Shown piece after piece: positions 1 to 64,000 of a DNA stretch of 64,000 bases (positions within the stretch are counted from its first letter, which is position 1; each line of letters starts with the position of its first letter). The stretch is taken from assembly GCA_965195285.1 (NCBI GenBank), contig CBDAFS010000030.1, forward strand, positions 1 through 64,000, written 5' to 3'. The notes beneath the pieces are model-generated. The model did no database searches and had not been told where the DNA came from. It was given only the letters and a program-made list of their open reading frames with translations. The translations under genes and the position numbers were made by a program. This DNA is from an uncultured Aminicenantes bacterium (GTDB lineage Bacteria; Acidobacteriota; Aminicenantia; UBA2199).

Positions 1-29
1 TGGAGTTCAGACGTGTGCTCTTCCGATCT
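1..29 (+). other. Illumina TruSeq adapter remnant (assembly artefact)
   Basis: TGGAGTTCAGACGTGTGCTCTTCCGATCT matches the 3' part of the TruSeq Read 2 adapter; it lies at the contig edge and interrupts a CDS. Confidence 0.97.
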
Positions 30-391
30 ATTAGAATCACATGGAAGTCATTTTTTGTTTTCAGGGCCTCGCCAATCTGACTGGCTACACTGTACACATG
101 TTTCAAGTTTAAATGGCCGGTTTCCGCCGCAGGTGTACCCACACAAATAATCGAAATATCAGATTCCATAACAGCTCTATGATGATCCATGGTTGCTGAA
201 ATTCTATTCTGAATAAAGTTGTCTTTTATTATCTGCTCAATATCTTTTTCGACCACGGTTGGTTTTCCTTTATAAATCAGGTCAACCTTATCCTGATTTA
301 TATCAACACCAATAACCCGGTGTCCGTTCTGAGCCAGACAACCCAGACTGATACAACCCACGTACCCCAATCCGAAAATTGCTATATTCAT
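30..391 (-). CDS. UDP-glucose/GDP-mannose dehydrogenase family protein (AlgD-like), N-terminal part, truncated by contig end
   Basis: Manual translation from ATG at 391: MNIAIFGLGYVGCISLGCLAQNGHRVIGVDIN...SIICVGTP. Rossmann GxGxVG and CVGTP motifs; GAGGA RBS upstream; missing from the ORF track. Confidence 0.9.
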
Positions 392-445
392 TGATACATC
401 CTCATTCTTAATTTTTCATCAATTGAACCACACTGTCTTTAATAG

Positions 446-1762
446 CTAAGTGAGTTGTACAAAATATCTGAATTTTCCACTTCTCTCCTTCCGGATATCT
501 TGAGGGAAATGGAATGAGATCTCAATATTTGAACCGATATTTTCTTTCATTTTATCTTCGATATACAGTAATTTATTTCGATCAAAATTTTTTTCTTTCT
601 CAATCTGAAAATCAAAGTGATTACCTCTTTGTTTAACCTGAAACTGTTTGACATTATTTTCAGAATCAATTAATCCAGGATCTTTAAAAATATCAAAAAA
701 TATCCTTGAACTTACTTTCAATCCATCCGGTTTAACAACCATATCTCTGGTTTTACCTTCTATGCTTTCAAGAATCCTCGATTTTCTGCCACATGGACAA
801 AATTCATTTGAAACAATTACCCGGTCTCCGACTTTATAGTTAACCATGGGCATTGCAAAATTATGCAATTCAGTGCCAACCAATTCGAAATTCGTATCCG
901 TCCATACATACTCATACTCCTCTTCAAGGTGTAAACTTCCATCAGGGCATTCATAGGCAAATTGACCTCCATCCCGGGAACCAAATTCATTTGCCACCCG
1001 CACTCCGGATATTTTTTCAATAAATTCCCGGTCATGAAGATAAAGCACTTCCGAAGTGGCGATAATGACCCTGGGTCTGAGACCGGAAATATCAATATCG
1101 TGTTCCCTGACAAGCCGGTATAGATATTTAATCGCAGACACATACCCCCGTATATAGATCGGATTATAGGCAATCATCGATTGAATAAAATCCTTAATTG
1201 TATCTTTATTTAAATCAAACACATCAATTACAAATGGAGGTTTTAATATTTTTTCTTTCACTTTTTTTTTTAATATTCTATTTTTTTCATTTTTTTTCTG
1301 ATTTCCCCATATAAGCACATGTCGATCTCCCGGTTTGACTCCCCACCAGCTATGGAATCTGAAATGACCGGCAAGGTGAATGGCCGAAGCCTCCTTTGAC
1401 CTGAAAATCGTTACCGGGCTGCCCGTACTCCCGCTGGTTACCGCTTCGATCACTTCATGGTTGTCTTGTTCAGGTCTCAATTCCCTGGTTTTTGCCCTCA
1501 GGATTTCTTTGGTAAGCACAGGAAGGGATTTAATATCTTTTAATGTAAACATATCCGGATTCAGATCTTTCAACAAATCTTGATAATAAGGTGATTTTTC
1601 AACGGCTTTTCGAATCAATTTTTTAAAATTCTCGAGCTGAATTTTCTCAAGTCGATCCCGTTCCCACCACTGGCTCTTATCAAGGAATTTCAAATATTGA
1701 AGGGGTTTAATCGAACTCCGTCGATACTGATGGGATATCCATGATTGAAAAGGAATATTCAT
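446..1762 (-). CDS. Phenylacetate-CoA ligase-like / CapK-family adenylate-forming enzyme
   Basis: TSGSTGSP P-loop, NEFGSRD, MPMVNYKVGD, CPCGR, SGKFR C-terminus; polysaccharide context. Confidence 0.85.
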   Translation of the reverse strand: MNIPFQSWISHQYRRSSIKPLQYLKFLDKSQWWERDRLEKIQLENFKKLIRKAVEKSPYYQDLLKDLNPDMFTLKDIKSLPVLTKEILRAKTRELRPEQDNHEVIEAVTSGSTGSPVTIFRSKEASAIHLAGHFRFHSWWGVKPGDRHVLIWGNQKKNEKNRILKKKVKEKILKPPFVIDVFDLNKDTIKDFIQSMIAYNPIYIRGYVSAIKYLYRLVREHDIDISGLRPRVIIATSEVLYLHDREFIEKISGVRVANEFGSRDGGQFAYECPDGSLHLEEEYEYVWTDTNFELVGTELHNFAMPMVNYKVGDRVIVSNEFCPCGRKSRILESIEGKTRDMVVKPDGLKVSSRIFFDIFKDPGLIDSENNVKQFQVKQRGNHFDFQIEKEKNFDRNKLLYIEDKMKENIGSNIEISFHFPQDIRKERSGKFRYFVQLT

Positions 1763-1766
1763 TATT

Positions 1767-3092
1767 TTAATGAGTTGAGCTACGAATTAATTTATATTTG
1801 ACCCATTTGAAAAATTCTGTCATCCCGTAAACACCCAGGACAATCACAATGACATCAATGGAGATCCGGTATCTGTTCCGGGTAAAGGGAATAAAAATCA
1901 TATGAATCAATGAATGATACACCAGAATCGATCCTAGGAATATCGCAATTTTTCTTTTTTGACGGTAAAGACCAACAAATCCCCAGAACATGAAAGGAAG
2001 GAGCAGCCCATAGGTCAATCCAACCGAAATATTATGCCGCCATGACCACACACCATCATAGCGGTATCCAGTGGTCGAATAACTGCGATTAAAATCCACG
2101 GGCTTCCACAAAATCTGGAATACAGACCAGTAACCTTCCAGTCTCGAAAACCGGTGAGGAATAATCCCATCTTTCATGGCATCTAATTGATTTTTACGTA
2201 TGGATTTATCATTTTTCATTTTAACCTTCTCACCAGAAATTGCTTTTTGAATCTGCTCATCATCAAGATACCACTTTTGCTCAACAGGCACAAAATACTG
2301 TTCCTCCTTATAACCCAGTATTTTATCAGTGAAGCGAGCAGTTCTTAGGGATAGTAGAACCGGTTTTTGGTACACAATATAATTTCGTATAAACCAAGGT
2401 ACCATAAGCAGAAGCACAAGGAAAACAAAAATAAAACCTTTGGTCAAGCCTTTTTTCCAGCCATTATTATTTAAAAAAATTAAAAAAAATAACACCAATG
2501 GAAAATACATGAAATAACGCTCATCCATATGGATAAGCAAGGAAAATATTCCGGACATAACAAACACATTTAAATATTTAAACCTTGTTTCATAATCCTT
2601 TTTCTCATTTTTTATAACAAACAGTACAACAAGTGTAAAGAGGAAAGTCATCCAGATTTCTTTACCTGCAGTGGGGATATATTTTAAAAAAAGAACATAA
2701 ATAACTGACCAAAGTGATGCCCATAACCCAACTGTATAATCAAATATTATTCTTGCCAATAAAAAGATAAGTATACAGATAACACTACTGATTATGGCGT
2801 TAACCAAAAAAATCATCAACCATCCATCCCCAAATATTTTCTTAAACATAGCCATTAACCAGGGCAATCCAGGTCCTACAACCTGAGCAGTTATATCAAG
2901 CTTGTGAGTATCAAGCACCATTGGTCCCTGCTCCAAAATATTTTCAGCAAAATTCATATATGCCAGATCATCTTCAAAATAGGTCATCACATTTTTCTGA
3001 TAAGCTACCCACCCAATAAGAGATCTGATTAATATTGCTAAAAGGATTAGAAACAAAAGACGGTGACGATTTATTAAGTTAATTATTGTCAT
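1767..3092 (-). CDS. GT-C fold membrane glycosyltransferase (GT39/ArnT-like)
   Basis: Many TM segments, acidic EDD..Y first loop, PWFIRNY motif, RYR near the C-terminus. Confidence 0.7.
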   Translation of the reverse strand: MTIINLINRHRLLFLILLAILIRSLIGWVAYQKNVMTYFEDDLAYMNFAENILEQGPMVLDTHKLDITAQVVGPGLPWLMAMFKKIFGDGWLMIFLVNAIISSVICILIFLLARIIFDYTVGLWASLWSVIYVLFLKYIPTAGKEIWMTFLFTLVVLFVIKNEKKDYETRFKYLNVFVMSGIFSLLIHMDERYFMYFPLVLFFLIFLNNNGWKKGLTKGFIFVFLVLLLMVPWFIRNYIVYQKPVLLSLRTARFTDKILGYKEEQYFVPVEQKWYLDDEQIQKAISGEKVKMKNDKSIRKNQLDAMKDGIIPHRFSRLEGYWSVFQILWKPVDFNRSYSTTGYRYDGVWSWRHNISVGLTYGLLLPFMFWGFVGLYRQKRKIAIFLGSILVYHSLIHMIFIPFTRNRYRISIDVIVIVLGVYGMTEFFKWVKYKLIRSSTH

Positions 3093-4061
3093 TTAAACAG
3101 AGTTATTACTGTTTTTATATTTTTTATAAAATAATCTCAACAGGAGCCCTATAAAAAAGAATACGGTCACATTAAGCAAAGCAAAAATATGGGTGACAAA
3201 TCCAGCTTTAATCGCAATCTCCTTAGAAAAACCAAGTAGCATCAAACCTATCGCCCAACTACCCTCTGTAGTACCAAATCCCCCAAAGCTCTTTATAGGC
3301 AATATCATAAAAGTGATTCCAATTGAGGAAACAAAAATTATCTGAAAAATGTTTATCGAAAGCCCCATTCCTATTAAAATTACCAGGTAAAACAATATAA
3401 TAGCAGCAATACTTAGAAAAACGCAAAAAACATTTTTAATAAAAAATTCAATACTCTTTAATTTAGAAAATTCACTTTTTGTTTTCTTCAGAATCGACTG
3501 GATACTATTATTCAATTTTTTAAATATATGTACACGATTAAATACAAATAAAAATTTTTTTCGTAACCTATAAATAAGATAAATAAAAAAAATCAAGAGC
3601 AGAATGAAAAGAACTCTTTTTATTTCTAGCTTAAATATAGGTAGGACTTCAAAGAGAAATAGCAGCGATATTAAAAACAATACGATGGTTAAAGCCATAA
3701 TTGTAATTCTTAATATAACTAATACAGACATACTTTTTTCTATTGTAATCCGTTTTTTCATGAATAGAGGAAAAGAGAATTCTCCTAAACTGGCCGGAAC
3801 TATATGTACATAAAAATTATGTAGGAAATGAACCAACAATAAATCCAAAAAACCAATATTATTTTTCAGAAATAAGTAAAGTGCCATAGTTCTAAATACA
3901 TAAGCACACAAGTGAACTAGAAACCCAAATAGTATAAATTTAATTGGTACCCCTTTTAAGGCAGTGACAACTTCATTAATCGAGATATTCATAAACAGTA
4001 TAACCAGAATTAGTGAAGTAAATAGAGCAGAAATTAAAAGGGATTTAAATTTTTTATTCAC
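3093..4061 (-). CDS. Lysylphosphatidylglycerol-synthase TM domain / flippase-like (UPF0104) protein
   Basis: Polytopic; VPASLGE and [13 protein letters not shown] family motifs. Confidence 0.8.
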
Positions 4062-4587
4062 GATATTTAATCACCTTAGCTGGAACTCCAACAACAATAG
4101 CTCTGTTAGGGACATTCCTGGTCACCACTGAACCGGCTGCTATTACTGCATCTTCTCCAACTGTTACTCCCTTTAATATGGTTACATTGCTTCCAATCCA
4201 AACATTTTTTTTTATGTGAATCATTCCTGCAACAATCCCTTGATCTTTGATCGGGACATCCAGTCTATCAAATTTATGATCCGATGTTATAAAGGTCGAT
4301 TTGGTCCCGATTCGCACACCCTTATCAATCTTTATTCCTCCATAACCGGACAGATAAACAAATTCATTTAATGTAACATGATTGCCAATAATAATCCGAT
4401 ATGGATACCATAGAGTTACGCCCTCTGCAATTCTACATTTTCCCATTTTCTTTATAAAAGGTTTAGTAAAAAGAAAACGAAGAACGTTTCCCAATGGGGC
4501 AGGGAAATATTTAACGAGTCCATAAAAAGAGAAAAAAAAACCATGTATTAAATAATCCTGGAGAGTAAAGTCTTTTTTAATTTTCAT
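4054..4587 (-). CDS. Hexapeptide-repeat O-acyltransferase
   Basis: Left-handed beta-helix repeats [34 protein letters not shown]. Confidence 0.9.
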
Positions 4588-4614
4588 TTAAAGTTATATT
4601 AGATATCAATATTA

Positions 4615-5487
4615 TTATTTTGTTAAATACTTACGCATTTCACTGATCTGATCTACAACAAGTCCAAAAAAAAAGACAAGAATGCTAGATAGGATTAATA
4701 AGAGAGCAGCAGGTATTAAACGTACACCTTGAGGAATAAAAATTATTCCATATAAAATTTCATAAATTATTCCAATAGTTAAAAGAAAAAAACTAACGGG
4801 TAAAAAAATTTTAAGTGGATTAAATAATACAATAAGCCTTAATATAAGGAGAATTGTACTGGAACCATGCTTTATTTGTCTGACTGAACTCTTGCCTTGT
4901 CTTTTTTTTACTGTAATCGGGTAATAGCCAACACTATATCCCATATTAAATAATGCAATTGTGGATGTAGTAGAAAATGAAAAACCATCTGGCATAAGGT
5001 GTAATAATTTTGAAAGAACCTCTCTTTTAATTACACGCAAACCTGAATTTAGATCAGGAATTTTTTTACCTGATAAAAAATTAGCTATTTTTGACAGTAT
5101 CCACTTCCCTGGTCTTCGAATCCACTCTCTATGGGAACTTTTTATCCGTTCTCCGACAATCATATCAAAGTTTCCGAAATTTTCAACAAGCTTTTTGAGA
5201 TCTTCAGGATTATGTTGTCCATCACCATCAAAAAAAGCAATTAAGTCAGTATTTGCATTTTTTATTCCAGTTTTAAGTGCCGCACCATATCCCTTATTAT
5301 ATGGATGATTAACAACTGTAATCCAATTTATTTTTTTCAATATTTTACTTGTATTGTCAGTCGACCCATCATTTACCACAATTATGTTCCATTTATTTTT
5401 ATCAGCAAAAAGTTTTAAATCGCAAATTGTATCATTAATTCCATTTTCCTCATTATATACGGGTATGATCATTGTGATATTATTCAA
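4615..5487 (-). CDS. GT2 polyprenol-phosphate glycosyltransferase (DPM-synthase-like) with C-terminal TM helices
   Basis: IIPVYNEE, VNDGSTD, NKGYGAA, DGDGQH, DLNSGLR. Confidence 0.88.
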   Translation of the reverse strand: MNNITMIIPVYNEENGINDTICDLKLFADKNKWNIIVVNDGSTDNTSKILKKINWITVVNHPYNKGYGAALKTGIKNANTDLIAFFDGDGQHNPEDLKKLVENFGNFDMIVGERIKSSHREWIRRPGKWILSKIANFLSGKKIPDLNSGLRVIKREVLSKLLHLMPDGFSFSTTSTIALFNMGYSVGYYPITVKKRQGKSSVRQIKHGSSTILLILRLIVLFNPLKIFLPVSFFLLTIGIIYEILYGIIFIPQGVRLIPAALLLILSSILVFFFGLVVDQISEMRKYLTK

Positions 5488-6322
5488 AATATTCCTCCTG
5501 ATTGTTTAGATCCTTCTTAGCAACAACAAAGATATTTGTATTAACATTTTCAAAGGGTAATATTGTTTTTAACACCCGATAATATCGAGACCAGGGATAA
5601 GTAAAGGTCTGGCTGGATTCTATTATAAATCCATAATTCTGAATTTTTTTTAACAAATTCTCATATTCATGACAATTGCAGTGACCAGGTGGATTACCCT
5701 GCCAAGTATTTAACAGGTTCTTTCCCGTAATTTTTTTATAAATCTTTGGAACCCACTTGTCTAACAGTCTTAACCACTTGTTAAAAATTGATTCAGACAA
5801 AAAAAAGAACGGCAAAAGTAACCAAATATAATTTCTCTTCGTTAGATAGGTATATCTTCCTGGTTTGGTCTGAATGATAAATATTCCACTACTTTTAAGC
5901 ATATCATGAACTTTATTGAAATATTTGTGAAGCTCTCTATCTGGTAAATGTTCCAACAGATTGTTACTCACGATAACATCAAATGAGGTTTTTTTAAAAC
6001 ATAAATCATCCGAAGTGTTGTGGAAGAACCTGATATTCTCAATTTTAAACTCTTTTGCTAACATGCGTGCATTTTTTGTTTGAATTGGATCAAAATCCAC
6101 ACCATAACAATCATAGCCATCACGGGCCAGTACAAGCAGAACAGTCCCCACACCACATCCCAGTTCTAGGACTCTACAACCTTTTTTAAACTTCCGTGCT
6201 CTATCAACAATCAATGCTATTTCATACTGCCAGTCTCTACTTCTTCCTTGAAAATATTCTCGGGTCTTTTTTACAAAATAGTCACTGTAATTTTGTTCAT
6301 GAACTGGAGCTATTTCTTTCAT
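5480..6322 (-). CDS. Class I SAM-dependent methyltransferase
   Basis: VLELGCGVG motif I, FDVIVSNNLLEHL. Confidence 0.88.
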   Translation of the reverse strand: MKEIAPVHEQNYSDYFVKKTREYFQGRSRDWQYEIALIVDRARKFKKGCRVLELGCGVGTVLLVLARDGYDCYGVDFDPIQTKNARMLAKEFKIENIRFFHNTSDDLCFKKTSFDVIVSNNLLEHLPDRELHKYFNKVHDMLKSSGIFIIQTKPGRYTYLTKRNYIWLLLPFFFLSESIFNKWLRLLDKWVPKIYKKITGKNLLNTWQGNPPGHCNCHEYENLLKKIQNYGFIIESSQTFTYPWSRYYRVLKTILPFENVNTNIFVVAKKDLNNQEEYFE

Positions 6323-7573
6323 TTAAGTACCTGCCAATTGTCTATATAAAAATAAAAATTTATTACAAATTTTTGGCCAATGAAATATTTCTTTTACTTT
6401 CTTTCTTTCAGCTACATTTACAACAATATCTCCACTCATGAAGTTTGAAATTTTGGCTTCCCAGTTCCCATAATCGGTCGGATCAAACAATATTCCCGCG
6501 GCCAAGTGCTTCAAAACATCGTCAACACCTCCCACATTCGTAACCATTACCGGTGTCTCACAGGCAATGGCTTTCACAACTGAAACCGGACCGCCTTCTG
6601 TTTTGGATGCGGAAATAAATAGATCCGACGCTTGATATAATTGCAGCATATCCGTATCGTTCAAAAATCCCAAAAACTCCAGCTTTTCTACCTTTATCAA
6701 CTCTTGTCCGACTCGCCTCAGATATTCCTCATATGGCTGTTCCCCATGTCCGGCAATAAGTAATTTAAAATCAGCGTGTTGATTCCGGTGAATATGAGTA
6801 AACATCTCAATCACCCGATCGATTTGTTTCAGTGCAAAAAACCGGGAAGCCATTGAAAACACCTCGGAAGAGGACTCAATTCCGAATTCTTTCTTGGCCT
6901 GATTTTTATTGCCAGATTTCCAAAATTCAAAATCACACCCCATGAATATGCGTTCAATTCCAATCGGCCGATATCTATAAAGCGTTGATACATATTTTGA
7001 ATTGTTATAAACAAAAAACACCGGTTTATTTCTTTTTAAAGTTTTATATGAAAAATAATAATGAATATTCCGGAAGAAATTTTTACGTATTCGTTTAAAC
7101 TCCAGATAAGGATGTGACAGGCGGGAATGAAATTGAATGAGTTTGGGCACATTTGGAAATTTTTGAATGATTTCTCTGCAGATCCTGTGCCCGGTGCCAT
7201 TGAGATGGAGAATTGTTTCAGAATTTATTTCCTGTTCCAGATTTTTTAACATAAAATCAGAATTGACATCAATTCGTTTTTTTTTTCTCCATATTGTTTT
7301 TTCTTTTGTAGCAGGAAAAATTTTATGAACCAGACCATCATCAAAAGTATGGCTATATATTCTTTCGGCCCGCGAGTCCGGCCGCCAGACTTCATAGTTG
7401 AATTCATTGGAAATCTTCAATAATTCCCTGCCAATCAAATCAGGCCAATCTCCTCTGAATAATCCCACCCAACTTCCTGATGGGGTATCCCAAAAGATAT
7501 CCGGACGATTATCATCTTGAATATACTCATATGCCGGTGGATGAGGTAGAATGTTAATGACACGGAGTTTCAT
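6323..7573 (-). CDS. Glycosyltransferase family 4
   Basis: C-terminal GT-B domain with YQASDLFISASKTEGGPVSVVKA. Confidence 0.85.
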   Translation of the reverse strand: MKLRVINILPHPPAYEYIQDDNRPDIFWDTPSGSWVGLFRGDWPDLIGRELLKISNEFNYEVWRPDSRAERIYSHTFDDGLVHKIFPATKEKTIWRKKKRIDVNSDFMLKNLEQEINSETILHLNGTGHRICREIIQKFPNVPKLIQFHSRLSHPYLEFKRIRKNFFRNIHYYFSYKTLKRNKPVFFVYNNSKYVSTLYRYRPIGIERIFMGCDFEFWKSGNKNQAKKEFGIESSSEVFSMASRFFALKQIDRVIEMFTHIHRNQHADFKLLIAGHGEQPYEEYLRRVGQELIKVEKLEFLGFLNDTDMLQLYQASDLFISASKTEGGPVSVVKAIACETPVMVTNVGGVDDVLKHLAAGILFDPTDYGNWEAKISNFMSGDIVVNVAERKKVKEIFHWPKICNKFLFLYRQLAGT

Positions 7574-8776
7574 CTAAACTCCATAATATTTGGAAAATAA
7601 ATCATTGTAAACTTTGATATTACCTTTTATGATAGATCCAAAATCATAATATTTTTTTGAAGTCTCTCGAGGTGAATATTTTCGAGGATTTCGCAAAACC
7701 TTTCGAATGCATTCCTGCACATCCTCCTCTGTCTCAGGTACTTCTCCAACCTTTTTCCAATCATCGCTGGGAAAATGAAGTAACTGTCTGCTTACCACCG
7801 GTATATCACAAGCAAGAGCTTCAATAATGGCAGTACTGATTCCACCAAATTTTACCCATGTTCCATCAAGTGCAGGTGCGCAATAAACATCAGCAGAACT
7901 AAAAAAATTATCCATTTGATCATTAGGAATCTTCCCATAAATTTTTGCGCCACTTCTTTTAGCATGTTCATAAAGAGAATCAGATTCCAGCCCTCCAACC
8001 AAAAGCAATTCCAAATCAATTTCATTTTGAAGTATATCAAATGCATTTAAGAGTATATCAACTCCTTTCAATTCATAGAATGATCCAACATATAAAATAA
8101 CATTCTTTTGAATTGGGATCCCCAATATCTGCCTCGCAATTTTTTTTTCAACCGGTTTCCAATCTTTAAAAAATTTTCGCCCAGATTCCAGTACGATTTT
8201 TTGTTTTTCTATAAATTGAGAAAGGTGGTCTCGCTCAAATCTTGATACTACAGAAAAATAATCCACCCATTTTAAAACCATTCGATCAATCGCTGCAAAT
8301 ACTTTGTTGAATACTATTTTCTTCAAAAGACTTTTTTTTTTCTGATATTCAAAAGGAACACTGCCATGATGGGATATAAATATTGGACACTTGTGGAATA
8401 AAAATATCAACCAGATACTCTGTATATAGTGAATATAATGCAGATCGATCAATATTAAATTTTTCTTTGCTTCAATCCTGAGTGCTTTTATCATCAAAAG
8501 GGGCAACTTTAATAAACTGTATTTTTTACTTTGAGGAAATAACCGACACATTACTCCTTCAACTTTTTTAACCGATATTTCTTTAACTTCCCTCTCAGGT
8601 CGCCATATTTCCTGTTCATACAGGTTTGTAAATTTCAAGATATTCACAGCCTGTAGCTGAGCCCAGCCAGCAAGATAAAAATAGGGTGAATGCTTTGTGG
8701 GAAAATTTGGAGAATAACCACGGTTGTAGATATGAATGATTTTCTTCCTTTGGGTGCTATTTATATTTTTCTTCAT
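7574..8776 (-). CDS. Glycosyltransferase family 4
   Basis: LYVGSF..KG, FSSADVY, EALACDIPVV. Confidence 0.85.
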   Translation of the reverse strand: MKKNINSTQRKKIIHIYNRGYSPNFPTKHSPYFYLAGWAQLQAVNILKFTNLYEQEIWRPEREVKEISVKKVEGVMCRLFPQSKKYSLLKLPLLMIKALRIEAKKNLILIDLHYIHYIQSIWLIFLFHKCPIFISHHGSVPFEYQKKKSLLKKIVFNKVFAAIDRMVLKWVDYFSVVSRFERDHLSQFIEKQKIVLESGRKFFKDWKPVEKKIARQILGIPIQKNVILYVGSFYELKGVDILLNAFDILQNEIDLELLLVGGLESDSLYEHAKRSGAKIYGKIPNDQMDNFFSSADVYCAPALDGTWVKFGGISTAIIEALACDIPVVSRQLLHFPSDDWKKVGEVPETEEDVQECIRKVLRNPRKYSPRETSKKYYDFGSIIKGNIKVYNDLFSKYYGV

Positions 8777-10286
8777 AGCCTTCCTTGATTTCTTTTACCG
8801 CATAATTTTTTAGTTCTAAGGGATTTAAGATTTTTAAAAAATACTTGAACTCATTTCGACTAAACTCTTTAAATAAAAATAAAACACTAAAAAATATTAA
8901 TACTCCTAACAAACCAACGACTATTAAGTGATACCAAAACACCACAGCAATCCAATTTTTTAACAAAAATAAACAACCAGCCATCACCACAGCAGCCAAT
9001 AAATGAATCAAGAGAACTGGATTTGTTTTGGCTCTGGTTATTCTGAACGCAAAAAAACGATATATAATACCTGCCATAACAGTGGCAACCAGCGTGGCAG
9101 CTGATGCCCCGATTGCCCCCATTCCCAATAGAGGAATTCCCAATAATCGAGGAGGTATAAAAATAAAATTAAGGATGATATTCAAACCCAGGGTGAATAT
9201 CGACAATTTTGCCAGCAATTTAATATTATCCGTACCACTGATCTGGGAGGCATAATTTGATGTAATGGCATTCACATAGACCACAAAAATTAAGATTATA
9301 AATATTACTGGAGCAACAGCAGAAAATTTATTCCCCAGCAATAACTGGCACACTTGCTTGGAGAACACTAGGCTGAATGCCACTACAGGAAACAGAATCA
9401 TTGACAGATATCGTTCAGCCCGGTCACTTAATTGGCGAATAGACTCGATGTCCCCTTTTGCATAATAATAAGAAACCGTTGGAAATATCAAAGCTGCACT
9501 TGAAAGCGTCACACTGGAGAAAATTAAAGTTATCTGCTTGGCTGCCGCATAATAACCGACATCTGTAGCTGACCAGAAAAACTGAATCATTACTTTATCA
9601 ATATTCGCTGCATATTTGGAAACAAATCCAATAAATATAACCGGGATGGCAAAACGGGTGTAACTTTTAAAATATTCAAGGTTCGGTTTTCTTACCGGAT
9701 AACCTTTAAAAAAATAAATTGTGAGTCCCAGTAAAATGATTGCACCGGCTACATTGGCCCCGGCCAACCAGATCACCCCAAGACCAGTAACAGCTACCAG
9801 AACTTTTCCTGCTACTGTAACCACTTTCCCAGCCAAATTGGCAATATTAACCTTGGCCACCTCTTTCCGGGCAGAGAAGGTGGCCTTGATCATGGTGGAA
9901 ATTCCGGAAAGAAAATAATAACCCAGCAAAATATACAGTACAATTTCATGTTCAGGACTTACAAATGGTTTTTTTTGAATGTACTTGGTCACCACTATGG
10001 AGCCCAATACCAAAGCCATCATCACACCAAGGAGGATCATGCGTATGGTAAAATAGATACCGTTACATGTGCCGAGATCTTTTCCTTCGGATATCCTTTT
10101 TGTATGGGCTGTACCATAGCCGAGATCCCCAAACGGCTGGAACATGGCAATATATGCCATACCGAAGGCCAGAATCCCCAATGCCTCAGGTCCCATAAAC
10201 CGTGCCACAAAAAACAATGATACATATCCCAGGACTTGTTCTGTGAAATTTATCACCAAGGAAAATGACATCTTCCGGCCAATCAT
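8757..10286 (-). CDS. wzx: Polysaccharide flippase (Wzx, MOP superfamily)
   Basis: About 14 TM segments, ARFMGPEALG, IDKVMI...VGYYAAA, NIILNFIFIP..GAIGASAAT. Confidence 0.88.
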   Translation of the reverse strand: MIGRKMSFSLVINFTEQVLGYVSLFFVARFMGPEALGILAFGMAYIAMFQPFGDLGYGTAHTKRISEGKDLGTCNGIYFTIRMILLGVMMALVLGSIVVTKYIQKKPFVSPEHEIVLYILLGYYFLSGISTMIKATFSARKEVAKVNIANLAGKVVTVAGKVLVAVTGLGVIWLAGANVAGAIILLGLTIYFFKGYPVRKPNLEYFKSYTRFAIPVIFIGFVSKYAANIDKVMIQFFWSATDVGYYAAAKQITLIFSSVTLSSAALIFPTVSYYYAKGDIESIRQLSDRAERYLSMILFPVVAFSLVFSKQVCQLLLGNKFSAVAPVIFIILIFVVYVNAITSNYASQISGTDNIKLLAKLSIFTLGLNIILNFIFIPPRLLGIPLLGMGAIGASAATLVATVMAGIIYRFFAFRITRAKTNPVLLIHLLAAVVMAGCLFLLKNWIAVVFWYHLIVVGLLGVLIFFSVLFLFKEFSRNEFKYFLKILNPLELKNYAVKEIKEGYEEKYK

Positions 10287-10290
10287 TAAT

Positions 10291-10938
10291 CTAAAACCTG
10301 TTTTTTACCTTTTTTACAAAGTGAAATGAAAAACCGAACACACGTAAATATTTGATCACAAGGATAATTTTATTCAATTGTAGTTTTTCATGAACAATCA
10401 ATGAACTTTTATTAATCGGCATAATGAATCCATATATTTTATTAAAACCTTCAAGATTTTTAAAATATTCAAGGCAATAATTCCATAATGATTTATAGAT
10501 ACCCCCCCCCCTGTATTCTTCCAAAGTAAATCCATCTATTAATGGAACAACATCATGGGTAACCCTTAATAAATATTTCACATCGGGTAAATAAACCTCG
10601 TGGAAGGATGTCCAAAGACAACTGACTATCTGACCATCAATTTCAGCAACAAAACATAAATTTCCCTGGTCAAAGAGACTCCTTGCCTGTCCTTGAAACC
10701 AGGTTTCACGCTTTTGAATAAGAGATGCAATGTCATCAATCTTTCTGGCAATTCTCACTTTGATTTTTTTATCATATGTTATTGCTCCAATATCGGACAA
10801 TAAAATTTCAAAAACATAAAGTTTATCATATTTAGGAACCGCAATAACCTTGAATTTTTTGAATATTAATGCAATATAAGGTTTTAATCCTTTTTGTTTT
10901 AGTTTTAACCAGATAGTTCGTTTACTCATCCATATCAA
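10291..10938 (-). CDS. GNAT-fold acetyltransferase-like protein
   Basis: CFVAEIDGQIV, FTLEEYRGGGI acyl-CoA-binding motif, N..S...H. Confidence 0.65.
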   Translation of the reverse strand: MIWMSKRTIWLKLKQKGLKPYIALIFKKFKVIAVPKYDKLYVFEILLSDIGAITYDKKIKVRIARKIDDIASLIQKRETWFQGQARSLFDQGNLCFVAEIDGQIVSCLWTSFHEVYLPDVKYLLRVTHDVVPLIDGFTLEEYRGGGIYKSLWNYCLEYFKNLEGFNKIYGFIMPINKSSLIVHEKLQLNKIILVIKYLRVFGFSFHFVKKVKNRF

Positions 10939-11936
10939 TGATTATGCAGATGGAAAATTTTATATAATTTGTTGAACATTCTGAATACCACAGGTTTAAT
11001 AACGAACTCAATGGTTTTTATCAACTCTCGAGAAAACCCCAATTTGAATTTTGCAATATTTGGCAACCTTTTTGGTTCGACAATGCATAAATCATAATAA
11101 CAACACTCATTGTTTTTGGCCCACCTGATCGTTTCCCATTGGAGCAATTCTCCCTGCCCGAGATTGGGCACTTCTCCTTTACTGGCTCCCTGCCAGTAGT
11201 GCATCACATTTCGATTCCCAATTAAAACTAACCCGGCAATTGCCTGACCAGATTTTTCTGCTATGAAAATCGCTGCTTTCTTTTTTTTAAAATATAGATC
11301 AAATATTCTAAAATAATAATCTTTAGGCATACTTTTGAAACCAATACGTTGATGAGTATCGACCATTAACTTATAATAAATGTCAAAACCTTCAGGGCCA
11401 AATATTTTTATTTTTAATCCTGACTTCAAGGCTTTTCGAATCATATTTCTTCTTTTTGAGTGGATCACATCATTCCATATTGTTTGTTCTCGAAGAGAAA
11501 GATCAATAACAGCTGTTTGGCGGGGTATTGAATGATAATTGCTTATATTTTTATAATCATCTCCATGAATCTGTATATTGGAACAATAGGTTAAAGATTC
11601 ATTGGGTGATAACTTCATGTTCTTTATTAGTTCTTTTATATTTGTACGATTTTTGTTAAATACCCATCCTCCATAGGGAACCTCAAATGAAGTTGGATTT
11701 GAATAAGAAAATTTTAAAAATCCTCTTTTTAATGTGTGAACTGGACAAATCCCTATCATTTCACCATAACTATCATAAGCCAACAGATAATTGAACTGGC
11801 TCCCTGAAAACTCTGATACAATTTTGTTGAAGTCAGGTTCGTGAAAAACCAGACCGCAGTTTTTTTCAATAAACTCATTGATCGACTTTTGTTTTTCTTC
11901 TGTTAGATCGCTAATGGTTGTTCTTACAATTTTCAT
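10935..11936 (-). CDS. FemAB/FemX-like GNAT (acyl/aminoacyl transferase)
   Basis: IDLS..IW..IHSKRRNMIRKA, YWQGAS, LQWETIRWA, FKLGF. Confidence 0.8.
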   Translation of the reverse strand: MKIVRTTISDLTEEKQKSINEFIEKNCGLVFHEPDFNKIVSEFSGSQFNYLLAYDSYGEMIGICPVHTLKRGFLKFSYSNPTSFEVPYGGWVFNKNRTNIKELIKNMKLSPNESLTYCSNIQIHGDDYKNISNYHSIPRQTAVIDLSLREQTIWNDVIHSKRRNMIRKALKSGLKIKIFGPEGFDIYYKLMVDTHQRIGFKSMPKDYYFRIFDLYFKKKKAAIFIAEKSGQAIAGLVLIGNRNVMHYWQGASKGEVPNLGQGELLQWETIRWAKNNECCYYDLCIVEPKRLPNIAKFKLGFSRELIKTIEFVIKPVVFRMFNKLYKIFHLHNH

Positions 11937-12865
11937 TAAAAAAAATGCTTAATTGAAAGCTTTTTATTTTTGAAACCCCACATGACCCCGGAAAAAAGTC
12001 CAGCCCAAATATAAAGTGCTTTTTTGAGATTAAAGTATTTTAAGACATTTTTTACTGATGCTTTTAAAACATTTTTTTTAAAATGGTTCCAAAAATATCT
12101 CTTAAAAAACTGGGGCGATTTATGTTTTAAAATAACCAGCATTGGATTCCGTATATTATAAAATATGATTTGAGGAGATTCCTTTCCAATGGTCATACTG
12201 TCTTTGTGCCATATTTTGGCATGAGGTGTATACATAATTCGATATTCCGCTTTTTTGGCCCGGGCCTGCCAGTCAAAATCCTCCCCCTGAAGAAAAAAGG
12301 TGGTATCATATCCCCCGGTTTTTTCATATAATTCTTTTCTCACCAATATAAAAATATCATCACAAAATATCCGTTCCTCTATTTGATCATATTGCCCAAC
12401 ATCCTTTTCTTTATGTCCAATATGACCCCCGTTCCATCGGATCGGATCCTCACTTTTCCCAACTGTTTGTAAAATTTCCGGATTGTCAAAATAATAAACT
12501 TTTCCTGAAACAAAACCATTTTTGCTACCAGTTTCGGCAACTTTTACCAACTCAGAAATCACATGCTTATCAACCTTTACATCATTATTGGTGATCAATA
12601 CATAATCAGCATTCTTCTCCTCAAAGGCATATTTTAACCCAAAATTAAATCCACCGGAGTAACCCTGATTTTTTTCCAATCGAATGACTTTAGCATCTGG
12701 AAAATTCTTATCCACATAATCTTTTGTGCCATCACCGGAGCCATTATCAATAACCACCACATCAAAATCGGGATAATCATTTTCAAGATAAGAAGATATT
12801 GAATCATCCAGTAAGTGTTTCCCGTTATAGCTTAATATCAGAACAATAACTTTAGGATTTCTCAT
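11936..12865 (-). CDS. Glycosyltransferase family 2
   Basis: ILSYN, IDNGSGDG, N.GYSGG.N.G, NND, GEDFDW. Confidence 0.9.
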   Translation of the reverse strand: MRNPKVIVLILSYNGKHLLDDSISSYLENDYPDFDVVVIDNGSGDGTKDYVDKNFPDAKVIRLEKNQGYSGGFNFGLKYAFEEKNADYVLITNNDVKVDKHVISELVKVAETGSKNGFVSGKVYYFDNPEILQTVGKSEDPIRWNGGHIGHKEKDVGQYDQIEERIFCDDIFILVRKELYEKTGGYDTTFFLQGEDFDWQARAKKAEYRIMYTPHAKIWHKDSMTIGKESPQIIFYNIRNPMLVILKHKSPQFFKRYFWNHFKKNVLKASVKNVLKYFNLKKALYIWAGLFSGVMWGFKNKKLSIKHFF

Positions 12866-12873
12866 ATTTACAT

Positions 12874-14013
12874 TTATATTTCCTTATCAAATTTTTGCAA
12901 AGCAAATAATACATAATCAACTTCTTCATCAGTCAAGCCTACATGTAATGGTAAGGTTACAAAAGTTTCCCATATGTGTTCAGCCACTTTACAATCAGAC
13001 TTATATTTAGAAAAAAACGGGTGCAAAGTCAACGGCATATAATGAACTCCGGTCGCAATTCCCTTGGATTTCAGAAAAATAATTAAATCATCCCTGTTTT
13101 GAATTCTGACACCAAAAAACCAGTAATTGTTTTTTAATGGATTATAAGGCATCAAGGATCTTATATACTTTAAACCTTTTATTCCATCCAAATATCTGGA
13201 CACACATTCTGATCTTCGTTTATTAAATAGTGGTAATTTTTTTAGCTGAGCCAGTCCTATAGCCGCCGATAGATCATTCATGTTATATTTATAACCTAAC
13301 ATGGCTATTTCATAGTACCAGTGTTTTGTATCCATATCACTGGAATCTGTATACCCAGACGCTCTTCTCCAGGTATCTTTATCAATTCCCACCCAGCGTG
13401 CCGGTTGAATATTTTTTATCAGATCAACATCATCCGAACACATCATTCCACCATCACCGGTGGTCAAGGCTTTTTTCTCTTCAAAACTGAAACAACCGAT
13501 ATCACCCCAGGTTCCCAATGTTTTACTTTTGTAATCAGATCCTGCCACATGAGCACAATCTTCAATCACTTTAAGATTTTTTAATCTGGCAAAATCCATT
13601 ATTTGATCAATTTTTGCCGGATGCCCCCCCAAATGAACCGGGATTATGGCCACGCAATCAGAAGTATATTTTCTTTCCAGATCTTCCAGAGACATTGAAA
13701 TCGTATCCTCATCCACATCTACAAAAACCGGTTCAAGCTGGTTGTAAATGGGAGCAAAAGCAGTGGAAGCAAAGGTAATGACAGGTACCAATACCTTTTT
13801 GCCGGGGGGGAACCGAAAAGCCATTAATGCTAGATGAAGGGCAGCAGTAGCTGAATTCACGGCCAATGAAGCTCCACACCCAATAAATTTTGACCATTCC
13901 TGTTCAAATTCAGCAACCTTGGGCCCCAGACCGATCCAGGAACGTTCAAAGGCATCTTTTATATTATCCAATTCCTCTTTTCCCAAAGACGGCTTGAATA
14001 ATCTAATTTTCAT
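12874..14013 (-). CDS. DegT/DnrJ/EryC1/StrS sugar aminotransferase
   Basis: NSATAALH, IEDCAH, SFEEKKALTTGDGG (PLP lysine), GYKYNMNDL. Confidence 0.92.
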   Translation of the reverse strand: MKIRLFKPSLGKEELDNIKDAFERSWIGLGPKVAEFEQEWSKFIGCGASLAVNSATAALHLALMAFRFPPGKKVLVPVITFASTAFAPIYNQLEPVFVDVDEDTISMSLEDLERKYTSDCVAIIPVHLGGHPAKIDQIMDFARLKNLKVIEDCAHVAGSDYKSKTLGTWGDIGCFSFEEKKALTTGDGGMMCSDDVDLIKNIQPARWVGIDKDTWRRASGYTDSSDMDTKHWYYEIAMLGYKYNMNDLSAAIGLAQLKKLPLFNKRRSECVSRYLDGIKGLKYIRSLMPYNPLKNNYWFFGVRIQNRDDLIIFLKSKGIATGVHYMPLTLHPFFSKYKSDCKVAEHIWETFVTLPLHVGLTDEEVDYVLFALQKFDKEI

Positions 14014-14075
14014 AAAAACTCCTTACTGAGAATAAGCGTAAATGTAAAAATAGGAAAAACATTCATATAGAAAAA

Positions 14076-14636
14076 TCAAATATCTAACCACTTATATTTC
14101 TCTTTGAACTCACTTAACGTCATGTTTTTCTTATCTTTTTCTGATAAAATCGGGTTGGAAATGAGCCATTTTATATTCAGGTCTGGATCATTCCATAAAA
14201 TTCCACCCTCTGCTTTAGGATTATAATAAGCATCCACTTTATACAACACATCACTCTCTTCGCTCAGAGTACAATACCCATGGGCAAAACCCTTTGGAAC
14301 CAGAATTATTTTTTTATTATCCTCTGAAAGTTCAATCGAATCCCCCCTGCCAAATGTGGCTGAATCCCTTCTTAAATCTACAAAAACATCATAAATAGCC
14401 CCTCTCACACAACGAACAAGCTTGGTTTCAGAATATGGAGGGAACTGAAAATGAAGCCCGCGGATGATTCCCTTTTTGGTTGACCTAGAGTGATTTTCCT
14501 GTACCCATTTATGGTTAATTCCTGATTTAATAAAAATTTTTTCATCATATATACGCAAGAAAAAACCGCGGTTATCCAGATGGGAATCCGGGTTGATTTC
14601 AAATACACCTTTCAGCCTCTTTTCAATTATTTTCAT
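14076..14636 (-). CDS. rfbC: NDP-4-keto-6-deoxyhexose 3,5-epimerase
   Basis: DNRGFF, QENHS, RGLHFQ, VPKGFAHG, LSEKD. Confidence 0.93.
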   Translation of the reverse strand: MKIIEKRLKGVFEINPDSHLDNRGFFLRIYDEKIFIKSGINHKWVQENHSRSTKKGIIRGLHFQFPPYSETKLVRCVRGAIYDVFVDLRRDSATFGRGDSIELSEDNKKIILVPKGFAHGYCTLSEESDVLYKVDAYYNPKAEGGILWNDPDLNIKWLISNPILSEKDKKNMTLSEFKEKYKWLDI

Positions 14637-15723
14637 AGAACCTATCCATTCTATTCATATAATCAGTAATTTGACTTTTACAAAAATCATATAGATTTTC
14701 ATGCTGTTTATAAAAGCGATACCACTGAATGGTGAGCCTAACAGCCTCATCAACGGATAATAATGGAAACCAGCCCAATTCATTTTTCACTTTTTCTATA
14801 TTAAGCGATAATTTGTGAGTTTCATGCATCAGGGTTCTCTCCTCGGCTGACTTCCAGGACCCTTTTCCCCATGATTTAATGACCAGGTCGACCAGTTTTT
14901 TTACCGGGATAATCGAGGATTTTTCAGGACCGAAATTCCAGGCACCGGAATATTTCTTTTGATTTTCAGCCATTTTTGCTGCCAGCAATAAATATCCTCC
15001 CAGCGGTTCCAGGACAAACTGCCAAGGACGGACAGCATCGGGATTCCGAATCAGAATTTCTTTCCCATTTTCAAGATCTCTGATACAATCCGGAATAATT
15101 CGATCTGTCCTCCAATCACCGCCACCGATCACATTACCGGCCCTGACCGATGAAAGAGCTTTTCCATGGTCAGCAAAATTTTCAGGGTTAAAAAAAGAGC
15201 GACTGTAAGCAGTGGTAATCAGTTCTGAACACCCCTTGCTGGAGCTATAGGGATCATAGCCTCCCAAAGAATCATCCTCTCGGTATCCCCTTTGTAACTC
15301 TTTGTTTTCATAACACTTGTCACTGGTTACATTAATGATCACTTTGACCGATGTGAAAAGACGGCAATTTTCGAGAACATTGACGGTACCCCCGACATTT
15401 ATATCATAGGTCTCTTTTGGGCTCCGGTAACTTTCTCTGACCAGGGGCTGGGCAGCCAGATGAAAAACAAATTCGGGAGTATATTGGTCAAATATTTGCC
15501 TTAGATGTTCAAAATCTCTGATATCACCTCTAATATCAGTCACCTTATCTGCCAATCTACATTCTACAAAGTTATCCTTTTCAGTATATGGGTCCAGCGA
15601 ATATCCCACAACTTTTGCTCCCAATTGTTTTAACCAAATAGAGAGCCAGGAACCCTTAAAACCGGTATGACCAGTCACGAGAACCGTTTCGTCTTTGAAA
15701 GTTTCAAATAAGAATTCTTTCAT
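14623..15723 (-). CDS. rfbG: CDP-glucose 4,6-dehydratase
   Basis: VTGHTGFKGSWL, HLAAQPLVR, TSDKCYEN, DPYSSSK, RAGNVIGGGDW. Confidence 0.95.
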   Translation of the reverse strand: MKEFLFETFKDETVLVTGHTGFKGSWLSIWLKQLGAKVVGYSLDPYTEKDNFVECRLADKVTDIRGDIRDFEHLRQIFDQYTPEFVFHLAAQPLVRESYRSPKETYDINVGGTVNVLENCRLFTSVKVIINVTSDKCYENKELQRGYREDDSLGGYDPYSSSKGCSELITTAYSRSFFNPENFADHGKALSSVRAGNVIGGGDWRTDRIIPDCIRDLENGKEILIRNPDAVRPWQFVLEPLGGYLLLAAKMAENQKKYSGAWNFGPEKSSIIPVKKLVDLVIKSWGKGSWKSAEERTLMHETHKLSLNIEKVKNELGWFPLLSVDEAVRLTIQWYRFYKQHENLYDFCKSQITDYMNRMDRFYENN

Positions 15724-15735
15724 TTTAAACTTTTT

Positions 15736-16512
15736 TTACTTCTCCCAGACTTTCCAGAAGGCTTTTCCCTCATTCCACAGTTTGTTTAAATGATCAATAT
15801 CCCTGACCGTATCGGTACATTCCCAGAAACCCTCATGTTTGTAGGTCATGACCTGACCTTCCCGGGCCAATTTTTCTAATGGACCAAATTCAAAATCACA
15901 ATCTTTATCCGTTGAAAGATAATCCATCATTCCTCCGTCAAACACCATGAATCCTCCACTGATCAATCCCTGGCTGGTCTGGGGTTTTTCTTCAAAAGAT
16001 ATGACTTTCCCCTTTTCTTCGATTATTTCTCCGAATAAAGATGGGGGCTTAACTCCTGAAACCGTGACCATTTTTTCATGGGATTTGTGAAATTCCACCA
16101 GCTTATTGATATCAATATCAGCCACACCGTCACCATAAGTGAGCATATTAATATCATCATCTAGGTATTTCTCAACTCGTTTTATACGTCCTCCTTTTAA
16201 TGTTTCAAGTCCGGTATCAACCAAAGTTACTTTCCAATCTTCACCAGAAGAATTATGATAACTAATATCTTTTTTCATTAAATCAACAGTGAAATCACTG
16301 GCATAGTTGTTATAATGGTAAAAATAATCTTTGATTATATTTCCCTTATAGCCCAAACAAATAATAAATTCATTGAATCCATAGTGGCTGTAAATCTTCA
16401 TGATATGCCAGAGTATAGGTTTCCCACCGATTTCAATCATGGGTTTGGGAATTAATTCTGAAAGGGAACCCAATCTGGTCCCGAGACCCCCAGCTAAAAT
16501 TAGAACTTTCAT
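15736..16512 (-). CDS. rfbF: Glucose-1-phosphate cytidylyltransferase
   Basis: LAGGLGTRL, PKPMIEIGGKPILWHIMK, TYGDGVAD, HEGFW; adjacent to rfbG. Confidence 0.95.
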   Translation of the reverse strand: MKVLILAGGLGTRLGSLSELIPKPMIEIGGKPILWHIMKIYSHYGFNEFIICLGYKGNIIKDYFYHYNNYASDFTVDLMKKDISYHNSSGEDWKVTLVDTGLETLKGGRIKRVEKYLDDDINMLTYGDGVADIDINKLVEFHKSHEKMVTVSGVKPPSLFGEIIEEKGKVISFEEKPQTSQGLISGGFMVFDGGMMDYLSTDKDCDFEFGPLEKLAREGQVMTYKHEGFWECTDTVRDIDHLNKLWNEGKAFWKVWEK

Positions 16513-16522
16513 TTAGTCCTCT

Positions 16523-18280
16523 TTAATTTTTATTAATTTTGTATATTTCATAATAATTTTTCTTATACACTAATTCCGCATTATTGTTTAAATACCTCAT
16601 TAAATCATCACCAACATGGTCATTTTTATAAGCAATATAGGTGATAATCACATAAGAACCTTTTGGTAATAATATTTTTCTTTTTTGATTGACTGTCAGA
16701 AATTTTTTATCTGTAAAAACAGATTCATAATAACCGGTTGATATACTAAATATTTTTTCATTTTGAGGGATATTCTTATTGATGAATCTAAAGAAATCTT
16801 CTTGCTCACTTTTTAAGTCTTTTTTCGAGAACGTTTCATACCCATTAATAGAAAAAATAAATTCATCACTAATTCCTTTTATAGTAAGTCTATAAATAAA
16901 AACAGTAGTATTTAAAAAATTTATAATTAAAAAAAATACTACAAATCCTGAAAAATACATTTTCTTATTTATTCTCTTCTCTTTTTTGATAATATTCGTA
17001 ATAATAATTGATAATAAAATATAATTTATAATAATTGAATAAGTCAAATTTCTTGTACTTATAGCAAAATAAGAAAATATCCACCATGAAGTAACAATAC
17101 AAGAAAAAATAAATATTGTTTTTTCAAATAAAGTAACCTTTTTATAATTTATCAAGTAATAAAAAATTATTATTGAGAAAATTACTAAGTTGAAAGTAGA
17201 AAAAAAACTATTTATATGAGCTAATCTATTTGACAATGGTATATTATGCAGCATTTGACTTGATGAACTACTTAATCTCCAGAAAGTTCTCCCAATATCA
17301 TCTATTTGGTATCCTTGGATAATCCCCCAGAAAAACACAACAAAAAACCATAAAAGAATTGTATAAAAAAGTAGGTTAACATTTCTTTTAATATCTTTAT
17401 TTCTGAAAAGAATACTTCCAATAATAAGAATAAGAATAAAAAACAATAGTTGCAGTTTTGTGCTTGCTGCTAATGCAAATAATAATGCAATAAAAAAAGT
17501 ATATTTTTTTTCTTGCTTTTTAGTCCACAAAAATATCGCAATTACAAAAGGCAAAAAAGCCGGAATTTCACCAAAACCACTGGATGCAACAAAAATAATT
17601 GATCGATCTGATATAAATAGAATTAAAAATATCAGAAAGCATTCTAAAGAATATTTATTATTGATTAAATACATTAAAAACAATAGTAATATCAAAGAAT
17701 AAATAAGGACAACAATTCTTAATGAATATATTGAGAAACTTGTAAATGGTTTGATTAATAAAAAAGGATAATAAATCAGTTGTAAGAATAATGAAGGACT
17801 TTCACGAGATGGAAAACTAAACTTACCTTCTGTATAAAAACTTTTTACTGAAGATATATAATATCCTTCATCGGCTCCCACATCATTGTTAAATGTAAGA
17901 AAAAGGCACGTTCCAATAAAAATAATTAAACATAACCCAATTAGAAATATTATAAATTTTTTCTTTTTTAATAAATTATAAATCCTTTCCCAATTTAGTA
18001 ATTGTAATTGCGCATAAAACTTGGAAACAATTAATTCAATACTTCTTTTAAATTTTAATATTAAAATTAAGCTTATATTTACAAAAAATAATAAAATTAA
18101 AATTTTTTTAATTTTAGATCTAACAAAGTCAATAGTAGTTGGCTTTATCACCTTATCTTTTGAAAAATATAATGCACTCTCAAGAATAAAATCTTTTTCT
18201 ATTGAAATCGATAATATTAATAAAATAATAATCAGAATAAAAAAGCAAAAAAGAATTTTAATAATATTATTTTTTTTCAT
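16523..18280 (-). CDS. Polytopic membrane protein, probable GT-C glycosyltransferase
   Basis: DE motif in first loop (GADEGYY), GE..A, ASTK, soluble C-terminal tail; very AT-rich. Confidence 0.6.
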   Translation of the reverse strand: MKKNNIIKILFCFFILIIILLILSISIEKDFILESALYFSKDKVIKPTTIDFVRSKIKKILILLFFVNISLILILKFKRSIELIVSKFYAQLQLLNWERIYNLLKKKKFIIFLIGLCLIIFIGTCLFLTFNNDVGADEGYYISSVKSFYTEGKFSFPSRESPSLFLQLIYYPFLLIKPFTSFSIYSLRIVVLIYSLILLLFLMYLINNKYSLECFLIFLILFISDRSIIFVASSGFGEIPAFLPFVIAIFLWTKKQEKKYTFFIALLFALAASTKLQLLFFILILIIGSILFRNKDIKRNVNLLFYTILLWFFVVFFWGIIQGYQIDDIGRTFWRLSSSSSQMLHNIPLSNRLAHINSFFSTFNLVIFSIIIFYYLINYKKVTLFEKTIFIFSCIVTSWWIFSYFAISTRNLTYSIIINYILLSIIITNIIKKEKRINKKMYFSGFVVFFLIINFLNTTVFIYRLTIKGISDEFIFSINGYETFSKKDLKSEQEDFFRFINKNIPQNEKIFSISTGYYESVFTDKKFLTVNQKRKILLPKGSYVIITYIAYKNDHVGDDLMRYLNNNAELVYKKNYYEIYKINKN

Positions 18281-18328
18281 AATATAATTTTGTTGATTTT
18301 AACAGAATATTTAAAAAGAAAAATTATT

Positions 18329-19792
18329 TTACCTATAATTTAAATTATTCTGACTATTTACTTCAAAGTTTATTGCCTCTTTTACCATAGCTTCAGATAT
18401 AAAAATAAAAATAATAATAAAATAAATGTTAGAAGCTACTCCACCATATGAAAAAAATTGATAGCTTGTAAAATGTAGTAAAAGCATTCCTCCAAAAGCA
18501 AAAGAAAGAACCAGAAGCGGCTTTTTAAAATGATTGTTATTGGATAGTCTTCTTTTTGTTGATAAAATCATTCTTAAATAGCTTATCCAAAAAAACAAAA
18601 ATATTATAAAACCAACTATCCCGCCTTGTAATAATAAGTTAAAATTCCCAACATGACCATCGGCATACTTTCGATAAGTATCAGAAAAACCCCATCCGAA
18701 AATTGGATTTTTAGTAAAACCCTCGAGTACCTTTGGCAGACGGACATCAATTCTGCGTAGTGTACCTCCTGCGGTAACATCCCCTTCAAGAAGCATTTCA
18801 ACGGTAGCCAAACGTTTTGTTGAATACTCTATTCTATAATCCAAACGTGGGACAAATTTATACAGTAGGATTGCGATAAAAAACATCAATCCTATCAGAG
18901 TTATCACATGCCGAATATCTTTCCTAAAAAAGATCAGATAGAATACAAAAATTGAAAGAAACATAATAATCCAAGATCTTGTTGCAGAAAGGTAGGCCAA
19001 TAATAAGCAGATCGTTATTATCAAATAAAGATATATCTTACTGCCTTTATAATCTTTTTTTATACTAAAAAATAGTGAAAATATATAACAGAAAAAAACC
19101 AACATTGGAGCAACTGTTAGTCTAATGAAATCATAATATCCTTCTGAAGCTGATAATTCTGCTAACGAGAATTCACTTACACCTGATAACCAGTTCCCAA
19201 ATTTACTCCCTGTAAAAAGTTGGAACATCTGACTGAAGAAAAGAAAGAAAATGATCGGGAGAATTAAATGAATAAATGTATATATTTCTTCCTTACGATA
19301 CACTAGTAAAGGAAATGATATGAAAATTAGAAAAACAAAAAATATTTTTACATAATAATTTAAATTTTTATAATCGATTCCAAAGCTGAAGGTCAACAAC
19401 CATAAAAATAAAAAATAAAATAAAATAAATAATAAGGGATTTCTAAGTAATACTCTTGTACGCCTTCCCTTAATTAAAGATTTAAAGAACGAAAATATGA
19501 AGAAAAAATGAAAAAAAGTAAAAGTTAATCCTGGTACTATAGTATAATTAGGTATACCTTTAATTCCTCTTGAATATTCGCCATGAAAAAGAGCTCCGGG
19601 TTCATTTATTATTAGAAATACCAATGCAAACCAGAAATAATCTTTCTTGGATTTCCAAAACAAAAACAACAATACTAAAAAATATAAACGTGAGATCGTA
19701 ACAGGTACAAAGTAAACAAAAAGAACCGAAGCAAAAAATATAAAATAAAATTCTAATAATTCATTTTTAAAATGTCTATTTTCTAATTTCAT
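18329..19792 (-). CDS. O-antigen ligase/polymerase family (Wzy_C) protein
   Basis: SATRSW, R....F.KNPIFGWG, GHVGNFNLLLQGGIVG. Confidence 0.78.
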   Translation of the reverse strand: MKLENRHFKNELLEFYFIFFASVLFVYFVPVTISRLYFLVLLFLFWKSKKDYFWFALVFLIINEPGALFHGEYSRGIKGIPNYTIVPGLTFTFFHFFFIFSFFKSLIKGRRTRVLLRNPLLFILFYFLFLWLLTFSFGIDYKNLNYYVKIFFVFLIFISFPLLVYRKEEIYTFIHLILPIIFFLFFSQMFQLFTGSKFGNWLSGVSEFSLAELSASEGYYDFIRLTVAPMLVFFCYIFSLFFSIKKDYKGSKIYLYLIITICLLLAYLSATRSWIIMFLSIFVFYLIFFRKDIRHVITLIGLMFFIAILLYKFVPRLDYRIEYSTKRLATVEMLLEGDVTAGGTLRRIDVRLPKVLEGFTKNPIFGWGFSDTYRKYADGHVGNFNLLLQGGIVGFIIFLFFWISYLRMILSTKRRLSNNNHFKKPLLVLSFAFGGMLLLHFTSYQFFSYGGVASNIYFIIIFIFISEAMVKEAINFEVNSQNNLNYR

Positions 19793-19910
19793 TTAATAGT
19801 ATGACTAAATTTACTAAAAAAAGTGAATTATTTGATTTCCTATATGCTTATAATAGTCTAGCTTATAAAGACCAAAAAAACTACTGTTTATTCATCTAAA
19901 TTTGAAATCT

Positions 19911-21050
19911 TTAACATCCATAAAATTCTTTTATTTTATTGCAGATATAAACTACCTCATCCGGGGAGAGATCATAATAGAAAGGCAATCTGATCAGATG
20001 GGAACTGTAAAATTCACTCATGGGCAGATCCCGTTTATCATGTTTATTCTTAAAATAGGATGCTTTATGTAAGGGAAGATAATGAAAAATGGCCCAAACT
20101 CCATTATCTTTTAAATAGGTTAATAAGTCACTCCATTCATTTTCATTTTTACAAAGAATGTAAAATAAATGGGCATTATTGGTGGCGTAAGCATGGATAT
20201 GAGGAAGTTTTATTGTTTTTTTATCCTCAAGAGCTTTCAGTTCTTCGTAATATTGTTTCCATATTTTTTTTCTTTTGGCCTGGATATCTTCGATATTTTC
20301 CAGCTGGGCATAGAGAAAAGCCGCTAAAATATCTGAGGGAAGATAGGAAGAACCGATATCCATCCAGCCGTATTTATCCACTTCGCCCCTGACAAAAGCG
20401 GCCCGGTTGGTCCCTTTTTCCCATAATATTTCGGCACGCTTTATGAATTTATCTTCATTAATGGCTAACATACCGCCTTCACCGGACATGATATTTTTGG
20501 TTTCGTGAAATGAAAAAGCACCCAGATGACCGATCGAACCCAGAGGTTTGCCTTTATGATAAGAATCAATGGCTTGTGCAGCATCTTCAACCACGAAAAT
20601 GTCATATTCATCGGCAATCTTCATGATTTTGTCCATGTCGCAGGCCACACCGGCATAATGGACCGGAACAATGGCCCTGGTTTTGGATGTTATGAGCGAT
20701 TCTATTTTGTCTGCATCAATGTTGGGAGTGAGTCTTTCACTATCGGCAAATACAATTTTAGCACCTCTCAATATGAAGGCATTGGCAGTGGATGTAAACG
20801 TATATGAGGGAACAATCACTTCATCACCTGGTTGAATATCAATCAGAATGGCAGCCATTTCCAGGGCATCGGTACAGGAAGTGGTCAATAAAACTTTTTT
20901 AAAGCCATAGCGTTTTTCAAAGAACTCATGGCATTTCCTGGTAAACATCCCATTGCCGGAAATTTTGCCCGATTTTACCGCCTGTTTAATGTATTGGGTT
21001 TCCTTTCCTGTAAAATATGGTTTATTAAAAGGAATTTTTTCTATATGCAT
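19911..21050 (-). CDS. wecE: dTDP-4-amino-4,6-dideoxygalactose transaminase
   Basis: IPFNKP, SCTDALEMAA, SFHETKN..GEGG, EKGTNR, GSSYLPS. Confidence 0.93.
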   Translation of the reverse strand: MHIEKIPFNKPYFTGKETQYIKQAVKSGKISGNGMFTRKCHEFFEKRYGFKKVLLTTSCTDALEMAAILIDIQPGDEVIVPSYTFTSTANAFILRGAKIVFADSERLTPNIDADKIESLITSKTRAIVPVHYAGVACDMDKIMKIADEYDIFVVEDAAQAIDSYHKGKPLGSIGHLGAFSFHETKNIMSGEGGMLAINEDKFIKRAEILWEKGTNRAAFVRGEVDKYGWMDIGSSYLPSDILAAFLYAQLENIEDIQAKRKKIWKQYYEELKALEDKKTIKLPHIHAYATNNAHLFYILCKNENEWSDLLTYLKDNGVWAIFHYLPLHKASYFKNKHDKRDLPMSEFYSSHLIRLPFYYDLSPDEVVYICNKIKEFYGC

Positions 21051-21709
21051 TAAATTACTTTTTTAAGAAGTTGAGCTGGATTACCAATATAAATAGAGTA
21101 GTCTTCCACATTTTTTGTCACTACTGATCCTATGCCAACAATTGAATATTTTCCAATTCTTAAATCTTCACGGATTGTGGAATTCAACCCGACATGAGCA
21201 CCCTCATCAATTGTAACTCTGCCTCCGATTACTGAATGAGCAGTAATAGTTGAAAAATCCTTTATAATTGAGTCATGACCAATGAAGCCATTGGTATAAA
21301 TATGAACAAAATTGCCGATAACTGAGCCGAAAGAGGTACATGCATGGGCACAAATTAAAGTTCCATATCCGATTTTTGTTGAAGGATCCAAGTAGGCACT
21401 AGGATGAATAGCAGATGCATTCGCTTCCATTGGAATCTCAATTTCATTGAATTTTTTTACTCTATGTTCCTTATCCTTTGCATTAAAGTGCAAAGCATAA
21501 TGAATAAAATATCCTCTACAAACATAATCTTTTACTGCCTCACTTGGTCCGAGCACTTTAAATTTACCTAAATCACCTCCAGGTTCAATAATGTCATTTA
21601 AAAAGCCTTCAATATCCCATTCGTTTGTAACCTTATTGGCTTCTTGAAATACTGACATGGCAATTTCACCGCTGCCATGCCCTCCAACAATTAACAAGCG
21701 CTTTTTCAT
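21050..21709 (-). CDS. Sugar N/O-acyltransferase, NeuD/PglD family
   Basis: N-terminal LLIVGGHG domain, IHPSA, IGHD, hexapeptide repeats, GNPA. Confidence 0.82.
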   Translation of the reverse strand: MKKRLLIVGGHGSGEIAMSVFQEANKVTNEWDIEGFLNDIIEPGGDLGKFKVLGPSEAVKDYVCRGYFIHYALHFNAKDKEHRVKKFNEIEIPMEANASAIHPSAYLDPSTKIGYGTLICAHACTSFGSVIGNFVHIYTNGFIGHDSIIKDFSTITAHSVIGGRVTIDEGAHVGLNSTIREDLRIGKYSIVGIGSVVTKNVEDYSIYIGNPAQLLKKVI

Positions 21710-22641
21710 TTCAAAATTCTCCTTATTGAATACTGCTTGGCATTTGATGATTCTTTAAGCAACCTTGATATATATTCTCCAAGGACAAAAAAAATTATCA
21801 GAATCAAGGTGTTATAAAAAGATATCAATACAATCAAACTTGTCCAGCCGGTAGGTGCCTGTCCGGAAATAACTTTTCTGATTATAAATATTGTACCAAT
21901 GAAAAAAGAAAAAAATGAAACTATTAATCCTATATAACCGAAAAACCGTAAGGGTATTGTCGAATGATTTATCAGAAGGTTGAATGAAATTTTTAGCAAT
22001 TTTTTAACTGTATAATTTGATTTTCCATATTTCCTTTTTTTATGCATCAGGGTAACATTCGAAATATTCTTAGTTGTCCTTAAAAGCATTCCGGAAATAT
22101 ATGGAAAATTTGTTCTATCATCTTTGATCTGATCTATTATCTCTTTTTTTATGATACGAAAACTGGAAAATTTCATATTGTTTTTAGCATTAAATATTTT
22201 ATGATTTAGCATTCTGATAACTGCGCTTCCAAAATTTTTATATAATTTATCCTGTTTATCAGCATAAGAACCAAATACTGCATCATAACCCTCATTAATC
22301 TTTTCAACCAATTTCGGAATTTCTTCCGGTGGATTTTGCAAATCATCATCTAGGGTAATCACATAATTGCCATTACAATAATTAAAGCCACACATTAAAG
22401 CATTTTGCTGCCCAAAATTGGAGTAAAGGTCTATCAATGTTACATTTTCATGTTGATCATGGATTTCCTTCAATATGCTCAAGCTATCGTCTTTACTGCA
22501 ATCGTTTACAAATATTATTTCAAATGTCTTGCTCATTTTGACAAAGATAGAGTTTATTCTTTCATATAACTCCTTTAAGGATGGGGCGCTATTATAAACA
22601 GGAACCACAATCGAAAATTCTTTTGTTTCCATGTTCTTCAT
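21706..22641 (-). CDS. GT2 polyprenyl-phosphate glycosyltransferase (ArnC/GtrB-like)
   Basis: VVPVYN, NFGQQNA, DDDLQNPPEEIP, two C-terminal TM helices, LGEYI. Confidence 0.9.
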   Translation of the reverse strand: MKNMETKEFSIVVPVYNSAPSLKELYERINSIFVKMSKTFEIIFVNDCSKDDSLSILKEIHDQHENVTLIDLYSNFGQQNALMCGFNYCNGNYVITLDDDLQNPPEEIPKLVEKINEGYDAVFGSYADKQDKLYKNFGSAVIRMLNHKIFNAKNNMKFSSFRIIKKEIIDQIKDDRTNFPYISGMLLRTTKNISNVTLMHKKRKYGKSNYTVKKLLKISFNLLINHSTIPLRFFGYIGLIVSFFSFFIGTIFIIRKVISGQAPTGWTSLIVLISFYNTLILIIFFVLGEYISRLLKESSNAKQYSIRRILK

Positions 22642-22647
22642 CCGTTG

Positions 22648-23424
22648 TTAAAATCCAAAATTTTCATTTACCAAAATCAAATGTATTCTATCTTTGAATG
22701 CTTCCATAGCGCCATCTATAATTACAGTATTCAGACATCCTCGCCTCTCTGATCTGCAATCTGTACAGTATCCAAATTTTAAACATGGATTATCAAAACG
22801 ATTATGATGTTTAAGATTATGTCTGATATAATTAAGAGGTGCTGCAATATTCCGATTTCTTTTAATCGCCGCCTCTACATCTTCAACAATCTTGTTCTTA
22901 CCGACTATAATAATTACTTTTTTAGGTCCGAATATCATGCCACTTACCCGGTTCCCTGTTCCATCTGTAGATACAATCTGTCCTTTCATTGTAATTGCAT
23001 TGGCCCCGATTATGAATATATCGCTTCTTAAACTTTCTCTCATCTTATCAAACAGTTTTTCCATTAAAATATAATATTCTTCTTTCGGCAAATTCATTTT
23101 CCCTGGTGGGAGCGTCCCATATACTTCATATTTCCCATCTGGATAGCGTTTCATTGGATTAATAATTTCTAATCCAGAAATTTTTTCTATAAGATTAAAA
23201 ATATCTAATTGATGCAAGGTTACACTGTCAGCGAAACCAACTTTTGTAATCTCTTCTTTATTCTTAAATTTTTTTACAAACTCCAAAACCTTTTCTTGTG
23301 CTTTTGTTTTATTATTACAAGTATAAAAATTAATTCTTCTGGAAATGAACTTTTTCGCTAATGTACTTGCTTGTGTGTTAAAGAAATCTAATAACTCATT
23401 ACTTACATTGTTTTCATTAATCAT
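22648..23424 (-). CDS. LUD-domain (lactate-utilisation-like) protein with Cys-rich C-terminus
   Basis: DSVTL, GANAIT..G..V..DGTGNRV...FGPKKVIIIVGKNKIV, PC...GYCTDC....R.C. Confidence 0.8.
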   Translation of the reverse strand: MINENNVSNELLDFFNTQASTLAKKFISRRINFYTCNNKTKAQEKVLEFVKKFKNKEEITKVGFADSVTLHQLDIFNLIEKISGLEIINPMKRYPDGKYEVYGTLPPGKMNLPKEEYYILMEKLFDKMRESLRSDIFIIGANAITMKGQIVSTDGTGNRVSGMIFGPKKVIIIVGKNKIVEDVEAAIKRNRNIAAPLNYIRHNLKHHNRFDNPCLKFGYCTDCRSERRGCLNTVIIDGAMEAFKDRIHLILVNENFGF

Positions 23425-23567
23425 TTTTCAATATCCTTTATGTTAAATGATACACCAATATAGAAAAACCCGCCAAATGCTCCAACTAATATGAATGGGG
23501 GAAAAGACAATAGCGACAATAAGGTTGTTTGCTGTAAAGAAAAACCAAATGGAAGCAAAAAATTTGC
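23421..23567 (-). pseudogene. 3' remnant of a third UPF0104/flippase-like gene
   Basis: Frame without a start: ANFLLPFGFSLQQTTLLSLLSFPPFILVGAFGGFFYIGVSFNIKDIEK*. It resembles the C-terminus of 24317..25255, and its TGA overlaps the LUD start (ATGA). Confidence 0.55.
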
Positions 23568-23920
23568 AATTCACCTCCTGCTATACGACCAACCCCAGCT
23601 GATAATTGAATTGAAATTTTTGTTCCATAATCAGGAACTGATTCTGCAAGTTCATTTAACCATTTTATATGTAATCTATCATCAACAAATAAATGACGTG
23701 TTCTGATTGTATTAGGAATTTGCTCAAATTCCCTTGTTGTTCTGGTAAACCCTACTCTAATAAGACCTACACCACCTTTAGCTCTTTCCACAAAGTAGTC
23801 AATACCTCTTTGGGATAAACTGCCATCAGAATTGACTAAACCACCAATACCCATTGGAGCCATTGTAATACGGTTTTTTATTTTAAGATTCCCTATTTCC
23901 CCTGGTTCAAATAATTTCAT
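23486..23920 (-). pseudogene. Truncated NADH:flavin oxidoreductase (old yellow enzyme family)
   Basis: KLFEPGEIGNLKIKNRITMAPM, YFVERAKGGVGLI, G.KI.IQL; only about 120 aa of the TIM barrel, then unrelated sequence. Confidence 0.85.
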
Positions 23921-24316
23921 AAAAAAATATCTCCAAAATATCTATTTTTAGATTTCTTCTAAGTAGATTCAAAGGTATTCCACTTATAGTAGTTAATTCT
24001 TCAAGAACTGAATTTCTTGAATAAAGTTTCTGATTGCACATGAATTTTTTTTTGCTCCTCTTTTATATTTATTTCTGATATTACCTGATTAATCATCGTG
24101 ATTTCCTATTTAGTATATTTATAAGAATACAGTTTAATTAAAACATCTTGTTTTTGAATTTTATTAAGCCTTTGTAATATATTCCAAAAATAAAGATGCA
24201 CTAAAACTAACACAATATCCAATTTCATACAAAGATTATCAATCTATTATAAAAACTTCTTAATCATTAGAAACGAAAACAGGAATAGCAATTCTAATCA
24301 TAATACGACAATTATA

Positions 24317-25255
24317 TTAAAAAATGTTATCTTTTTTAATCTTCCTTGATATAAAAATCGCTGCTCCTATAATCCCATTCGCGACTAAAGTTAAATATGT
24401 TCCTAATGAGATAATTAACGACTCCTCTTTTGATAAACCAACAAACGAAAATAGGTATGCAAATGAAATTTCTCTAACCCCAACCCCTCCAAAACTAATA
24501 GGAACCATTGTAAAAAACCACACAAGAGGAACTAAAGTTAAAAAAGGCAAAATTGAAGTTTCAACATTAATAATCTTGGCAACAAAAAAACTAATGTAAA
24601 TAGAAATAATTTGGTAAATAATCGAAAGGGAAAAAACTTTATATATCACAATTTTCCTTAGTTGCATAATATTAAATATATTACAAACTTTATTTAGAAA
24701 AATATTCTTTGTTTTAATCTGAATTTTTAAAAATAAAAAAAGTATGATTACAATCGAATATACCAACATCATGGATGAGATTAGCAAAAAAAATTTTAAG
24801 GGTAAATCCCAAAAAAAAGAGCTGAAAAATGAAATAAAAATTAAGGCATAAAAACCTATTAAACGTTCCGTAAAAATCATTACACCCGATTCAGTTTTAG
24901 AAATTCCACATTTTGCTACCATCAAAAGACGAACGCCATCTCCACCTAAGGCTGTCGGAAGAAAGTTATTAAATAATGAAGCAATAAAATACTGCCCCAT
25001 AATTTCAAAGATAGATATTTTTTTTTTTATAGCAACTAATGATTTAAATCGAATAGCGCCTAAATAATTCCTGAAAACAGTTAATAAAAGCAATACAATT
25101 AAAGAAATAACACTTATATAAGATGCAAATTGTTGCAGTTCTCTAATATTTACTGACTTGAAAAATAAGATTAAAATAATTGAACTTATTATAATCTTAA
25201 TAATTATCCCGAATTTAGAATTATAAATATTTTTTAATATCCCTAACAAACGCAT
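24317..25255 (-). CDS. Lysylphosphatidylglycerol-synthase TM domain / flippase-like (UPF0104) protein
   Basis: FNNFLPTALGGD, ERL.G, VPISFGGVGVRE. Confidence 0.88.
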   Translation of the reverse strand: MRLLGILKNIYNSKFGIIIKIIISSIILILFFKSVNIRELQQFASYISVISLIVLLLLTVFRNYLGAIRFKSLVAIKKKISIFEIMGQYFIASLFNNFLPTALGGDGVRLLMVAKCGISKTESGVMIFTERLIGFYALIFISFFSSFFWDLPLKFFLLISSMMLVYSIVIILFLFLKIQIKTKNIFLNKVCNIFNIMQLRKIVIYKVFSLSIIYQIISIYISFFVAKIINVETSILPFLTLVPLVWFFTMVPISFGGVGVREISFAYLFSFVGLSKEESLIISLGTYLTLVANGIIGAAIFISRKIKKDNIF

Positions 25256-25267
25256 ATTATTATGTAA

Positions 25268-26152
25268 TTAATTTTTTCGTTGGATTAACTCGTGTTTCTT
25301 TAATATTTTCTTAGCAGTAATCACCATTGGAGGTCCGATAAATTTTCCATTAAGAACGGCAACACCTTTATCCATTTTTTCAGCTTCTTCAGAAAGGTGA
25401 AGCATCTCTTCTGCGTCTTTCACTTCTTTTTCTGTTGGGCTAAAATATTCATGCACAAGGGGTAGTTCTTTGGGGTGCAAAACCAGCATGCCTTCAAAAC
25501 CAAGGTTTTTAGCAATTTTTAAATTTTTTTCCAAATCCTCTAAATTATGAACATATATGTGAACAGTATCTATTGGCACTACATTATTCGCCCGAGCAGC
25601 CATAGCAATCATTGCCCTTGGGACAAAAAGACTTTGCCCATTAGGGTCATGAATTCCTTCCAGATCAGCAATAAAATCTTCACATCCATAGGCAATAGCA
25701 ACAATTCTTGTGGAAGCTTGACAAATTTCCTGAGCATTCATTACCGCTGCTGCCGTTTCAATCAATGGAATTATTTTAAATTTACCAACAGGTAATCCTT
25801 TTTCATATTCGATTGTTTCAAGTAGTTTGTCAAAAAAGTAAACATCTTCACCTTTTTGAGATTTTGGATACATAAAGCCATGAATACCCTCAATAGTCAA
25901 TTGATGAACATCCTTTAAAAGTTGTCCGCTTTCTCGATCATTCACTCTGGGAAATACAAGATGTTTATTAAATGCTCCTGTTTTTACCCATTGTTCTATT
26001 TTATCTCGTGCAATTTGCTTATTTTTAACAGGTAATACTGAATCTTCTAAATCCAAAAGTAATATATCGGTATTTGATTTTGAGGCACTTTTTAGCAACT
26101 TAGCGTTATGTCCCGGCACAAACATCAAACTTCTCATTAAATATTCCGACAT
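25268..26152 (-). CDS. CitE/HpcH-family acyl-CoA lyase
   Basis: RSLMFVPG, LDLEDSV, PRVN, PLIET, G.EDF, GFEG...HP; start moved to ATG 26152 (GGAG RBS, directly after the MaoC stop). Confidence 0.9.
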   Translation of the reverse strand: MSEYLMRSLMFVPGHNAKLLKSASKSNTDILLLDLEDSVLPVKNKQIARDKIEQWVKTGAFNKHLVFPRVNDRESGQLLKDVHQLTIEGIHGFMYPKSQKGEDVYFFDKLLETIEYEKGLPVGKFKIIPLIETAAAVMNAQEICQASTRIVAIAYGCEDFIADLEGIHDPNGQSLFVPRAMIAMAARANNVVPIDTVHIYVHNLEDLEKNLKIAKNLGFEGMLVLHPKELPLVHEYFSPTEKEVKDAEEMLHLSEEAEKMDKGVAVLNGKFIGPPMVITAKKILKKHELIQRKN

Positions 26153-26153
26153 T

Positions 26154-26627
26154 TTATGCTCCTCTTTTGGGTATAAGTACATGACGTCTAAGTGTTAAAA
26201 CTTTATCATTTTTCTGATTATATGCTCTTGTTTCTACATAAACAATGCCACGATCAAGTTTGCTTTTTGATTCTCTTATAGACAGAATTTCTGTTTCTGT
26301 ATAAATTGTATCACCTACAAATACAGGACCATCATGGGTTACTTTTTCATAATCTAAATTAGCAATTGCCTTACCACTAATATCTCTAACAGTTAACCCA
26401 ACAACAAGGCTGAAAACCAATGTACCGACAACAAGAATTTTTCCATATTGTTGACTTTTACAATATTCTTTATCAAGGTGTAGTGGATGATGATTCATGG
26501 TTATTAATGAAAAAAGATTATTATCACTTTCAGTTATCGTTTTACCGGGCCAGTGTTTGTATAAATCACCTACTTTGAATTCATCAAGATATTGCCCAAA
26601 GTTTTTTTTCATATCATTTATGTTCAT
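26154..26627 (-). CDS. MaoC-family (R)-specific enoyl-CoA hydratase/dehydratase
   Basis: GKTITESDN..F...TMNHHPLHLD, PVFVGDTI, RGIV. Confidence 0.9.
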   Translation of the reverse strand: MNINDMKKNFGQYLDEFKVGDLYKHWPGKTITESDNNLFSLITMNHHPLHLDKEYCKSQQYGKILVVGTLVFSLVVGLTVRDISGKAIANLDYEKVTHDGPVFVGDTIYTETEILSIRESKSKLDRGIVYVETRAYNQKNDKVLTLRRHVLIPKRGA

Positions 26628-26773
26628 CTATCCTCCAAGAATAGATATTAAAAAAATAATATTTTTTAAAATGTAATAACATTATCCCAAGGAATCAATA
26701 AAAAAATTAAGCAGTGGGTGTTCAACATAAAAAGATCCATAACAAATTGTATAATGACCACTGTTAAAGAAAA

Positions 26774-27187
26774 TCAGGATTTCATTTTTTTATTAATAAG
26801 TCTAATGTTTATTAAATGAAAAATAATAAAGGCAAAAAGAACTCCAATAATATTGAATATGGAATCTATTATATTAAATCGTCTACCGGGAATAATTTGA
26901 TGATAAAACTCGATAAAAAAGGCAAAACCGATACCAATGATAAGAAATAAAATCAAGGACTGTAAATTTTGTTTGGGTTTGTCGTTTATAATCCATAATA
27001 AAAATAATATCGACAGGATAAAAAATTCAAGAAAGTGGATGAGATAGTCGAGACGGATGGTAGTACCTCCTGAAGTTTTGATCTTTGGAGTAGGAAGCTG
27101 GGGAAGAGAAGAAGCGATGAAGATGAGAATGAGCCAGGTGAAGAAGAGAAGTTTTGAGTTTTGTTTAATAAATTTGAGTAAGATCAT
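26774..27187 (-). CDS. VanZ-family membrane protein
   Basis: IFIASSLP, DYLIHFLEFFIL, E..Q..IPGR, D...N..G; start taken at ATG 27187 because the upstream codons are repeat-derived. Confidence 0.8.
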   Translation of the reverse strand: MILLKFIKQNSKLLFFTWLILIFIASSLPQLPTPKIKTSGGTTIRLDYLIHFLEFFILSILFLLWIINDKPKQNLQSLILFLIIGIGFAFFIEFYHQIIPGRRFNIIDSIFNIIGVLFAFIIFHLINIRLINKKMKS

Positions 27188-27196
27188 TTTATTAAC

Positions 27197-27420
27197 ATTG
27201 AATAATGAATATCGAATAACGAACACCGAATATCGAAGGAAAGAAATATCTTACAAACCTTGAAATTTAAACATCGAACAAAGAATAATAAATGTTGAAG
27301 GAAAAGAATCATCTTGAAAACATTGAATAATGAATATCGAATAACGAACACCGAATGTTGAAGGGAAAAAACATATTATTCATAGTGAATCATGAATATC
27401 GAATATCGAATAGCGAAGTG
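27197..27420 (+). repeat. Left arm: degenerate heptamer arrays (GAATATC/GAATAAC/GAACACC family) in about 60-nt blocks
   Basis: Visible tandem 7-mers; exact 38-nt direct repeat at 27194-27231 and 27319-27356. Confidence 0.9.
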
Positions 27421-27427
27421 AAAAGGC

Positions 27428-27799
27428 TCATTTTATATTATCATGTGCTGTTTTTATACTGGAAACAAAAATTGAAATCAGTTCATTGCATTCGAGTATA
27501 AGATCATCTACTTTATCGGAATGTTTAACAAGCGGTTTCCTTTTAATAATTTTCAGTGCAATGTATGTTTCTCTCAATTCCTTGAGTGCGATTTTCATTT
27601 TATGGATAAAATCTTTTCCGGACTCTGCACTCTGGGCCTCACCATATATTAAAGCAGGAGCAGTTCCGGACCTGATTATTTGACCTCCGATATAATTTCC
27701 ATTTCTTGTATTTGGCAACTGTTCAGCTAAACTTAATATATTAACAGAAAAAGAAATCAATCTTTCTTCCAAATCATATTTTTTTTTCTCATCAATCAT
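27428..27799 (-). CDS. Four-helix-bundle protein (TIGR02436 / 23S-IVP / Avd-like)
   Basis: DLEERL..F, QIIRSGTAPAL.YGEAQSAES.KDFIHK.KIALKELRET, E.NELISIF. Confidence 0.93.
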   Translation of the reverse strand: MIDEKKKYDLEERLISFSVNILSLAEQLPNTRNGNYIGGQIIRSGTAPALIYGEAQSAESGKDFIHKMKIALKELRETYIALKIIKRKPLVKHSDKVDDLILECNELISIFVSSIKTAHDNIK

Positions 27800-27932
27800 G
27801 CTTCAAAATTCATTATTCAATTTTTATCTTTTTACATTTCGTCATTCATTATTCATCATTCGATATTCGATATTCATTGGTTGATAATACTTCATCATTC
27901 CTTGTTCGACATTCGTTATTCGATATTCAAAA
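27800..27932 (-). repeat. Right arm: reverse-complement heptamer arrays (GATATTC/ATTATTC/GTTATTC)
   Basis: Inverted relative to 27197-27420. Confidence 0.9.
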
Positions 27933-27936
27933 CTTC

Positions 27937-30060
27937 TTATCTCTTGATTGAATCTTGCACGGCAAAAGTAGCCAGAGATGAAGCATAGAGTTCGTCGAAA
28001 GGAATGGGAGAGTGAGAACCGGTTTGGATGGCATTGAAGAAAGCCAATAATTCCTGTTGATGACCCCGATCCGGTCGTCTCAGCCTGAAAGAAGAGATTT
28101 TATTACCGTAAATCTTCATGGATTTGAAATCATTGATGGTCACCGATTGTCCGCTGCAGAAAATTTCCAAGTATTCGGCCGGCAACCGTCTATGTCCGTT
28201 GGAATAGTAGCTGATGGTGGCGATGCTGCCATTGTCAAAACCCAGGCTGATCACCAAGGTATCCTGAAGGTGAGCCGGATCTCTCAGGCTCTTGGCCGAA
28301 ATGGATGAGACCTCGCCACCGGACAGGAAGATGACCAGATCCACAAACTGACACACTTCACTGATGATTACCCCGCCACCGGTTTCGGGATCATGCACCC
28401 AATGGTCTTTGGGAAATTTTTCGCCATTGATCCGGTAATTGATAGCCTTTGGTTTTTCCGGAGGAAACAGTTCTTTTGCCTTTTGAATAAAGGGAGCAAA
28501 GCGGCGGTTAAAACCTGCCATCAGAACAGGAAGCGGCTGGCTGCGGTTGACCAATAGCCGGTGGGTTTCCCAGATGCGTTTCAGGTCATCCTTGGTCATG
28601 GCCAAAGGCTTTTCTACAAATACATGCTTGCTCATGGTCAGGGCCTTGACAACAAATTCCGCATGGAGATCGTTTCGGGTGGTGATAAATACCGTGTTGA
28701 TACGGTCATCGGCAATGATCTCATCGGCATTGCCGGTACTGTAGGCAAAGCCGTATTTGTCAGCTACCTGGCGGGCATTGTGGCTTCGGGCCGTAATCAC
28801 CCCCACCAGATTGCAGTGTTTCCGGATAAACGGTAAAATCGTTTTGCGGGCAAATCCTCCGGCACCGACAAATCCCACGGCCGGATCGACCGGGTCGGTT
28901 GGTTTTTCCTTTAAGGTTACTTTTTTGGAAAGTTCCTTTTCGCTGTCATAATCAATCACCACGCCGCAAAAAGGCTCGGACCGGCTGAGGATCATGGTGT
29001 AGATCTCCGGGGTATCCACCAGGGGAACCGTATGGGAAATCAATTGATCCACCTGTAATTTCTTATTATTCAACAATTCAATATAAGATTGCAGATTGCG
29101 GTTTTCGGTCCAGCGCACATAGCCGATGGGATAATCCTTTCCCCTTATTTCATAAAAGGGATCTTGGCTGCCGGGTCCGTAGCCGCAGGACATACGCAAA
29201 TCCAACTCTTTACGGAAATAGGGTTTACGGTCAAAACCGGTGGCTACTTTTCCGATCACCACCACTTTTCCTCGCTGGCGACACAATAGCCCGGCCAGAT
29301 TCACCGGATCGGTGGTGGTGGAATCCGCAGCGATAATGACCGCATCCACCCCGTTTCCCTGAGAAATTTCGGAAACGATGTTTTCCAATTCCGGATCAAG
29401 GAAATTCAGGGCAGTTATGGTTTTCAAGCCGGCCAACCCATTTACCCGGGCTTTATCACTGTCAACTCCTATCACATCCACGCCGGCTGCCTGCAATACC
29501 TGGATGACCAGCCGGCCGATCAACCCCAGTCCGATCACCACCGCCTTCTCGCTCAGGCGCAGATCAGCCTGGCGCACCCCCTGAATGGCAATAGCGGCAA
29601 TCCCCGCAAAGGCAGCCTGTTTCAAATCGTTTTTCCCGGGGATCTTCACACAGAGGTTCCGGTTGACTGCCACCACATCGGCATGCCATGCCCCTTTTCC
29701 TGCACAGGCCACTTGATCACCGATTTTGATGTCATTGACCTCGTTGCTGACCGCAATGACTTCTCCGGAGCAGCTGTTGCCCAGGGTGGAAGATGCTTCA
29801 AGCTTGTTCATGACCATACGGTAGGTATCGGCCAAACCGCTCTTCTTGATCTGTTCAATAACCTGACTGACCTCGTTTTTTCGGGATATGGCCCGGGCAA
29901 TATATCCCCCCCGGGCCGCCTTGACCATGTTGCCCTCTTCTCCGCCGCTGATTACCGAATAGTGGTTTCTCACCAACACCTGGCCCCGGCCTAATACCGG
30001 AAAGGGAACTTCCAGAATCCGTATGACACCCTTCATTTTTGTGTAAGTTAGTTGTTGCAC
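27937..30060 (-). CDS. Bi-domain oxidoreductase (Zn-ADH-like + Gfo/Idh/MocA)
   Basis: VIGLGLIG, S.GYGPG..D..YE..G.DYPIGYVRWTENRN, VGAGGF, HVFVEKPL, GFNRRFAP. Confidence 0.9.
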   Translation of the reverse strand: MQQLTYTKMKGVIRILEVPFPVLGRGQVLVRNHYSVISGGEEGNMVKAARGGYIARAISRKNEVSQVIEQIKKSGLADTYRMVMNKLEASSTLGNSCSGEVIAVSNEVNDIKIGDQVACAGKGAWHADVVAVNRNLCVKIPGKNDLKQAAFAGIAAIAIQGVRQADLRLSEKAVVIGLGLIGRLVIQVLQAAGVDVIGVDSDKARVNGLAGLKTITALNFLDPELENIVSEISQGNGVDAVIIAADSTTTDPVNLAGLLCRQRGKVVVIGKVATGFDRKPYFRKELDLRMSCGYGPGSQDPFYEIRGKDYPIGYVRWTENRNLQSYIELLNNKKLQVDQLISHTVPLVDTPEIYTMILSRSEPFCGVVIDYDSEKELSKKVTLKEKPTDPVDPAVGFVGAGGFARKTILPFIRKHCNLVGVITARSHNARQVADKYGFAYSTGNADEIIADDRINTVFITTRNDLHAEFVVKALTMSKHVFVEKPLAMTKDDLKRIWETHRLLVNRSQPLPVLMAGFNRRFAPFIQKAKELFPPEKPKAINYRINGEKFPKDHWVHDPETGGGVIISEVCQFVDLVIFLSGGEVSSISAKSLRDPAHLQDTLVISLGFDNGSIATISYYSNGHRRLPAEYLEIFCSGQSVTINDFKSMKIYGNKISSFRLRRPDRGHQQELLAFFNAIQTGSHSPIPFDELYASSLATFAVQDSIKR

Positions 30061-30080
30061 AGGTAATCTCTCATTTCTTT

Positions 30081-30150
30081 AGTAAGTAGTAGGTAGTAAA
30101 AAGTAGGTAGTAAGAAGTAGGTAGTAAGAAGTAAGTAGTAAGAAGTAAAA
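30081..30150 (+). repeat. Heptamer array (AGTAAGA/AGTAGGT) x10
   Basis: Ten consecutive AGTA-NNN units. Confidence 0.95.
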
Positions 30151-30177
30151 AAATAAACGATTTTCTGAAGACAATAT

Positions 30178-30567
30178 TTACTCCGTAATAATGCAAAACT
30201 TTTCAGGCTTATTTATCATTCCAAAAAGAATTCTTCCGAGTTCCTGATATTTTTCATACAATTTCGTATGCTTTTCTTCCTGAAGATATCCATGTTTGAA
30301 AGCAAAATCCAGCCATACTTCTGTCTCACTTGCTTCTCCGATCGAATCGGTTAATTTTAAAACAAAAGATTTCGGATATCTTCGCTTCGCCCATGCTTCA
30401 GTAATGTTAGCGGAAACAGATCGTGATGATCTTCTGATCTGATCAATTAAAGAATATTTTTCTTCTTTTGGAAAAGTTTTACTGATGTTGAAGATTTCAA
30501 CCGCTAGATCAAAACTCAACTGATATGCAATCAGATCTCTGTAACCCCGATACATAGTTTTTTCCAT
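30178..30567 (-). CDS. Four-helix-bundle protein (TIGR02436)
   Basis: YRDL.AYQ, FPKEEKYSLIDQIRRSSRSVSANI.EAW.KRRY, GEASETEVWL. Confidence 0.95.
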   Translation of the reverse strand: MEKTMYRGYRDLIAYQLSFDLAVEIFNISKTFPKEEKYSLIDQIRRSSRSVSANITEAWAKRRYPKSFVLKLTDSIGEASETEVWLDFAFKHGYLQEEKHTKLYEKYQELGRILFGMINKPEKFCIITE

Positions 30568-30571
30568 TATG

Positions 30572-30668
30572 TACTTCTCACTCCCTACTCCTTACTTCTT
30601 ACTTCTTACTTCTTACTTCTTACTCCTTACTTCTTATTGTTTTTTTTCTACTTACTATATACTACATA
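30572..30668 (-). repeat. Heptamer array (TACTTCT) x9 plus TACATAC-type units, inverted to 30081-30150
   Basis: Nine units at 30572-30634; further units run up to the epimerase stop codon. Confidence 0.95.
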
Positions 30669-31823
30669 CTAGATTTTATAAAATTCTTTATACCATTCCA
30701 CAAATTTTCGAATTCCCTCTTCCACCGGGGTATCCGGCCTGTATCCGGTATCCTTTTCAAGACTGGTGGTGTCAGCCCAGGTTTCCAACACATCGCCTTT
30801 TTGCAGGGGAAGGAAGTTTTTTTTGGCTTCTTTATTCATGGCCTTTTCAATAGCGGTGATGAATTCCATCAAGTTTACTGGTTTTCCTCTGCCAATGTTA
30901 TAGATTTTATACGGGGTGAGGAGCGAGAGGTCGGAGGTGAGGGGCTGGGAGTCTTCGAATGTCGAATGATGAATATCGAACGCCGAATTTCGAGTTTTTG
31001 ATTTTTGATTTACTTCTGAATTCGATATTCGGGATTCGTGATTCGGTGTTCGAAGATTGGGAGTTGGTGGTCTGTCCATAACCCGGGTGATGCCTTCGAT
31101 GATGTCATCGATATAGGTGAAATCCCGGCTCATCCGGCCCTGGTTGTAGACATCAATAGGCCGGTTTTTAATAATGGCCCTGACAAATTTAAAAGCCGCC
31201 ATGTCCGGCCGACCCCAGGGACCGTATACGGTAAAAAAACGAAGCCCGGTGGTGGGAATTTGGTAGAGGTGGCTGTAGGCATGGGCCATGAGCTCGCAGC
31301 TCTTCTTGCTAGCCGCATACAGAGACATGGGCTGGTCTACCATATCGGCCGTGGTAAAGGGCATTTTTTGGTTTAGGCCGTATACCGAAGAACTGGAAGC
31401 ATAGACCAGATGGTTGATCTCATGGTGGCGGCAGGCCTCCAGGATGTTCAGAAAACCTTGGATGTTGGAGTCCATATAAGCCTGGGGATTTTGCAAAGAA
31501 TAGCGCACCCCGGCCTGGGCTGCCAGGTGGCAGACCCGGTCGAATGGTTCTTGTTCGAACAGTTCGGTTATTTTTTCCCGATCCTCCAGGTTTAATTGGA
31601 TAAACCGGTAATTGTCAAGAGTCTGGCTTTCCACGGGGATTCCATACTGAATTTTCTCCGAATCGATTCCGGTGTCCTTCAGCCGGCCGTATTTCAGGTT
31701 GACATCATAGTAGTCATTGATATTGTCCAGGCCTATCAGCGTATGACCACTGTTTGCCATCTGTTTGACCAGGGAATGGCCGATGAATCCGGCGGTTCCA
31801 GTTATTAAGATCTTCAAGGTCAA
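30669..31823 (-). CDS. NAD-dependent epimerase (UDP-glucuronate 4-epimerase-like) with an in-frame repeat-derived insertion
   Basis: ITGTAGFIG, HLAAQAGVRYS, YAASKK, FFTVYGPWGRPDMA, RDFTYIDDI; TTG start with AGGAG RBS. Confidence 0.93.
   Translation of the reverse strand: MTLKILITGTAGFIGHSLVKQMANSGHTLIGLDNINDYYDVNLKYGRLKDTGIDSEKIQYGIPVESQTLDNYRFIQLNLEDREKITELFEQEPFDRVCHLAAQAGVRYSLQNPQAYMDSNIQGFLNILEACRHHEINHLVYASSSSVYGLNQKMPFTTADMVDQPMSLYAASKKSCELMAHAYSHLYQIPTTGLRFFTVYGPWGRPDMAAFKFVRAIIKNRPIDVYNQGRMSRDFTYIDDIIEGITRVMDRPPTPNLRTPNHESRISNSEVNQKSKTRNSAFDIHHSTFEDSQPLTSDLSLLTPYKIYNIGRGKPVNLMEFITAIEKAMNKEAKKNFLPLQKGDVLETWADTTSLEKDTGYRPDTPVEEGIRKFVEWYKEFYKI
30952..31056. mobile_element. 105-bp palindromic heptamer-repeat insertion inside the epimerase CDS
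   Basis: Ends TCTTCGAA...TTCGAAGA; arms of GAA-N4 7-mers; removal restores a GGAGTTG heptamer and keeps the frame. Confidence 0.8.
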
Positions 31824-31839
31824 GGTCTCCTTATATCAT

Positions 31840-31925
31840 AGGTTAAGGTTGAGGTTAAGGTAAAGAAAAAAACAGAAAATTTTTCCTGATTATCTCTCTT
31901 ATTCTTTTCCTTTATCTTTACCTCA
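31840..31925. repeat. Hexamer (AGGTTA/AGGTAA) array with inverted partner
   Basis: 31840-31865 versus 31909-31925. Confidence 0.7.
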
Positions 31926-32068
31926 GTCATCCAATCTTTCCTGCGGCCTTCGGCCGCCTGGGCTTCCGCCGGTACCCTTTTTCGGGGTTTACCGGGCCAA
32001 CCAAAAACAGGCTCAAACTCATCAATCTGGCTCATACTGATGATTTTCATTTATGGCTCAAGTCAGGA

Positions 32069-32077
32069 ATTATACCA
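32069..32077 (-). promoter_or_regulatory. Extended -10 promoter (TGGTATAAT) upstream of the polysaccharide operon
   Basis: Perfect TGnTATAAT, with TTTCAA 16 nt upstream of the -10 hexamer. Confidence 0.6.
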
Positions 32078-32106
32078 GAAAACAGTAAAATTGAAAGTGA
32101 ATTCTT

Positions 32107-33075
32107 CTATCTTCTGAATTTTTTTAATTCCCGCTCAAATCCATCAATCATCAGTTTTATTTCATGGTTCTCAATGGATTCCAGCATAAAACGCCTTACC
32201 ATCTGGGAAACCGCCACATAATCCATTTCCACCAGTTCCCCGATCTCCCGCAGCCGCAGGTCACTGTATTTCTTCAAACCATACAGGAACAGCTTTCGGA
32301 AGTGGTTGTTTTTGCGCTTTTTGTACAGCAGCTCTCTTTTAACCCTGAAGCGCCGGCATATGATGCGGGAGATATCTTCGGGTTGGAGCCGCCTCAGACT
32401 CTTCAGGGCCGGTTTTTCCCGGATCTCTCCCATTCTCAGGTCAGCCTCTATCTTGCGGGCAATCTTTCGGCGAAATTTTTCACCGCCTACGATCGACTGC
32501 ACCCCGTAGAAATCTTCTTTTTTTATCCCCTCATCCTGATTCAGCAGGTCATAGACATACTTGCGGTAAAATTTCTTTTTGTTATTAAATTCGCTCAGGA
32601 GTTCGGCGGTGACCAGCCATAGCGGCCGTTTTTCTCTGCCGATGTAGCGGGCAAAACTGCTCCAGGGGTAATCTTCGGGTTTTTTAACCTTACCCTCCCG
32701 CAACGGGGTCAGGTGGATGTAAGCGCTCAACCTCATCAAATAACCGTTTTTTTCCACCAGAACGGCCCGGTAGCGGCCCTGGAAAACCGAGCCCTTGACC
32801 CCGTACTTGAGCTTGAACCAGTTTGAGTAGCTGGAGTTTAAATGGTGCATACAGCGGGAGAGATTGCCCTCCGGGGTTTCGATGAGCATGTGGAAACGAT
32901 CGTCCAGAAGGGTATAGCAGTGGACCTTGAGGTTGAACTTATCCACCACCTCGCCGGTTTTTTCCAGGAATTTCAGCCGGTCAACCTTTTCATGAAAAAT
33001 CTTCTCATGCTTGTCTCCCTGGGACATCACATGGTAACAGGCGCCCTTGTACTCTATACGGGGTTGTCGAGCCAT
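32107..33075 (-). CDS. REP-associated tyrosine transposase (RAYT, Y1_Tnp) with C-terminal DnaA_C-like HTH; HUH motif degenerate
   Basis: MARQPRI, YHV, G.VFQGRY, YIHL.P, YPWSS; C-terminal LREIGE...DYVAVS; RFH replaces HxH. Confidence 0.88.
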   Translation of the reverse strand: MARQPRIEYKGACYHVMSQGDKHEKIFHEKVDRLKFLEKTGEVVDKFNLKVHCYTLLDDRFHMLIETPEGNLSRCMHHLNSSYSNWFKLKYGVKGSVFQGRYRAVLVEKNGYLMRLSAYIHLTPLREGKVKKPEDYPWSSFARYIGREKRPLWLVTAELLSEFNNKKKFYRKYVYDLLNQDEGIKKEDFYGVQSIVGGEKFRRKIARKIEADLRMGEIREKPALKSLRRLQPEDISRIICRRFRVKRELLYKKRKNNHFRKLFLYGLKKYSDLRLREIGELVEMDYVAVSQMVRRFMLESIENHEIKLMIDGFERELKKFRR

Positions 33076-33081
33076 TTGAGA

Positions 33082-33110
33082 AATGTATCACAGTAGATTT
33101 TAAATGTCAA
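33082..33110 (-). promoter_or_regulatory. Sigma70 promoter of the RAYT gene, probably leaderless
   Basis: TTGACA-17 nt-TACATT with TGn extension; ATG 6 nt after the -10 and no RBS. Confidence 0.7.
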
Positions 33111-33153
33111 ATGTTAAGACACGTCCCCAAGAGATTTAAAAGAAAAAGTACTC

Positions 33154-33479
33154 AGGTTGAGGTTAAGAAAGAAGGTTAAGGTTGAGGTTGAGGAAAAGAA
33201 AAAAACCACTGGTCATTAGAACTCTCTGGGGACTTGTCATTATATCTATCAAGTTCTTGTCATTGAAACCCTCTGATTTTGGTCATTAAGAACTATCATA
33301 ACATATCATTACAGTTCTCCAGGGTTCTTTATGACGCACGCATTATGTGCTAATGACAAGCTCTCTATAGATCTTAATGACACGAGCGAAGCGAGTAAAT
33401 GACCAGATTAGTGATATTCATCTTCAAAACTTCTTATCTTCTGAACTTCTGTCTCCTTAATTCTAAGGTTAAGGTTAAG
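33154..33479. repeat. Composite element A, copy 1: hexamer array + GTCATT/ATGAC 22-24 nt periodic array + CTTCT octamers
   Basis: GTCAT at 33212, 33236, 33259, 33282 (variant at 33305); ATGAC at 33331, 33353, 33377, 33399; homologous to 47336-47666. Confidence 0.85.
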
Positions 33480-33510
33480 AAAAAACTCTGTTTGTTTTTT
33501 TTTATCCTGT

Positions 33511-34842
33511 ATGTTACATTTATTTACGAAAAAGAGGAAACTTTCAGTGGAAGCGGAAAAGGAACTATATCAACTCAAACAGGAAAACCAGCGGCTGATG
33601 CGGGCCCTGGAAGAAGTGTCTATTTTAAACGAGATTGCCATTGCCATCAGCTCCACCCTGTCCCTGGACCGGATTCTGGACCTGGTGGTGCAGAAGAGCC
33701 TTAAACACATGAAGGCCGAACAGGGGGCGGTGCTGTTGCTGGATGAGAACAAAGAGGAAAAACCCTTCCAGACCATGATCCGGGGCTGGGATACCACCAC
33801 CGATACCCTGCCCTTCCGTCTGGACACCCAGCTCACCGGCTGGATGCTGAAAAACCGTCAACCCCTGCGCATCAATGACTTGAAAAAGGATGAGCGCTTC
33901 CACCTGGCCGACCCGGAGACCATTCCCATCCGTTCGCTGCTGTGTACGCCCCTAATGTTGAAAGGCCGCATGATCGGGTTGGTGACCCTGTTTAACAAAA
34001 AATCAGAAGAGGAATTCAGCAGTGAAGACCAGCGCATGATCTCTATCATCGCCGCCCAGTCAGCCCAGATCATTGAAAATGCCCGGCTGCTCAAAGAGGA
34101 ACAGGAACTGATCAAGATGCAGGAAGAGCTGAGGCTGGCCTTTGAGATTCAGACCAATCTGCTGCCGGAAAATCCCCCGGCCATAGAGGGATATGACATA
34201 TTCGGCAAAAGCATCCCGGCCAAGGAAGTGGGGGGGGATTATTTTGATTTTATCCCGGACCGTGAAACCCAGCTGGTTTTCTGCCTGGGAGACGTGTCGG
34301 GCAAGGGCATGGGAGCGGCCCTGCTCATGGCCAATCTGCAGGCCACCATCCGGGGCCAGTCCCAACTTGACCTGTCCATACCCGAATGCATGGGAAACGC
34401 CAACCGGCTGCTGTTCCGCAACACCAGCCCTGAGAAATTTGCCACCCTGTTTTACGGCTGGCTGGATTACCGGAATCATGAACTCCGTTACTGCAATGCC
34501 GGCCATAACCTGCCCATCCTTATGACGGAAAAAAAAGATTTCCAGCTGCTCAGTGAAGGGGGAATCATCCTGGGCTGCCTGGAAGCCGTGAGCTTCGAGG
34601 AACAGAAAATCCCCATCCGGACCGGAGATATCCTGCTAATCTATTCGGATGGCATCACCGAGGCCCTGGATGACCATGATCAGGAATTCGGCGAGGCCAG
34701 GCTGATGGAGTTGCTGAAGGAAAATATTGCTAAATCCGCCGTAGAGATGATCGACACCATCATTGACGGGGTCACCCGTTTCAGCCGGGATGCGCCCCAG
34801 ACCGATGACATGACCCTGATGATCATCAAACGTATCGGTTAA
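33511..34842 (+). CDS. GAF + PP2C/SpoIIE phosphatase (RsbU-like)
   Basis: GAF domain, then EVGGDYFD, GDVSGKG, NAGH, YSDGITEA, DDMT. Confidence 0.93.
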   Translation: MLHLFTKKRKLSVEAEKELYQLKQENQRLMRALEEVSILNEIAIAISSTLSLDRILDLVVQKSLKHMKAEQGAVLLLDENKEEKPFQTMIRGWDTTTDTLPFRLDTQLTGWMLKNRQPLRINDLKKDERFHLADPETIPIRSLLCTPLMLKGRMIGLVTLFNKKSEEEFSSEDQRMISIIAAQSAQIIENARLLKEEQELIKMQEELRLAFEIQTNLLPENPPAIEGYDIFGKSIPAKEVGGDYFDFIPDRETQLVFCLGDVSGKGMGAALLMANLQATIRGQSQLDLSIPECMGNANRLLFRNTSPEKFATLFYGWLDYRNHELRYCNAGHNLPILMTEKKDFQLLSEGGIILGCLEAVSFEEQKIPIRTGDILLIYSDGITEALDDHDQEFGEARLMELLKENIAKSAVEMIDTIIDGVTRFSRDAPQTDDMTLMIIKRIG

Positions 34843-34878
34843 ACCAAAGATATTTTTGATATAAATGGGGAGGATATC

Positions 34879-35661
34879 ATGTATATGCGTTTGCTTCAAT
34901 TAAAAATTAAACCCGAAGGCCTTGAACTGGCCCAACATTATTACAAAGACACGGTGGTGCCCCGGTTACGCACCATGCCGGGATGCCGGTTTGCCCGGCT
35001 GATCCAGAACCACTCCGAGCCCAGTGATTTGATATCCATGACCCTGTGGGAACGCCGGCAAGATGCCGAGGCCTTCCAGCAGAGTCCGGTCTTCAAGCAG
35101 ATGATGGCCGAGTTTTCCGTATTTTTAGCCGATAGTTCGGTCTGGAAGATACAGTTGAGCCAGAAGCTGGAACTGGAATACCGGCCCAAAACCCAGGAAC
35201 CGGTGACCCAGGCCTTCCCGGTATCCACCCAGAAAATCCTGGTCAAGCCGGAAAATTGCGTATCTTCACCTCTGTTTGTGCGCATTGTCCAGCATAAGAT
35301 CCAGCCGGGTAAAATGGAAGAATTCCGGAAACTGTACCGGGAAAGCATTATTCCCGTTCTGGAAAAAACCCGGGGCTGCTGTTCGGCCTATCTGATGGAA
35401 AACATGCAGAACGGCGAAGAAGTGGTGTCCATCACCGTCTGGGAAAACCAGCGGGCTGCGGAAGATTATGAACAGAGTGGACAGTTTCAGGTATTGATCG
35501 ACCGGGTCAAACACTGCTACACACGGCTCTTTCAGTGGAAAATGTCTTTGGCCCAAAATGGGGAAAAGCAGGCCAAGACCAGCGATGATATGCAGGTGGA
35601 TCATTACACCGTGGTTTCAGGGGAGGAGTTTGGGGATTCACCAACAAAAAACAGGACTTAG
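34879..35661 (+). CDS. Tandem antibiotic-biosynthesis-monooxygenase (ABM) domain protein
   Basis: Two repeats of R....KI.P...Y....P.L....GC..A.L....SxT.WE....AE.(Y/F); GGGAGG RBS. Confidence 0.8.
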   Translation: MYMRLLQLKIKPEGLELAQHYYKDTVVPRLRTMPGCRFARLIQNHSEPSDLISMTLWERRQDAEAFQQSPVFKQMMAEFSVFLADSSVWKIQLSQKLELEYRPKTQEPVTQAFPVSTQKILVKPENCVSSPLFVRIVQHKIQPGKMEEFRKLYRESIIPVLEKTRGCCSAYLMENMQNGEEVVSITVWENQRAAEDYEQSGQFQVLIDRVKHCYTRLFQWKMSLAQNGEKQAKTSDDMQVDHYTVVSGEEFGDSPTKNRT

Positions 35662-36172
35662 GTTAAGGTAAAGGTAAAGGTTGAGGTTAAGGTTAAGAAA
35701 AAAAATAAAACTATTAAAACCTCCTTAATTTTCATATCTCTTTACCTTTACCTTTGCCTCAACCTTAGAATTAAGAAGTCAGGAGATAGAAATCCGAAAT
35801 CCCAAATTCTAAATCCGAAACAAAGAGATTATTAATAAACATTGAATGATGAACACCAAATATTGAATGATGAATATCGAATAACGAACACCGAATATCG
35901 AAGGAAAGAAATATCTTACAAACCTTGAAATTTGAACATTGAACAAAGAATATCGAATGTCGAAGGAAAATAATCATCTTAATTAACAGTGAATGATGAT
36001 CACCGAATGTCGAATCATGAATGTCAAAGTGAAAGATTCATTTTTTTTTACACTTCATCATTCCTTGTTCGTTATTCATTATTCGAAATTCAAAATTAAA
36101 TACTATTTTCCTTTACCTTAACTTTTGCCTTTACCTTTACCTTTACCTTTACCTCTACCTTTACCTTTGCCT
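35660..36172. repeat. Intergenic repeat mosaic: hexamer hairpin, AAATCCG heptamers, gene-less four-helix-bundle cassette, hexamer array
   Basis: Modules at 35660-35767, 35790-35824, 35841-36095 and 36110-36172 fill almost the whole space between two convergent stop codons. Confidence 0.88.
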
Positions 36173-39100
36173 TTATTTTACCTTTAGTTCAAAGCTCTGT
36201 GAATGGCTGTTAAACTCCGGGGCATACATGCATTCGATGTGGGCCATGCCGCTCTGAAACCGGCCCCGGTGTACCACCCGAAGGGAATATTCAAACACAT
36301 AGGTCCCCTTGGGCAGGTAATCAATGAAAAAATGGGTGGCTGTATCCAGGGTGGATTCGTAATAAGCCAGTCCGTCCTGGAACTTATATCGGGATAGCAC
36401 ATTCACCGGTTCCAGGCCGCTGCCCCGATGGTCTTTCATATGGACATACTCCATATCCCGGTCGGTTCGCAGCTCGATCCGGACCACTAACAGATCACCC
36501 ACCCCCAGGCTCCCTTGATAGGGTTCGATCATCGGTCCTTTGTCGGTGAAGCGGCGCACAAACAGGCGCTTCTTCAGTTTCAGGGGATTTCCGGTATGGG
36601 GGGTGATTTTTGAGATATCTTCCAGGTACTGCCAGTGAACCCCGCCCCAGGCAATGCCCTTGTCCTTTTTGGAAACCGTAATCCGGCCCATATCCGCAAT
36701 AATATCCCGGGGCTGATAGACCTTTTCATAGTAACCGGTCCCGGCTTCCGGTTTTTCGATTTCCACCTTTTGGCCACCCAGGGTGACCTCTACCGGTAAA
36801 TCCGAAGCCAGCAAGTCGTCTCCCCGCAGCAGCACCGCATACACCGCATCGGCAGTGGCCTTGGTGGTTTTCCAGTCCCGGGCCTGCTTTTGTTTCAGCA
36901 GCCACACCTTACATTCCTCAACAGCCTGGTGGTCTCCCATTACTTCATCAAAGGCCTCGATCATCACGGCCTGGGTTTCGATGGGAGCCCGGAACCACCA
37001 CCAGGACAGTTCCGTTTCCCGCCAGTAACGGCCTAATTCCTCATTGAACCGGCTCCTTTCCTTGATGGAATGCATGATTTTACGGGCAGTTACCGAATCC
37101 CCGAAGCGGTTCAGGGCCAGGGCCAGCTGGGCCTGATTCTGGCGATGGCTCAGCTTCAGCCAGTACTCACGGGCCTGTTGGAGAAAATAATCCACGGCTT
37201 TCTGGTATTTTGAAGAAAGCGGATGCTTTTTCAGATAATAACTGCGGCCGTACAGGTACAGGGCAACCCGGGAACCCAGATTATTGGATTTCAGATGTCC
37301 CCTGGACACAATACGGTTGTAGACTTCCAGGATCCGGTTATCCAGGAACCGGATGGCTTTTCCGGTCAGGTCAAGGGGAATGTCATCCACGCCCAGGTGT
37401 CGGAGCCGGCCGAAACCGGTAACAATATAGAGAGTAATATAATGGTTACCCGGTCCCCCCGGAAACCAGGGCCAGGAGCCATCACTCAGCTGCATGTCTT
37501 CTAATTTCAGGTAGGCGCGTTTCAATTCCCGGTCCAGTCGGTTTTCATCGAAGAGCAGGCCGACCCGGTGTTTGGCCTGGGTTTCATTTTGGGCCTGCCT
37601 CACCCAGGGGCTTTCCCGCAACAACACACTTTTCAGATCCGGGTTTTTTTCCAGGTTGGACTTCAGAGCCCCGCTTGCCTTCCAGCGGTTAAAAATCCGG
37701 TGGATTCGGGGATCGGAATGGGCGATGTGGCGGGCCAGGCCATTGGCATAGAGCCGGTTGAATACCTGCTCGGAACACTCATGGGGAAATTCCATCAAGT
37801 AAGGCAGGGCCTGGACCGCATACCAGGCCGGATTGGAGGTCATCTGAACGGTCAGTCCTTTGTGAACCAGGGTTTTAGAGCCGGAGGAAAGGGACAGTTT
37901 TCTGAACTCGAACCGTTTTTCCCCCTGCTTGCTGATCCACAGGGGTATGGATTCCCGCACCAACAGCCGGCGGCTCAAAACCGGCAGAACTCCCTCTTCG
38001 CCGTCAGAATATTCTTCAGTGGCACCCACGGCCCGGAAAGCCACCATATCCAACCCATCCGGGACCTTAATCCGGAATCTCAGGGTCCGGGACTGTTTGG
38101 AGGGGATGGAGAAGGTCTGGTCTTTATCCCGGTTGTTCAGGGAATCATCCAGGGAGGTTTCATTCTGTGGATTAAAAAATTGGAGCCTCAATGACCCGCT
38201 TTCCGGTTTATCCGACATATTGGTTACCTTTACGGTGAATTCGAGCTCATCACCCTCCCTTAAAAACCGGGGCGGGTTGGGCTGGACCATGAGGTCCTTG
38301 CGGGTTATGGAGCGGCCTTCGATGCTGCCGTATTTCATATCAATGGTATGCGCAAAACCGATAAACCGCCATTCGGTCAGGGCTTCGGGCATTTTAAATT
38401 CAATGGTCACGGACCCGTCCCCGGCGGTCTTCAGATGGGGATAAAAGAAGGCGGTTTCATTTAAATTCTTTCTGGCCTGGACTTTGGAAAGATCAATTTT
38501 TTTTCCACCCTTATCCCTGTCTCCATTTCGTTTTGTCTCCTTTATGGTGGCATCCTTTCCTCCGGAAACTCCGTTAATATCTTCGTATGACAGCACCAGG
38601 GCCTCCCCAAGCGCTTTACTGAACATTTCTTCGGGCCTTAACACCTTCTGTTTGCTGACATGTCGTCTGGACCCGTACTGGTAACCGAAGAGGCTCTGGA
38701 TCACCTCTTGGGGAAAGTGCGCATAATTGGCTGCTGAATATGAATAGCGGACATTCAGGCGGTTGATAAAATTTGAGAAATCAATCCCTTGGTTGGAAAA
38801 CCGCAAACGCAGGGAAGTACTGTCCGCATCGAAAAGGTTTGAAAAACCCTGAAAAAAATGGGGATAGTACTGGTCCAGTGACACATCATAGAGGGTGGCC
38901 ACCATTTCCGCGGCCCTGATTTCAGAACCCGGACCCTTGATCTTAAGAGACCAGGTTTCCTTCTGGCCCGGTTCCAGGGTGGAGCGGAAGGTCTGCCACT
39001 GGAGTTGCAGTTGTTTGTTATACCAGGGCACATAGACCCGGGTGGTGGTTTGATACTGGCGATTCTGCTTGACCAGGGTGGCTACCAGGGTAAATCCACC

Positions 39101-42100
39101 CCGCAATTTTTCATCGATGGGAATCCTGATCAATCCCTGGGTCTGGCCCGGAGAAGTCCAGGATTTTTTCAGCCATTGGTTATCCTTGAATATTTCAATC
39201 AGCACCGGTCCCTGTTCATAACCGGTCCCCCACAGGGCTTCGAAGGTCTCACCTACCGGCAGCACCGCCTGTTTAACGGTAAAATAAAAAGGCAGTTTTA
39301 CTGGAAAATGTTTTTTATCCTTCTGGTGAACTAAAAAATGCAAATAGGCCCGTACCGGGTTTCCATACCGGTCCTGGCTGGTCAGACAGGCCCGGTATAC
39401 CCCCGGTTTTAGTTTGGCTTTCACTTCACAGGCATGACCGGAATTTTCTGAAGTCCGGAAAGCCTGTTTGAATACCCGGCGGCCCGAGGGCCATTTTTTC
39501 CAGTCCGGGGAATCTCTGAAGTTTCCCGGCTGGTCCGGAGAAGCGATTTCCATCTCCCGAATACCCACTTCACCAATCAGGTCGCGGGGAACAGGTTGTG
39601 AAGGCCCTTGCAAGGCGAAAATCTCAACGTTTCCCACAGCCCCTGTTCGCTGACCATTGAGATTGATGGTATTGACAGTAATGCATACCGGGCGGTCCTG
39701 TTCCTGCCAGTTCTGGCAATTCAGGGAGGCTTCCATTGAGGTATAACCCAAGCGTACCCGGGTTTCATCCCCCCTGGTCTCCCCTGCCCCATCGGTCACT
39801 TCAGCCTGGAGTTTAAATGAAAAAACCGGTTGGCTGGAACGAGGTAGGCTGAGATCAGGCCGGGCCCTGAAGGTAATACAGAACTTACCGCTTTTATCGG
39901 TTTTCAGGGTACCGTGGATGATTTCCCGGGCTTCAGCCCGTTGTGGCCCCCTGTGCCAGTAATACCACCAGTTGGGGAAGCGGACTTCACGCACCACCCG
40001 GTAACTGACCCGGGCATGGTCGATGGGGGCCCCGGTGTAGCTGCGAGCCTCACCGCAGACCGTTACCCGGTCATTCAGGCGGAACTCACGGTCGGGCAGC
40101 TTCAGATCGACCTGAAACTTGGGCCGTTTATAGGCTTCCACCCGGATGGCAGTAACACCCCGGGGAGAATCGGCAACCAGGGTCATCCGGCCGGTCAGAC
40201 GGTCCCGGGGAGCCATGAAGGTTCCACTGAAACTGCCAAAATCATTGGAAACCAGTTTCTGCCGGGCAACTTCCTGGTTGTTGACATCCCGAATACTGAC
40301 TCCAACCCTCTGGTTGGGAAAAACCCGGTAATTATGAGTCCGGGGATCCAGCTCCAGGCAGATGCCCTTGAAGCTGATCATTTGACCCGGGCGGTAGAGT
40401 GAACGATCGGTGAAGAAAACGGTTTTAAAGCTCCGTTTTTTATGAATTGAATGACCGGGGGAAAGCCCGGTATCGCAATATAATCCGAGCCGGTCGGAGG
40501 TTATTGTCACCAGGCGGTTGTAATTGGTTTCAGACCCGCTTTTTTGTTCCCTGAAATATCCCCTCGTATCGGTATGCAGGAGCTGTTGTTCATGATATGC
40601 CCGGGACTGATAGTCGTAACGGTAAATCCTGACCGCTGCCCCGGAAGCGGGCGTACCGGAAACCGCATCCAGGACATAACCTTCAAAAATTCGATTTCGA
40701 CCCCGCAGTACCAGGGCCACCCGGCTGACCCAGAGCGGGCTGCTCTGGATTTTATTGGAAGTATCGTTAAAATCCTCTTTATAACTGGCCAAAATCCGGT
40801 AAAAACCCGGGCTCATGGCCGGGACCTCAACAGACTGCTTCCGGCTCTGGTAATCCTCGGTAGGCTTCAATGAAACCGACCATTCTGCCATTGGTTTTTC
40901 AGTCAGCATCTGCCGGAGTACTGATTCGGGTAATCGGTTAAACTGTTTTTTATTTTTCCCCTGGAGATAGTCTTGCAAGTTGTCCCGGACAATTCTGAAG
41001 TTCACTGTCCGGATATTTTTATATTCCACTGTGAACCAATAAGGTTGATCCGGTATGATGACTTTTTCAGTCTTCAGATGAAACTGCTTTTCCTTGATCC
41101 GGGACAGCAGGGCCAGACAATTCTGTCCACCGCGGGATTTGGAAAAATTTTCATGGCCACGGCTGGCAATCTTAACAGCCTTTATTAACTTTCCCTGTTT
41201 TTTCAACTCATGAGCCCGGTAATAAGCGGCCAGACTTGACAATCGGGAATCGGGATAGCTCGACATGATTTCCTGTAACCGCTTGCTATAACGATCGGCT
41301 ACCGCCTCTCCAACGGCTTCATTTCGGACATACCTGAGGCGGTGAATATCAATATCGATGAAGGCATCCCGGGTTTTATCATGCCGGTGAAAAAGCATGA
41401 GCTTCTGATAGAGCCGCAGGGCTAAATAACGGGGAGAATCGGTATCAATGGTTTTGATGTTCCAGGCCATGAATTGGGGGGCCGGGGCCAGGGCCGGGCT
41501 ATCGGACCGGATATCAAAGGCCTGTTCGGGTCTCGCCGCAACCTGTTCACCGGAACTGTAAAAACGGAGAGCCTCCTGGGCCACAAAATCATACAGGGTC
41601 GGACGCAGGCCAATGGGAAGGCTTCCCTTGACTAAGAAATCGTAATAACGATCAACGGGAATTTTTTTCAAGCGGTTCTCGTCCTTTAAAACAGCCTTGA
41701 AGAGTGAGGAAATCTCATCAAACAATTTTGGCAGGTCCCAGGTGGTAAAATCCTTTTCATTCAGCCCGGCTGTACGGGAACGGTTCAGAAAACGCCAGCG
41801 ATTGCGGGAAAAATAATGCCAGTACCACTGGGCCTGCACCACCTGCATCAGGGGTCTCATTTCCGGCCGGACCTGTTCAATCTCCGCTTTCAGCCGGTTA
41901 ATTTTTTCCTCGGGCCGGTTGCCCTCGATCACCGATTCCAGAACGATTCGCTGGACAAGGGCCTTCAGGGCCTCCGCCTGTCGGTTCTGATCCAGAGCCA
42001 GATTGTATATGCGGTTCAGGTATTTTATCGCTGTTTTGGGCAGTCCGTCTTTTTCGGCCTGGTTGACTTTTTTCCATAACACCCGGGGGTCGGTTTCCCT

Positions 42101-42184
42101 GATATCTCCCTGCTGGCCGATTCCCTGGGACAGCATCAGGACGATTAAAAAAATACAGATAGTAATAAACCTGAATTTGGTCAT
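36173..42184 (-). CDS. Bacterial alpha-2-macroglobulin family protein
   Basis: Signal peptide, FTDRSLYRPGQ (MG2), YKRPKF, R.NLNETAFF, PRFLREGD, thioester motif CSEQ, YAPEF; GAGGAG RBS. Confidence 0.95.
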   Translation of the reverse strand: MTKFRFITICIFLIVLMLSQGIGQQGDIRETDPRVLWKKVNQAEKDGLPKTAIKYLNRIYNLALDQNRQAEALKALVQRIVLESVIEGNRPEEKINRLKAEIEQVRPEMRPLMQVVQAQWYWHYFSRNRWRFLNRSRTAGLNEKDFTTWDLPKLFDEISSLFKAVLKDENRLKKIPVDRYYDFLVKGSLPIGLRPTLYDFVAQEALRFYSSGEQVAARPEQAFDIRSDSPALAPAPQFMAWNIKTIDTDSPRYLALRLYQKLMLFHRHDKTRDAFIDIDIHRLRYVRNEAVGEAVADRYSKRLQEIMSSYPDSRLSSLAAYYRAHELKKQGKLIKAVKIASRGHENFSKSRGGQNCLALLSRIKEKQFHLKTEKVIIPDQPYWFTVEYKNIRTVNFRIVRDNLQDYLQGKNKKQFNRLPESVLRQMLTEKPMAEWSVSLKPTEDYQSRKQSVEVPAMSPGFYRILASYKEDFNDTSNKIQSSPLWVSRVALVLRGRNRIFEGYVLDAVSGTPASGAAVRIYRYDYQSRAYHEQQLLHTDTRGYFREQKSGSETNYNRLVTITSDRLGLYCDTGLSPGHSIHKKRSFKTVFFTDRSLYRPGQMISFKGICLELDPRTHNYRVFPNQRVGVSIRDVNNQEVARQKLVSNDFGSFSGTFMAPRDRLTGRMTLVADSPRGVTAIRVEAYKRPKFQVDLKLPDREFRLNDRVTVCGEARSYTGAPIDHARVSYRVVREVRFPNWWYYWHRGPQRAEAREIIHGTLKTDKSGKFCITFRARPDLSLPRSSQPVFSFKLQAEVTDGAGETRGDETRVRLGYTSMEASLNCQNWQEQDRPVCITVNTINLNGQRTGAVGNVEIFALQGPSQPVPRDLIGEVGIREMEIASPDQPGNFRDSPDWKKWPSGRRVFKQAFRTSENSGHACEVKAKLKPGVYRACLTSQDRYGNPVRAYLHFLVHQKDKKHFPVKLPFYFTVKQAVLPVGETFEALWGTGYEQGPVLIEIFKDNQWLKKSWTSPGQTQGLIRIPIDEKLRGGFTLVATLVKQNRQYQTTTRVYVPWYNKQLQLQWQTFRSTLEPGQKETWSLKIKGPGSEIRAAEMVATLYDVSLDQYYPHFFQGFSNLFDADSTSLRLRFSNQGIDFSNFINRLNVRYSYSAANYAHFPQEVIQSLFGYQYGSRRHVSKQKVLRPEEMFSKALGEALVLSYEDINGVSGGKDATIKETKRNGDRDKGGKKIDLSKVQARKNLNETAFFYPHLKTAGDGSVTIEFKMPEALTEWRFIGFAHTIDMKYGSIEGRSITRKDLMVQPNPPRFLREGDELEFTVKVTNMSDKPESGSLRLQFFNPQNETSLDDSLNNRDKDQTFSIPSKQSRTLRFRIKVPDGLDMVAFRAVGATEEYSDGEEGVLPVLSRRLLVRESIPLWISKQGEKRFEFRKLSLSSGSKTLVHKGLTVQMTSNPAWYAVQALPYLMEFPHECSEQVFNRLYANGLARHIAHSDPRIHRIFNRWKASGALKSNLEKNPDLKSVLLRESPWVRQAQNETQAKHRVGLLFDENRLDRELKRAYLKLEDMQLSDGSWPWFPGGPGNHYITLYIVTGFGRLRHLGVDDIPLDLTGKAIRFLDNRILEVYNRIVSRGHLKSNNLGSRVALYLYGRSYYLKKHPLSSKYQKAVDYFLQQAREYWLKLSHRQNQAQLALALNRFGDSVTARKIMHSIKERSRFNEELGRYWRETELSWWWFRAPIETQAVMIEAFDEVMGDHQAVEECKVWLLKQKQARDWKTTKATADAVYAVLLRGDDLLASDLPVEVTLGGQKVEIEKPEAGTGYYEKVYQPRDIIADMGRITVSKKDKGIAWGGVHWQYLEDISKITPHTGNPLKLKKRLFVRRFTDKGPMIEPYQGSLGVGDLLVVRIELRTDRDMEYVHMKDHRGSGLEPVNVLSRYKFQDGLAYYESTLDTATHFFIDYLPKGTYVFEYSLRVVHRGRFQSGMAHIECMYAPEFNSHSQSFELKVK

Positions 42185-42310
42185 CTCGATTCTCCTCGTT
42201 TGACTTGGTTATACCACATTTCTCTCAACAAAAAAAAGTCTGTCATTCATGGTTTGACATCTCCGGGAGTTTGGTCGGACAAGGAGTCCGGATTGGACAG
42301 AGGGAAATGA

Positions 42311-42695
42311 AGGTTTAGGTTAAGGTAAAGGTAAAGGTAGAGGTAAAGGTAAAGGTAAAGACGTGAAACGTAAAGAGTAAAAGGTGAAGACGTAAGGCGT
42401 AATACGTAAAGCGTAAAATGTGATTGGTAATTGGTTAACTGTAGGGGCGAATGGAAATTCGCCCAATTGTTTATATCGATTTTTCATATTGGTTGTAATA
42501 ATCATCTCTTTCAGGGCAAACCGCCGTTTGCCCCTACAACAATTTTTCTCCTAATCTAAATTTGTTTTTGTTTTGAATTTTGGACATTTGAGTTTTGAAT
42601 TTGTTTCGGATTTAGAATTTGGGATTTCGGATTTGTTTCTTCTGGATTCTTACTTCTGAGTTAAAGGCAAAGGTAAAGGTAGAGGTAAAGGTAAA
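42311..42695. repeat. Intergenic repeat mosaic with GTAG REP doublet
   Basis: Hexamers 42311-42360, CGTAA heptamers 42361-42417, REPs 42441-42464 and 42514-42537, heptamers 42600-42634, hexamers 42664-42695. Confidence 0.88.
42441..42537. mobile_element. REPIN-like doublet of GTAG-family REPs
   Basis: GTAGGGGCGAATGGAAATTCGCCC ... GGGCAAACCGCCGTTTGCCCCTAC. Confidence 0.85.
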
Positions 42696-42872
42696 AAGAA
42701 AAAATTGGCGGGCGTAGCAAACTATCTCCGGAACGGCTTGTGAAACCATTTTCTCGAATATCGAAAAATGGTGGAACGCTCACAAAAATGAGAACATTTT
42801 TGTGTAAAGTGAAGGAGATGTTTGTGAAAGCCCGGAGGAGTTCTATAGCTGACTCAAAGGTTGAGAATGTTC

Positions 42873-44090
42873 CTATTCAACCTGGATACAAACAATGGTG
42901 ATGTCATCGTGCTGCTGGGCCGGGGCGGAAAACTCCAGGATGCGATCCTTGATGCCCATGATCATATCGGTGGAGCTGAGCCGTTGTTTGCCCAGGAGCT
43001 TCAGGTGATCCTCCAACCGCTGATTGCCATACATTTCCAGGTCACTGTTCATGGCCTCGTTCACCCCGTCGGTATACAGCAGCAAAATATCACCGGACTG
43101 CAACTTCAGTGAAACGGATTCATAGCGGGGCGAGGCCATGACCCCCAGGGGGAAACGGTCTCCGGGATTTTTCAGCACCTCAATCCGGTCAGCGCGCAGC
43201 AGCAGGGGCCGGGTCTGACCGGCATTGACAAAATCCATCCGCCGGGAATCCACTTCCAGAGCCAACATGAAGGCGGTCACAAAGCGGTTTCGGTCCGGAC
43301 GGGAGTACAGGGCCGAGTTGATGTTTTCCAAAACCGTTACCACATCGTTCTGGTGCTGAATTTCGGAGATGAAGGCCCCGCTGGTATACACAGCGGTAAA
43401 AGCCGCATCCATGCCCTTTCCCGAGACATCCACGATGGTGATGCCTAATTTTTGCTTCTGCTTCTGAAACCAGGCATAGTCAAAAAGGTCTCCTCCCACT
43501 TCAAAGGCCGGGATGCAGCATCCTGAGATATCAAACCCCCTGACCTCCGGGTCCTGTTCGGGCATCAGGCTCATCTGCATGTTACGGGCGGTTTCCATCT
43601 CGATCTGAATACGGTTGCGCTCTTCCCGCTCACTGGCCACCGCCCAGATCAACAGGTTAACCCCGGCCAGCACCAGGGTGGCAATCAGCAGGATGGTCAG
43701 CGGGCTCCCGAACTGCAAATAGGCAATACCCATGGCAATGGCAATCAACACAAAGGCATTCTGGACCAGCGGTTTGCGGTCCTGGGGAATGCGCTTGTAA
43801 ATCTCCTTGCTCCAGGTCAGGGAAAACATGGCAGCATCCTTCAATCCCACATTTTCCTTTTGCTTCTCGAACCGCTGCCGGTAGGATTCGCGTCCGTGAC
43901 GGATTGATTCCCAGGAACGATAGGCAATGAATCCGAAAATCACCAGCGACAGCAATTTTTCCACTAATGAATTCCACTGCCCGGTCTTGATCACGATGTA
44001 AATGCCCTCGGCCAGGTTCAGGACATAGATCAGCAGTATCACAAAGGCAAGTGTCTGAAGGGTGGATACTTTCCTGTTTTTGGCCGCCAT
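42873..44090 (-). CDS. Membrane-anchored PP2C/SpoIIE phosphatase
   Basis: About four N-terminal TM helices, EVGGDLFD, DVSGKG, YTDGVNEA, DDIT. Confidence 0.9.
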   Translation of the reverse strand: MAAKNRKVSTLQTLAFVILLIYVLNLAEGIYIVIKTGQWNSLVEKLLSLVIFGFIAYRSWESIRHGRESYRQRFEKQKENVGLKDAAMFSLTWSKEIYKRIPQDRKPLVQNAFVLIAIAMGIAYLQFGSPLTILLIATLVLAGVNLLIWAVASEREERNRIQIEMETARNMQMSLMPEQDPEVRGFDISGCCIPAFEVGGDLFDYAWFQKQKQKLGITIVDVSGKGMDAAFTAVYTSGAFISEIQHQNDVVTVLENINSALYSRPDRNRFVTAFMLALEVDSRRMDFVNAGQTRPLLLRADRIEVLKNPGDRFPLGVMASPRYESVSLKLQSGDILLLYTDGVNEAMNSDLEMYGNQRLEDHLKLLGKQRLSSTDMIMGIKDRILEFSAPAQQHDDITIVCIQVE

Positions 44091-44100
44091 TTATAAAATT

Positions 44101-44166
44101 ATGCTAACGATTTACTCCGGCAATGTCAAGTTTGGGGATGACAAAGTAAATCGGAAATGATATATT
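44101..44166. promoter_or_regulatory. Divergent sigma70 promoters
   Basis: Minus strand: TTGACA(44129-44124)-17-TAGCAT. Plus strand: ATGACA(44138)-17-TATATT with TGn. Confidence 0.55.
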
Positions 44167-44205
44167 ATCGGATAACCAATTAACCGCTAATAACGTAGAA
44201 ATCAT

Positions 44206-46413
44206 ATGAAAAAGACTATTCTTGTTTATATATTCATCTTATTTTTAGCAACATATTTACCCCTGTCAGCCAAAAAAAGACAGAAAGCCGAAAACACGAC
44301 TCTGCTGATTACCGGGGTGATCCAGGACATTCACCAGAATCCCCTGGAAGATATCCGGGTATTCCTGAAGAACCTGGATCCCATCTGTTTTTCCAATTCC
44401 CGGGGTGAATTTGTCCTCAAGGTTTCAGGGGCTACCAGCACCCTGACCCTGGTTTTTGAGCATGCCAAATTTCACCCCTACAAGCTCCGTATTTCCGCTG
44501 CCAGAACCCGGAAGCCGCTCTCGGTGGTGCTTATTCCAAAGGAATACCTTCAAGAGGAGATATCGGTCACCGCCCTGAACCGGGAAGAAAAATCAGTGGA
44601 TGTACCGGCTGCCGAAAGTGTGGTATCCGAACTGGAGATCAAGGAAAAAATCCCCGAAAATATTGTCAGCACCATGCTGAACACTCCGGGAATTCATTTT
44701 ATCGGCAGCGGGGGATTTTCCATCACGCCCAGCATCCGGGGAATTGCCCGGCGCCGGGTACTGGTCCTGGTGGACGGCATGCGGGTCATCGGAGACCGTC
44801 GGGCCGGGGTTTCCGCCACTTTTCTGTCGCCGGAAATCGTGGAGAAAATTGAAGTGGTCAGATCGGCCTCATCGGTTCTCTACGGATCGGATGCTATCGG
44901 CGGTGTTATCCAGCTTCTCACCCAGAGTCCCCGCCCTGATCCGACCCTGCGCAACAGTCTGAACCTTTCTCTCGGTTCCTCGAGCCAGCGCATGAACAGC
45001 GGTTTGTTGACCCGGCAGAACCTTTTCGGTTTGAATTTAATCGGGGGATTTCAGCTGGCCCGGGCGGATAATTATTCAACCCCGGTCCAGGAAATCTATC
45101 ATTCCGGCTATACTACCTACTCGGGCCTGTTGTCCCTGCACAGCAATAATGAAAAACGGAAGTTCAGCCTGAGCTATATCGGCGGATATGGTACTAACCT
45201 GGGTAAGCCCAACCGGGACAATGACCCGGATAACTACACCCGGGTTTCTGAAGAAGGGGAACATTTCATCCGGTTTCACTATAGTGAAAAACAGTTGGCT
45301 GGAAACGGCAAACTCGACGTGCTGCTGTATCTGAACCCCAGTCTGTATGCCCTGGAAAAGTACCGGGCAGACACATTATCTCACGAATATACCCGGAGCA
45401 GCGGCTATAACCTGGGTGGAAAAGCAACCTTTAAAAAATCCCTCAACCGGCATTTTTCTTTTCAGACCGGTGTGGAATGGTTCGGCCGGCGGGATTTTGA
45501 TTTTGAAAACTCCCTGGAAGACCAACAAGGCCGTGAGACAACCTTTCCCCTGAAAGACGGTAAACGGGATGACACCAGCCTCTTTCTGACCGCCGATTAC
45601 AGCGGCATTCCCGGTATGGATATCATGGGCGGGATCCGTTACACCTGGTTTTCGCTGCAGGCCTTAGTGGATGACCAGGAAAAGGTCAAAAACTCGAATG
45701 CCCCGTCTTTTTTTTTAGGAGCAACCAAGAAATTCGGAAAGTCGGTTTCCCTGTTCTTCAACATGGGACGGGCCTTTCGCCTGCCCGGCCTTAGCGAATC
45801 CTTTTACACCGGGCTCACCGGCCGGAAGTATGTGATCGGAAACCCGGACCTGATCCCGGAGAGCAGTTTCAACCTGGATACGGGAATCAAGGTGTTTTTG
45901 AAACAGTTTTTCTTAGGGATTTACCTGTTCTCCTACCGGATCGATGACATGATCGAGCGCTACAAGAATGAGGACAACATCTATACATATGACAATATCA
46001 CCCGGGGCCATATCCGGGGCGGGGAAGTGGAGTTTCAGTATTTCCCTTTCAGAAACCTGGAAATTTTCGGACACTATTTCCTTTACCATGGGCGGGATTC
46101 AGATCGGGATGAGCCGCTGAATGATATCCCCTCACCTAAATTGCTGTTAGGAGGTAAAATTTTAGTGGACCGTTTCTGGGTGGAGATCAACTATTTGCAC
46201 AGTTTTGAAAAATCAGACCCTGGACCGGCCGAGGTCAAAAATGAAGCCTATCAACTGGTCAGTCTAAAAACCGGTTGTTACTTTTCCACTCGTTTCAGCC
46301 TGAACCTGAGAATCTCCAACTTTTTCAACGCCCTGTACTATCCCAACCCGGATCCGGACATCCCCCCGGCCAAGGGCATAGACATCTCCCTGGGCCTTCA
46401 TTACAATTTTTAA
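44206..46413 (+). CDS. TonB-dependent receptor with N-terminal carboxypeptidase-regulatory-like domain
   Basis: Signal peptide, plug motifs SIRG..VLVLVDG and IEVVRSASSVLYGSDAIGGVI, NPDL.PE, terminal YNF. Confidence 0.93.
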   Translation: MKKTILVYIFILFLATYLPLSAKKRQKAENTTLLITGVIQDIHQNPLEDIRVFLKNLDPICFSNSRGEFVLKVSGATSTLTLVFEHAKFHPYKLRISAARTRKPLSVVLIPKEYLQEEISVTALNREEKSVDVPAAESVVSELEIKEKIPENIVSTMLNTPGIHFIGSGGFSITPSIRGIARRRVLVLVDGMRVIGDRRAGVSATFLSPEIVEKIEVVRSASSVLYGSDAIGGVIQLLTQSPRPDPTLRNSLNLSLGSSSQRMNSGLLTRQNLFGLNLIGGFQLARADNYSTPVQEIYHSGYTTYSGLLSLHSNNEKRKFSLSYIGGYGTNLGKPNRDNDPDNYTRVSEEGEHFIRFHYSEKQLAGNGKLDVLLYLNPSLYALEKYRADTLSHEYTRSSGYNLGGKATFKKSLNRHFSFQTGVEWFGRRDFDFENSLEDQQGRETTFPLKDGKRDDTSLFLTADYSGIPGMDIMGGIRYTWFSLQALVDDQEKVKNSNAPSFFLGATKKFGKSVSLFFNMGRAFRLPGLSESFYTGLTGRKYVIGNPDLIPESSFNLDTGIKVFLKQFFLGIYLFSYRIDDMIERYKNEDNIYTYDNITRGHIRGGEVEFQYFPFRNLEIFGHYFLYHGRDSDRDEPLNDIPSPKLLLGGKILVDRFWVEINYLHSFEKSDPGPAEVKNEAYQLVSLKTGCYFSTRFSLNLRISNFFNALYYPNPDPDIPPAKGIDISLGLHYNF

Positions 46414-46479
46414 TCTTAAGATTAACTGAGGAGTTAGAAGACAGAAGAAATAAATCCGAAATTTAAATCATTTTAGCTC

Positions 46480-46699
46480 AGGTTAAGGTAGAGGTTAAGG
46501 TTAAGAAAAAAATTGTTGTAGGGGCAAACGGTGGTTTGCCCGAATCAGAAATCTATTACAAATTGATCAAAAAAGAATAGGGCGAATTTCCATTCGCCCC
46601 TACAGTTAACCAATTACTAATCACATTTTACGCTTTACGTATTACGCCTTACGTCTTTTCCTTTACCTCTACCTTTAACTTTACCTTCACCTTAACCTC
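46480..46699. mobile_element. REPIN-like doublet (46518-46603) nested between inverted hexamer arrays; inverted copy of 42387-42545
   Basis: 46580-46657 is the reverse complement of 42387-42464 with one mismatch. Confidence 0.88.
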
Positions 46700-46710
46700 A
46701 GTTTATTTTC

Positions 46711-47271
46711 TTAATCGATTCCCAGGAGGTCATCCTTGAATCCCTGGCCCGGACCCGGTTTGGGACCGATCCAGCAGGCAAAGAGCGCATCGGCAAATGC
46801 CTTGCCTTTAATGATGCCTTTGAAGGATTTCTTAACGGTGACCTTGGTGCCCTTTCCCGGGATATAGGTGAAGGCAATCCGGTCTCCGTCCTTGACATCT
46901 TCCATCCAGCTACAGAGTTTTTCGAATTGTTTTTTCAATTCAGGTGAATGATTCGGAGTATTGGCTTCCAGGCCATCCATCCATGCTCCATTGAGCTTCT
47001 TTTTTCCCACACTGCGCAAAAAATGCATGAGGTTCCGGCGCATTTTATCCGCTTTTAATATCTTGTCGGCGTCTTTCTCCTTTTCGGGAAGGTAGAGGCC
47101 GTCCACATAAACTTTGAATACCACTTTTTTTCTCAATGCCATGCCGTTGAGAACCAGCTTGGTCCCCTCCACGGTCACGGTGTTGGGCATTTCCACTCCT
47201 TTAAAGGTCGCTGAATAAACCGGCAGGACCATAGTCAGGATAAGCAAAAGCAGCCATAATTTTTTCATCAT
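46711..47271 (-). CDS. Chalcone-isomerase-like exported protein
   Basis: Signal peptide, LVLNG.ALRKK..FKVYV.GLYL, WIG.KP; start at 47271 after AAGGAGG. Confidence 0.88.
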   Translation of the reverse strand: MMKKLWLLLLILTMVLPVYSATFKGVEMPNTVTVEGTKLVLNGMALRKKVVFKVYVDGLYLPEKEKDADKILKADKMRRNLMHFLRSVGKKKLNGAWMDGLEANTPNHSPELKKQFEKLCSWMEDVKDGDRIAFTYIPGKGTKVTVKKSFKGIIKGKAFADALFACWIGPKPGPGQGFKDDLLGID

Positions 47272-47335
47272 TTTTCCTCCTTTCAAATCGTACTGGTTGT
47301 TCAGAAGAATGGTAGTATGGAGAAAAATAAAAGTC

Positions 47336-47666
47336 AAGGCTGAGATTGAGGTAAAGGTAAAGGCAAAGGTAGAGGTAAAGGCAAAGAAGGAAAACCGCTG
47401 GTCATTAGAACTCTCTGACTTTTGTCATTTAGAACTATCATAACTTGTCATTGAAACTCTAAAGAACTTGTCATTAAAAAACTATTATAACTTGTCATTA
47501 TAGTTCTACAGAGCTCTTAATGACGTGAACGCAGTGAACTCATGACGCATGTTTTACATGCTAATGACGCACGCATCGCGTGCTAATGACACGAGCGAAG
47601 CGAGTAAATGACAAGTTGATTTGTTCTTAACTTCAGAACTTCTTATCTTCTGAATTCTAAGGTTAA
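47336..47666. repeat. Composite element A, copy 2
   Basis: GTCATT at 47401, 47424, 47447, 47470, 47494; ATGAC at 47520, 47542, 47564, 47586, 47608; 29-mer identical to 33375-33403. Confidence 0.88.
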
Positions 47667-47702
47667 GAGAGCACAAATTATGATGCCAATCATCCCAATG
47701 AA

Positions 47703-47711
47703 TGCTATAAT
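47703..47711 (+). promoter_or_regulatory. Extended -10 promoter TGCTATAAT
   Basis: Perfect TGnTATAAT; implies the next CDS starts at GTG 47719 or ATG 47731 rather than 47680. Confidence 0.6.
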
Positions 47712-47730
47712 GGGTGGTGTGAAAACGGTC

Positions 47731-50562
47731 ATGCAGGAAACACACTTTCCCCAATGGATTGAAGCCGGATTCCGGACTTATGGTGATGATCCCTGGTTTT
47801 TTCTAAGGGAATTAGCCCAGAACAGCCGGGATGCCGGAGCCAGAACGGTCCGGATATCCGTGGCCTCATCCGACCGGGAGCAGGAGATTTTAGCCTTCCT
47901 GGATGACGGCAGCGGGATGTCCTTTGCCCATGCCCGGAATTTTTTGTTTCGCCTGTATGCCTCCAGCAAAGCCCATGACAAATATTCGGCCGGCATGTAT
48001 GGCATCGGTTTCTGGACCGTTCTGCGATTCCAGCCTGAGTTGATTGTCATCGAATCCAAAACCGGAGATCAATCCTGGTCCATTGAGATCGATTCCCGAT
48101 TCCGGGTCAAAACCACCACCTGCCAATTAAGCCGGAAGGGTACCCGGATCACCCTGATCCGGAAATCCATAAACCAAAACCCGGAACCGTTTACGAAAGT
48201 CGTGAAAGATCGGGCCATTCATTATTGCGGTTATCTGCGTCGCAACAACCATCAGGCCAGCCCCCTGCCCGTATTCTTTGAAGACCGGTGCATTTCCCGC
48301 GAATTCGAATTGCCCCTGGTTATCGGATCTCCTTTCAAAAGGGGACCGGTAGAAGGCCTGGTCGGGTTTGATCATCAACCCCGGGTGATCCTGTACGCCC
48401 GGGGATTGCCGGTATGGGAGGGTACCCGTCTGGATGAGCTCTTTCACCTCCCCCCTGATAAGGAACCGGAATCGGAAATCGGCCCGGGGCTGGCCCCGGT
48501 GTTCTTAATCAACGGAAACCACCTGGATGTAAATATTTCCCGGAAAACCATCATGGAAAACCGGGCCCTGGAGAAAGTTAAAAAAATCGCGGAAAGGGAA
48601 ATGTCCCATTTAATCGACAATTATTCCAACCGGATATTTCACCACAGCTGGCTTCAAAAACTGCGGCTCCGGATTATAAAAATAGGTCAAAAATGGAAAC
48701 CCCGCTTCTGGGTATCCCTGTTCATTTTACTGTTGATCCTGATTCCCCTGGAAATTGTCCTGCTCAAGACCCTGTTGCCATCCAGGGCCGGAACCAACAA
48801 CAGCTCCAGACCGGGGGCCAATGCCTTTCTGAAACCGGAAATCCAATCCTATCCGGGGGCCACTGTATTACCGTTTTCCCGGCCCCAGCCCCTGAACATG
48901 TCCTATTCTCCCCAAACAGATATCTGGTTCAAGGTTTTCACCGCCGGCACCTACCGCCCCAGACAGGGTTTCATCCGCTCTTCAACGCAACCGGTCTTCC
49001 CCCTGGCAACCAACCGGTCCTGTGCGGATAAAAAAATATTGGTTCGCCTGAAAATACCGGGAAGCGGCAGCCTGTTCCTGCCCCGGCCAATCGGCCATGA
49101 CATTCAGCCCGACAGCCTGGTCGTCAACAGGATTCCGGTCCAAGGGGCTAAGATGACTTCCGGAGGTGAAACAATCATCAATCTGTCATTCTCAGACGGG
49201 GAAATCCGCTATTTATGCTGCCCGACAACCGAGAGGGAAGACACATTGCCATCAAGTTCGGGACAATGGACCCGGCTCCCCGTACGGCTGAAGATCCCGG
49301 CCCGGCTCGAAAGGATTCTGGAATCCGCTGCTGAATTAAATCCCGGTCAGAAAATCCAATTAGCCATTAAACTCAGCATCGACAACCTGTCATACGACAC
49401 CTCTCCGGAAACCGCCCGGGCTTATCAGCAAGCCGGGAATGGTTCCGACTGGGTTGAAAAGGTCCTGAACATCGGCAGGGGAGACTGTGATATCATCAAT
49501 GGCCTCACCGTATTGTGGCTGAGGAAGATGGGTATCCCGGCCCGGCTGGTTATCGGGCTGGTCGGCGTTCAGGGCACCATCCAAACCAGCCTGCACGCCT
49601 GGACCGAATACAAACTTCAGGGCTGGCAAATCTTAGATACCTCCCGGCTGACTGCCAGGGCAACCCCGTTGGCAGCGAATCAGTTCCTCCAGGAACCTCC
49701 CGGGCCAAGCACACCGGAAAAATCCCGTTTATGGCTATATCTGCTGCTCTCCATCCTGATCTGCCTGATCCCGGTCTTGTTTTTTGTATTCAAAAAAAAT
49801 CAAAAACCATCAATTCCTCAAGGCCAACAGATGGATGAAATAAAACAGAACCTGGCCAGGATGGCCATCGGCGCCCTGGTCCAGCCCCGGTTATGGGATG
49901 ACCACGCCAGCTTCCGGGAATACCGGATCATTCCCACCGTAAACAATAAGGCCATTTCCCTGAAAAGGGCACTGACCCTGGCTGACCAGGGAAAACTGTT
50001 AGCCGGTGGACCGACCAACCCGCTTTCAACAGAATTCAGTCAACAGGGGCACCCGGTTCTGGACCTGGATGACCGGGCCTTTTCAGGACTGATTCGCTTA
50101 ATCCCCGGCGTGGTTGATCTGAACCTGATCCGGGATTTGAAAGCCAGGGTATTGCCAATACCCGAAGATCCGTCCCTGTCCGGCTTCCTGGAACAGGTCA
50201 ATCAAACCCTGAAAACCATAAAAAGCTCATTGCCGCCCTGCCTGCCCGGCCCCGGGTTGAACCACCAGGAAATGCTTCGGGTCAACTTTCCCGGGCCACC
50301 GGTATCAGCGGGCGGAATCCTGCGGTCATACTGGCCGGGAAACCGAAACCATGTGTCCGGGCTTCCCCGGCAATTCTTAGCCATCAATCCCCAAAGCCAA
50401 CGGATCCGGGACCTGGTCTACCTGTATGCTAAAAACCCTTCCCTGGCCAGGTTCCGGATGATTAAAATGGTCATCAACCAGGCCGGATTGTTAGGGGAGC
50501 AAAAAAAGAAGTTGTTAAGAAAAACCTCGCGCATTCTGCTTCAAGAGGACCTGATCCCATGA
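47731..50562 (+). CDS. GHKL (Hsp90/MutL-like) ATPase fused to a membrane-flanked transglutaminase-like domain
   Basis: RELAQNSRDAG, DDGSGM, GMYGIGF, GT.I; TM helix; GDCD, HAWTEY, WQILD triad; second TM helix; start uncertain. Confidence 0.78.
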   Translation: MQETHFPQWIEAGFRTYGDDPWFFLRELAQNSRDAGARTVRISVASSDREQEILAFLDDGSGMSFAHARNFLFRLYASSKAHDKYSAGMYGIGFWTVLRFQPELIVIESKTGDQSWSIEIDSRFRVKTTTCQLSRKGTRITLIRKSINQNPEPFTKVVKDRAIHYCGYLRRNNHQASPLPVFFEDRCISREFELPLVIGSPFKRGPVEGLVGFDHQPRVILYARGLPVWEGTRLDELFHLPPDKEPESEIGPGLAPVFLINGNHLDVNISRKTIMENRALEKVKKIAEREMSHLIDNYSNRIFHHSWLQKLRLRIIKIGQKWKPRFWVSLFILLLILIPLEIVLLKTLLPSRAGTNNSSRPGANAFLKPEIQSYPGATVLPFSRPQPLNMSYSPQTDIWFKVFTAGTYRPRQGFIRSSTQPVFPLATNRSCADKKILVRLKIPGSGSLFLPRPIGHDIQPDSLVVNRIPVQGAKMTSGGETIINLSFSDGEIRYLCCPTTEREDTLPSSSGQWTRLPVRLKIPARLERILESAAELNPGQKIQLAIKLSIDNLSYDTSPETARAYQQAGNGSDWVEKVLNIGRGDCDIINGLTVLWLRKMGIPARLVIGLVGVQGTIQTSLHAWTEYKLQGWQILDTSRLTARATPLAANQFLQEPPGPSTPEKSRLWLYLLLSILICLIPVLFFVFKKNQKPSIPQGQQMDEIKQNLARMAIGALVQPRLWDDHASFREYRIIPTVNNKAISLKRALTLADQGKLLAGGPTNPLSTEFSQQGHPVLDLDDRAFSGLIRLIPGVVDLNLIRDLKARVLPIPEDPSLSGFLEQVNQTLKTIKSSLPPCLPGPGLNHQEMLRVNFPGPPVSAGGILRSYWPGNRNHVSGLPRQFLAINPQSQRIRDLVYLYAKNPSLARFRMIKMVINQAGLLGEQKKKLLRKTSRILLQEDLIP

Positions 50563-52064
50563 ATCCTGAGAATCTCTTTTCCATAGATGTGGATGCCCAT
50601 TTGGAAAAATTGACCCGCCATACCTATCGCTCCCGCTCCCATTACCCGGTGGAATTGGTTCGTCTGGCCCTGATGAGGGGAGCCTCTCAGATCTCTGTCA
50701 ACCTGAATGACAGCCAGGTAGAAATCCGGGACAATGGAACCGGCATCGAAGACACCCTTATCCATGAATTGAAATCCCTGATGCAAGCCTCTCATGCCGA
50801 TGATATCAGGGAACAAGCCATGCTCGACCTGCAAAACTCCGAAGGCATCGGTTTATTGGCCATGTTTTCGCCCTCTCCCTTCCGGATTATCATAAAAAAT
50901 TCAACTCCGAACCATGGGCATTACTTAGATTTTCAGGAAGGCAAGCTCCGAGAATTTTCCAGACACAACTCCGGAGCCGGCACCGAGCCTTTTGTTCCGG
51001 GTACCCGCATCCTTCTGTACCGAAAGGGCCAATCCAGGGAACTGGAAATCAAAATCCTGAAGGAATACTGCCGGGGAGTTGTACGGAGCATTCTGCTGAA
51101 CGGACAACCCATCAGTCAACAGGCCATCATCCGCAACCAGCTGGCCTGGTTGAGATTCGATCACTATATCAATGAAGGAATGGGAGAAGTCGGAATCCCC
51201 AAACGGGGAGATGTCTGCAGAATCTGGATGTTAAGCCAGGGAATTCCCCTGACCAGAAAAATCATTGCCCCCTGGCGAGGATTCGTATTTGATGCGGCCA
51301 TCGAGTACAGCGATGACCTGACCACAGAACTGCTGGACCGCCTATTAACCGAAGTCAGGAGCCTTTACCAACATTTAATAACCAAATACCCGAAACTCCC
51401 TGCACTGACCGGGCAACGGATTGAGGAATTGATATTCAAGCACCACCGGCTGAGCGGAGATTCAACCCTGGTGGAAAAATTAGCTGTGTTCCCGGCCTTG
51501 AATTCACCCTGCCTGTTGACCCTGCCCCAATTAAGAGAATTAGCCATTGATAGCAGATTATTGGCCATTCCGCCCGATGCCCCGGCATCCGAATATCAGG
51601 ACATTGAAAAAACCATACTCCGACTGAGTCAGCAGCAAGCCGATTATCTGGTTAACCATGTCAGTATCCCCATTCGTTTTCTGCCAATGACCAGCCGGCA
51701 TTCCCGGATGAGAAGCTGGATCTCAAGGATGATGGCCAAATGGAAATCAACATACAGGCGAATTACCCGGGGAAAAAATAAAATCCTCCCCCCGGATCAA
51801 CTGTCAGACCGGGAGAAAAATTTCAGCATGGCCTTATCCCAATACCTGAACCGGAAGACCTCTGATTTTAACACACCGCTGATCCAAGAATCCGGTTTTA
51901 TCAATGGATGGGGCCGGGTACCCGGGTGGCTGTTGATCGATGAGACCGGGTTGGAACCATCACGGCTGGTCATCCGGCGAAAACATGCATTAGTCAGAAA
52001 AGCAGTGGAGTCGGTTTTCCAAAACCCGAACAATATTGAATATATCGGCCCCTTATTCCAGTGA
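50559..52064 (+). CDS. Degenerate GHKL ATPase-domain protein
   Basis: ELVRLAL..GA, IRDNGTGI, GIGLL, GT.I; ATGA overlap with the upstream gene. Confidence 0.65.
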   Translation: MNPENLFSIDVDAHLEKLTRHTYRSRSHYPVELVRLALMRGASQISVNLNDSQVEIRDNGTGIEDTLIHELKSLMQASHADDIREQAMLDLQNSEGIGLLAMFSPSPFRIIIKNSTPNHGHYLDFQEGKLREFSRHNSGAGTEPFVPGTRILLYRKGQSRELEIKILKEYCRGVVRSILLNGQPISQQAIIRNQLAWLRFDHYINEGMGEVGIPKRGDVCRIWMLSQGIPLTRKIIAPWRGFVFDAAIEYSDDLTTELLDRLLTEVRSLYQHLITKYPKLPALTGQRIEELIFKHHRLSGDSTLVEKLAVFPALNSPCLLTLPQLRELAIDSRLLAIPPDAPASEYQDIEKTILRLSQQQADYLVNHVSIPIRFLPMTSRHSRMRSWISRMMAKWKSTYRRITRGKNKILPPDQLSDREKNFSMALSQYLNRKTSDFNTPLIQESGFINGWGRVPGWLLIDETGLEPSRLVIRRKHALVRKAVESVFQNPNNIEYIGPLFQ

Positions 52065-53606
52065 ACGCACCGGCCGGATAAAATTTTCCAGATCAAACGG
52101 ACAGCCTAACATATAGCCCTCATCAAACCGCACCACCCAGGCCCCGTTTATGCCGTATTGATTACTGGTCCAGATATTTTTCTGTGTTCTGGAAAATATA
52201 TTATCAATATGAAGTGAATCCTCTCGATTGGCACTGGTGAGCAACGAGGCTGCCTCTTTGAGGGTGGGCAGGCGCCAGTCTCCAAAACCGGCAAATTTTT
52301 GCCGGTTAAACCATTCCACCCAGCCTTTGACCCGCTCATGTTTCATGGGCCGGATGGAACCGGAATAATACCACATTAATCCGGTGGTCGTATCCACAAT
52401 AACCATTCGTTTTCCGATGATTTTTTTCTCGAACTGATTGTTGAAACGCCCGTATCTGTTCCAGATCCGGTCATAGAAATTATTCCTTTTGATCATGGAT
52501 TTAACCGAATCCGAATCCAGTATCCGAGGATCAGAACCAACCCGTATATATTTAAGGGCAATTACCACGGCCAGGGCCAGCACCATGAAAAAAAATATGG
52601 TTTTTACCATCAATCTTATTTTCTGTCCCCTGGACTTTTTTTTATTCGATTTCAGACTGGAATCGACTTTCCTGGGAATGGATTTTGAAGACCGGGTTAA
52701 CGTTGATGGGGTCAATGGGAGTGAAATCTCCTTGGTTTGATCGGAAATCTTAATTGCTTTCCGCATTTTGGATTTTCCGGGACGGGTTTCCGAAACCATC
52801 CGGGCATCCAGCAGTGGCTTCAACAATCCGTTCAGGGCTTCTTCGGTGCGAACCCGTTTGCGCCGGTCCTTTTCCATGAGCCGGTTGATCAGGGGCTGAT
52901 ACTTTTTTAAATTCGAGGGCAAGCGGGGAATGGGTTGTTCGATATGCTTGAGAATGACCCCCAGGGTATTTTCCGCATCATAGGGGACCTTTCCGGTCAG
53001 CAACTCATAAAGGACAACCCCCAGACTGTAAATATCGCTGCGGCCATCAACCCTTTCTCCTTTTGCCTGCTCGGGACTGATATAACTGGGGGTCCCGATG
53101 GACATGCCGGTTTTGGTCAATTTGGTCGAGGCATTGATGGGGCTGGCAATGCCAAAATCCAGAACCACCGGAGTGCCGTCTTTACGAAACATGATGTTAT
53201 CCGGCTTTATATCCCGATGAATAAAACCCATGCGGTGGGCATAAAACAGGGACCCGGCAATTTGCTTGATGAGTAACAGCGATTCTTCGGGTTTGCCACG
53301 GCGATAAGCCTTTAACCGTTCCTTCAAACTCTCCTGAAGGTATTCCATGACAATGTAGTAACTATCCCCGGTTTTGCCCACATCATAGACCGTAATGATA
53401 TTGGGATGCACCAGTTTGGAAAGGGTATGGGCCTCGCGTTTGAACCGCTTTAGAAAAAGTGAGTCCCGGAAAATCGAGGGGATCAGAATCTTGATGGCCA
53501 CCATCCGGTTCAGATTTTTTTGAACCGCCAGGTACACATCGGCCATGCCTCCGCGCCCTAATAATTTCATAAATTTATATCCGGGAATTTCAGGAAATTT
53601 CGGCAT
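52053..53606 (-). CDS. Hanks-type Ser/Thr protein kinase with TM helix and C-terminal DUF1566 domain
   Basis: LGRGGMA.V, VAIK, HRDIKPDN, DFG, GTP.Y.SPEQ; D..TGLMW, DWRLPT..E, RPVR; start likely ATG 53606. Confidence 0.93.
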   Translation of the reverse strand: MPKFPEIPGYKFMKLLGRGGMADVYLAVQKNLNRMVAIKILIPSIFRDSLFLKRFKREAHTLSKLVHPNIITVYDVGKTGDSYYIVMEYLQESLKERLKAYRRGKPEESLLLIKQIAGSLFYAHRMGFIHRDIKPDNIMFRKDGTPVVLDFGIASPINASTKLTKTGMSIGTPSYISPEQAKGERVDGRSDIYSLGVVLYELLTGKVPYDAENTLGVILKHIEQPIPRLPSNLKKYQPLINRLMEKDRRKRVRTEEALNGLLKPLLDARMVSETRPGKSKMRKAIKISDQTKEISLPLTPSTLTRSSKSIPRKVDSSLKSNKKKSRGQKIRLMVKTIFFFMVLALAVVIALKYIRVGSDPRILDSDSVKSMIKRNNFYDRIWNRYGRFNNQFEKKIIGKRMVIVDTTTGLMWYYSGSIRPMKHERVKGWVEWFNRQKFAGFGDWRLPTLKEAASLLTSANREDSLHIDNIFSRTQKNIWTSNQYGINGAWVVRFDEGYMLGCPFDLENFIRPVRSLE

Positions 53607-53900
53607 TTTATTGCTCTTGAACAACGATTGTATAATCAATACTATATATTTTTCAAGAAAAAGTCAACCTGAAGGAAACGCTATAATCAATTATTAAAAT
53701 GCCGGGAGATGTTATTCGTTCACCATTGCGGGTATGACCATCAACATATTCTTATTCTATAAATGCGTCGCAATGACGGCCGCCTCACCAGTAGTGCACG
53801 TCAACAGCTCCACATTTATTGACGCAGAAGAATATGCGATGGTGCCCATCCCCTCCATTTGCGTTCCTTCACAACATCTGCCGGCATTCTCAAATTTGAA

Positions 53901-54091
53901 TAACAACCGTTCATGATCGAGCGAACCTCAGGGAGGTAATTGGGCACCGGCGAGAACGAGTCGAATGGTCCTCTCTTCAGTGGAAAAAATGTCTCTGTCT
54001 GAGGCCGAAGGCCGAGTTGGACATTTTTAATGAGACGAGTTCGTATTCCGGTCAATTATCGGACGGGTGAGCGAGACATGAACTGTTGTTA
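53901..54091. other. 191-bp long imperfect palindrome (MITE-like element or structured RNA)
   Basis: Terminal 15-bp inverted repeat with one mismatch, nested stems, apical GGCC-GAA-GGCC. Confidence 0.7.
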
Positions 54092-54194
54092 CTATGGTAC
54101 GTGTGGTGATCGAACCACACCACCTGGTATTAATGCATCACAAGAGTAGAAAAAATCACCTGTTTTATTGTATAATGAATTCTTTAAAAAACCG

Positions 54195-55697
54195 ATGTCT
54201 ATCCTGAGCTTCGAATTTATTTTTTTCTTTGCCCTTGTAATCATTAGCTATTATCTTGTTCCTATTCGTTGGAGATGGGTGCATCTCCTCTTATCCAGCA
54301 TATTTTTTTATGGATTAATCAGCCTGCCTTACCTTTTTCTGGTTATCATTTTAACCGTCATTGATTTTTTCATAGCCAAAGGTTTTGTTCTGGAAAAATT
54401 CAAAAACAGAAAAAAAATACTTCTTATCTCCGGGCTTGGTGCCAACATACTGATTCTATTCTTTTTCAAGGCTCTGAACCCGATTTACACCGGGCTGGTC
54501 CGGCTTTTGCACAGTCCGGACCTGAAAACCGTCTCCCCTCTGTTCAACCTGATCTTGCCCCTGGGAATCTCCTACTATATTTTCAAGAAACTGAGCTATT
54601 TAATAGATACTTACCGGGGAAAACACTCCCCGGAAAGAAATTACGCCAAACTGCTGCTCTATGTGATCTTTTTTCCCGAAATCACAGCCGGGCCCATTGA
54701 TCGGGCCGGCACCCTGATTCCCCAGTTCGGCAGTACCCGGGATTTTGATCGCCAGCAGATTCTCCGGGGCATTCAGCTCATCTTATGGGGGATGTTTAAA
54801 AAACTGATTATTGCCGACCGGCTGGCCGGCCTGGTCAACCCGATTTTCAACCAGCCGGATCATTTCGGCGCCGGATACCTGGCCCTGGCCACCCTGGGTT
54901 TTTCCATTCAGATTTACTGTGATTTTTCCGGATACACCGATATGGCCATCGGTATCGGCCATACCCTGGGCTACTCGCTCACGGATAATTTTGACCGCCC
55001 CTATTTCTCCCGATCCATAGTTGAATTCTGGAAACGCTGGCATATATCACTGTCCAAATGGCTGCAGGATTACCTTTTTTTACCACTAGCCTATTATGCC
55101 TCCCGGAAGTTAAAAAGTGAAACGGTTTTTAAAATCAAATCCGACCTGCTGGCCTATGGCTTCGGGGTGATAGTAACCATGTCTTTGTGCGGATTGTGGC
55201 ACGGGTTTAGTTTTACTTTCTTATTCTGGGGTTTTCTTCACGGGTTTTTTCTGGCCCTGTCCTTCTTTACCCGAAAACCCAGAAGAAAAATCCGGAAATT
55301 TCTGAAATTAAAACAATTCCCCGTGCTGGACCGTTTCATTCAAACCTCACTGACCTTTTCCCTGGTCTCCTTTGCCTGGATTTTCTTCCGGGCCAATTCC
55401 CTGTCCGAGGGGTTTGAAATTGTGGGCCGTATTTTTCTGGGTAGCGGAGCCGGGAGAGACAGCAGCCGTCTTTTAACCCTTTCATCAACCGGATTCTCTC
55501 CCATAGATTTTTTGATCGCAACAGTAGCCATCCTGTTCTTGCTGCTGATCGAATGGTTTCTCCCTATAGTGAAATTCGGGAAACGGATCCGAACCGCTCC
55601 CATCTGGCAGCGCTGGCTCATCTATTATGCAGTCATATTCATTATCCTGTTTTTTGGGGTATTCGAATCTGATATTTTCATATACGAGGGTTTTTAA
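54195..55697 (+). CDS. MBOAT O-acyltransferase (AlgI/PatA-like)
   Basis: LPLGISYY.F, AGPI.R, IYCDFSGYTDMAIG, EFWKRWHISLS.W, GLWHG; start likely ATG 54195. Confidence 0.93.
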   Translation: MSILSFEFIFFFALVIISYYLVPIRWRWVHLLLSSIFFYGLISLPYLFLVIILTVIDFFIAKGFVLEKFKNRKKILLISGLGANILILFFFKALNPIYTGLVRLLHSPDLKTVSPLFNLILPLGISYYIFKKLSYLIDTYRGKHSPERNYAKLLLYVIFFPEITAGPIDRAGTLIPQFGSTRDFDRQQILRGIQLILWGMFKKLIIADRLAGLVNPIFNQPDHFGAGYLALATLGFSIQIYCDFSGYTDMAIGIGHTLGYSLTDNFDRPYFSRSIVEFWKRWHISLSKWLQDYLFLPLAYYASRKLKSETVFKIKSDLLAYGFGVIVTMSLCGLWHGFSFTFLFWGFLHGFFLALSFFTRKPRRKIRKFLKLKQFPVLDRFIQTSLTFSLVSFAWIFFRANSLSEGFEIVGRIFLGSGAGRDSSRLLTLSSTGFSPIDFLIATVAILFLLLIEWFLPIVKFGKRIRTAPIWQRWLIYYAVIFIILFFGVFESDIFIYEGF

Positions 55698-56642
55698 ATG
55701 AAATACCGCCAGAAGGTCATGTCCCTTTTACTATTGGTATTATTCCTGATTCCCCTGTTAGGAATATCCCTGTACCTGACTCACCTGAACATCCGCATAC
55801 AATATCCGGACAGGGCAACCATTCCCGAAGACACGGAAATACTGATCCTGGGCGATTCCCACACGGTCTTTGCCCTGGATCCAGTTCTTATCGGTAAAGT
55901 CTTCAACTTCGGCAGTTCCGGGGAAAGTTATATCCACAATTACTACAAACTGAAATTTGCCCTGAAGCGAAACCACTCACTGAAAGCGGTCATCCTGCCC
56001 CTGGATCTTCACTCTTTCAGTGATTTCAGAAAAGACCGCATCCATTTCAACTTGAATTGGCTCCGCACCCTCGATTACCCGGAATTGGGACGGATAAAAA
56101 AACAGACGCTGTCCTATCTGATCAAATATCTGAATTTGAGGTTTTTTAGCTTCAAGGGCCGCTACCGGCAATTCGGGGATGCGCTGCTAAATCGCGGCCT
56201 CACCCGGAAAATCAATCAGGAGGAACCGGGTTTTGTGGCCCGGGAGGGTTATTTCTTTCACAACCGGGAGGAAAAGGCTAAAAAAAGGGCCAGCCGGCAA
56301 CTCAAGGGTTTTGATCCTTTCAGCCCGGAAATGGTCTTGTTTTTCAAACGTATCCTGAAGGAATGTCAGGATCGGCAACTCCGGGTGATCCTGCTCAAGT
56401 TACCCATCACCGAGGACTATTACAAACAGGCCGGGAAGCTGATCGATATTCCCCGGCTTGATACCCGGGTACAACAGCTGGTCCGGAATTTAATCCGCGT
56501 ATGTATCTTTGATTTCCAAAAAATCTACTTTAAAAATGAAGCCGGTTTATTCTGGGATCCCCAGCACCTCAATAAAATCGGAGCCCGGGATATATCCGTT
56601 CGCATTCATAACCGCCTGATCAGACAGGGCATCATCGACTGA
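55698..56642 (+). CDS. SGNH-like membrane-anchored protein, MBOAT partner
   Basis: N-terminal TM, ILGDSH, D..HLN..GA. Confidence 0.72.
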   Translation: MKYRQKVMSLLLLVLFLIPLLGISLYLTHLNIRIQYPDRATIPEDTEILILGDSHTVFALDPVLIGKVFNFGSSGESYIHNYYKLKFALKRNHSLKAVILPLDLHSFSDFRKDRIHFNLNWLRTLDYPELGRIKKQTLSYLIKYLNLRFFSFKGRYRQFGDALLNRGLTRKINQEEPGFVAREGYFFHNREEKAKKRASRQLKGFDPFSPEMVLFFKRILKECQDRQLRVILLKLPITEDYYKQAGKLIDIPRLDTRVQQLVRNLIRVCIFDFQKIYFKNEAGLFWDPQHLNKIGARDISVRIHNRLIRQGIID

Positions 56643-56689
56643 ATTGCAAAAAATTCCGGTAAATATCCCAGTTTAGTCGATTTACAGTA

Positions 56690-56718
56690 TTGACAAAACG
56701 GATTATTTTTCTTAGTAT
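56690..56718 (+). promoter_or_regulatory. Sigma70 promoter of the acyl-CoA operon
   Basis: TTGACA-17 nt-TAGTAT. Confidence 0.65.
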
Positions 56719-56786
56719 ATAAAATAATGAGTATTGCTTTTTACTTCCGCCAAAAATAATCATCAAAGATAAGTGAGGTAAACCAT

Positions 56787-58220
56787 ATGATCAAATTTAC
56801 AGAGAATCAGTTGAAGACACCGCAATTTATGAGACCGGTATATCTGGTTACTGCCGGTCAATCCAAATTCGACCGGGCCATTCCCGAAAAAAAGACCGAA
56901 GAGCTCTGTGTGGATGCCCTGACCATGGCGGCCGAGCTGGTCAACCTGACACCGGCCGAATTGAAGGGTTATATTCATTCCTGTTATTACGGGCATTTTG
57001 CCGATCATTTCGGAGATCAACTGCTCGGAGAAGCGGTCATACATGACCGTCTGGGCCTGGATCCCTTAGGCAATGTGGGGATCAAGACCGGCGGGGCCAC
57101 CGGTGGTTCCACCCTGTGGGAAGCCGCCAAAACCGTGGCCTCCGGTTACTCGGATTGCGTACTGGCCATGGGCTGGGAACGCATGGATGAAGTTCCCACC
57201 GATGAAGGCAATTTTCTTATTTCCTGTGCTGCCGACAAAGACTGGGAATCCCCGTTGGGTTATATCTATACCGGATACTATGCTGTCATGGCCCAGCGCT
57301 ACTGGCAGGTATTCGGCAAGGAAGAGGAATCCTTCCGCAAAACCCTAGCCGAAATTTCAGTGAAGCACCACGGCTATGCCCGCATGAACCCCTTTGCTCA
57401 ATCCCCCATGAAAATCACAGTCGATGATGTTCTCAATTCACCGGTGGTGGCCGATCCCCTGCGGGCTCTGGACTGCTGCCTGATGAGTGTCGGGGCGGCC
57501 TGCGCGATTATTGCCGATGAAAAGACCGCCATGGAAATTGCCCGGAATTCCGATATCAAACCGCTGCGTATCTGGGTAACGGCCGGTTCCCATACCCTGC
57601 GACCGGCAGACCGGCGACCCATGGACATTCCCCTGCTTCCCAACGAAACCCCGGATTTATATGAAGATCTGGAAGATCGCTTCCCGGGCGCCGGACGTTA
57701 TCCCGGATTCTCGGCTTTCCTGGGAGCCCGGATGTGCGCCTACTACGGCTATCGCATGGCCGGTGTGAAGGATCCCTGCGAAGACCTCGATGTGATCGAA
57801 CTTCACGATGCTTTTACCATCAGTGATATTCAGACCTATGAAGATATCGGAATCCGGCCCTATGGTCAGGGCAGGACCTATGTGGAATCCGGTGATTGTT
57901 ACCATACCAATCCCAAAACCGGCCAGCCGGGAAAACTTCCTTCCAATCTGTCCGGAGGCCTGATCGGCTGTATGCACGCTGTGGGTGCCACCGGAATCAT
58001 GCAGACTTTCGAAATCGCCAACCACATCTGGGGAATCTGGGAGAAAATTCACGGTGATGAAAATCGCTGGAAAGCCTTCCGGCGGGAAAAACCCGCTGAC
58101 TGGACCAACCTGCAGGTCAATGGAGCCAAACGGGGCCTGGCCATCAGCCATGCCGGGGTGGGATCCCATGTCACCTGCACCATCCTGATGGATCCCGATC
58201 ACCTGTTGAAGCAGGATTAG
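56787..58220 (+). CDS. Thiolase-fold protein (SCP2/archaeal type) lacking the N-terminal catalytic Cys
   Basis: GGATGG, G.E.M, NP.AQ, GA.A, ELHDAFT, N.SGG, HAVGATG. Confidence 0.88.
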   Translation: MIKFTENQLKTPQFMRPVYLVTAGQSKFDRAIPEKKTEELCVDALTMAAELVNLTPAELKGYIHSCYYGHFADHFGDQLLGEAVIHDRLGLDPLGNVGIKTGGATGGSTLWEAAKTVASGYSDCVLAMGWERMDEVPTDEGNFLISCAADKDWESPLGYIYTGYYAVMAQRYWQVFGKEEESFRKTLAEISVKHHGYARMNPFAQSPMKITVDDVLNSPVVADPLRALDCCLMSVGAACAIIADEKTAMEIARNSDIKPLRIWVTAGSHTLRPADRRPMDIPLLPNETPDLYEDLEDRFPGAGRYPGFSAFLGARMCAYYGYRMAGVKDPCEDLDVIELHDAFTISDIQTYEDIGIRPYGQGRTYVESGDCYHTNPKTGQPGKLPSNLSGGLIGCMHAVGATGIMQTFEIANHIWGIWEKIHGDENRWKAFRREKPADWTNLQVNGAKRGLAISHAGVGSHVTCTILMDPDHLLKQD

Positions 58221-58242
58221 TAATTTTAATAAGGAGATAACC

Positions 58243-58833
58243 ATGAGTCTATATGGAAACGCCAAGGTAAAAAATTGGAGATACAAAATAAAAGGAAATT
58301 TTCATTTCAACCATAGCCCATCCCCCATTCGAAATGTCGATGATAACGACCACCTGCTGGGAATCACCAAACCCCGCCACATGATCTATTTGCACAGCTA
58401 CGGCGGAGAAGCCCCGTTTTTCGAGGGGTTAAGCCAGGGCAAGCTCCTGGGAACCCGCTGCGACAATCCGGGCTGTGAATTCAAGGGCACCATATACCAG
58501 CCTTACCGCATACACTGTCCTGACTGTCTGGCACGCTGCACCGAGCTGGATATGACCGATACAGCCAAGAACGAGGGCTATATTCACACCTTCATGATCT
58601 GCGAACGGTCAGGCGCTTTCAATACCCTTGACAAGCCAATTAAATTCATCAATATCGAATTCAAAGGGGTGTCTACCATATTGATGAGCTACCTGTCGGT
58701 CGGCGAGCCCAAAATCGGAACCCGGGTCATCCCCATTTTCAAAAAGGTCGACCCCAGCTATACCATCATCGATCTCTCCTGGGTGGTAGAGGGCACCCAA
58801 GCGGATCAGCTGCCTGACGGCTTCAGCTTTTAA
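58243..58833 (+). CDS. Zn-ribbon/OB-fold protein (DUF35)
   Basis: FFEGL..GKLLGTRC...C, P.RIHCPDC, IG.RV.P.F; follows the thiolase-fold gene. Confidence 0.85.
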   Translation: MSLYGNAKVKNWRYKIKGNFHFNHSPSPIRNVDDNDHLLGITKPRHMIYLHSYGGEAPFFEGLSQGKLLGTRCDNPGCEFKGTIYQPYRIHCPDCLARCTELDMTDTAKNEGYIHTFMICERSGAFNTLDKPIKFINIEFKGVSTILMSYLSVGEPKIGTRVIPIFKKVDPSYTIIDLSWVVEGTQADQLPDGFSF

Positions 58834-58897
58834 TAGCCATCCAATCTTCTCGAAAGCAGCCGCACCAAATTCAGGCCAAATTTAACCGGGGGTAATT

Positions 58898-60055
58898 GTG
58901 GAAGATTTTGAACTAAGCGAAGAACAAAAAATGATACGTGCGTCAATTCGAGATTTTGCCGAGGGCGAGATCGCCCCGGTTGCCGAAGCGCTCGATGAAC
59001 ACGAGAAATTTTCGGTTGAATTGACCAAGAAAATGGGAGACATCGGTCTATTCGGAATCTTTGTGAACCCGGAATACGGAGGCTCGGGATTGGATTACCT
59101 CTCCTATATTATTGCCGTGGAAGAGGTAGCCAGAATCGATGGTTCCCAGGCTGCCACCGTGGCTGCCGGCAACTCGCTGGGCATTGGCCCCCTCTATTAT
59201 TTCGGCAATCAGAAGCAGAAGGAAAAATGGCTTCCGGAACTCTGCCGGGGTGAAAAATTGGCCTCCTTCGGTCTGACCGAACCCGAGGCCGGATCCGATG
59301 CCAGCGCCACCAAGACCACGGCCAAACTGGAAAACCAGCAGTGGACCATCAATGGCAGCAAGATTTTTATTACCAATTCCAGTTCTCCGATTTCATCGGT
59401 TTGCATGGCGTTGGCCAAGACCGGTAAGCGGGCCGACGGCAAAGACGAGCTCTCCTCAATCCTGGTTCCCAACGGAACCCCGGGTTTTGAAACCCGGACA
59501 ATGAAAAAGAAATTGATGTGGCGGAGTTCGGACACCGGGGAATTGTATTTTGATGACTGCCAGGTCCCGGAAGAAAACCTGCTGGGAAAACGCGGAGAGG
59601 GATTCCATCAGATGATGAAAACCCTGGACAATGGCCGCCTGGCCATTGCCGCCATGGGATTGGGAGGTGCCCAGGGCGCTTACGAGCTGGCCATGAAATA
59701 TTCCAAGGAACGGCACCAGTTCGGGGTTCCGATCTCCACCTTCCAGGTCAATGCCTTCAAACTGGCCGATATGGCCACTGAAATCGAGACTGCCCGGGCT
59801 CTGCTCTACAAGGCCTGCCGGATGAAAAACGCAGGATTGCCCTTTTCAAAAATTGCCGCCATGTCCAAACTCTATTGCTCTGAAGTAATGGGCCGGGTGG
59901 TGGATCAGGCTGTCCAGTTGCACGGTGGCTACGGGCTCATGAAAGAATACCCGGTAGAACGGTTTTACCGTGACCAGAAATTGCTCACCATCGGTGAAGG
60001 AACTTCTGAAATCCAACGGCTGGTCATCTCACGCCTGATCGGGTGCCCTTCATAA
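58898..60055 (+). CDS. Acyl-CoA dehydrogenase
   Basis: FGLTEPEAGSD, NGSKIFITN, R.QFG.PI, QLHGGYG, IGEGTSEIQR. Confidence 0.95.
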   Translation: MEDFELSEEQKMIRASIRDFAEGEIAPVAEALDEHEKFSVELTKKMGDIGLFGIFVNPEYGGSGLDYLSYIIAVEEVARIDGSQAATVAAGNSLGIGPLYYFGNQKQKEKWLPELCRGEKLASFGLTEPEAGSDASATKTTAKLENQQWTINGSKIFITNSSSPISSVCMALAKTGKRADGKDELSSILVPNGTPGFETRTMKKKLMWRSSDTGELYFDDCQVPEENLLGKRGEGFHQMMKTLDNGRLAIAAMGLGGAQGAYELAMKYSKERHQFGVPISTFQVNAFKLADMATEIETARALLYKACRMKNAGLPFSKIAAMSKLYCSEVMGRVVDQAVQLHGGYGLMKEYPVERFYRDQKLLTIGEGTSEIQRLVISRLIGCPS

Positions 60056-60094
60056 ATCCATTGAATTTAAAAATTCGATATAAGGAGTAAACAA

Positions 60095-60877
60095 ATGGAT
60101 AATACGGTCGTCATGATGGAAAACCATGAGGGGATCGGTATCATTACCATTAACCGTCCCGATAAATTGAATGCCCTGAACGGGGAAGTCATCGAACAGC
60201 TGGATGAAATCATCCAAACCCTGAAGACCGACCCGAAAGTCCAGGCGGTTATTTTCAGGGGAGCCGGAGAAAAATCTTTCGTGGCTGGGGCGGACATATC
60301 CCAGTTTCCCGAATACGGGCCTATGGAGGCCAAGCAAATGTCGCTCAAAGGCCAGGATATCATGAACCGAATCGAACACCTGCCCAAACCGGTAATTGCC
60401 GCCCTGAACGGGCTGGCCCTGGGGGGCGGGCTGGAACTGGCCATGGCCTGTCATATCCGGATTGCCGCCTCCAACGCACGGATGGGACAGCCGGAAGTCA
60501 AATTGGGTATCATTCCCGGATACGGCGGTACCCAGCGGTTGGCCCGGCTGGTGGGAAAAGGAAAGGCCATGGAACTCATCATGAGGGGAAACATGATCAC
60601 CGCCCAGGAAGCACTGGAGATCGGGCTGGTTAACCAGGTGGTCCCGTTGGAACAGCTGATGGAGGTATCTATTCAGATGCAGAGAGAAATTTTGACCAAT
60701 GGCCCGATTGCGGTAAAAACCGCCATCGAAGCGATTAATCACGGGCTCAACCTCGGATTTGAGGAAGGCTGCACCCTGGAGGCCAACTTGTTTGCCACCC
60801 TGTTTTCAACCGCTGATCAAAAAGAGGGGGCCCTGGCCTTTCTGGGAAAGAGATCTCCCGAATTCAAGAATTCCTGA
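60095..60877 (+). CDS. Enoyl-CoA hydratase (crotonase)
   Basis: NRPDKLNAL, FVAGADI, GGGLELA, QPEVKLG.IPG.GGTQRL. Confidence 0.95.
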   Translation: MDNTVVMMENHEGIGIITINRPDKLNALNGEVIEQLDEIIQTLKTDPKVQAVIFRGAGEKSFVAGADISQFPEYGPMEAKQMSLKGQDIMNRIEHLPKPVIAALNGLALGGGLELAMACHIRIAASNARMGQPEVKLGIIPGYGGTQRLARLVGKGKAMELIMRGNMITAQEALEIGLVNQVVPLEQLMEVSIQMQREILTNGPIAVKTAIEAINHGLNLGFEEGCTLEANLFATLFSTADQKEGALAFLGKRSPEFKNS

Positions 60878-60897
60878 TCAAGTCCATACCGGTTCAT

Positions 60898-62883
60898 ATG
60901 ACCAAAGACAAACCCTCCGATTCACCCCAATCCAGGTTGCTATGGAGCCCGGACCGAATCCGGATCGAGAATTCCAATATGTTCCGGTTCATGAAGGTTA
61001 TCAACCAAAAATTCAACCGGAATTTTAACGACTATGCAGACCTCTATCAGTGGTCCATTGACCATATCCCCGATTTCTGGGCTTGTCTGTGGGATTTTCT
61101 GCAAATCAAGGCCAGCCAGCCCTATGACCGGGTGATCGACAGCCCGGATAAAATGCCCGGGGCCAAATGGTTCTCCAATGCCCGGTTGAATTTTGCCGAG
61201 AATCTCCTGCAGTTTCGGGACCAGCAGGTTGCCCTGATTTTCAAGGGTGAAAATCAGGATTGCCTGAAGATGACCTATGCCCAGCTGTACACTGAAGTGG
61301 CCGGAGTGGCCCGGTCCATGAAAGCAATGGGCATACAGCCCAATGACCGGGTGGTGGGATTCATGCCCAATATGCCCCAGACCATTGTGGCCATGCTGGC
61401 GGCGGTGAGCCTGGGGGCAACCTGGTCATCCTGCTCCCCGGATTTCGGGATCAAGGGAGTACTGGACCGGTTCGGTCAGATCCAGCCCAGCCTGCTGTTT
61501 ACCGCTGACGGTTACTGGTTTAAAGGCCGGAAAATAGACAGCCTGGATCGGATATCCGAAATACTGAAATCACTGCCCAGCCTGAAAAAAGTAGTGGTGG
61601 TCCCCTATGTCGATGAAAATCCCGGTATCGATCACCTGCCCAATGCAGTCCATTACCGGGATTTCGTAGCGTCCCAACCCGATCCGACCATCGAGTTTGC
61701 CCAGCTTCCCTTTGACCATCCCCTGTACATCATGTATTCATCCGGCACCACCGGTCTGCCCAAATGTATGGTCCAGAGTGCCGGGGGAATCCTGATCCAT
61801 CACCTGAAGGAACTGGTTCTTCACACCGACCTGAAGCGGGAAGACACAATATTCTATTTTACCACCTGCGGTTGGATGATGTGGAACTGGCTGGTCACTT
61901 CGCTGGCTACAGGGGCCACCCTGGTACTGTTTGATGGCAATCCCTTCCATCCCCATCCCGGCGCCCTCTGGGAATTAGCCGAACAGGAAAAGATTTCGGT
62001 TTTTGGGACCAGTGCCGGCTACCTTGCCGCCCTGCAGAATACAGGACTGAAACCCGGGCGGGAATATGACCTGGCTTCGCTCAAAACACTGCTCTCCACG
62101 GGTTCTCCCCTGTCCATCGAGGGTTTTGACTATGTCTACCGTGAAATCAAGGATGATCTTCAGCTGGCCTCCATTTGCGGTGGTACGGATATCAACGGCT
62201 GCTTTGCCCTGGGAAACCCCATGGGACCTGTTTATGCCGGGGAATTGCAGTGCAGGGGCCTGGCCATGAAGGTTTTTTCCTTTGATGAATCCGGACAACC
62301 GGTAACCAATCAGCAGGGAGAACTGGTATGCACCGCCCCTTTTCCTTCAATGCCCATTTATTTCTGGGATGATCCGGACAGCCAGAAGTATCTCCAGGCA
62401 TATTTTAATGTCTACCCCGGTGTCTGGCGTCACGGCGATTTTATCGAAATCACCGACCATGGCGGGGTCATTATTTACGGCCGCAGCGACACCACCCTGA
62501 ATCCCGGGGGAGTGCGGATCGGAACCGCCGAGATCTACCGCCTGGTTGAACTGATGGAGGAAATTGCCGATTGTGTAGTGGTCGGACAGGACTGGAAAAA
62601 CGATGTCCGTGTCATACTCTTCGTGGTCATGACCGAAGGCGTGGCCCTGAGTCCGGAGTTAAAAGACCGCATCAAAAAAACCCTCCGGCTGAATGCCTCT
62701 CCCCGCCACGTTCCGGCCAAGATCATCGAGGTACCGGACATCCCCTATACCCTGAACATGAAAAAAGTGGAGCTGGCGGTTAAAAAAGTCATCGAAGGCA
62801 GGCCGGTCCTGAATAAAGATGCACTCCGAAATCCCCAATCCCTGGATTACTTTGCCAGCCTGAAAGAACTGAAGGAAGAGTAG
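60898..62883 (+). CDS. Acetoacetate-CoA ligase
   Basis: LNFAENLL, SCSPDFG, YSSGTTGLPKC, GWMMWNW, GGTD, HGDF, GRSD.TLNPGGVRIGTAEIY. Confidence 0.95.
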   Translation: MTKDKPSDSPQSRLLWSPDRIRIENSNMFRFMKVINQKFNRNFNDYADLYQWSIDHIPDFWACLWDFLQIKASQPYDRVIDSPDKMPGAKWFSNARLNFAENLLQFRDQQVALIFKGENQDCLKMTYAQLYTEVAGVARSMKAMGIQPNDRVVGFMPNMPQTIVAMLAAVSLGATWSSCSPDFGIKGVLDRFGQIQPSLLFTADGYWFKGRKIDSLDRISEILKSLPSLKKVVVVPYVDENPGIDHLPNAVHYRDFVASQPDPTIEFAQLPFDHPLYIMYSSGTTGLPKCMVQSAGGILIHHLKELVLHTDLKREDTIFYFTTCGWMMWNWLVTSLATGATLVLFDGNPFHPHPGALWELAEQEKISVFGTSAGYLAALQNTGLKPGREYDLASLKTLLSTGSPLSIEGFDYVYREIKDDLQLASICGGTDINGCFALGNPMGPVYAGELQCRGLAMKVFSFDESGQPVTNQQGELVCTAPFPSMPIYFWDDPDSQKYLQAYFNVYPGVWRHGDFIEITDHGGVIIYGRSDTTLNPGGVRIGTAEIYRLVELMEEIADCVVVGQDWKNDVRVILFVVMTEGVALSPELKDRIKKTLRLNASPRHVPAKIIEVPDIPYTLNMKKVELAVKKVIEGRPVLNKDALRNPQSLDYFASLKELKEE

Positions 62884-62893
62884 ATCCTTTCGA

Positions 62894-64000
62894 TTAATCC
62901 GGGGTATCAATCAACTCCTGTGGATTGGACAACTTTCGCCTGTATAAAAAGTGTTCGGCAATCACATCAATGAGAATTTTCGGTTTTTCATGTTCTATCA
63001 CTTTTACCCAGAATCGAAAATTCCAGTCTCTCAGAAATAAGATACGTGAAAAATGATTTGATAAAAATGGTCTCAATGCCATTCCACTGGAATCATGAAA
63101 CATCACAGTCCCTGGAAAAGCCGGCAAGGGCCTCTCAATAATCATAGGTCTGAGAGTCCCGGACACTTCCAGTTCAGATGGAATGGGAACCTTTTCCCCG
63201 GCTCCGGAAATAACTGGTTTTAATTTTACCTTCCTCTCCCAGAACCGTTTGTCCTGAAATGCGAGCATCCTGGCTAAATTTCCATCCCTCATCATTGGTC
63301 TTTTTATTCTGAAATCGGAAATATCCAGAGGAGTGATATCCACATGCATGGGAAATGTTGAGGATAGACAGGTGATGATCCGGCAATAGGCCAGATAGGC
63401 CCCAAAATCATTCCAGTGAGAGTCGGTTTTATAATACAACACAGAATCCCGCTTACGGGACCGGAATAAATCTGTTAAGTTCAAAACATCTATATCAGAA
63501 TATCGTTGTAAATGGGTTATCAGCTGTTCTAATCGTGAATGGGCATAAAATTGCTTTATGAAATCCGGAAGGAATTCCGGGTATATTACACTCTTATCAG
63601 GAACAGGAATAAAAAGATAGAAAATATTCCTCTTTTTAAGCCACTGGTATCTTTGCTCCAGGACGATTCGCCATTGCTCCAGTTCATTGAAGGTGAAGGG
63701 TTGAATGGAGGAAAAATAGCCGGGGTGTTCAGGTGGAAGGTTCTGTTTGGCCTGAAACAACCAGTTATCTTTTCCCAGTATCACCTTTGAGACGGGTGAT
63801 TTATTGAAAATCTTAAACCTCATCCGGTTTTGAGTACGAATCAGGAATGATCTTAAAAAAAAGTGATTATTAAACCAGGTCTGGTAATTTTTTACAAAAT
63901 CATGGGGAGAACGGATATCGAAATGAATCCTGGATTTTGACGATCTTTTCTCCAGAAAAATCTCTTCGGAAGAAAATCGAACAATCTGAAACAGAAAAAC
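62894..64000 (-). CDS. AlgJ/AlgX-like SGNH O-acetyltransferase, 5'-truncated by window end
   Basis: GKDNWLF, P.K..IYPE.LP, YYKTDSHWN..GA, DS; frame stays open for 59 codons upstream of 63823 to the window edge. Confidence 0.82.
   Translation of the reverse strand, partial: VFLFQIVRFSSEEIFLEKRSSKSRIHFDIRSPHDFVKNYQTWFNNHFFLRSFLIRTQNRMRFKIFNKSPVSKVILGKDNWLFQAKQNLPPEHPGYFSSIQPFTFNELEQWRIVLEQRYQWLKKRNIFYLFIPVPDKSVIYPEFLPDFIKQFYAHSRLEQLITHLQRYSDIDVLNLTDLFRSRKRDSVLYYKTDSHWNDFGAYLAYCRIITCLSSTFPMHVDITPLDISDFRIKRPMMRDGNLARMLAFQDKRFWERKVKLKPVISGAGEKVPIPSELEVSGTLRPMIIERPLPAFPGTVMFHDSSGMALRPFLSNHFSRILFLRDWNFRFWVKVIEHEKPKILIDVIAEHFLYRRKLSNPQELIDTPD

Follow-up and report, generated by a model that had tools for sequence, protein, structure and literature searches.

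Intervening-sequence-like hairpins with four-helix-bundle genes between the protein-coding genes of an Aminicenantes-like bacterium

The 64,000-nt stretch of DNA analysed here (the window) contains hairpins built from inverted arrays of short tandem repeats, two of which enclose a gene for a small four-helix-bundle (4HB) protein from a family that was first found inside ribosomal-RNA intervening sequences (IVSs). We lean, by a modest measure, towards reading these hairpins as IVS-type stem-loop elements that live outside ribosomal RNA. The autonomous form of such an element would be a long stem, just 3′ of a co-directional host gene, whose loop holds a small TIGR02436 (S23p/Avd-like) gene; its arms would be inverted arrays of 6–8-nt tandem units and, on the sense strand of the gene, rich in purines in the upstream arm and in pyrimidines in the downstream arm. 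Hairpins that lack an open reading frame (ORF) would derive from these modules or be related to them, stacked in one another's loops and, once, placed in frame in a gene.

Repeat landscape of the window

The host is Candidatus Aminicenantes-like (RpoB 76–97% identical to that of such MAGs). Repeat families in the window, called with Tandem Repeats Finder (TRF) and a repeat finder, are real and non-random, and the spacers at 27–48 kb are dense with inverted arrays of tandem 6–8-nt units. The families are AGGTAA/AGGTTA hexamers (31840, 33154, 33464, 35660, 42317, 42662, 46480 and 47349; complement at 35740, 36106 and 46655), GAATATC-type heptamers (27200–27417, 27838–27928, 30955–31045 and 35859–36084), TAGTAAG/AAGTAGG (30080–30148; complement 30572–30636), ACGTAAA-type arrays (42351–42417 and 46627–46654), a GTCATTA-spaced module (33203–33405 and 47392–47620), TTTCGGA/GAAATCC arrays (35789–35820 and 42571–42634) and units of GTAG plus a GC hairpin (42441, 42514, 46518 and 46580). 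Of the 442 arrays in the genome, 53 are matched within 1 kb by a reverse complement that scores beyond the 99th percentile of a null drawn from random segments; the contig of the window holds 18 of these 53, and the two contigs that bear 4HB genes hold 31. The hairpins of the window occur gene-filled (27185–27936 and 30061–30668), empty, nested (35660–36186, and 42305–42560 with 46495–46700) and in frame within a gene. Repeat finding, the partner null and orthologue alignment bear out the families, inverted geometry, filled, empty and intragenic states and nesting that the initial annotation had described, and profile scores confirm that two TIGR02436 4HB genes and one HUH-fold protein co-occur with them. 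The discrete ends and the lack of target duplications that it had also listed are at most tentative, because the modules are embedded in arrays and their flanks are repetitive in any case. The far end of the annotated range (53640–54091) holds another, distinct dispersed element.

Gene-filled elements and their likeness to 23S rRNA IVSs

Element 1 surrounds a divergent TIGR02436/PF05635 gene of 123 amino acids (27428–27799, minus strand; TIGR02436, 73.4 bits, cut-off 24; PF05635, 41.7 bits, cut-off 33.8). Its downstream-side arm (27185–27417) repeats a 62-nt higher-order unit of GAATATC-type heptamers 3.7 times (TRF), to which the ATTCATT/TTCGATA heptamers of the upstream-side arm (27838–27932) are complementary. 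The G003 orthologue, the gene of which is 91% identical in amino acids, has about 1 unit in the downstream-side arm compared with the 3.7 in the window. Element 2 surrounds a 129-amino-acid 4HB gene (30178–30567, minus strand; PF05635, 112.1 bits; TIGR02436, 106.6 bits), with 9.9 heptamers in the downstream-side arm (30080–30148; 14-nt unit, TAGTAAG plus AAGTAGG) and 9.3 TACTTCT heptamers in the upstream-side arm (30572–30636), which is purine-rich on the sense strand and stops 4 nt short of the ATG (array end, 30572; ATG, 30565–30567). Folded as RNA, both elements pair their arms around the ORF (element 1, z = −4.55; element 2, 30061–30668 on the minus strand, MFE −164.7 kcal/mol, z = −6.07), and for each, 0 of 20 shuffles was as stable. 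Elements 1 and 2 are situated among the protein-coding genes of a polysaccharide cluster, and no rRNA match was found at 26–56 kb, so neither has the helix 25/45 location in 23S rRNA.

The IVSs of 23S rRNA (Leptospira, Coxiella and others) have the same protein family in the loop, an inverted-repeat stem and variable heptamers. According to those parts of PMC4990558 that deal with the Coxiella IVS, terminal inverted repeats form a stem with an S23p ORF in its loop, 2–3 tandem heptamers, variable in number between strains, lie in the 5′ part, and RNase III cleaves at the first repeat. A stem with an ORF of this family in its loop is likewise present in elements 1 and 2. The settings differ: 23S IVSs sit in helix 25/45, whereas the elements of the window are in a protein-coding operon or intergenic spacer, with longer arms made wholly of tandem units and with ORF-less nesting modules, one of them intragenic. 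The rRNA IVS is co-transcribed with its host transcript and excised by RNase III, as the same parts of PMC4990558 relate. The window elements lie downstream of a co-directional gene and are therefore most likely co-transcribed with it. By analogy with the 23S IVS, the stem would most likely form in RNA in vivo and be an RNase III substrate; a gene for this enzyme (236 bits) is present in the genome. G:U-type mismatches showed no strand bias of the kind expected of RNA pairing (182 sense versus 167 antisense, P = 0.45), in a test that is weakened because tandem arms pair in several registers; the best single alignment of the arms is about 79% Watson–Crick (3,359 of 4,265 aligned positions). Of the three mechanisms that the initial annotation had put forward, RNA-level IVS-like processing appears to fit best, judged by its architectural match to the Coxiella IVS.

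A second of these mechanisms was that a reverse transcriptase, together with Avd-like proteins, makes the repeats from a template. The 4HB proteins of the window do share the four-helix-bundle superfamily of the DGR protein Avd (bAvd, 38 bits; DivGenRetAVD, 29 bits), which, in the relevant portion of bioRxiv 10.1101/2023.10.23.563531, binds RNA stem-loops and is the obligate partner of the DGR reverse transcriptase. Against this, the 94.87%-complete genome has 0 RVT_1 matches, no template/variable repeat pair was seen, and both Avd-specific models score below their cut-offs (the DGR Avd equivalog, DivGenRetAVD, reaches its 29 bits on the gene of element 2 against a cut-off of 80). Templated synthesis in this genome is close to refuted, and we give it almost no credence. 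In an IVS-type element, the 4HB protein may bind its own stem.

Hairpins without an ORF

A GAATATC-type hairpin (30945–31060) lies within the epimerase gene (30669–31823, minus strand), in which it adds about 32 in-frame residues in a variable loop, as judged by alignment with six orthologues (fold −41.4 kcal/mol, z = −5.0). The G001 orthologue has other heptamers at this position, and the site measures 69 nt in strain X3 compared with 126 nt in the window. Between the epimerase gene and that of the HUH-fold (Y1) protein is an empty AGGTTA/CTTTAC hairpin (31828–31928), the orthologue of which in a congener (G001:C265) has a 4HB gene in the loop; this site is 431 nt long in an X3 contig and 84 nt in the window. 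Palindromic repeats also occur in frame inside protein-coding genes as the Rickettsia palindromic elements, which resemble the intragenic hairpin in this respect and are unrelated to it in sequence and host; one intragenic case was checked here.

The remaining ORF-less structures are composites. That at 33154–33479 combines an AGGTTG array (33154–33193), the GTCATTA-spaced module (33203–33405), AACTTCTG octamers and a second AGGTTA array, and lacks 25 nt at 33154 in X2; that at 47328–47660 (fold z = −3.0) has an AGGTAA array, the second copy of the GTCATTA module and AACTTCTG octamers. In the nested composite at 35660–36186 (fold z = −5.2), an AGGTTA/CTTTAC hairpin (35660–35765) and a GAAATCC array (35789–35820) are followed by an empty GAATATC hairpin (35859–36095), which aligns as a paralogous empty copy of the filled element 1, and a long TTTACC array (36106–36186). 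An AGGTAA array, an ACGTAAA array, two inverted GTAG-plus-GC-hairpin (REP-like) units, TTTTGAA/TTTCGGA arrays and a second AGGTAA array make up the composite at 42305–42700, where the orthologous G001 spacer is about 100 nt long and array-free. Its mirror at 46468–46700 (AGGTTA array, two REP-like units, TTTACGC array and CTTTAC array; fold z = −6.0) has arms 93% complementary over 99 nt to 42374–42472, with two genes between; the G001 orthologue of this spacer contains about 500 nt of hairpins that are nested in one another and composed of other units.

The 4HB–hairpin link across genomes

The link between 4HB genes and hairpins is general, specific to 4HB flanks and much wider than the window. 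All six PF05635 genes in the genome have inverted tandem arrays on both sides, built from another unit at each copy; these paralogues are 29–48% identical to one another, and no recent copy-and-paste was seen among the six. For relatives, we tested 23 of 30 fetched 4HB loci, from 21 genomes: 10 of the 23 outscored all 300 mismatched-pair nulls, and 15 were above the 95th percentile. In a sample from many phyla, 50 of 78 4HB loci exceeded the 95th percentile of 600 mismatched pairs and 28 did not, against a null that is inflated by unit types common to loci. Among many-phyla loci with full flanks, the inner 300 nt scored above 30 in 46 of 69, compared with 0 of 69 for flanks 385–700 nt away and 1 of 66 epimerase loci. 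Periodicity was present in both arms at 37 of 50 4HB loci, the upstream arm was more than 60% purine at 67 of 92 (less than 40% at 0 of 92), and the upstream neighbouring gene was co-oriented with the 4HB gene at 63 of 68. The median distance is 49 nt from arm to ATG and 27.5 nt from stop to arm; the former leaves space for an internal promoter in many 4HB loci. No 4HB gene lies close to the hairpins on C41 and C16.

A separate Y1 and REP-like layer

The Y1 protein of the window (32107–33075, minus strand; 322 amino acids; Y1_Tnp, 40.6 bits) has a C-terminal DnaA-type HTH (Bac_DnaA_C, 24.2 bits, below the 31.5-bit cut-off) and matches PDB 4ER8 (TnpA-REP; E = 0.0037). It departs from a typical RAYT in score and motif: it scores 61.8 bits with the RAYT model REP_Tyr_transpos (NF047646; cut-off 80) and reads R-F-H, compared with H-x-H in 15 of 16 other aligned sequences (H-Y-H-F in the truncated C3 copy). 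The catalytic Tyr is kept, with N→T in the Y-x-x-x-N-P motif. The flanks of the gene hold a single REP-like half-site (33098–33125; best inverted-repeat score in the flanks, 21).

The remaining mechanism in the initial annotation was HUH-mediated movement of single-stranded DNA, in which the hairpins would be REP-like substrates for cleavage and joining by Y1 proteins and the 4HB genes would be cargo. Several features speak for it. The genome has 17 Y1_Tnp matches (14 full length); nine of the 17 genes have 17–33-nt inverted repeats on both sides within about 40 nt, a further two have one arm 56–93 nt away, and motifs from these flanks occur 37 and 46 times in the genome compared with 5 for a scrambled control. 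As in REP/BIME and RAYT systems (TnpA-REP, PDB 4ER8), there are extragenic palindromes in mosaic clusters, most Y1 paralogues have their own flanking palindromes, and one family, with 36 units that are often inverted doublets, sets a GTAG tetranucleotide beside a GC hairpin and enters two composites of the window. However, the Y1 flanks are short unique palindromes, unlike the tandem arrays, which are not REP palindromes, and the Y1 gene of the window encodes a protein that lacks the first His of HUH and has T for N in the tyrosine motif, and has one half-site in its flanks. This protein also differs from RAYTs in its score below the cut-off of their model and in its extra HTH domain. Counts of Y1 and of 4HB genes are uncorrelated over 41 genomes (ρ = 0.20, P = 0.22), seven of which have 4HB genes without Y1 (four of the seven are 95–99% complete). 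The control genome of Bacteroides thetaiotaomicron matches PF05635 and not PF01797, and 4HB cassettes are present in many phyla. We consider HUH-mediated movement of the tandem-array hairpins improbable. In our reading, the Y1 proteins make up a REP/RAYT-like layer of their own, with short flanking palindromes, on which the hairpins do not depend. The initial annotation had tied the hairpins to both protein types: the 4HB half of that link stands, here and elsewhere, and the HUH half is unsupported.

Other short tandem repeats

Spacer heptamers are known from other bacteria. The STRR heptamer arrays and the small dispersed repeats (SDRs) of cyanobacteria were reportedly described by Elhai et al. 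in Genome Res in 2008; by description, they share with the window tandem heptamers in spacers, small elements inserted into arrays or into copies of themselves, and the lack of an evident transposase. They differ, by description, in phylum and in that SDRs are discrete 21–27-nt units whereas the repeats of the window are arrays, and we know of no link to four-helix-bundle genes described for them. The relevant part of PMC5861425 reports that SDRs were not found outside Nostocaceae; in the window, heptamers with nested small elements are present in an Aminicenantes-like host, outside the cyanobacteria. The TAACTGA repeats of Beggiatoaceae, cyanobacteria and some Bacteroidetes are also intergenic tandem heptamers, with larger assemblages in Elizabethkingia and contig breaks within them, but they are described as direct repeats 5′ of start codons; the term '23S' does not occur in the text of PMC4679880, which reports them, and its passages on the repeats mention no gene enclosed by inverted, paired arrays and no protein of the 23S IVS family.

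Turnover between close relatives

Hairpins are polymorphic between close relatives. Insertion polymorphism, named beforehand as a test of the proposal, was found both in the G001 and G003 orthologues and as indels between strains. The latter are of unit size (7, 14 and 25 nt); element 2, for example, lacks 14 nt at 30101 in X2 and 7 nt at 30116 in X4. Such indels resemble slippage, and the hairpins could instead have been made in place by replication slippage to serve the host as terminators, mRNA stabilisers or translational controls, with 4HB genes that are ordinary, stem-controlled and immobile. The different arrays of G001 and the window at the same sites (the epimerase loop and the TonB/chalcone spacer) fit this alternative, as do Shine–Dalgarno-like GGAG runs in the upstream arm beside the ATG and the age of the 4HB paralogues. 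We nevertheless regard it as unlikely, if less so than HUH-mediated movement. Unit families are shared by many unrelated sites and by congeners, an orthologous hairpin is empty in the window and gene-filled in G001, a hairpin lies in frame within a coding gene, and AGGTAA-type hairpins in G001 contain unrelated 4HB paralogues. The 4HB repertoire also turns over between congeners: for three of the four G001 4HB genes, the genome of the window offers no counterpart that is more than 40% identical.

The hairpin arms lengthen and shorten by whole units, probably through slippage or unequal exchange, and at fixed sites whole modules and 4HB genes are present in one close relative and absent from another; the elements may be mobile. 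The closest known system is the 23S rRNA intervening sequence, and the new setting is between protein-coding genes.

Genomic setting

The genome that contains the window (G000; 3.28 Mb in 62 contigs, 42% G+C, completeness 94.87%) encodes an RpoB that shares 76-97% identity with those of Candidatus Aminicenantes metagenome-assembled genomes (MAGs). The first 32 kb of the window form one co-directional block on the minus strand, a surface-polysaccharide cluster of glycosyltransferases, flippase-like and Wzy-like proteins, two DegT aminotransferases, an oxidoreductase and an epimerase. G+C content is 26-39% up to ~27 kb and about 50% (~0.45-0.53) thereafter, a step that coincides with the start of the repeat-rich stretch.

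Around and beyond this step, the minus strand encodes a VanZ-like protein (26774-27226), a first four-helix-bundle protein of the TIGR02436/PF05635 (S23p/Avd-like) family (4HB gene 1, 27428-27799), a GFO/IDH-type oxidoreductase (27937-30060), 4HB gene 2 (30178-30567), the epimerase (30669-31823) and a protein with Y1_Tnp and DnaA_C-HTH domains (32107-33075). These are followed by a GAF-SpoIIE phosphatase (33511-34842, plus) and an ABM protein (34879-35661, plus), a 2003-aa alpha-2-macroglobulin (36173-42184, minus), a SpoIIE phosphatase (42873-44090, minus), a TonB-dependent receptor (44206-46413, plus), a chalcone-isomerase-like protein (46711-47337, minus), a HATPase/transglutaminase protein (47680-50562, plus), a Ser/Thr kinase (52053-53639, minus) and an MBOAT protein (54168-55697, plus). 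The two 'Avd-like' candidates and the single HUH-fold protein that the initial annotation had named are thus real. Two small minus-strand open reading frames within repeat-rich spacers, of 76 aa (31820-32050) and 68 aa (35771-35977), have no Pfam or NCBIfam match; heptamer arrays run into the 68-aa frame, which is perhaps not a true gene.

Tandem arrays form filled, empty, intragenic and nested hairpins

Tandem Repeats Finder (TRF) and a repeat finder detected tandem 6-8-nt units of at least seven families, in both orientations, in the spacers of 27-48 kb. A genome-wide count of arrays that have non-trivial units and a period of 6-8 (or multiples) came to 442; for 53 of these, a reverse-complement partner within 1 kb scores higher than the 99th percentile of 1326 null comparisons between random segments. 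The partnered arrays are concentrated on the contig of the window (C30, 18) and on C42 (13), with the remainder on C16 and C41 (6 each), C15 and C55 (3 each) and other contigs (4); clusters of window spacer sequences also occur on C15, C16, C41, C42 and C46. The window spacers fold much more stably than 40 mononucleotide shuffles (z -1.9 to -6.0), and an Rfam scan of 26-56 kb returned only two matches to miRNA models (E 0.036-0.059), far under the gathering scores.

All four states that had been proposed for these repeats are present. Inverted arrays lie on both sides of each 4HB gene of the window, and when the sense-strand RNA is folded, the arms pair around the open reading frame in element 1 (4HB gene 1 with its arms; -177.5 kcal/mol, z -4.55) and in element 2 (4HB gene 2 with its arms; -164.7 kcal/mol, z -6.07), with 0 of 20 shuffles as stable in either case. 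An empty counterpart at 35859-36095 matches 27194-27932 arm for arm, with a 26-nt T-rich loop in place of the gene. Compared with six orthologues, the epimerase has ~32 additional in-frame residues, which coincide exactly with the heptamer hairpin 30945-31060, and at 35660-36186 AGGTTA/TTTACC arms enclose a GAATATC hairpin.

On either side of two genes, the composites at 42305-42560 and 46495-46700 mirror each other, with 93% complementarity over 99 nt. The 99-nt repeat corresponds to 42374-42472 and 46572-46670, and a second pair (42514-42560 and 46495-46541) is nested within it. The repeats enclose a 4-kb block with two divergent genes (SpoIIE phosphatase and TonB receptor) that lie ~12 kb apart in G001, a genome of the same genus, and could mark an invertible or transposed segment. 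Module flanks are repetitive in any case, because the modules lie within arrays, and the discrete ends and missing target duplications described in the initial annotation are tentative for that reason. The GTCATTA module has, at 33375-33400 and 47584-47610, the heptamer GCGAAGC, a DNA mini-hairpin motif of unusual stability, and short GC palindromes between TAATGAC repeats.

Two dispersed segments were also observed, at 42700-42840 (~130 nt) and 53895-54090 (~200 nt), which match ~11 and ~9 other stretches of G000, respectively, short partial ones included. The segments are adjacent at four other loci (C10, C20, C46 and C55) and 11 kb apart in the window. They have many copies in congeners and no Rfam match, and may represent either a composite MITE or an unknown RNA gene.

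4HB genes and repeat hairpins are linked

The key result is that the 4HB gene and the hairpin around it are linked to each other, in this window and beyond it. All six PF05635 genes of G000 (two in the window and four on C42) lie between inverted tandem arrays, and the repeat unit differs at each copy. The six proteins share 29-48% identity, and 4HB gene 1 has no BLAST match to the other five.

In relatives of the same class, we compared the 300-nt flanks of each 4HB gene for their best inverted match at 23 loci from 21 genomes, out of 30 loci fetched (L020, L021, L023, L024, L025, L027 and L028 had weak or partial matches or were truncated at the edge of a contig). This match exceeded the maximum of 300 mismatched-pair nulls at 10 of 23 loci and the 95th percentile at 15 of 23, and the arms are again tandem 6-8-mers. 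Across phyla, starting from a scan with a 5-sequence alignment, we tested 78 loci, a sample biased towards Bacteroidota and towards genes related to 4HB gene 2. By the taxa labelled in the sequence records, the loci are mostly from Bacteroidota and also from Ignavibacteria, Acidobacteriota, WOR-3, Chloroflexota, Verrucomicrobiota, Cloacimonadota, Armatimonadota, Nitrospinota, Thermodesulfobacteriota and one cyanobacterium; cultured isolates, such as those of Maribacter and Flavobacterium, account for several. Of the 78 loci, 50 lay above the 95th percentile of 600 mismatched pairs and 11 above the 99th, a null that is inflated because unit types are common to different loci. Among loci with full flanks, 46 of 69 scored >30 in the inner 300 nt, compared with 0 of 69 in outer flanks 385-700 nt away and 1 of 66 at epimerase loci, controls that are not matched for gene size genome by genome. 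The relatives are for the most part MAGs in many fragments, with contigs broken within repeats; contigs of G001 and of G003, a closer relative, end in such hairpins.

The architecture is regular. Both arms are periodic at 37 of 50 4HB loci, and aligned arms have a median length of 32 nt, with a median of 49 nt from the end of the upstream arm to the first in-frame ATG and 27.5 nt from the stop codon to the start of the downstream arm. On the sense strand of the gene, the purine fraction of the upstream arm is >0.6 at 67 of 92 loci and <0.4 (pyrimidine-rich) at none of the 92. Neighbouring genes are co-oriented with the 4HB gene upstream at 63 of 68 loci, downstream at 53 of 67 and on both sides at 51 of 66.

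Arrays and modules turn over between close relatives

The relatives examined span a range of distances, with identity to G000 of 88-94% (nucleotide) for G003 and 70-80% for G001. The element 1 orthologue of G003 has about one 62-nt unit, compared with 3.7 in the window, and a much shorter opposite arm. In long collinear contigs from other samples, 14 nt (X2) or 7 nt (X4) are missing from the left array of element 2, and 25 nt (X2) from the array at 33154. A 5571-nt contig from X3 has 69 nt rather than 126 nt at the intragenic epimerase hairpin, 431 nt rather than 84 nt at the empty hairpin 31873-31956, and 50 nt rather than 8 nt at 33164-33171. The spacer between macroglobulin and SpoIIE is 688 nt in the window and ~100 nt without arrays in G001, in which the TonB/chalcone spacer has ~500 nt of nested hairpins built from other units.

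The most telling case lies between the epimerase and Y1 orthologues, where an AGGTTR hairpin holds a 4HB gene in its loop in G001 and is empty in the window (31828-31928). A second AGGTAA-type hairpin of G001 holds an unrelated 4HB paralogue, and three of the four G001 4HB genes have no G000 counterpart with >40% identity. The G001 epimerase (G001:C265:480-700, locus L300; window 30900-31100) carries direct tandem heptamers of GGTGRCT/GGGGGCT types where the window has a GAATATC hairpin, so that one surface loop of the protein holds different arrays in two species.

Arms and modules therefore differ between close relatives, and insertion polymorphism, the absence of which the initial annotation had named as evidence against its proposal, is found in G003, X2-X4 and G001. 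Contig joints with a short side of <30 nt (31859>33418, 31866>42357, 33205>33422, 42354>42711 and 46538>46579) were set aside and not taken as evidence, because repeated modules lie on both sides; likewise set aside was the X2 joint 31816>31955, one side of which measures 59.

HUH-fold proteins form a separate, REP/RAYT-like layer

The initial annotation also proposed that the HUH-fold protein moves the hairpins. Of the 17 Y1_Tnp matches in G000, 14 span the full length (290-326 aa); at 30-67% identity, they are old paralogues rather than insertion-sequence copies, and these Y1 and DnaA-HTH proteins are spread over C8, C14, C47, C50, C15, C26, C27, C49, C12 and other contigs. Nine of the 17 genes have their own 17-33-nt inverted repeats within ~40 nt on both sides, and two further genes have one repeat arm 56-93 nt away. 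The flank motifs are dispersed in the genome (GACGGTGC-type, 37; GGGGTCA-type, 46; scrambled control, 5), which is a REP/RAYT-like pattern (RAYT, REP-associated tyrosine transposase), and the family looks like several parallel systems of this kind within one small genome. A separate GTAG+GC-hairpin family is present in two window composites; it numbers 36 units, many of which form inverted doublets.

This layer exists, yet nothing links it to the array hairpins or 4HB genes, and HUH-mediated movement is not upheld. The Y1 flanks are not tandem arrays. The window protein scores 61.8 against the RAYT model, under the cut-off of 80; its sole PDB match is TnpA-REP (4ER8, E 0.0037), it has R-F-H in place of the H-x-H found in 15 of 16 other aligned sequences, with the tyrosine kept, and it is accompanied by a single REP-like half-site. 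Across 41 genomes of the class, the number of 4HB genes does not correlate with that of Y1 genes (rho 0.20, P = 0.22; kin are not independent): 7 genomes have 4HB without Y1, 9 have Y1 without 4HB, 21 have both and 4 neither. Templated repeat synthesis had been raised as well; no reverse transcriptase was found in G000 at its 94.87% completeness.

Likeness to rRNA intervening sequences

The closest known system is the intervening sequence (IVS) of 23S rRNA. The Coxiella IVS has an S23p open reading frame in the loop of a stem of terminal inverted repeats, two or three tandem heptamers in its 5' part, their number depending on the strain, and an RNase III cleavage in the stem, at the first repeat (PMC4990558). 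There, the origin of the IVS and the function of the S23p frame are given as hypotheses only, and a mobile element whose reading frame serves mobility only as an old one (PMC4990558). The G000 elements share with the 23S rRNA IVS the gene family, its position in the loop, the stem, the heptamers and, probably, the embedding in a host transcript; they differ in that they lie between protein-coding genes, have arms that consist entirely of arrays and have nested relatives without a reading frame. RNase III is encoded in G000, and Avd, the member of the 4HB superfamily from diversity-generating retroelements, binds RNA stem-loops (bioRxiv 10.1101/2023.10.23.563531).

Because of the likeness to the Coxiella IVS, the RNase III gene and the stem-loop binding of Avd, we read the array hairpins with a 4HB gene as IVS-type elements outside rRNA. 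They are probably co-transcribed with the host gene and, by analogy, probably RNase III substrates. Of the proposals in the initial annotation, IVS-like processing at the RNA level is the best fit. G:U-type mismatches in the arms show no sense-strand excess (182 sense versus 167 antisense, P = 0.45), which counts against an RNA-only reading.

A more far-reaching proposal, to which we assign a low probability, is that the 4HB gene and its tandem-repeat stem would constitute a widespread, unrecognised class of mobile cassettes that home into apical hairpin loops (in rRNA, mRNA spacers or other cassettes) without a transposase or reverse transcriptase. A pentameric Avd-like protein would sit on the periodic arms, with about one unit per subunit, and promote insertion or array growth; nested hairpins without a reading frame would be non-autonomous derivatives, and the classical 23S rRNA IVS an rRNA-resident minority.

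Implications

We found no description of 4HB genes outside rRNA flanked by inverted tandem arrays in the literature searched. The portions of the PF05635, S23 and IVS-protein literature covered make no mention of flanking arrays outside rRNA, and MacGregor 2015, which reports direct repeats of heptamers for Beggiatoaceae, cyanobacteria and Bacteroidetes, draws no link to 4HB genes in the part covered (PMC4679880). In practical terms, array hairpins break assemblies and can insert in-frame segments into proteins.

The origin of rRNA IVSs and the role of the S23p/4HB reading frame have been standing questions since the 1990s. Should members of this very common family regularly lie within a stem outside rRNA, across many phyla and in isolates that can be cultured, the rRNA cases would be a special case of a general element. 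The tandem heptamer arrays that have long been known from cyanobacteria, Beggiatoaceae and Bacteroidetes would then have a candidate partner protein, and the IVS/4HB question would become testable in ordinary laboratory strains.

Follow-up and report, generated by a model that had tools for sequence, protein, structure and literature searches.

Introduction

The four-helix-bundle proteins of PF05635/TIGR02436 make up a very large family with two solved structures, for which, to our knowledge, no function has been known since the 1990s. Tandem repeats of 7-mers are, for their part, familiar as the STRR heptamers of cyanobacteria. Both subjects meet in the locus described here, and its closest described relatives are the ORF-bearing intervening sequences (IVSs) of 23S rRNA and the DGR accessory protein Avd.

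One account of 23S rRNA IVSs (PMC4990558) places ORF-bearing examples in Coxiella burnetii (helix 45), Leptospira, Xanthomonas and Brucella, and gives the suggestion that IVSs are remnants of a mobile element; the stem of the C. burnetii IVS comprises 28 bp with one mismatch and one bulge, and RNase III cuts the stem of this ORF-bearing IVS. Avd is described, in a preprint (bioRxiv 10.1101/2023.10.23.563531), as a positively charged pentamer like the S23 proteins; in the DGR RNA, distal segments upstream and downstream of the template pair with each other and loop the template out, and Avd binds a stem-loop. TAACTGA-type tandem heptamer repeats have been reported from Cyanobacteria, Beggiatoaceae and Bacteroidetes (PMC4679880), in a paper that makes no mention of the four-helix or S23 family.

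We analysed a stretch of 64,000 nucleotides (the window) from an uncultured Aminicenantes bacterium, in which a small gene of this family lies between two inverted repeat arms in an operon spacer. We show that this unit, cassette 1, is one member of a class that occurs across phyla.

Results

A four-helix-bundle gene and two repeat arms fill an operon spacer

The window is part of contig C30. The draft genome amounts to 3.28 Mb in 62 contigs and is 95% complete. Cassette 1 and the genes on either side of it are arranged as follows, 5' and 3' arms being named in the sense of the small gene:

27937..30060, (-) strand: upstream host gene, a 707-aa fused ADH-like / GFO-IDH-MocA oxidoreductase; stop codon 27937-27939
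27800..27932, (-) strand: 5' arm, with three purine-rich blocks of GAATATC-type 7-mers (~27890-27932, 27838-27879 and 27802-27827)
27428..27799, (-) strand: four-helix-bundle protein gene, 123 aa, pI 8.6
27197..27420, (-) strand: 3' arm, with blocks that are pyrimidine-rich in the sense strand and complementary to the 5' arm
26774..27187, (-) strand: downstream host gene of the VanZ family; likely start ATG at 27187, the listed GTG at 27226 falling within the 3' arm

The 749-nt spacer between the oxidoreductase and VanZ genes is taken up by the 123-aa ORF and the two repeat regions, and cassette 1, co-directional with the surrounding sugar/envelope operon, fills the gap exactly: the 5' arm starts 5 nt past the oxidoreductase stop codon and ends at the ATG of the ORF, and the 3' arm, in which a ~125-nt unit is repeated twice, stops 10 nt short of the likely VanZ ATG. 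Neither a promoter nor a terminator signal belonging to the cassette itself is conspicuous. Scans of 26600-30800 returned 14 promoter-like sites vs. 9.7 ± 3.0 for a sigma-70 pattern that may not be the host's type, and 6 terminator-like sites vs. 4.2 ± 2.3, none of them inside the cassette. Independent public-run contigs span 27327-28612 with a single difference, and among the public runs no RNA run was listed for 26700-30700.

The assignment of the small gene to the IVS family, made by eye in the first-pass annotation, is borne out by profile matches to TIGR02436 (73.4 bits, cut-off 24) and PF05635 (41.7 bits, cut-off 33.8). An AlphaFold (AF2) model built from 17 aligned sequences (pLDDT 92.5) has four helices (residues 10-26, 32-56, 61-87 and 94-122); its closest structures in a Foldseek search were 2RLD (TMq 0.79-0.81) and 2GSC (0.76-0.81), five chains each, followed by the DGR protein Avd (4DWL, 0.69), in keeping with the structural kinship to Avd that had been proposed. 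The profile of A1 likewise matched 2gsc (3e-31) and 2rld (6e-31). The ORF is unbroken and of equal length here and in the related genome G003, with a dN/dS of 0.71 between the two copies (6.5 synonymous and 18.5 non-synonymous differences) vs. 0.14 for the neighbouring enzyme gene; the protein is thus only weakly constrained at this site.

The arms of cassette 1 are predicted to pair into a long stem

The arms had been read as heptamers on one side with their reverse complements on the other. The inversion is real: a repeat search of the flanks returned 37 inverted pairs, of which the longest measures 58 nt (74%) and the best exact match covers 20/20 positions (27392-27411 with 27858-27877). 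The arms are not simple heptamer runs, since they consist of about three blocks per side and are unequal in length (~224 vs. ~133 nt); a 23-nt GAATATC-type block occurs 8 times in register in the low-coordinate flank (27183-27420), and its reverse-complement counterpart 6 times in the high-coordinate flank (27800-27932).

Folding of the sense RNA of 27180-27940 gave -177.3 kcal/mol vs. -149.6 ± 6.6 for shuffled sequences (n = 20; z = -4.2; none of the 20 as good). The predicted fold supports the long stem with looped-out ORF that had been proposed: it contains 115 arm-to-arm pairs in six helices (3, 19, 22, 6, 47 and 18 bp), 13 of these pairs being G·U, with an ensemble expectation of 105.6 arm-to-arm pairs. 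The distance from its outermost pair is 2-3 nt to the oxidoreductase stop codon and 13 nt to the VanZ AUG, and the AUG of the cassette-1 gene itself is paired in the minimum-free-energy (MFE) fold. The antisense strand folds about as well (-160.3 kcal/mol, z = -4.3), and duplex energies of cognate arms showed no consistent sense-strand advantage. With an arm score of 41, the cognate arms of cassette 1 outscore all 30 non-cognate partners tried.

All six family members of the genome carry inverted arms of different sequence

The genome holds six genes of the family, and every one of them lies between a tandem 7-mer array on its upstream side and the reverse complement of that array on its downstream side. 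The units differ in all six cassettes (GAAGATA, TAAGTTC, GTAAGAA, GAAGATG, GTTTACT and GAATATC). All six lie between protein-coding ORFs, none in rRNA, and all are co-oriented with their neighbours; four of the genes sit within one capsule/exopolysaccharide operon on contig C42 (Wzy_C, CpsB, Bac_transf, Epimerase_2; single strand). A second cassette lies in the window, close to the first:

30572..30640, (-) strand: 5' arm of the second cassette, GTAAGAA-type units
30178..30567, (-) strand: four-helix-bundle gene of the second cassette, 129 aa; TIGR02436 106.6 bits, PF05635 112.1 bits
30080..30152, (-) strand: 3' arm of the second cassette, from which 14 nt or 7 nt are missing in other strains

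In other public-run contigs the 3' arm of this second cassette lacks 14 nt (X2) or 7 nt (X5), at 30101 and 30116, with no compensating change in the 5' arm reported within the part that these contigs cover. Judged from these contigs, the difference is a unit-number polymorphism between strains.

Strict lag-7 arrays number 36 in the genome, vs. 6 of period 8 and 1 of period 9, and they cluster on contigs C30, C41 and C42. Two further occurrences of heptamers may be recorded here. A run of about 10 AGTAGGA-type heptamers (G000:C15:62296-62375) begins ~10 nt past the apparent 3' end of a tRNA gene, with no four-helix gene nearby. On contig C42 (G000:C42:23517-23770; L131 ~11518-11771), a 541-aa ORF for a Wzy_C (O-antigen ligase-like) protein stays open across four different arrays (GGTTCAA, GAAATTC, GAAGATA and CTCAAAA types) close to the N-terminus, which are apparently translated.

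The gene-plus-arms layout recurs across phyla

Family members were present in 21 of 31 related genomes, this one included, and the 20 loci taken from relatives show the gene-plus-arms layout in most cases. A degenerate-pattern scan of 185,579 species genomes, queried with a 5-sequence alignment, yielded 585 confirmed relatives from 601 candidate stretches; we kept the best 80 of the 585, a set biased towards a subfamily other than that of cassette 1. These best 80 loci come from Acidobacteriota, Bacteroidota, Planctomycetota, Verrucomicrobiota, Chloroflexota, Nitrospirota, Cyanobacteria, Patescibacteria, Firmicutes and other phyla. The pooled set comprised 101 cassettes (6 from this genome, 20 from relatives and 75 from the many-phyla scan) and leaves out L068, L069 and L089 (short flanks), L055 and L107 (without a start codon), L019 (internal stop), and matches in relatives for which no locus was issued.

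In this set the arms are systematically inverted: the median inverted-arm score is 18 vs. 10 for the direct orientation, with inversion scoring higher in 81 of 101 cassettes, and the cognate arms score above the 95th percentile of the non-cognate pairings in 67/101 and above the 99th in 42/101. Among the 73 cassettes scoring at least 14, the best period is 7 nt in 42, 8 in 16, 9 in 8, 10 in 4, 6 in 2 and 11 in 1. The 7-nt period might have served to place stop codons in all three frames; such stops occur in 26/73 5' arms vs. 16.1 expected after shuffling, a weak excess, and in 10/73 3' arms.

The arms have a fixed polarity. The purine-rich side is the 5' arm in 67 of 71 cassettes (2 ties), and the arms are therefore tied to gene direction; 5' arms have a purine content of at least 65% in 48/73 and of at most 35% in none of the 73, and they contain GGAG-like words in 33/73 and CTCC-like words in 0/73. 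A median of 16 nt separates the 5' arm from the ATG. This polarity points to a putative role at the transcript level, or at least to an arm that doubles as a translation leader; the need for a ribosome-binding leader could by itself account for the purine bias. Neighbouring genes lie on the same strand upstream in 79/94 and downstream in 91/101 cassettes, by crude ORF calls without a matched control. The proteins are basic (median pI 9.07; pI > 8 in 69/91).

Base-pair composition bears on the level at which the arms are kept complementary. In 73 arm pairs with 2357 Watson-Crick columns, the mismatches comprised 277 transversions, 106 G·U pairs in the sense strand and 122 in the antisense strand, so that the excess of sense-strand G·U pairs that would mark RNA-level selection is absent from these pairs. 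Given this and the similar folding of the antisense strand, complementarity looks generated or refreshed at the DNA level: the arms look copied as DNA, and not kept by selection on the sense RNA. Such an origin is still compatible with RNase III cleavage, because the proven Coxiella IVS stem is also nearly all Watson-Crick.

At L029 (G021:C22; cassette at 1462-1788 of the reverse-complemented locus), a 670-codon methylase-like host frame stays open across both arms and the four-helix gene, which lies in another frame than the host; the alternating arm unit lengths put stop codons in only two of the three frames. At L008 (G026:C32) and G017:C12:77830-78144, the four-helix domain closes open frames of far greater length (436 and 429 codons), which may represent fusions or read-through across the 5' arm.

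The unit is gained, lost and transferred with its arms

The site after the orthologous oxidoreductase is variably filled. In G003, whose enzyme is 94% identical, it holds this same cassette, with a single short block in each arm; in G022 it holds a different family member; in G002, heptamer arrays without an ORF; and in G010, G020 and G025, no insert. The gene is therefore not a constant part of this locus, and the empty and otherwise filled sites agree with the mobile-cassette behaviour proposed in the first-pass annotation.

Arm sequence follows protein sequence. Arm 6-mers are common to 12 of 13 cassette pairs at 70% protein identity or more vs. 23% of pairs at 30-50%, and only 2 of 300 label permutations gave as high an arm/protein correlation, cross-phylum pairs included; a Nitrospirota MAG and a Nostoc MAG have arms in common at 78% protein identity. 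The transferred unit would thus seem to include the arms; the cross-phylum cases say so, though kinship inflates such counts.

Contig joints that skip the ORF (27315>27889, 27362>27890 and 27363>27889, in four runs) were considered as signs of excision at this site, a reading we rejected as the flanks beyond the joints are not known; most simply, they come from ORF-less copies elsewhere or in other organisms.

In two relatives, cassettes adjoin CRISPR-type repeats. At L011 (G021:C17) the cassette follows the last of 17 repeats of 37 nt, and at L017/L034 (G028:C7) cassettes lie between repeats spaced 66-68 nt; a partial repeat forms the bound in both. A large CRISPR survey (PMC10910872) names '23S rRNA IVP' among novel associations of adaptation modules. 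Cassette insertion into CRISPR arrays could produce the family's CRISPR-association signal in large surveys.

ORF-less derivatives occur at other loci and inside a gene

Three derivatives without an ORF lie in the window:

35860..36095, (+) strand: ORF-less copy of the cassette-1 arm blocks, 119 nt at 93% identity to 27197-27315
31840..31925, (-) strand: ORF-less hairpin with AGGTAAA-type arms, upstream of the epimerase gene
30930..31050, (-) strand: small GAATATC-type hairpin, translated in frame within the epimerase gene 30669-31823

Further ORF-less copies of the cassette-1 arms are found at C42:660-780, C39:117560-117720 and C15:132240-132330, making at least four in the genome. One loop is common to all four copies; on one side it retains the end of the ORF, with its last codons and stop, and on the other the junction before the outermost 5' block. 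The copies therefore look like those of a single internal-deletion derivative. Three of the four share a composite setting of other heptamer arrays, with AAATCCG upstream and the CTTTACC type downstream.

In the congener G001, the position of the hairpin at 31840-31925 is taken by a complete cassette whose arms are of the same type, and leader and spacer sequence on either side of the site is conserved between the two genomes. The epimerase insert at 30930-31050 adds ~30 aa and is absent from four family-level relatives; the epimerase of a congener has a different repeat-encoded insert in the same loop. This one organism offers a small natural series, with a full cassette, copies that lack the ORF and a remnant translated in frame within a gene.

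An ops-like motif, CGGCGG[TCA]AGC, occurs in the operon leader at 31962-31970 (-), ~45 nt upstream of the ORF-less hairpin. Such motifs lie upstream of 5 of the 101 cassettes, three of these in relatives (L016, L031 and L032) at 80-91 nt, and the loose pattern occurs 60 times in the genome vs. ~34 expected; operons with an ops-like leader could use antitermination of the NusG/RfaH type, as rRNA operons use their own system. Elsewhere, arrays of AGGTAAA-, ACGTAAA- and GGTAATT-type heptamers, layered in this order and with a GC-rich hairpin end on each side, form an inverted mosaic (42300-42470 and 46575-46700) whose mirrored layers bracket 4.1 kb with the genes for a SpoIIE-type phosphatase and a TonB-dependent receptor.

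Discussion

Our results establish that cassette 1 is a member of a widespread unit: a basic four-helix-bundle gene of the IVS family inside inverted arrays of short tandem repeats. Genome comparisons show that the arms and the gene are inherited and transferred together, and that the unit is present, absent or replaced at one and the same site and decays to ORF-less hairpins, which occur at further sites. In a literature search outside subscription journals, we found no printed description of such a gene-plus-arms class. New here are the polarity of the 5' arm, arms that move with the protein, the lack of a sense G·U excess and the length variation by 7/14 nt, as well as the ORF-less copies (at least four) with one common internal deletion and an orthologous site that is filled, empty or otherwise filled.

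The resemblance to ORF-bearing 23S rRNA IVSs extends to several features: a loop coding for a protein of this same family; a stem formed by complementary termini; carriage on a longer host RNA, as is likely for cassette 1; sporadic distribution and suspected selfishness; ORF-less forms on both sides; and a gene that is weakly constrained or decaying in both. The differences lie in the host, which for cassette 1 is an mRNA operon spacer and not an rRNA helix, and in the arms, which are long multi-block tandem 7-mer arrays (~115 pairs) as opposed to a 28-bp stem; RNase III cleavage, proven for the IVS, would apply to cassette 1 by analogy, and the genome does encode RNase III (236 bits, cut-off 166). 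With Avd, the cassette-1 protein shares the four-helix-bundle fold and a basic character. We rejected an identity as the Avd component of a DGR: a search of the 95%-complete genome found no reverse transcriptase (PF00078), no TR/VR pair was seen, and the Avd/bAvd models were not matched by the cassette-1 protein and gave scores below their cut-offs for that of the second cassette.

Two repeat systems call for comparison as well. Like REP/REPIN-RAYT systems and MITEs, the cassettes include dispersed short palindromic hairpins between genes and gene-less copies derived from a gene-bearing one by internal deletion; unlike REPIN/RAYT, they carry a gene that is no transposase, and their arm sequence differs from cassette to cassette. 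The window contains a RAYT-like gene (32107-33075, (-) strand), which encodes a 322-aa Y1_Tnp (IS200-like) protein with a DnaA C-terminal HTH and matches NF047646 (REP-associated tyrosine transposase) at 61.8 bits, below the cut-off of 80; the protein has 18 matches in the genome (26-49% identity). A link between this gene and the cassettes was considered and rejected, since its paralogues carry inverted repeats of their own and not heptamers: among 14 of 15 Y1_Tnp+DnaA_C paralogues examined (one flank was too short), most have other inverted repeats of ~20-45 nt, many of them G-rich, and none adjoins a strong lag-7 array. The cassettes share with the heptamer repeats of Cyanobacteria, Beggiatoaceae and Bacteroidetes their intergenic tandem 7-mers, often 5' of start codons and sometimes translated in ORFs, and their patchiness across phyla; those heptamers, unlike the cassettes, are direct repeats of one unit without a partner array or an associated gene.

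By analogy with the rRNA systems, we give about an even chance to the reading that cassette 1 is a selfish cassette of the IVS type that rides on the transcript of the operon, where its stem acts. Cassette 1 would be transcribed by read-through within the operon mRNA, and its purine-rich 5' arm and pyrimidine-rich 3' arm would form an interrupted stem of ~115 bp that draws the oxidoreductase stop codon and the VanZ start together and hides the cassette's own start region. The stem is probably an RNase III substrate and would be cut as in ORF-bearing 23S rRNA IVSs; a stem that bridges stop and start and is open to RNase III would make the insert do little harm to the operon. As tandem repeats, the arms would pair in any register after slippage, and this preservation of pairing may be a reason for the tandem-repeat design. 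The basic, pentamer-type protein would probably bind the paired arms, as Avd binds RNA with pairing flanks.

The strand symmetry of the arms counts against a stem maintained purely as RNA, and it agrees with an account in which the arms serve as single-stranded or cruciform DNA, a substrate on which a host or trans-acting enzyme inserts, excises or copies the element, the RNA stem being a by-product. Presence and absence at one site, ORF-less copies with the same internal deletion at different loci (as MITEs arise from a full element), strain arms that differ by whole units at 30101 and 30116, and hairpins even within coding genes all fit this account. Against these observations must be set the cassette's lack of a recombinase or transposase, arm sequences that differ per cassette and leave no shared recognition site evident, and the many RAYT-like Y1 transposase genes of the genome, which are flanked by other inverted repeats; nor is there an obvious DNA-level reason for the link between arm polarity and gene direction (67/71). 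We regard the DNA-level account as rather unlikely.

The same polarity, with 5' arms close to the start codon and often containing GGAG-like words, and the paired AUG of the MFE fold would also suit a translational or regulatory module, in which the 5' purine units bind the four-helix protein, S1 or a CsrA/Csp-type factor and set translation of the cassette or the next gene, and pairing with the 3' arm is the off-switch. We consider such a module improbable, because it leaves unexplained the complementary downstream array, the gain and loss of the whole unit and the ORF-less copies between convergent genes, and because the units vary widely among related proteins. That the pattern merely reflects chance in a low-complexity AT-rich spacer, or an assembly artefact, might be suggested by the repetitive, AT-rich region and a draft genome of 62 contigs; the fold z-score, the superiority of the cognate arms over every non-cognate partner tried, the recurrence of the architecture at all six genes here and across phyla, the agreement of independent contigs and the same arm type at the G003 orthologue make this explanation scarcely credible.

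Extending the IVS-type selfish reading, one may picture the cassettes as the free-living form of ORF-bearing rRNA IVSs: selfish elements found domain-wide within long transcripts of their hosts (mRNAs of operons, rRNA, or CRISPR arrays in two relatives), whose four-helix pentamer would bind its own arm duplex as Avd does the DGR flanks, with the RNA-protein particle as a processing or mobility intermediate, and whose worn-down arms would largely make up the orphan heptamer arrays of Cyanobacteria, Beggiatoaceae and Bacteroidetes. This wider picture is speculative, and we think it unlikely in its entirety.

In conclusion, the gene-plus-arms layout, fixed across phyla, provides a handle on the function of the PF05635/TIGR02436 family and on the origin of rRNA IVSs, and the cassettes offer a source for unexplained intergenic heptamer arrays.

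Follow-up and report, generated by a model that had tools for sequence, protein, structure and literature searches.

The closest described parallels to the locus analysed here are the ORF-bearing intervening sequences of 23S rRNA genes. As far as the parts of PMC4990558 drawn on here describe them, these elements, found for example in Coxiella burnetii and Leptospira, carry an ORF of the PF05635 family in the loop of a long inverted-repeat stem. In Coxiella, tandem heptameric GACAGAT repeats precede the ORF for the intervening-sequence protein (S23p), the element has a 28-bp terminal stem, and it is cleaved by RNase III at the first repeat (PMC4990558). The same parts of that source give the crystal structure of the Xanthomonas S23p as a homopentamer and the authors' conclusion that the Coxiella protein is probably not made in vivo (PMC4990558). 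Short tandem repeats with a 7-nt period have furthermore been reported as GGGAATC in Xanthomonas and GGGGAYT in Nostoc (PMC4692102) and as TAACTGA in Beggiatoaceae (PMC4679880), and those of Xanthomonas often form convergent inverted pairs (70-75 cases; PMC4692102). As the terms 'intervening sequence', 'S23' and 'helix bundle' are absent from the main texts of PMC4692102 and PMC4679880, neither main text links its heptamers to the PF05635/TIGR02436 family. Open-access papers and preprints yielded nothing that combines the four-helix-bundle family with tandem, heptanucleotide or inverted repeats, and the family name together with TIGR02436 occurs in the open-access literature as annotation mentions only. 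In bacterial genomes, this family ranks among the most frequent 'four helix bundle protein' annotations, and it is without a known function. In a paper on the Riemerella capsule, a four-helix-bundle gene is listed, uncommented, between genes for an epimerase and a dehydrogenase.

The window, i.e. the whole 64,000-nt stretch of DNA that was analysed, represents contig C30 of a 94.9%-complete assembly (3.28 Mb, 62 contigs) of an uncultured Aminicenantes bacterium. It encodes a four-helix-bundle protein of 129 aa (30178..30567, minus strand) belonging to the Avd-like family of 23S rRNA intervening-sequence proteins, with matches to PF05635 (E 1.9e-32, 112.1 bits versus a cut-off of 33.8; residues 10-115 aligned to profile positions 1-105 of 106) and TIGR02436 (106.6 bits versus a cut-off of 24). 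Among solved structures, phmmer matched the protein to 2rld (E 1.7e-11) and to 2gsc, the structure of Xanthomonas XCC0516 (E 6.4e-9), both deposited with five chains. The gene is the sole ORF of its cassette, which is wedged in co-orientation between two genes of a polysaccharide operon and has no room for signals of its own. Upstream lies a NAD-dependent sugar epimerase of 384 aa (30669..31823, minus strand) and downstream a fused zinc-ADH-like/GFO-IDH-MocA oxidoreductase of 707 aa (27937..30060, minus strand). No minus-strand terminator was identified inside the cassette, promoter and terminator scans were no richer than in shuffled sequence, and the 5' arm contains one weak promoter-like match (9 of 12). 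Genes for a transposase, recombinase or reverse transcriptase are absent from the target cassette. Within 25000-48000, no Rfam family reached its gathering score, and the cassette does not lie in a 23S rRNA gene.

Both sides of the gene are occupied by tandem heptamers arranged as inverted arms. The 5' arm (in gene orientation; 30573..30674, minus strand) consists of about 12-14 units, which read AGTAAGA, AGTAAGG, AGTAGGG and AGTGAGA on the minus strand, and reaches from the stop codon of the epimerase gene up to 5 nt ahead of the four-helix-bundle start codon. The 3' arm (30080..30151, minus strand) comprises about ten units, which read TCTTACT / ACCTACT in gene orientation and form the complement of the 5' arm; on the plus strand, AGTAAGA alternates with AGTAGGT, producing a 14-nt super-unit. 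Tandem Repeats Finder described 30080-30148 as a period-7 array (9.9 copies, 75% matches) and better as a period-14 array of TAGTAAGAAGTAGG (4.9 copies, 92% matches), and it identified a period-7 array of TACTTCT at 30572-30636 (9.3 copies, 86% matches) with 3.4 additional copies at 30648-30671; a lag detector widened the arms to the limits given above. The arms form an inverted repeat of 70 nt with 80% complementarity and a spacing of 414 nt, and their array scores are 33 and 55, compared with a 95th percentile of 13 across 1199 control segments of 200 nt from related loci. An earlier sequence-only reading of this DNA had described inverted arrays of about ten AGTA-type and TACTTCT units around a clearly divergent four-helix-bundle paralog, in an element abutting the epimerase stop codon. 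These descriptions hold: the protein shares 20% identity with the other paralog of the window, and the stop codon (30669-30671) falls within the outermost heptamer units of the 5' arm.

We interpret this locus as an insertable gene cassette that has the build of a 23S rRNA intervening sequence, resides in a polysaccharide operon and encodes a protein recognizing its own arms, and we put the probability of this interpretation at roughly 0.55. Like the Coxiella element as far as PMC4990558 describes it, the cassette has tandem heptamers of strain-variable number directly before the ORF and is a predicted RNase III substrate. Unlike the 23S rRNA intervening sequences covered in the parts of the literature used here, which are inserted in helix 45 or 25, it lies between protein-coding genes of an operon. 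Its arms are also longer, with about 10 units compared with the 2-4 given for intervening sequences of the Coxiella/Leptospira type, and strong purifying selection acts on the ORF family, in contrast to the Coxiella ORF, which is described in the same parts as decaying. The heptamers themselves resemble those described in parts of the reports on Xanthomonas, Nostoc and Beggiatoaceae in being tandem intergenic 7-nt units of species-variable length, but differ from those published repeats, to the extent covered here, in enclosing a gene and co-varying with it. The most fitting classification of the cassette is that of an intervening-sequence-type element located outside rRNA, with arms specific to the protein clade.

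The genome encodes six four-helix-bundle proteins; two of the genes belong to the window and the other four to contig C42. Every one of them resides in a polysaccharide operon, among genes for Wzy-type ligases, CpsB, a tyrosine-kinase-like ATPase, a sugar transferase and epimerases, points in the same direction as its neighbours and has its own inverted arrays. The first paralog of the window (123 aa; 27428..27799, minus strand) is flanked by GAAT-type arms, with the 5' arm at 27838-27928 and an expanded 3' side at 27185-27417, where a 62-nt heptamer block is present in 3.7 copies. The repeats have a period of 7 in four cassettes (AGTAAGA in the target, GAATATC-type at 27428, GTTCTAN at C42:21891 and AGAAGRT at C42:26440) and a period of 8 in two (GAAGWTNN at C42:16110 and GGTTGACY at C42:23928). 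Arrays within 120 nt of both ends were identified for 5 of the 6 four-helix-bundle genes, compared with 13 of 2649 other ORFs of at least 100 aa; the sixth gene falls below the array threshold on one side, and Tandem Repeats Finder places arrays on both of its sides (27838-27928 and 27185-27417).

To compare cassettes beyond this genome, relatives of four of the paralogs were collected with single-protein queries and one genome per species, giving 79, 80, 80 and 60 loci (299 in total) from many phyla. Each locus was labelled with the commonest of four cores within 120 nt on each side, the downstream side being reverse-complemented; the four cores had been fixed beforehand from the cassettes of this genome. 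Relatives of the target were labelled AGTA in 29 of 77 cases (GAAG 10, GAAT 3, GTTC 1, none or tie 34), those of the 27428 paralog GAAT in 52 of 78 (GAAG 2, AGTA 0, GTTC 0, none or tie 24) and those of C42:21891 GTTC in 20 of 74 (GAAG 9, AGTA 0, GAAT 0, none or tie 45). Relatives of C42:16110 were GAAG in 15/15 cases at 60% identity or more and AGTA in 26/34 below 60%. The loci without a label or with a tie carry mostly drifted cores, such as CAGT, GAGT, GATTG and GGTT. When the orientation was reversed, 72/77, 66/78 and 70/74 loci received no label, and among control segment pairs at least 500 nt away any single label occurred in at most about 3%. On a protein tree of 227 rows, from which rows with internal stops or odd lengths had been left out, the 123 labelled rows require 14 label changes, compared with 57-64 in the ten shuffles printed of 200 run. 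All these counts across relatives overstate independence, as the relatives share descent. The residues discriminating the clades (positions 15, 19, 59, 77, 117, 121 and 124) are likewise confounded by descent.

The period follows the same division. Relatives of C42:16110 with at least 63% identity, which occur in Brocadia, Nitrospinae, Desulfobacterales, Chlorobiaceae, Nitrospira, Bacteroidota and Aminicenantes, have a period of 8 in 28 of their 29 arrays scoring at least 10 and are of the GAAGWT type, and those with less than 55% identity have a period of 7 in 56 of 62 arrays, mostly of AGTA type, and group with the target; this contrast in period was also checked by eye. In the other three clades, 203 of 255 arrays have a period of 7, 32 a period of 8 and 20 a period of 9 or 10. 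The proposal of the sequence-only reading that period 7 is conserved therefore applies to the majority of arrays and not to the 32 of period 8, nor to two of the six cassettes of this genome. Its suggestion to compare protein phylogeny with heptamer type led to a clear association (AGTA 29/77, GAAT 52/78, GTTC 20/74), and core and period (7 or 8) are traits of the protein subfamily that are kept on both arms across phyla. The related idea of subfamily-specific recognition stands as far as this co-variation goes; recognition as such is suggested by exclusion, since the protein is the only cassette-specific product, and since the distinct cassettes within one cell keep distinct cores, a general host factor cannot be the source of the constraint. 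The commonest arm length is 5 units (78/270 arms), and arrays in control segments peak at 4-5 as well, so that the idea of five subunits reading five units gains nothing from arm length.

Several observations indicate that the flanks are conserved beyond what descent would leave. When the fourfold-degenerate sites of each gene of this genome were compared with those of its relatives, identity was 428/1411 (0.303, expected 0.295), 566/1643 (0.344, expected 0.287) and 287/1159 (0.248, expected 0.255) in three clades and 136/371 (0.367, expected 0.33) in the C42:16110 clade. These sites are at or near saturation, and the flanks are therefore conserved by selection and not through recent common descent. 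The exact 14-mer GAATATCGAACAAG was identified in 17 of 333 loci, all 17 of them in the set of 80 relatives collected for the 27428 paralog, where it closely precedes the gene on the plus strand and closely follows it on the minus strand. This clade also keeps the order of its units on both arms (GAATATC GAATATC GAACAAG GAAT...), and the target clade uses an AGTA-R-G-N unit with no fixed order. The protein is under purifying selection, with dN/dS values of 0.04-0.06 in five Draconibacterium pairs.

The closest relatives of the target protein (up to 70% identity) are found in Bacteroidota, Ignavibacteria, Deltaproteobacteria and Chloroflexi, beside unrelated neighbouring genes. A genome of the same genus encodes an epimerase with 68% identity whose gene ends in AGTAAGT AGTAGGT... 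units; behind them comes an ortholog of the four-helix-bundle gene that is cut by the contig end. Two related sediment strains bridge the target cassette at about 94-96% identity, and one of the two is without exactly 14 nt, i.e. one super-unit, at 30101 in the 3' arm. The GAAT cassette has fewer units in a same-genus genome (about 3 and about 6) than here (about 12 units and the 3.7-fold 62-nt block), and another same-genus genome contains gene-less hexamer and octamer arrays at the site of this cassette. Draconibacterium encodes two target-clade cassettes in adjacent intergenic sites; at one of these sites, gene and 3' arm are gone from D. orientale, which retains about 3.5 units of the 5' arm, with no duplication. 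As part of the 5' arm persists, this site represents a deletion remnant and not a clean vacant site. No clean empty site or target-site duplication was found, and for the target the contigs of relatives break at the arrays or lack synteny. From these comparisons of strains and genera it follows that arrays grow and shrink by units and that cassettes decay to gene-less arrays. Skipping joints in contigs around 27315-27897 were considered as excision products and discarded, having short sides and low likeness; they probably derive from gene-less arrays elsewhere. Read cover over 27424-27785 was nil in the sediment runs X2, X5 and X6, and that over the target gene was low in X5.

Such length changes could suggest that the arrays are mere by-products of slippage or recombination at variable polysaccharide hot spots, with the four-helix-bundle genes simply sitting at the junctions. 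Whole-unit differences between close strains such as the missing 14 nt, the fewer units in the same-genus genome and the different arrays at one intergenic site within the genus agree with this explanation, as do the clustering of arrays, 37 of the 54 with a score of at least 18 lying on three contigs, and the hexamer arrays that flank unrelated small genes. Slippage accounts for changes in length, but not for a core and period kept by clade across phyla at saturating divergence, and it leaves the enrichment of 5/6 versus 13/2649 genes unexplained; we regard this explanation as very improbable.

Under the preferred interpretation as a cassette whose protein recognizes its own arms, transcription would occur by read-through from the operon promoter, and pairing of the arms in the RNA would give a stem of roughly 70 bp. 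As in intervening sequences, this stem would be cleaved by RNase III, which would release the cassette RNA and separate the flanking cistrons. The protein would bind its own arms sequence-specifically, with one core per 7- or 8-nt step, and this recognition would maintain the conservation of the arms and be required for the upkeep or spread of the cassette. The predicted fold of the sense RNA does pair the arms (-166.8 kcal/mol, z -7.2, none of 20 shuffles as good), and the genome encodes RNase III (236 bits versus a cut-off of 166). No RNA run containing the stretch was found. Both neighbours are co-oriented with the gene at 149 of 173 cassette loci, compared with 229 of 304 other adjacent ORF pairs at these loci. 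Arm pairing is only slightly stronger in sense than in antisense (133 versus 96 loci, on average by 1.1 kcal/mol, p 0.03), which speaks against an RNA-only reading; the null duplexes are themselves strong (mean -30 kcal/mol) and hence a poor control.

The same observations, namely the long sense stem, the RNase III gene, the strong co-orientation within operons and the slight excess of sense pairing, would also be expected if the arms were a cis-acting RNA hairpin only, acting in the operon mRNA as a signal for RNase III processing or for stability, with an unrelated protein and clade-typical cores that travel with the gene. Intervening sequences are cut in a like manner according to the parts of PMC4990558 used here. 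A stem, however, demands complementarity and not a fixed core, a fixed period or a tandem structure. The cores and the exact 14-mer outlast the randomization of silent sites across phyla, the period switches cleanly with the protein clade, and the protein is under strong purifying selection, none of which a mere hairpin would call for. Furthermore, the variants on the two arms are identical and do not form complementary, wobble-tolerant sets: the tolerated core variants are alike on both arms (RAAY, RGTR and GTTY), with GAAT arms admitting AAAT and GAAC on both sides (35 and 30 cases) and GGAT or GAGT on neither (0 and 0), and AGTA and GTTC arms behaving likewise. No G-U wobble pattern was identified in the arm variants. 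Taken together, we consider a hairpin-only function rather improbable. The shared motif and variant spectrum of the two arms slightly favour a protein that reads duplex DNA or both of its strands, and exchange between the arms could be a source of the variant symmetry.

Gene-less arrays are common in the genome, and arrays are not exclusive to four-helix-bundle genes. Among the 54 arrays with a score of at least 18, only 5 lie within 150 nt of a four-helix-bundle gene. Several gene-less loci have the inverted arrangement of the cassettes and a resident core, including a GAAT-type pair in the window (35859..36084, no strand assigned), which is nested in hexamer AGGTTA / TTTACC arrays (35660-35713 and 36106-36174) and contains 9 matches to GAATATCGAACAAG at up to 2 mismatches where 0.65 are expected, an AGTAA-type pair at C41:17452-17757 and a further pair at C42:674-787. 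Away from the genes, 17 of 29 arrays of period 7 or 8 contain a resident core, compared with 23% expected for random heptamers, a count that includes several arrays near cassettes and is thus not made up of independent cases. Another gene-less pair, of inverted CGAATNN / NNATTCG heptamers, lies in frame within the epimerase gene itself (30945..31072, minus strand) and adds a loop of about 30 aa to the protein; this loop is missing from the epimerases of 12 of 13 relatives, and the pair differs between close strains.

This combination resembles a DNA transposon-like element, the arms of which would represent terminal inverted repeats composed of multiple binding sites, with the oligomeric protein acting as an end-binding and synapsis factor, a host or trans-acting enzyme performing cutting and joining, and the gene-less arrays corresponding to MITE-like copies. 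TnpA, which binds the subterminal repeats of En/Spm, offers a comparison. The inverted presence of one motif on both arms, exact 14-mers included, the three gene-less pairs of resident type, the excess of resident cores in arrays off the genes, the strain-variable in-frame pair and the near-identical cassette types in different phyla and sites are all consistent with such an element. Yet the cassette has no known transposase fold or catalytic motif, neither a target-site duplication nor a clean empty site was found, hexamer arrays lie near only 2 of the 16 examined among 17 Y1-transposase-like genes, and no reverse transcriptase was found in the genome. Moreover, contiguous steps of 7 bp do not match the helical repeat of duplex DNA, which would probably make a ring-shaped binder awkward. 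We therefore judge a DNA transposon to be an unlikely alternative.

With the intervening-sequence-type cassette as the preferred interpretation, its protein can be compared with other oligomeric nucleic-acid binders. Avd of diversity-generating retroelements is pentameric, binds nucleic acid and shares the four-helix-bundle fold family. The target protein matches the Avd profiles PF22296 (38 bits, cut-off 40) and NF033474 (29 bits, cut-off 80) below their cut-offs, no reverse transcriptase (PF00078) was found in the 94.9%-complete genome, and the neighbouring genes function in sugar metabolism; a component of a diversity-generating retroelement was accordingly rejected as an identification. 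TRAP and HutP are ring-shaped RNA-binding regulators that read spaced triplet repeats. They provide a working analogy only, in which each subunit of an oligomer reads one short core between non-conserved spacers, and they differ from the protein described here in having unrelated folds, binding a single RNA leader and lacking flanking inverted arrays.

By extension, PF05635/TIGR02436 might represent a very large family of sequence-specific nucleic-acid readers, with one subunit per 4-5-nt core at a 7- or 8-nt step, and the arrays might be the ends of an unnamed class of mobile cassettes with autonomous and gene-less members. This would account for ORF-bearing rRNA intervening sequences, the long-unexplained heptamers of Xanthomonas, Nostoc and Beggiatoaceae and in-frame insertions alike, and we put it forward as a tentative possibility that we doubt more than we believe. 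A single element type of this kind would tie together rRNA intervening sequences, abundant heptamer repeats and the repeat-filled junctions of polysaccharide loci. For the family itself, a repeat partner that co-varies in core and period makes for a concrete and cheap test of function, and a modular code, if there is one, could allow the proteins to be turned into programmable binders of repeat arrays.

The most abundant array family of the genome is a hexamer, AGGTAA / TTTACC, with 19-20 arrays, and no gene matching this family was identified in the 94.9%-complete assembly. The genome encodes 17 Y1-transposase-like genes, and Y1 (RAYT-like) transposases were considered as makers of the hexamer arrays and rejected, hexamer runs lying within 1.5 kb of only 2 of the 16 examined. 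Hexamer arrays flank unrelated small genes, for example one on contig C16 encoding a 105-aa membrane zinc-ribbon protein.

The target cassette (four-helix-bundle gene 30178-30567, minus strand) is not the only place where inverted heptamers occur at this locus. Within the upstream epimerase gene (30669-31823, minus strand), the window also contains an inverted heptamer array pair without a gene (30945-31072), which forms an in-frame part of the coding sequence and in which a 25-nt loop separates five CGAATNN units from five or six NNATTCG units. Through this pair, a surface loop of the epimerase is lengthened by about 30 aa; of the epimerases from 13 relatives, 12 have a short loop at this place. 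In a related sediment strain (sequencing run X5), 126 letters of the array pair are replaced by 69 others, and in an epimerase ortholog from the same genus (L253) this loop contains a different in-frame array, comprising about 19 CCAGCCN heptamers.

The arms of the clade of the first cassette (paralog 27428-27799; relatives' loci L083-L162) form an ordered conserved module, GAATATC GAATATC GAACAAG GAAT..., rather than a uniform array, and this module is located about 10-60 nt beyond the gene on either side. An exact 14-mer of these arms is common to 17 loci, whose source groups include Planctomycetota, Verrucomicrobiota, Ignavibacteria, Bacteroidota, Desulfobacterota and Brocadia. Downstream of the window's 27428-27799 cassette, a 62-nt unit is present in 3.7 copies (27185-27417), each made up of roughly six clustered GAAT-type heptamers and an A-rich spacer; a genome of the same genus has one short arm in place of this repeat block.

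Two target-clade cassettes (2938-3400 and 4308-4746 of locus L030) occupy neighbouring intergenic sites around one ABC-ATPase gene in Draconibacterium sediminis. In four species, the first CAGTNNN unit contains the stop codon of the upstream gene, and the first cassette site is reduced to about 3.5 units in D. orientale (L267).

The adjacency of a four-helix-bundle gene and a fused oxidoreductase recurs outside this genome's lineage family, in a second family belonging to this class (L250 / L251, G028:C7), where the four-helix-bundle gene lies directly 3' of a homolog that is 37-41% identical to the window's fused oxidoreductase.

The window also encodes a 322-aa protein (32107-33075, minus strand) that combines a Y1 (IS200-like) transposase domain with a helix-turn-helix like that of the DnaA C-terminus; the protein scores 61.8 bits against the REP-associated tyrosine transposase model (cut-off 80). 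Direct AGGTTA / AGGTTG hexamer runs flank this gene on both sides (31840-31865 and 33154-33193); among 17 Y1-domain matches in the genome, hexamer runs are close to only two of the 16 examined.

Hexamers AGGTAA / AGGTTA (complement TTTACC) constitute the commonest short-period arrays in the genome, accounting for most of the 20 period-6 arrays among 54 with an array score of at least 18. They occur in the window at 35660-35713 / 36106-36174, 42311-42360 / 42663-42703, 46480-46505 / 46655-46698 and 47323-47386, and outside it on contigs C41, C15 and C16. Inverted pairing is frequent among them, at the ends of genes, and none of these arrays in this genome adjoins a four-helix-bundle gene. At C16:4626-5148, hexamer arrays and inner heptamer arrays enclose a gene for a 105-aa membrane zinc-ribbon protein.

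Follow-up and report, generated by a model that had tools for sequence, protein, structure and literature searches.

How does a palindrome of seven-nucleotide repeats come to lie within an enzyme gene that nevertheless stays open, and does it serve any purpose there? The question is raised by a 105-nt hairpin inside a sugar epimerase gene of an uncultured sediment bacterium, located in a stretch of 64,000 nucleotides of its DNA (the window). The explanation that we favour, with a probability of about two in three, is that hairpin DNA from a heptamer array of the bacterium's own genome was copied into a loop of the epimerase and has persisted there as a tolerated, in-frame passenger.

The epimerase gene and its hairpin

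The gene that hosts the insert (30669-31823, minus strand) encodes 384 amino acids, matches Pfam PF01370 at E 6.5e-54 in a profile search and aligns with PDB 5u4q at E 2.8e-128. The Rossmann motif GTAGFIG (GxxGxxG) and the catalytic motif YAASK (YxxxK), both invariant across the alignment of relatives, together with the family profile place its product among the SDR-type NAD-dependent sugar epimerases (PF01370). The sources name its relatives UDP-glucuronate 4-epimerase. The gene is located within a polysaccharide locus, and a 382-aa protein sourced from NCBI has the same loop as the epimerase described here. Third codon positions account for 30 of the 36 listed strain differences in the gene, and on the hairpin-bearing contig of run X3 for 12 of the 13 differences that lie upstream of the insert and for 7 of the 10 that lie downstream. 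With an open reading frame and selection acting on both flanks of the insert, the gene is, judging by its sequence, alive.

The insert itself (30952-31056) comprises 15 heptamer units, or 35 codons (residues 257-291), starting at the third base of codon 256 and ending at the second of codon 291. On the plus strand, a left arm of GAA-N4 units (30952-30989) and a right arm of N4-TTC units (31019-31056) enclose a T-rich centre made of two TTTTTGA units and one TACTTCT-like unit (30990-31018). In the repeat search the arms are 38 nt each, 74% complementary and 29 nt apart, with the outer 8 bases pairing perfectly; the 38 arm pairs divide into 28 Watson-Crick, 6 G-T, 2 A-C and 2 others. The units vary at four of their seven positions and the two halves are inverted. 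Period-7 tracts are called by TRF at 30955-30993, 30995-31011 and 31020-31045, and a lag-7 scan flags 30955-31075. Folded as DNA, the plus strand reaches -18 kcal/mol (z -3.15, equalled by 0 of 200 shuffles); folded as RNA it reaches -41.4 kcal/mol (z -3.11, 1 of 200), and the mRNA sense (minus strand) reaches -28.1 kcal/mol (z -4.83, 0 of 200). A preliminary description of the window had proposed a palindrome of GAA-N4 heptamers at this position, inserted in frame as 35 codons inside an epimerase. The inverted arms and the folds that beat shuffles confirm the palindrome, albeit an imperfect one, and the open 384-aa frame confirms the in-frame insertion.

A significant fold in the mRNA sense is what would be expected if the hairpin regulated the epimerase, as an mRNA site for RNase III or for a four-helix-bundle protein or as a repeat-length switch; alternatively, the inserted peptide might itself have a role. 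Rfam returned no family above threshold for the hairpin, only plant microRNA hairpins at 21-27 bits against gathering scores of 73-102. Nor is there a consistent G-U bias that would mark one strand as the structured one, a further point against function: G-T and A-C pairs stand at 6:2 in the hairpin and are mixed in nine other arm pairs, so that a structured strand cannot be named. Consistent with function are the setting in a polysaccharide locus, a type of locus in which variation is frequently adaptive, and the excision by RNase III of ORF-bearing rRNA intervening sequences of the same family, as related in the part of PMC4990558 that concerns them. In the AF2 model pLDDT is below 50 across residues 256-304, and the insert is predicted to be disordered; the model is weak overall (mean pLDDT 65.9, a 15-row alignment, several core segments low as well) and was used only for these residues.

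Repeats misassemble readily and the genome is a draft of 62 contigs (3.28 Mb, 94.9% complete), two circumstances in which an assembly artefact or a chimeric contig could arise. However, two separate assemblies span the hairpin unbroken, a contig of 2,528 nt from run X1, which is possibly the source sample, and one of 3,761 nt at depth 192 from run X3, which belongs to another study. Run X4 yielded short, high-depth pieces of very uneven coverage and was left out of account. With the frame exactly kept as well, an artefact is hardly credible.

The hairpin sits within a host tract of heptamers, G-rich (C-rich on the coding strand) and degenerate at 30913-30951 on the C-terminal side of the loop, and resuming at 31057-31066 on the N-terminal side. 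The lag-7 self-match of this tract is 27/42, compared with 12-18 at the other lags from 3 to 11, and its value was reached by 7 of 10,000 shuffles at lag 7 and by 68 of 10,000 when all lags of 3-11 are considered. The tract has an LTSD-type peptide in common with the relative P0004. The hairpin had been described as nested in an older G-rich heptamer array, and such an array is real, as its periodicity attests along with the array that G001, a genome of the same genus, has at this position, but it is degenerate and TRF makes no call on it. Removal of 30952-31056 joins GGAG and TTG into a unit identical to the next one, just as had been noted. The accompanying statement that there is no obvious target duplication is unsafe, TGGGAGT occurring on the plus strand at 30946-30952 and again at 31058-31064; this direct repeat of 7 nt is ambiguous, being either a target duplication or just two units of the host array. 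Host tract and hairpin alike keep one continuous 7-nt register over their 154 nt (30913-31066).

Loop turnover among relatives and strains

Between the motifs DF(T/S)Y and YK.YNIG the loop measures 71 codons here and 36 without the hairpin. Elsewhere the same motif-to-motif stretch is 39 codons long in 95, and 25-42 codons long in 145, of the 149 loops parsed out of 160 fetched loci. The length of 71 codons is thus due to the hairpin insert, and distant orthologues do not share the long loop; had they shared it at the protein level without the nucleotide palindrome, this would, by the preliminary description, have spoken against its reading. Alignments of 11 orthologues from related genomes extend to either side of the loop, which is about 10-26 residues long in ten of them; the one from the same genus has a heptamer array of its own. 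The hairpin was found neither in these 11 nor in PDB 5u4q, which aligns as two blocks with query residues 257-289 standing against chain residues 242-246. The site is the variable loop before the YKIYNIG strand, as first described, and the insert is lineage-specific in this alignment.

Close relatives, 73-91% identical outside the loop, carry different loop fillings or none. Loops of 14 residues are seen in P0005 and P0124 (91% identical in aligned columns) as well as in P0006, and P0003, P0123, P0004 and P0007 have loops of 43-61 residues made of other repeat-derived peptides; the loops of P0003, P0004, P0005 and P0007 are known as protein sequence, and the contig matches listed are orthologues 51-60% identical. 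In G001 the loop position holds an array of 19 heptamer units, including on the plus strand a unit identical to one found here (GGGGCTG), and this array contains a 63-nt duplication (9 units, 21 codons) at 92% identity. On a contig of run X2 that is about 97% identical on the flanks, 69 other letters replace 126. The two alleles differ by 57 nt, which is 19 codons in frame and not a multiple of 7, and the 69-letter stretch, known by its length alone, may be a shortened and diverged hairpin rather than a replacement.

The loop of P0123 reads as a hexamer layer followed by a CAGAAGA-type and then an AAATCCG-type layer. This is the order of the layered repeat of the genome, which combines hexamer and heptamer layers, is mostly intergenic and was aligned at seven loci. 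The best tblastn matches of this loop lie on layered elements (C42:560-652, 64.5% over 31 aa, E 3.3e-5); support from this search for the loops of relatives is modest, since one of 20 shuffled peptides reached a comparable score (E 6.8e-6), the remaining 19 having given E values of at least 0.035. All readable loops are in frame. These comparisons show a loop that has evidently been refilled from the repeat family, even among strains 3-5% apart, and the presence in relatives of different repeat pieces, or of none, at the same spot indicates that repeat DNA keeps rewriting it.

The same comparisons bear on a function for the hairpin or its peptide. In close relatives the insert is conserved in neither sequence nor length, and some of them have no insert. 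Signs of on/off switching are absent, all readable loops being in frame and the length difference of the X2 allele being divisible by three. We consider a functional element very improbable; the insert is most likely a neutral or mildly costly passenger rather than a functional module.

Source and arrival of the insert

The block is an insertion of the GAA-N4 family, and it lies next to PF05635 cassettes. Exact or near-exact stretches of 17-25 nt are common to the insert and to other GAA-N4 arrays only, namely 17 nt at 100% with 35865-35881 in a gene-less hairpin, 21 nt at 95% with 27850-27870, and a stretch at C39:117726-117750. The best matches of the inserted peptide, 13-37 aa in length, are likewise on other GAA-N4 arrays, some of them with stops. 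The second of these nucleotide matches lies in cassette 1 (27185-27930, minus strand), in which a PF05635 gene (27428-27799) stands between inverted GAA-N4 arms, and it upholds the proposal that insert and cassette share their units. The first lies in an intergenic counterpart of the insert, a gene-less GAA-N4 hairpin at 35859-36097 that is nested in hexamer arrays (35660-35707 and 36101-36186). A neighbouring cassette (30083-30636, minus strand) ends 33 nt from the epimerase stop codon; its PF05635 gene (30178-30567) is flanked by TAGTAAG/TACTTCT arms (30083-30152 and 30567-30636) that are 70 nt long and 80% complementary. Just upstream of the epimerase start is a gene-less hexamer hairpin (31840-31925, fold z -4.57), which aligns arm to arm with a G001 hairpin bearing a PF05635 gene of about 425 nt, and this alignment shows that gene-less hairpins can be counterparts of loaded cassettes. 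The insert resembles a cassette in having two inverted arrays, but its 29-nt centre holds no PF05635 ORF. Across the genome there is an excess of period 7, with 43 segments at lag 7 compared with 1-13 at lags 4, 5 and 8-11.

That the hairpin moves as a discrete unit, as the preliminary description had it, is not supported. We found no second match longer than 25 nt that could be a donor copy in the 94.9%-complete genome, in which repeats assemble poorly. Other GAA-N4 hairpins share a conserved linker at their start, with CATTGAATGATGAA as its end; the insert has different outer ends, and the 7-nt repeat that flanks it equals a unit of the host array. Ends unlike those of its family argue against the behaviour of an element with defined termini. 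The other proposal, that the repeats are synthesised as discrete units, is a possibility.

These terminal features bear in particular on a non-autonomous transposon, MITE-like or REP-like, mobilised in trans by a Y1 (IS200-like) transposase. Such an element would account for the hairpin structure, and a gene in which a Y1_Tnp domain is fused to a DnaA_C-type HTH (32107-33075, minus strand, by Pfam) lies upstream of the epimerase at a distance of 284 nt. Hairpin DNA is what Y1 enzymes of the IS200/IS605 group work on, and their insertions are free of duplications. An insertion without duplication would fit these enzymes, or alternatively the 7-nt flanking repeat could be the duplication; but an element of 105 nt with a 7-nt duplication amounts to 112 nt and would break the frame. 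In addition, there are neither conserved element ends nor near-identical copies, and the 17 PF01797 matches of the genome are spread over 16 contigs, with none on contig C42, a distribution that gives no link to the Y1 transposase as mobiliser. We judge transposition of this kind to be improbable.

Outside DNA would not be needed at all if the tract in the loop had grown in place by whole-unit slippage and a fold-back, by template switch, had copied one arm into the other. Such an origin is consistent with the single 7-nt register that passes through tract, arms and centre (105 being 15 x 7), with the lack of a donor copy and of common termini, and with the growth of the G001 array by a duplication of its own. 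However, the GAA-N4 units do not resemble those of the host tract, and they agree over 17-25 nt with the units of cassette 1 and of two gene-less hairpins. A fresh fold-back would yield perfect arms, whereas 74% complementarity is seen in an insert that varies among strains 3-5% apart, and the loops of relatives are multi-layer composites in the order of the intergenic elements, which slippage does not make. An origin in place is thus unlikely.

Under the explanation that we prefer, copying of hairpin DNA from within the genome, the source would be the repeat family that forms the arms of the PF05635 (four-helix-bundle) cassettes and the gene-less hairpins. The block would have been copied into a loop that already held a heptamer tract, either in a transposition-like event or by templated insertion from a nearby array during repair or replication, and its translation would add about 35 hydrophilic residues to a loop in which any length is tolerated. 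The loop changes fast among strains and species, through further insertions, contractions and replacements drawn from the same repeat family. Copy-and-paste within this family is supported by the layer order of the P0123 loop and its tblastn matches, and by the similarity between two other in-frame tracts described below. The block probably persisted because it passed a filter of selection, having a length that is a multiple of both 7 and 3, a stop-free frame and a tolerant loop as its site. That the insert creates new protein sequence, as was first suggested, is likely in view of the open frame and the purifying selection on both sides of it.

Certain observations sit less comfortably with copying. 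No donor was found despite the youth of the insert, which differs among strains that are 3-5% apart; a single 7-nt register over 154 nt is also expected from array growth in place; and the arms are just 74% complementary.

Known repeat systems and the PF05635 neighbourhoods

To our knowledge, in-frame palindromic repeat insertions are textbook matter only for Rickettsia, and the present locus offers a clean case in an uncultured sediment bacterium. The palindromic elements of Rickettsia are reportedly the subject of Ogata et al. 2000. These elements and intragenic MITEs are hairpin repeats of about 100-150 bp that lie in frame in unrelated enzyme genes, according to the portion of PMC10969869 that treats them. 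The comparison with them made in the preliminary description is apt as an analogy, the insert being a hairpin-forming block in frame in an enzyme gene that stays open, with an extra peptide compatible with the fold. In that account, however, the Rickettsia families have many copies and a conserved peptide, whereas the copy here is unique and its peptide unconserved, the arms are arrays of variable 7-nt units, and the in-frame tracts are clustered beside PF05635 cassettes, not scattered. PARCEL repeats are similar in being coding repeats with dyad-symmetric DNA, for which shuffling within genomes and a contribution of variable protein sequence have been proposed; they differ in being a tandem 25-residue motif in proteins of unknown function, whereas here DNA-level heptamers fill an enzyme loop and there is no protein motif.

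The STRR of cyanobacteria are heptanucleotide repeats. Heptanucleotide SSRs, among them the long SSRs of Mrazek et al. 2007 and the TAACTGA repeats of Beggiatoaceae (in the relevant part of PMC4679880), likewise have tandem 7-nt units, a genomic excess of period 7 and a mostly intergenic position. As far as that part goes, they repeat a single unit in direct orientation and stand for the most part immediately before start codons, in contrast to the heterogeneous GAA-N4 units, inverted arms, other layers and tie to a cargo gene family seen here. Slippage of one unit in direct orientation does not describe the insert, in which the units differ, the halves are inverted and the X2 change is 57 nt.

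An intervening sequence (IVS) in the 23S rRNA of Coxiella burnetii carries an ORF for an S23p/PF05635 protein (PMC4990558, in the passage concerned). The likeness is to a long hairpin whose loop carries a PF05635 gene; there are six such cassettes in the present genome, one of which has its unit family in common with the insert. Unlike the IVS of that passage, the insert has no ORF and lies inside a protein gene, and the IVS is cut by RNase III without re-joining, which an mRNA message could not survive. REP/RAYT systems resemble the locus in their small palindromic repeats and in the adjacency of a Y1-domain gene, but the REPs characterised in the corresponding part of PMC3733652 are 20-40 bp long, bear GTAG/CGTC tags and are high in copy number, and a high-copy identical hairpin is absent here. 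In the literature searched, we found no report of one enzyme loop repeatedly refilled with layers of one layered repeat, of all long in-frame tracts adjoining a few PF05635 cassettes, or of a gene-less hairpin orthologous to a gene-bearing one.

The six PF05635 (23S-rRNA-IVS-protein) genes of the genome all lie in inverted repeat arrays. Long heptamer tracts within ORFs (at least 107 nt) occur in only four genes of the 3.28-Mb genome, each of them no more than about 1.5 kb from a PF05635 gene, and the orthologues of all four are without tracts. The tracts in a gene for a 605-aa protein and in a Wzy gene have 131 nt in common at 82% identity, with further related copies on other contigs. Three of the four tracts, and four of the six cassettes, are on contig C42; the four genes fall in two loci, and the association therefore represents two neighbourhoods, not four independent events.

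It is possible, though doubtful, that PF05635 cassettes host a process, acting over short distances, by which new heptamer-array DNA is written into adjacent genes, and that the arms or an arm-building machinery, possibly the Avd-like four-helix-bundle protein itself, seed tracts within about 1.5 kb, of which selection keeps those that are in frame and stop-free in tolerant loops. If so, the cassettes would be a local generator of new protein sequence and would connect the great size of the PF05635 family with the bacterial excess of 7-nt repeats, both of them unexplained. Should the local link hold across genomes, it would offer a testable handle on the origin of heptamer arrays, on the function of PF05635 and on the passage of repeat DNA into protein. 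A DGR-like mechanism, which pairs an Avd-type four-helix bundle with a reverse transcriptase, was set aside when PF00078 was not found in the 94.9%-complete genome.

A lag-7 scan at low threshold gave 14 segments within ORFs, against 19 and 10 at the control lags 8 and 10; the controls being comparable, in-ORF segments of about 50 nt were regarded as noise and dropped. At a higher threshold there were 11 in-ORF candidates, of which five A/T-rich runs (C22:1566, C30:19392, C31:155388, C40:86484 and C45:5614) were set aside as low-complexity. Within 1 kb of the six PF05635 genes lie 12 of the 77 period-7 segments, compared with 0.32 expected.

The epimerase gene and its enlarged loop

The 384-residue reading frame at 30669-31823 on the reverse strand, in a draft genome of 3.28 Mb (62 contigs, 42% G+C) whose contig C30 supplies the window as its positions 1-64000, belongs to the NAD-dependent epimerase family PF01370 (profile match, E 6.5e-54). 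Its nearest solved structure is PDB 5u4q (E 2.8e-128), its relatives are named UDP-glucuronate 4-epimerase by their sources, and the orthologue matches listed include two 'Candidatus Aminicenantes' genomes at 57-58% identity. An NCBI-sourced counterpart of 382 residues has the same loop, and thus the depositors' annotation also treats the gene as whole. Comparison with orthologues indicates that the 105-nt block at 30952-31056 is an insertion in this gene. Both loop flanks can be aligned in 11 orthologues from related genomes, in 10 of which the loop spans approximately 10-26 residues, while the eleventh, from the same genus, carries its own repeat array. Loop length, taken as the distance between the motifs DF(T/S)Y and YK.YNIG, could be parsed for 149 loops from 160 further loci, and was 39 codons in 95 and 58-60 codons in 4. 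Distant orthologues do not share a long loop lacking the palindrome, the observation which the preliminary description had named as contrary to an insertion, since 145 of the 149 loops have 25-42 codons versus 71 in the host epimerase, or 36 without the hairpin. The block comprises 35 codons in frame, as had been described; in reading direction its first base is the third of codon 256 and its last the second of codon 291, and stop codons occur in just one of the three sense frames that cross it. The alignment to PDB 5u4q falls into two blocks, with query residues 257-289 opposite chain residues 242-246, and in an AlphaFold model that is moderate overall (mean pLDDT 65.9) residues 256-304 lack secondary structure and score below 50 in pLDDT. 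The distribution of differences between strains indicates that the gene is alive: 30 of the 36 listed differences between the window and contigs of related strains (65 more lie beyond the listing) fall at the third codon position, and in a hairpin-bearing contig from run X3 the share is 12 of 13 N-terminal to the insert and 7 of 10 C-terminal to it.

Structure of the insert and its repeat family

The palindrome is present at the proposed position and length but is imperfect, with 38-nt arms that are 74% complementary and separated by 29 nt, both arms being heptamer arrays of GAA plus four variable bases (GAA-N4). It folds better than shuffled sequences as DNA (z -3.15), as mRNA-sense RNA (-28.1 kcal/mol, z -4.83) and as plus-strand RNA (-41.4 kcal/mol, z -3.11). 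Wobble pairs in the arms showed no bias towards either strand, and an Rfam search of the insert gave no family match. The G-rich heptamer tract reported around it (30913-30951 and 31057-31066) exists in degenerate form, with a self-match at a spacing of seven of 27/42, equalled by 7 of 10,000 shuffles, and removal of the 105 nt does restore a heptamer unit identical to its neighbour. The absence of an obvious target duplication, however, cannot be asserted, because the 7-nt direct repeat TGGGAGT brackets the insert, as it does because the host-tract units are tandem. A gain of 105 + 7 nt, insert plus duplication, would disrupt the reading frame.

Arrays of period 6 and period 7 are in excess in the genome (33 and 43 segments at one threshold, versus 1-13 at control spacings of 4, 5 and 8-11, and 26 at 12, twice the period-6 unit) and cluster on contigs C30, C41 and C42. 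At seven loci (window 35640-36200 and 42540-42720; C42:555-735; C41:21325-21500 and 4925-5100; C62:9690-9880; C39:117640-117830) they form a layered element of fixed order, from a hexamer array through CAGAAGA-type heptamers, AAATCCG-type heptamers and a conserved linker to GAA-N4 heptamers, some copies having a short conserved centre and no reading frame. Of these layers, only the innermost has a counterpart in the epimerase insert. Its units are shared with cassette 1 (27185-27930, a PF05635 gene between inverted GAA-N4 arms), as had been claimed, in identical or near-identical stretches of 17-25 nt, and similar stretches link it to a gene-less hairpin at 35859-36097 and to one on C39; no longer second copy was found in the genome. 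A classical transposon as its source is argued against by the lack of a donor copy, by ends which are unlike the linker-bounded ends of other GAA-N4 hairpins, by the imperfect arms, and by Y1 transposase genes that are scattered (17 PF01797 matches over 16 contigs) and not associated with arrays.

We note that one such gene (32107-33075), with a Y1 (IS200-like) domain fused to a DnaA_C-type HTH, lies between directly oriented AGGTTA/AGGTTG hexamer arrays at 31840-31865 and 33154-33193, and that at least one other PF01797 match (C31:41374-41712) adjoins a TTTACC array. Nearly all intergenic spacers at 35.6-47.4 kb are filled with hexamer and heptamer arrays, and a 2003-residue alpha-2-macroglobulin-type gene and its neighbours are set apart by long AGGTAA/TTTACC hexamer and heptamer arrays (36173-42184, 42317-42695, 46480-47386). 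The region 17000-19500 is very A/T-rich with many short A/T repeats (tandem repeats at 17001-19523), unlike the remaining window.

Loop turnover and the origin of the insert

Among close relatives the content of the loop varies while the remaining protein is 73-91% identical. Loops of 14 residues occur in two relatives at 91% identity and one at 81%, and other close relatives have loops of 43-61 residues with low-complexity peptides such as LNLNLNLNLRN..., KVEDRRQKTEDR... and IRNPKSE.... The loop of the relative P0004 shares only its C-terminal LTSD-type part with the host epimerase, consistent with an older host tract and a younger inner insert. At the same position the same-genus orthologue in G001 has a heptamer array of 19 units, GGGGCTG among them, within which 63 nt are duplicated. 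In run X2, a contig of 5,571 nt differs at 36 of approximately 1,070 aligned bases and has 126 letters exchanged for 69 others, a change of 19 codons; the X3 contig, from the same study, retains the hairpin. In the relative P0123 the loop peptide has its layers in the same order as the composite repeat element, and its best tblastn matches are composite elements (E 3.3e-5, a score equalled by 1 of 20 shuffled controls). Pure slippage in place is argued against by such multi-layer composites in relatives, and by the unit type of the insert, which is foreign to the host tract. A search of the genome gave no reverse transcriptase, and a route resembling diversity-generating retroelements (DGRs) is therefore unlikely. 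We favour an origin in which repeat-family DNA would have been copied into a loop already holding a heptamer array, after which selection would have kept a length that is a multiple of three, a stop-free frame and an addition tolerated by the loop.

Period-7 C-rich tracts also occur in the epimerase loop of distant orthologues at L123 (a Draconibacterium sp. MAG) and at the metagenome locus L071, with self-matches at a spacing of seven of 0.49 and 0.45, which suggests that the same loop was colonised independently in other phyla.

PF05635 cassettes and comparison with known systems

PF05635 genes number only six in the genome (two on C30, four on C42); for five of the six, repeat arrays lie at the gene or no more than 54 nt away, and inverted arms were verified at both C30 genes. 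Long heptamer tracts (at least 107 nt) within long reading frames were found by a scan at a spacing of seven in only four genes: the epimerase and, in a polysaccharide locus on C42, genes for a 605-residue TPR-like protein, a Wzy_C O-antigen-ligase-type protein and a 325-residue protein (C42:20012-21826, 22287-23909 and 26887-27861; L013:6010-7827, 8285-9910 and 12885-13862). The tracts of the three C42 genes are in-frame direct arrays of 120-270 nt, not hairpins, and orthologues of all four genes lack these tracts. A PF05635 gene stands 205 to approximately 1,500 nt away from each of the four, those on C42 being interleaved with four PF05635 cassettes. Over 131 nt the tracts of the 605-residue and Wzy genes are 82% identical, and other contigs have additional related copies, most of them intergenic.

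The closest described analogue is the Rickettsia palindromic element (PMC10969869). The likeness drawn earlier holds for an in-frame, tolerated hairpin, but not for multiple similar copies or a conserved peptide. Simple-sequence repeats of heptamers have been described as direct runs of a single unit, and PF05635 proteins are known from rRNA intervening sequences and as Avd relatives (PMC4679880, PMC4990558 and PMC10053308, respectively). A literature search, with subscription journals outside its scope, found nothing tying PF05635 genes to heptamer arrays or in-frame tracts. What the epimerase locus adds is a tight link between PF05635 cassettes and in-frame heptamer tracts, together with the layered element and a pair of orthologous hairpins, loaded and empty. 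The latter concerns a gene-less hexamer hairpin (31840-31925, DNA fold z -4.57) directly upstream of the epimerase start, which aligns arm to arm with a G001 hairpin (L002:1410-1912) whose loop carries a PF05635 gene of 120 residues and approximately 425 nt; the two are an orthologous pair, one empty and one loaded. The cassette arm at 30568-30636, which adjoins a PF05635 start codon, has coding-strand units of TAAGAAG/TAAGGAG type, and so places several Shine-Dalgarno-like AGGAG motifs directly 5' of the ATG.
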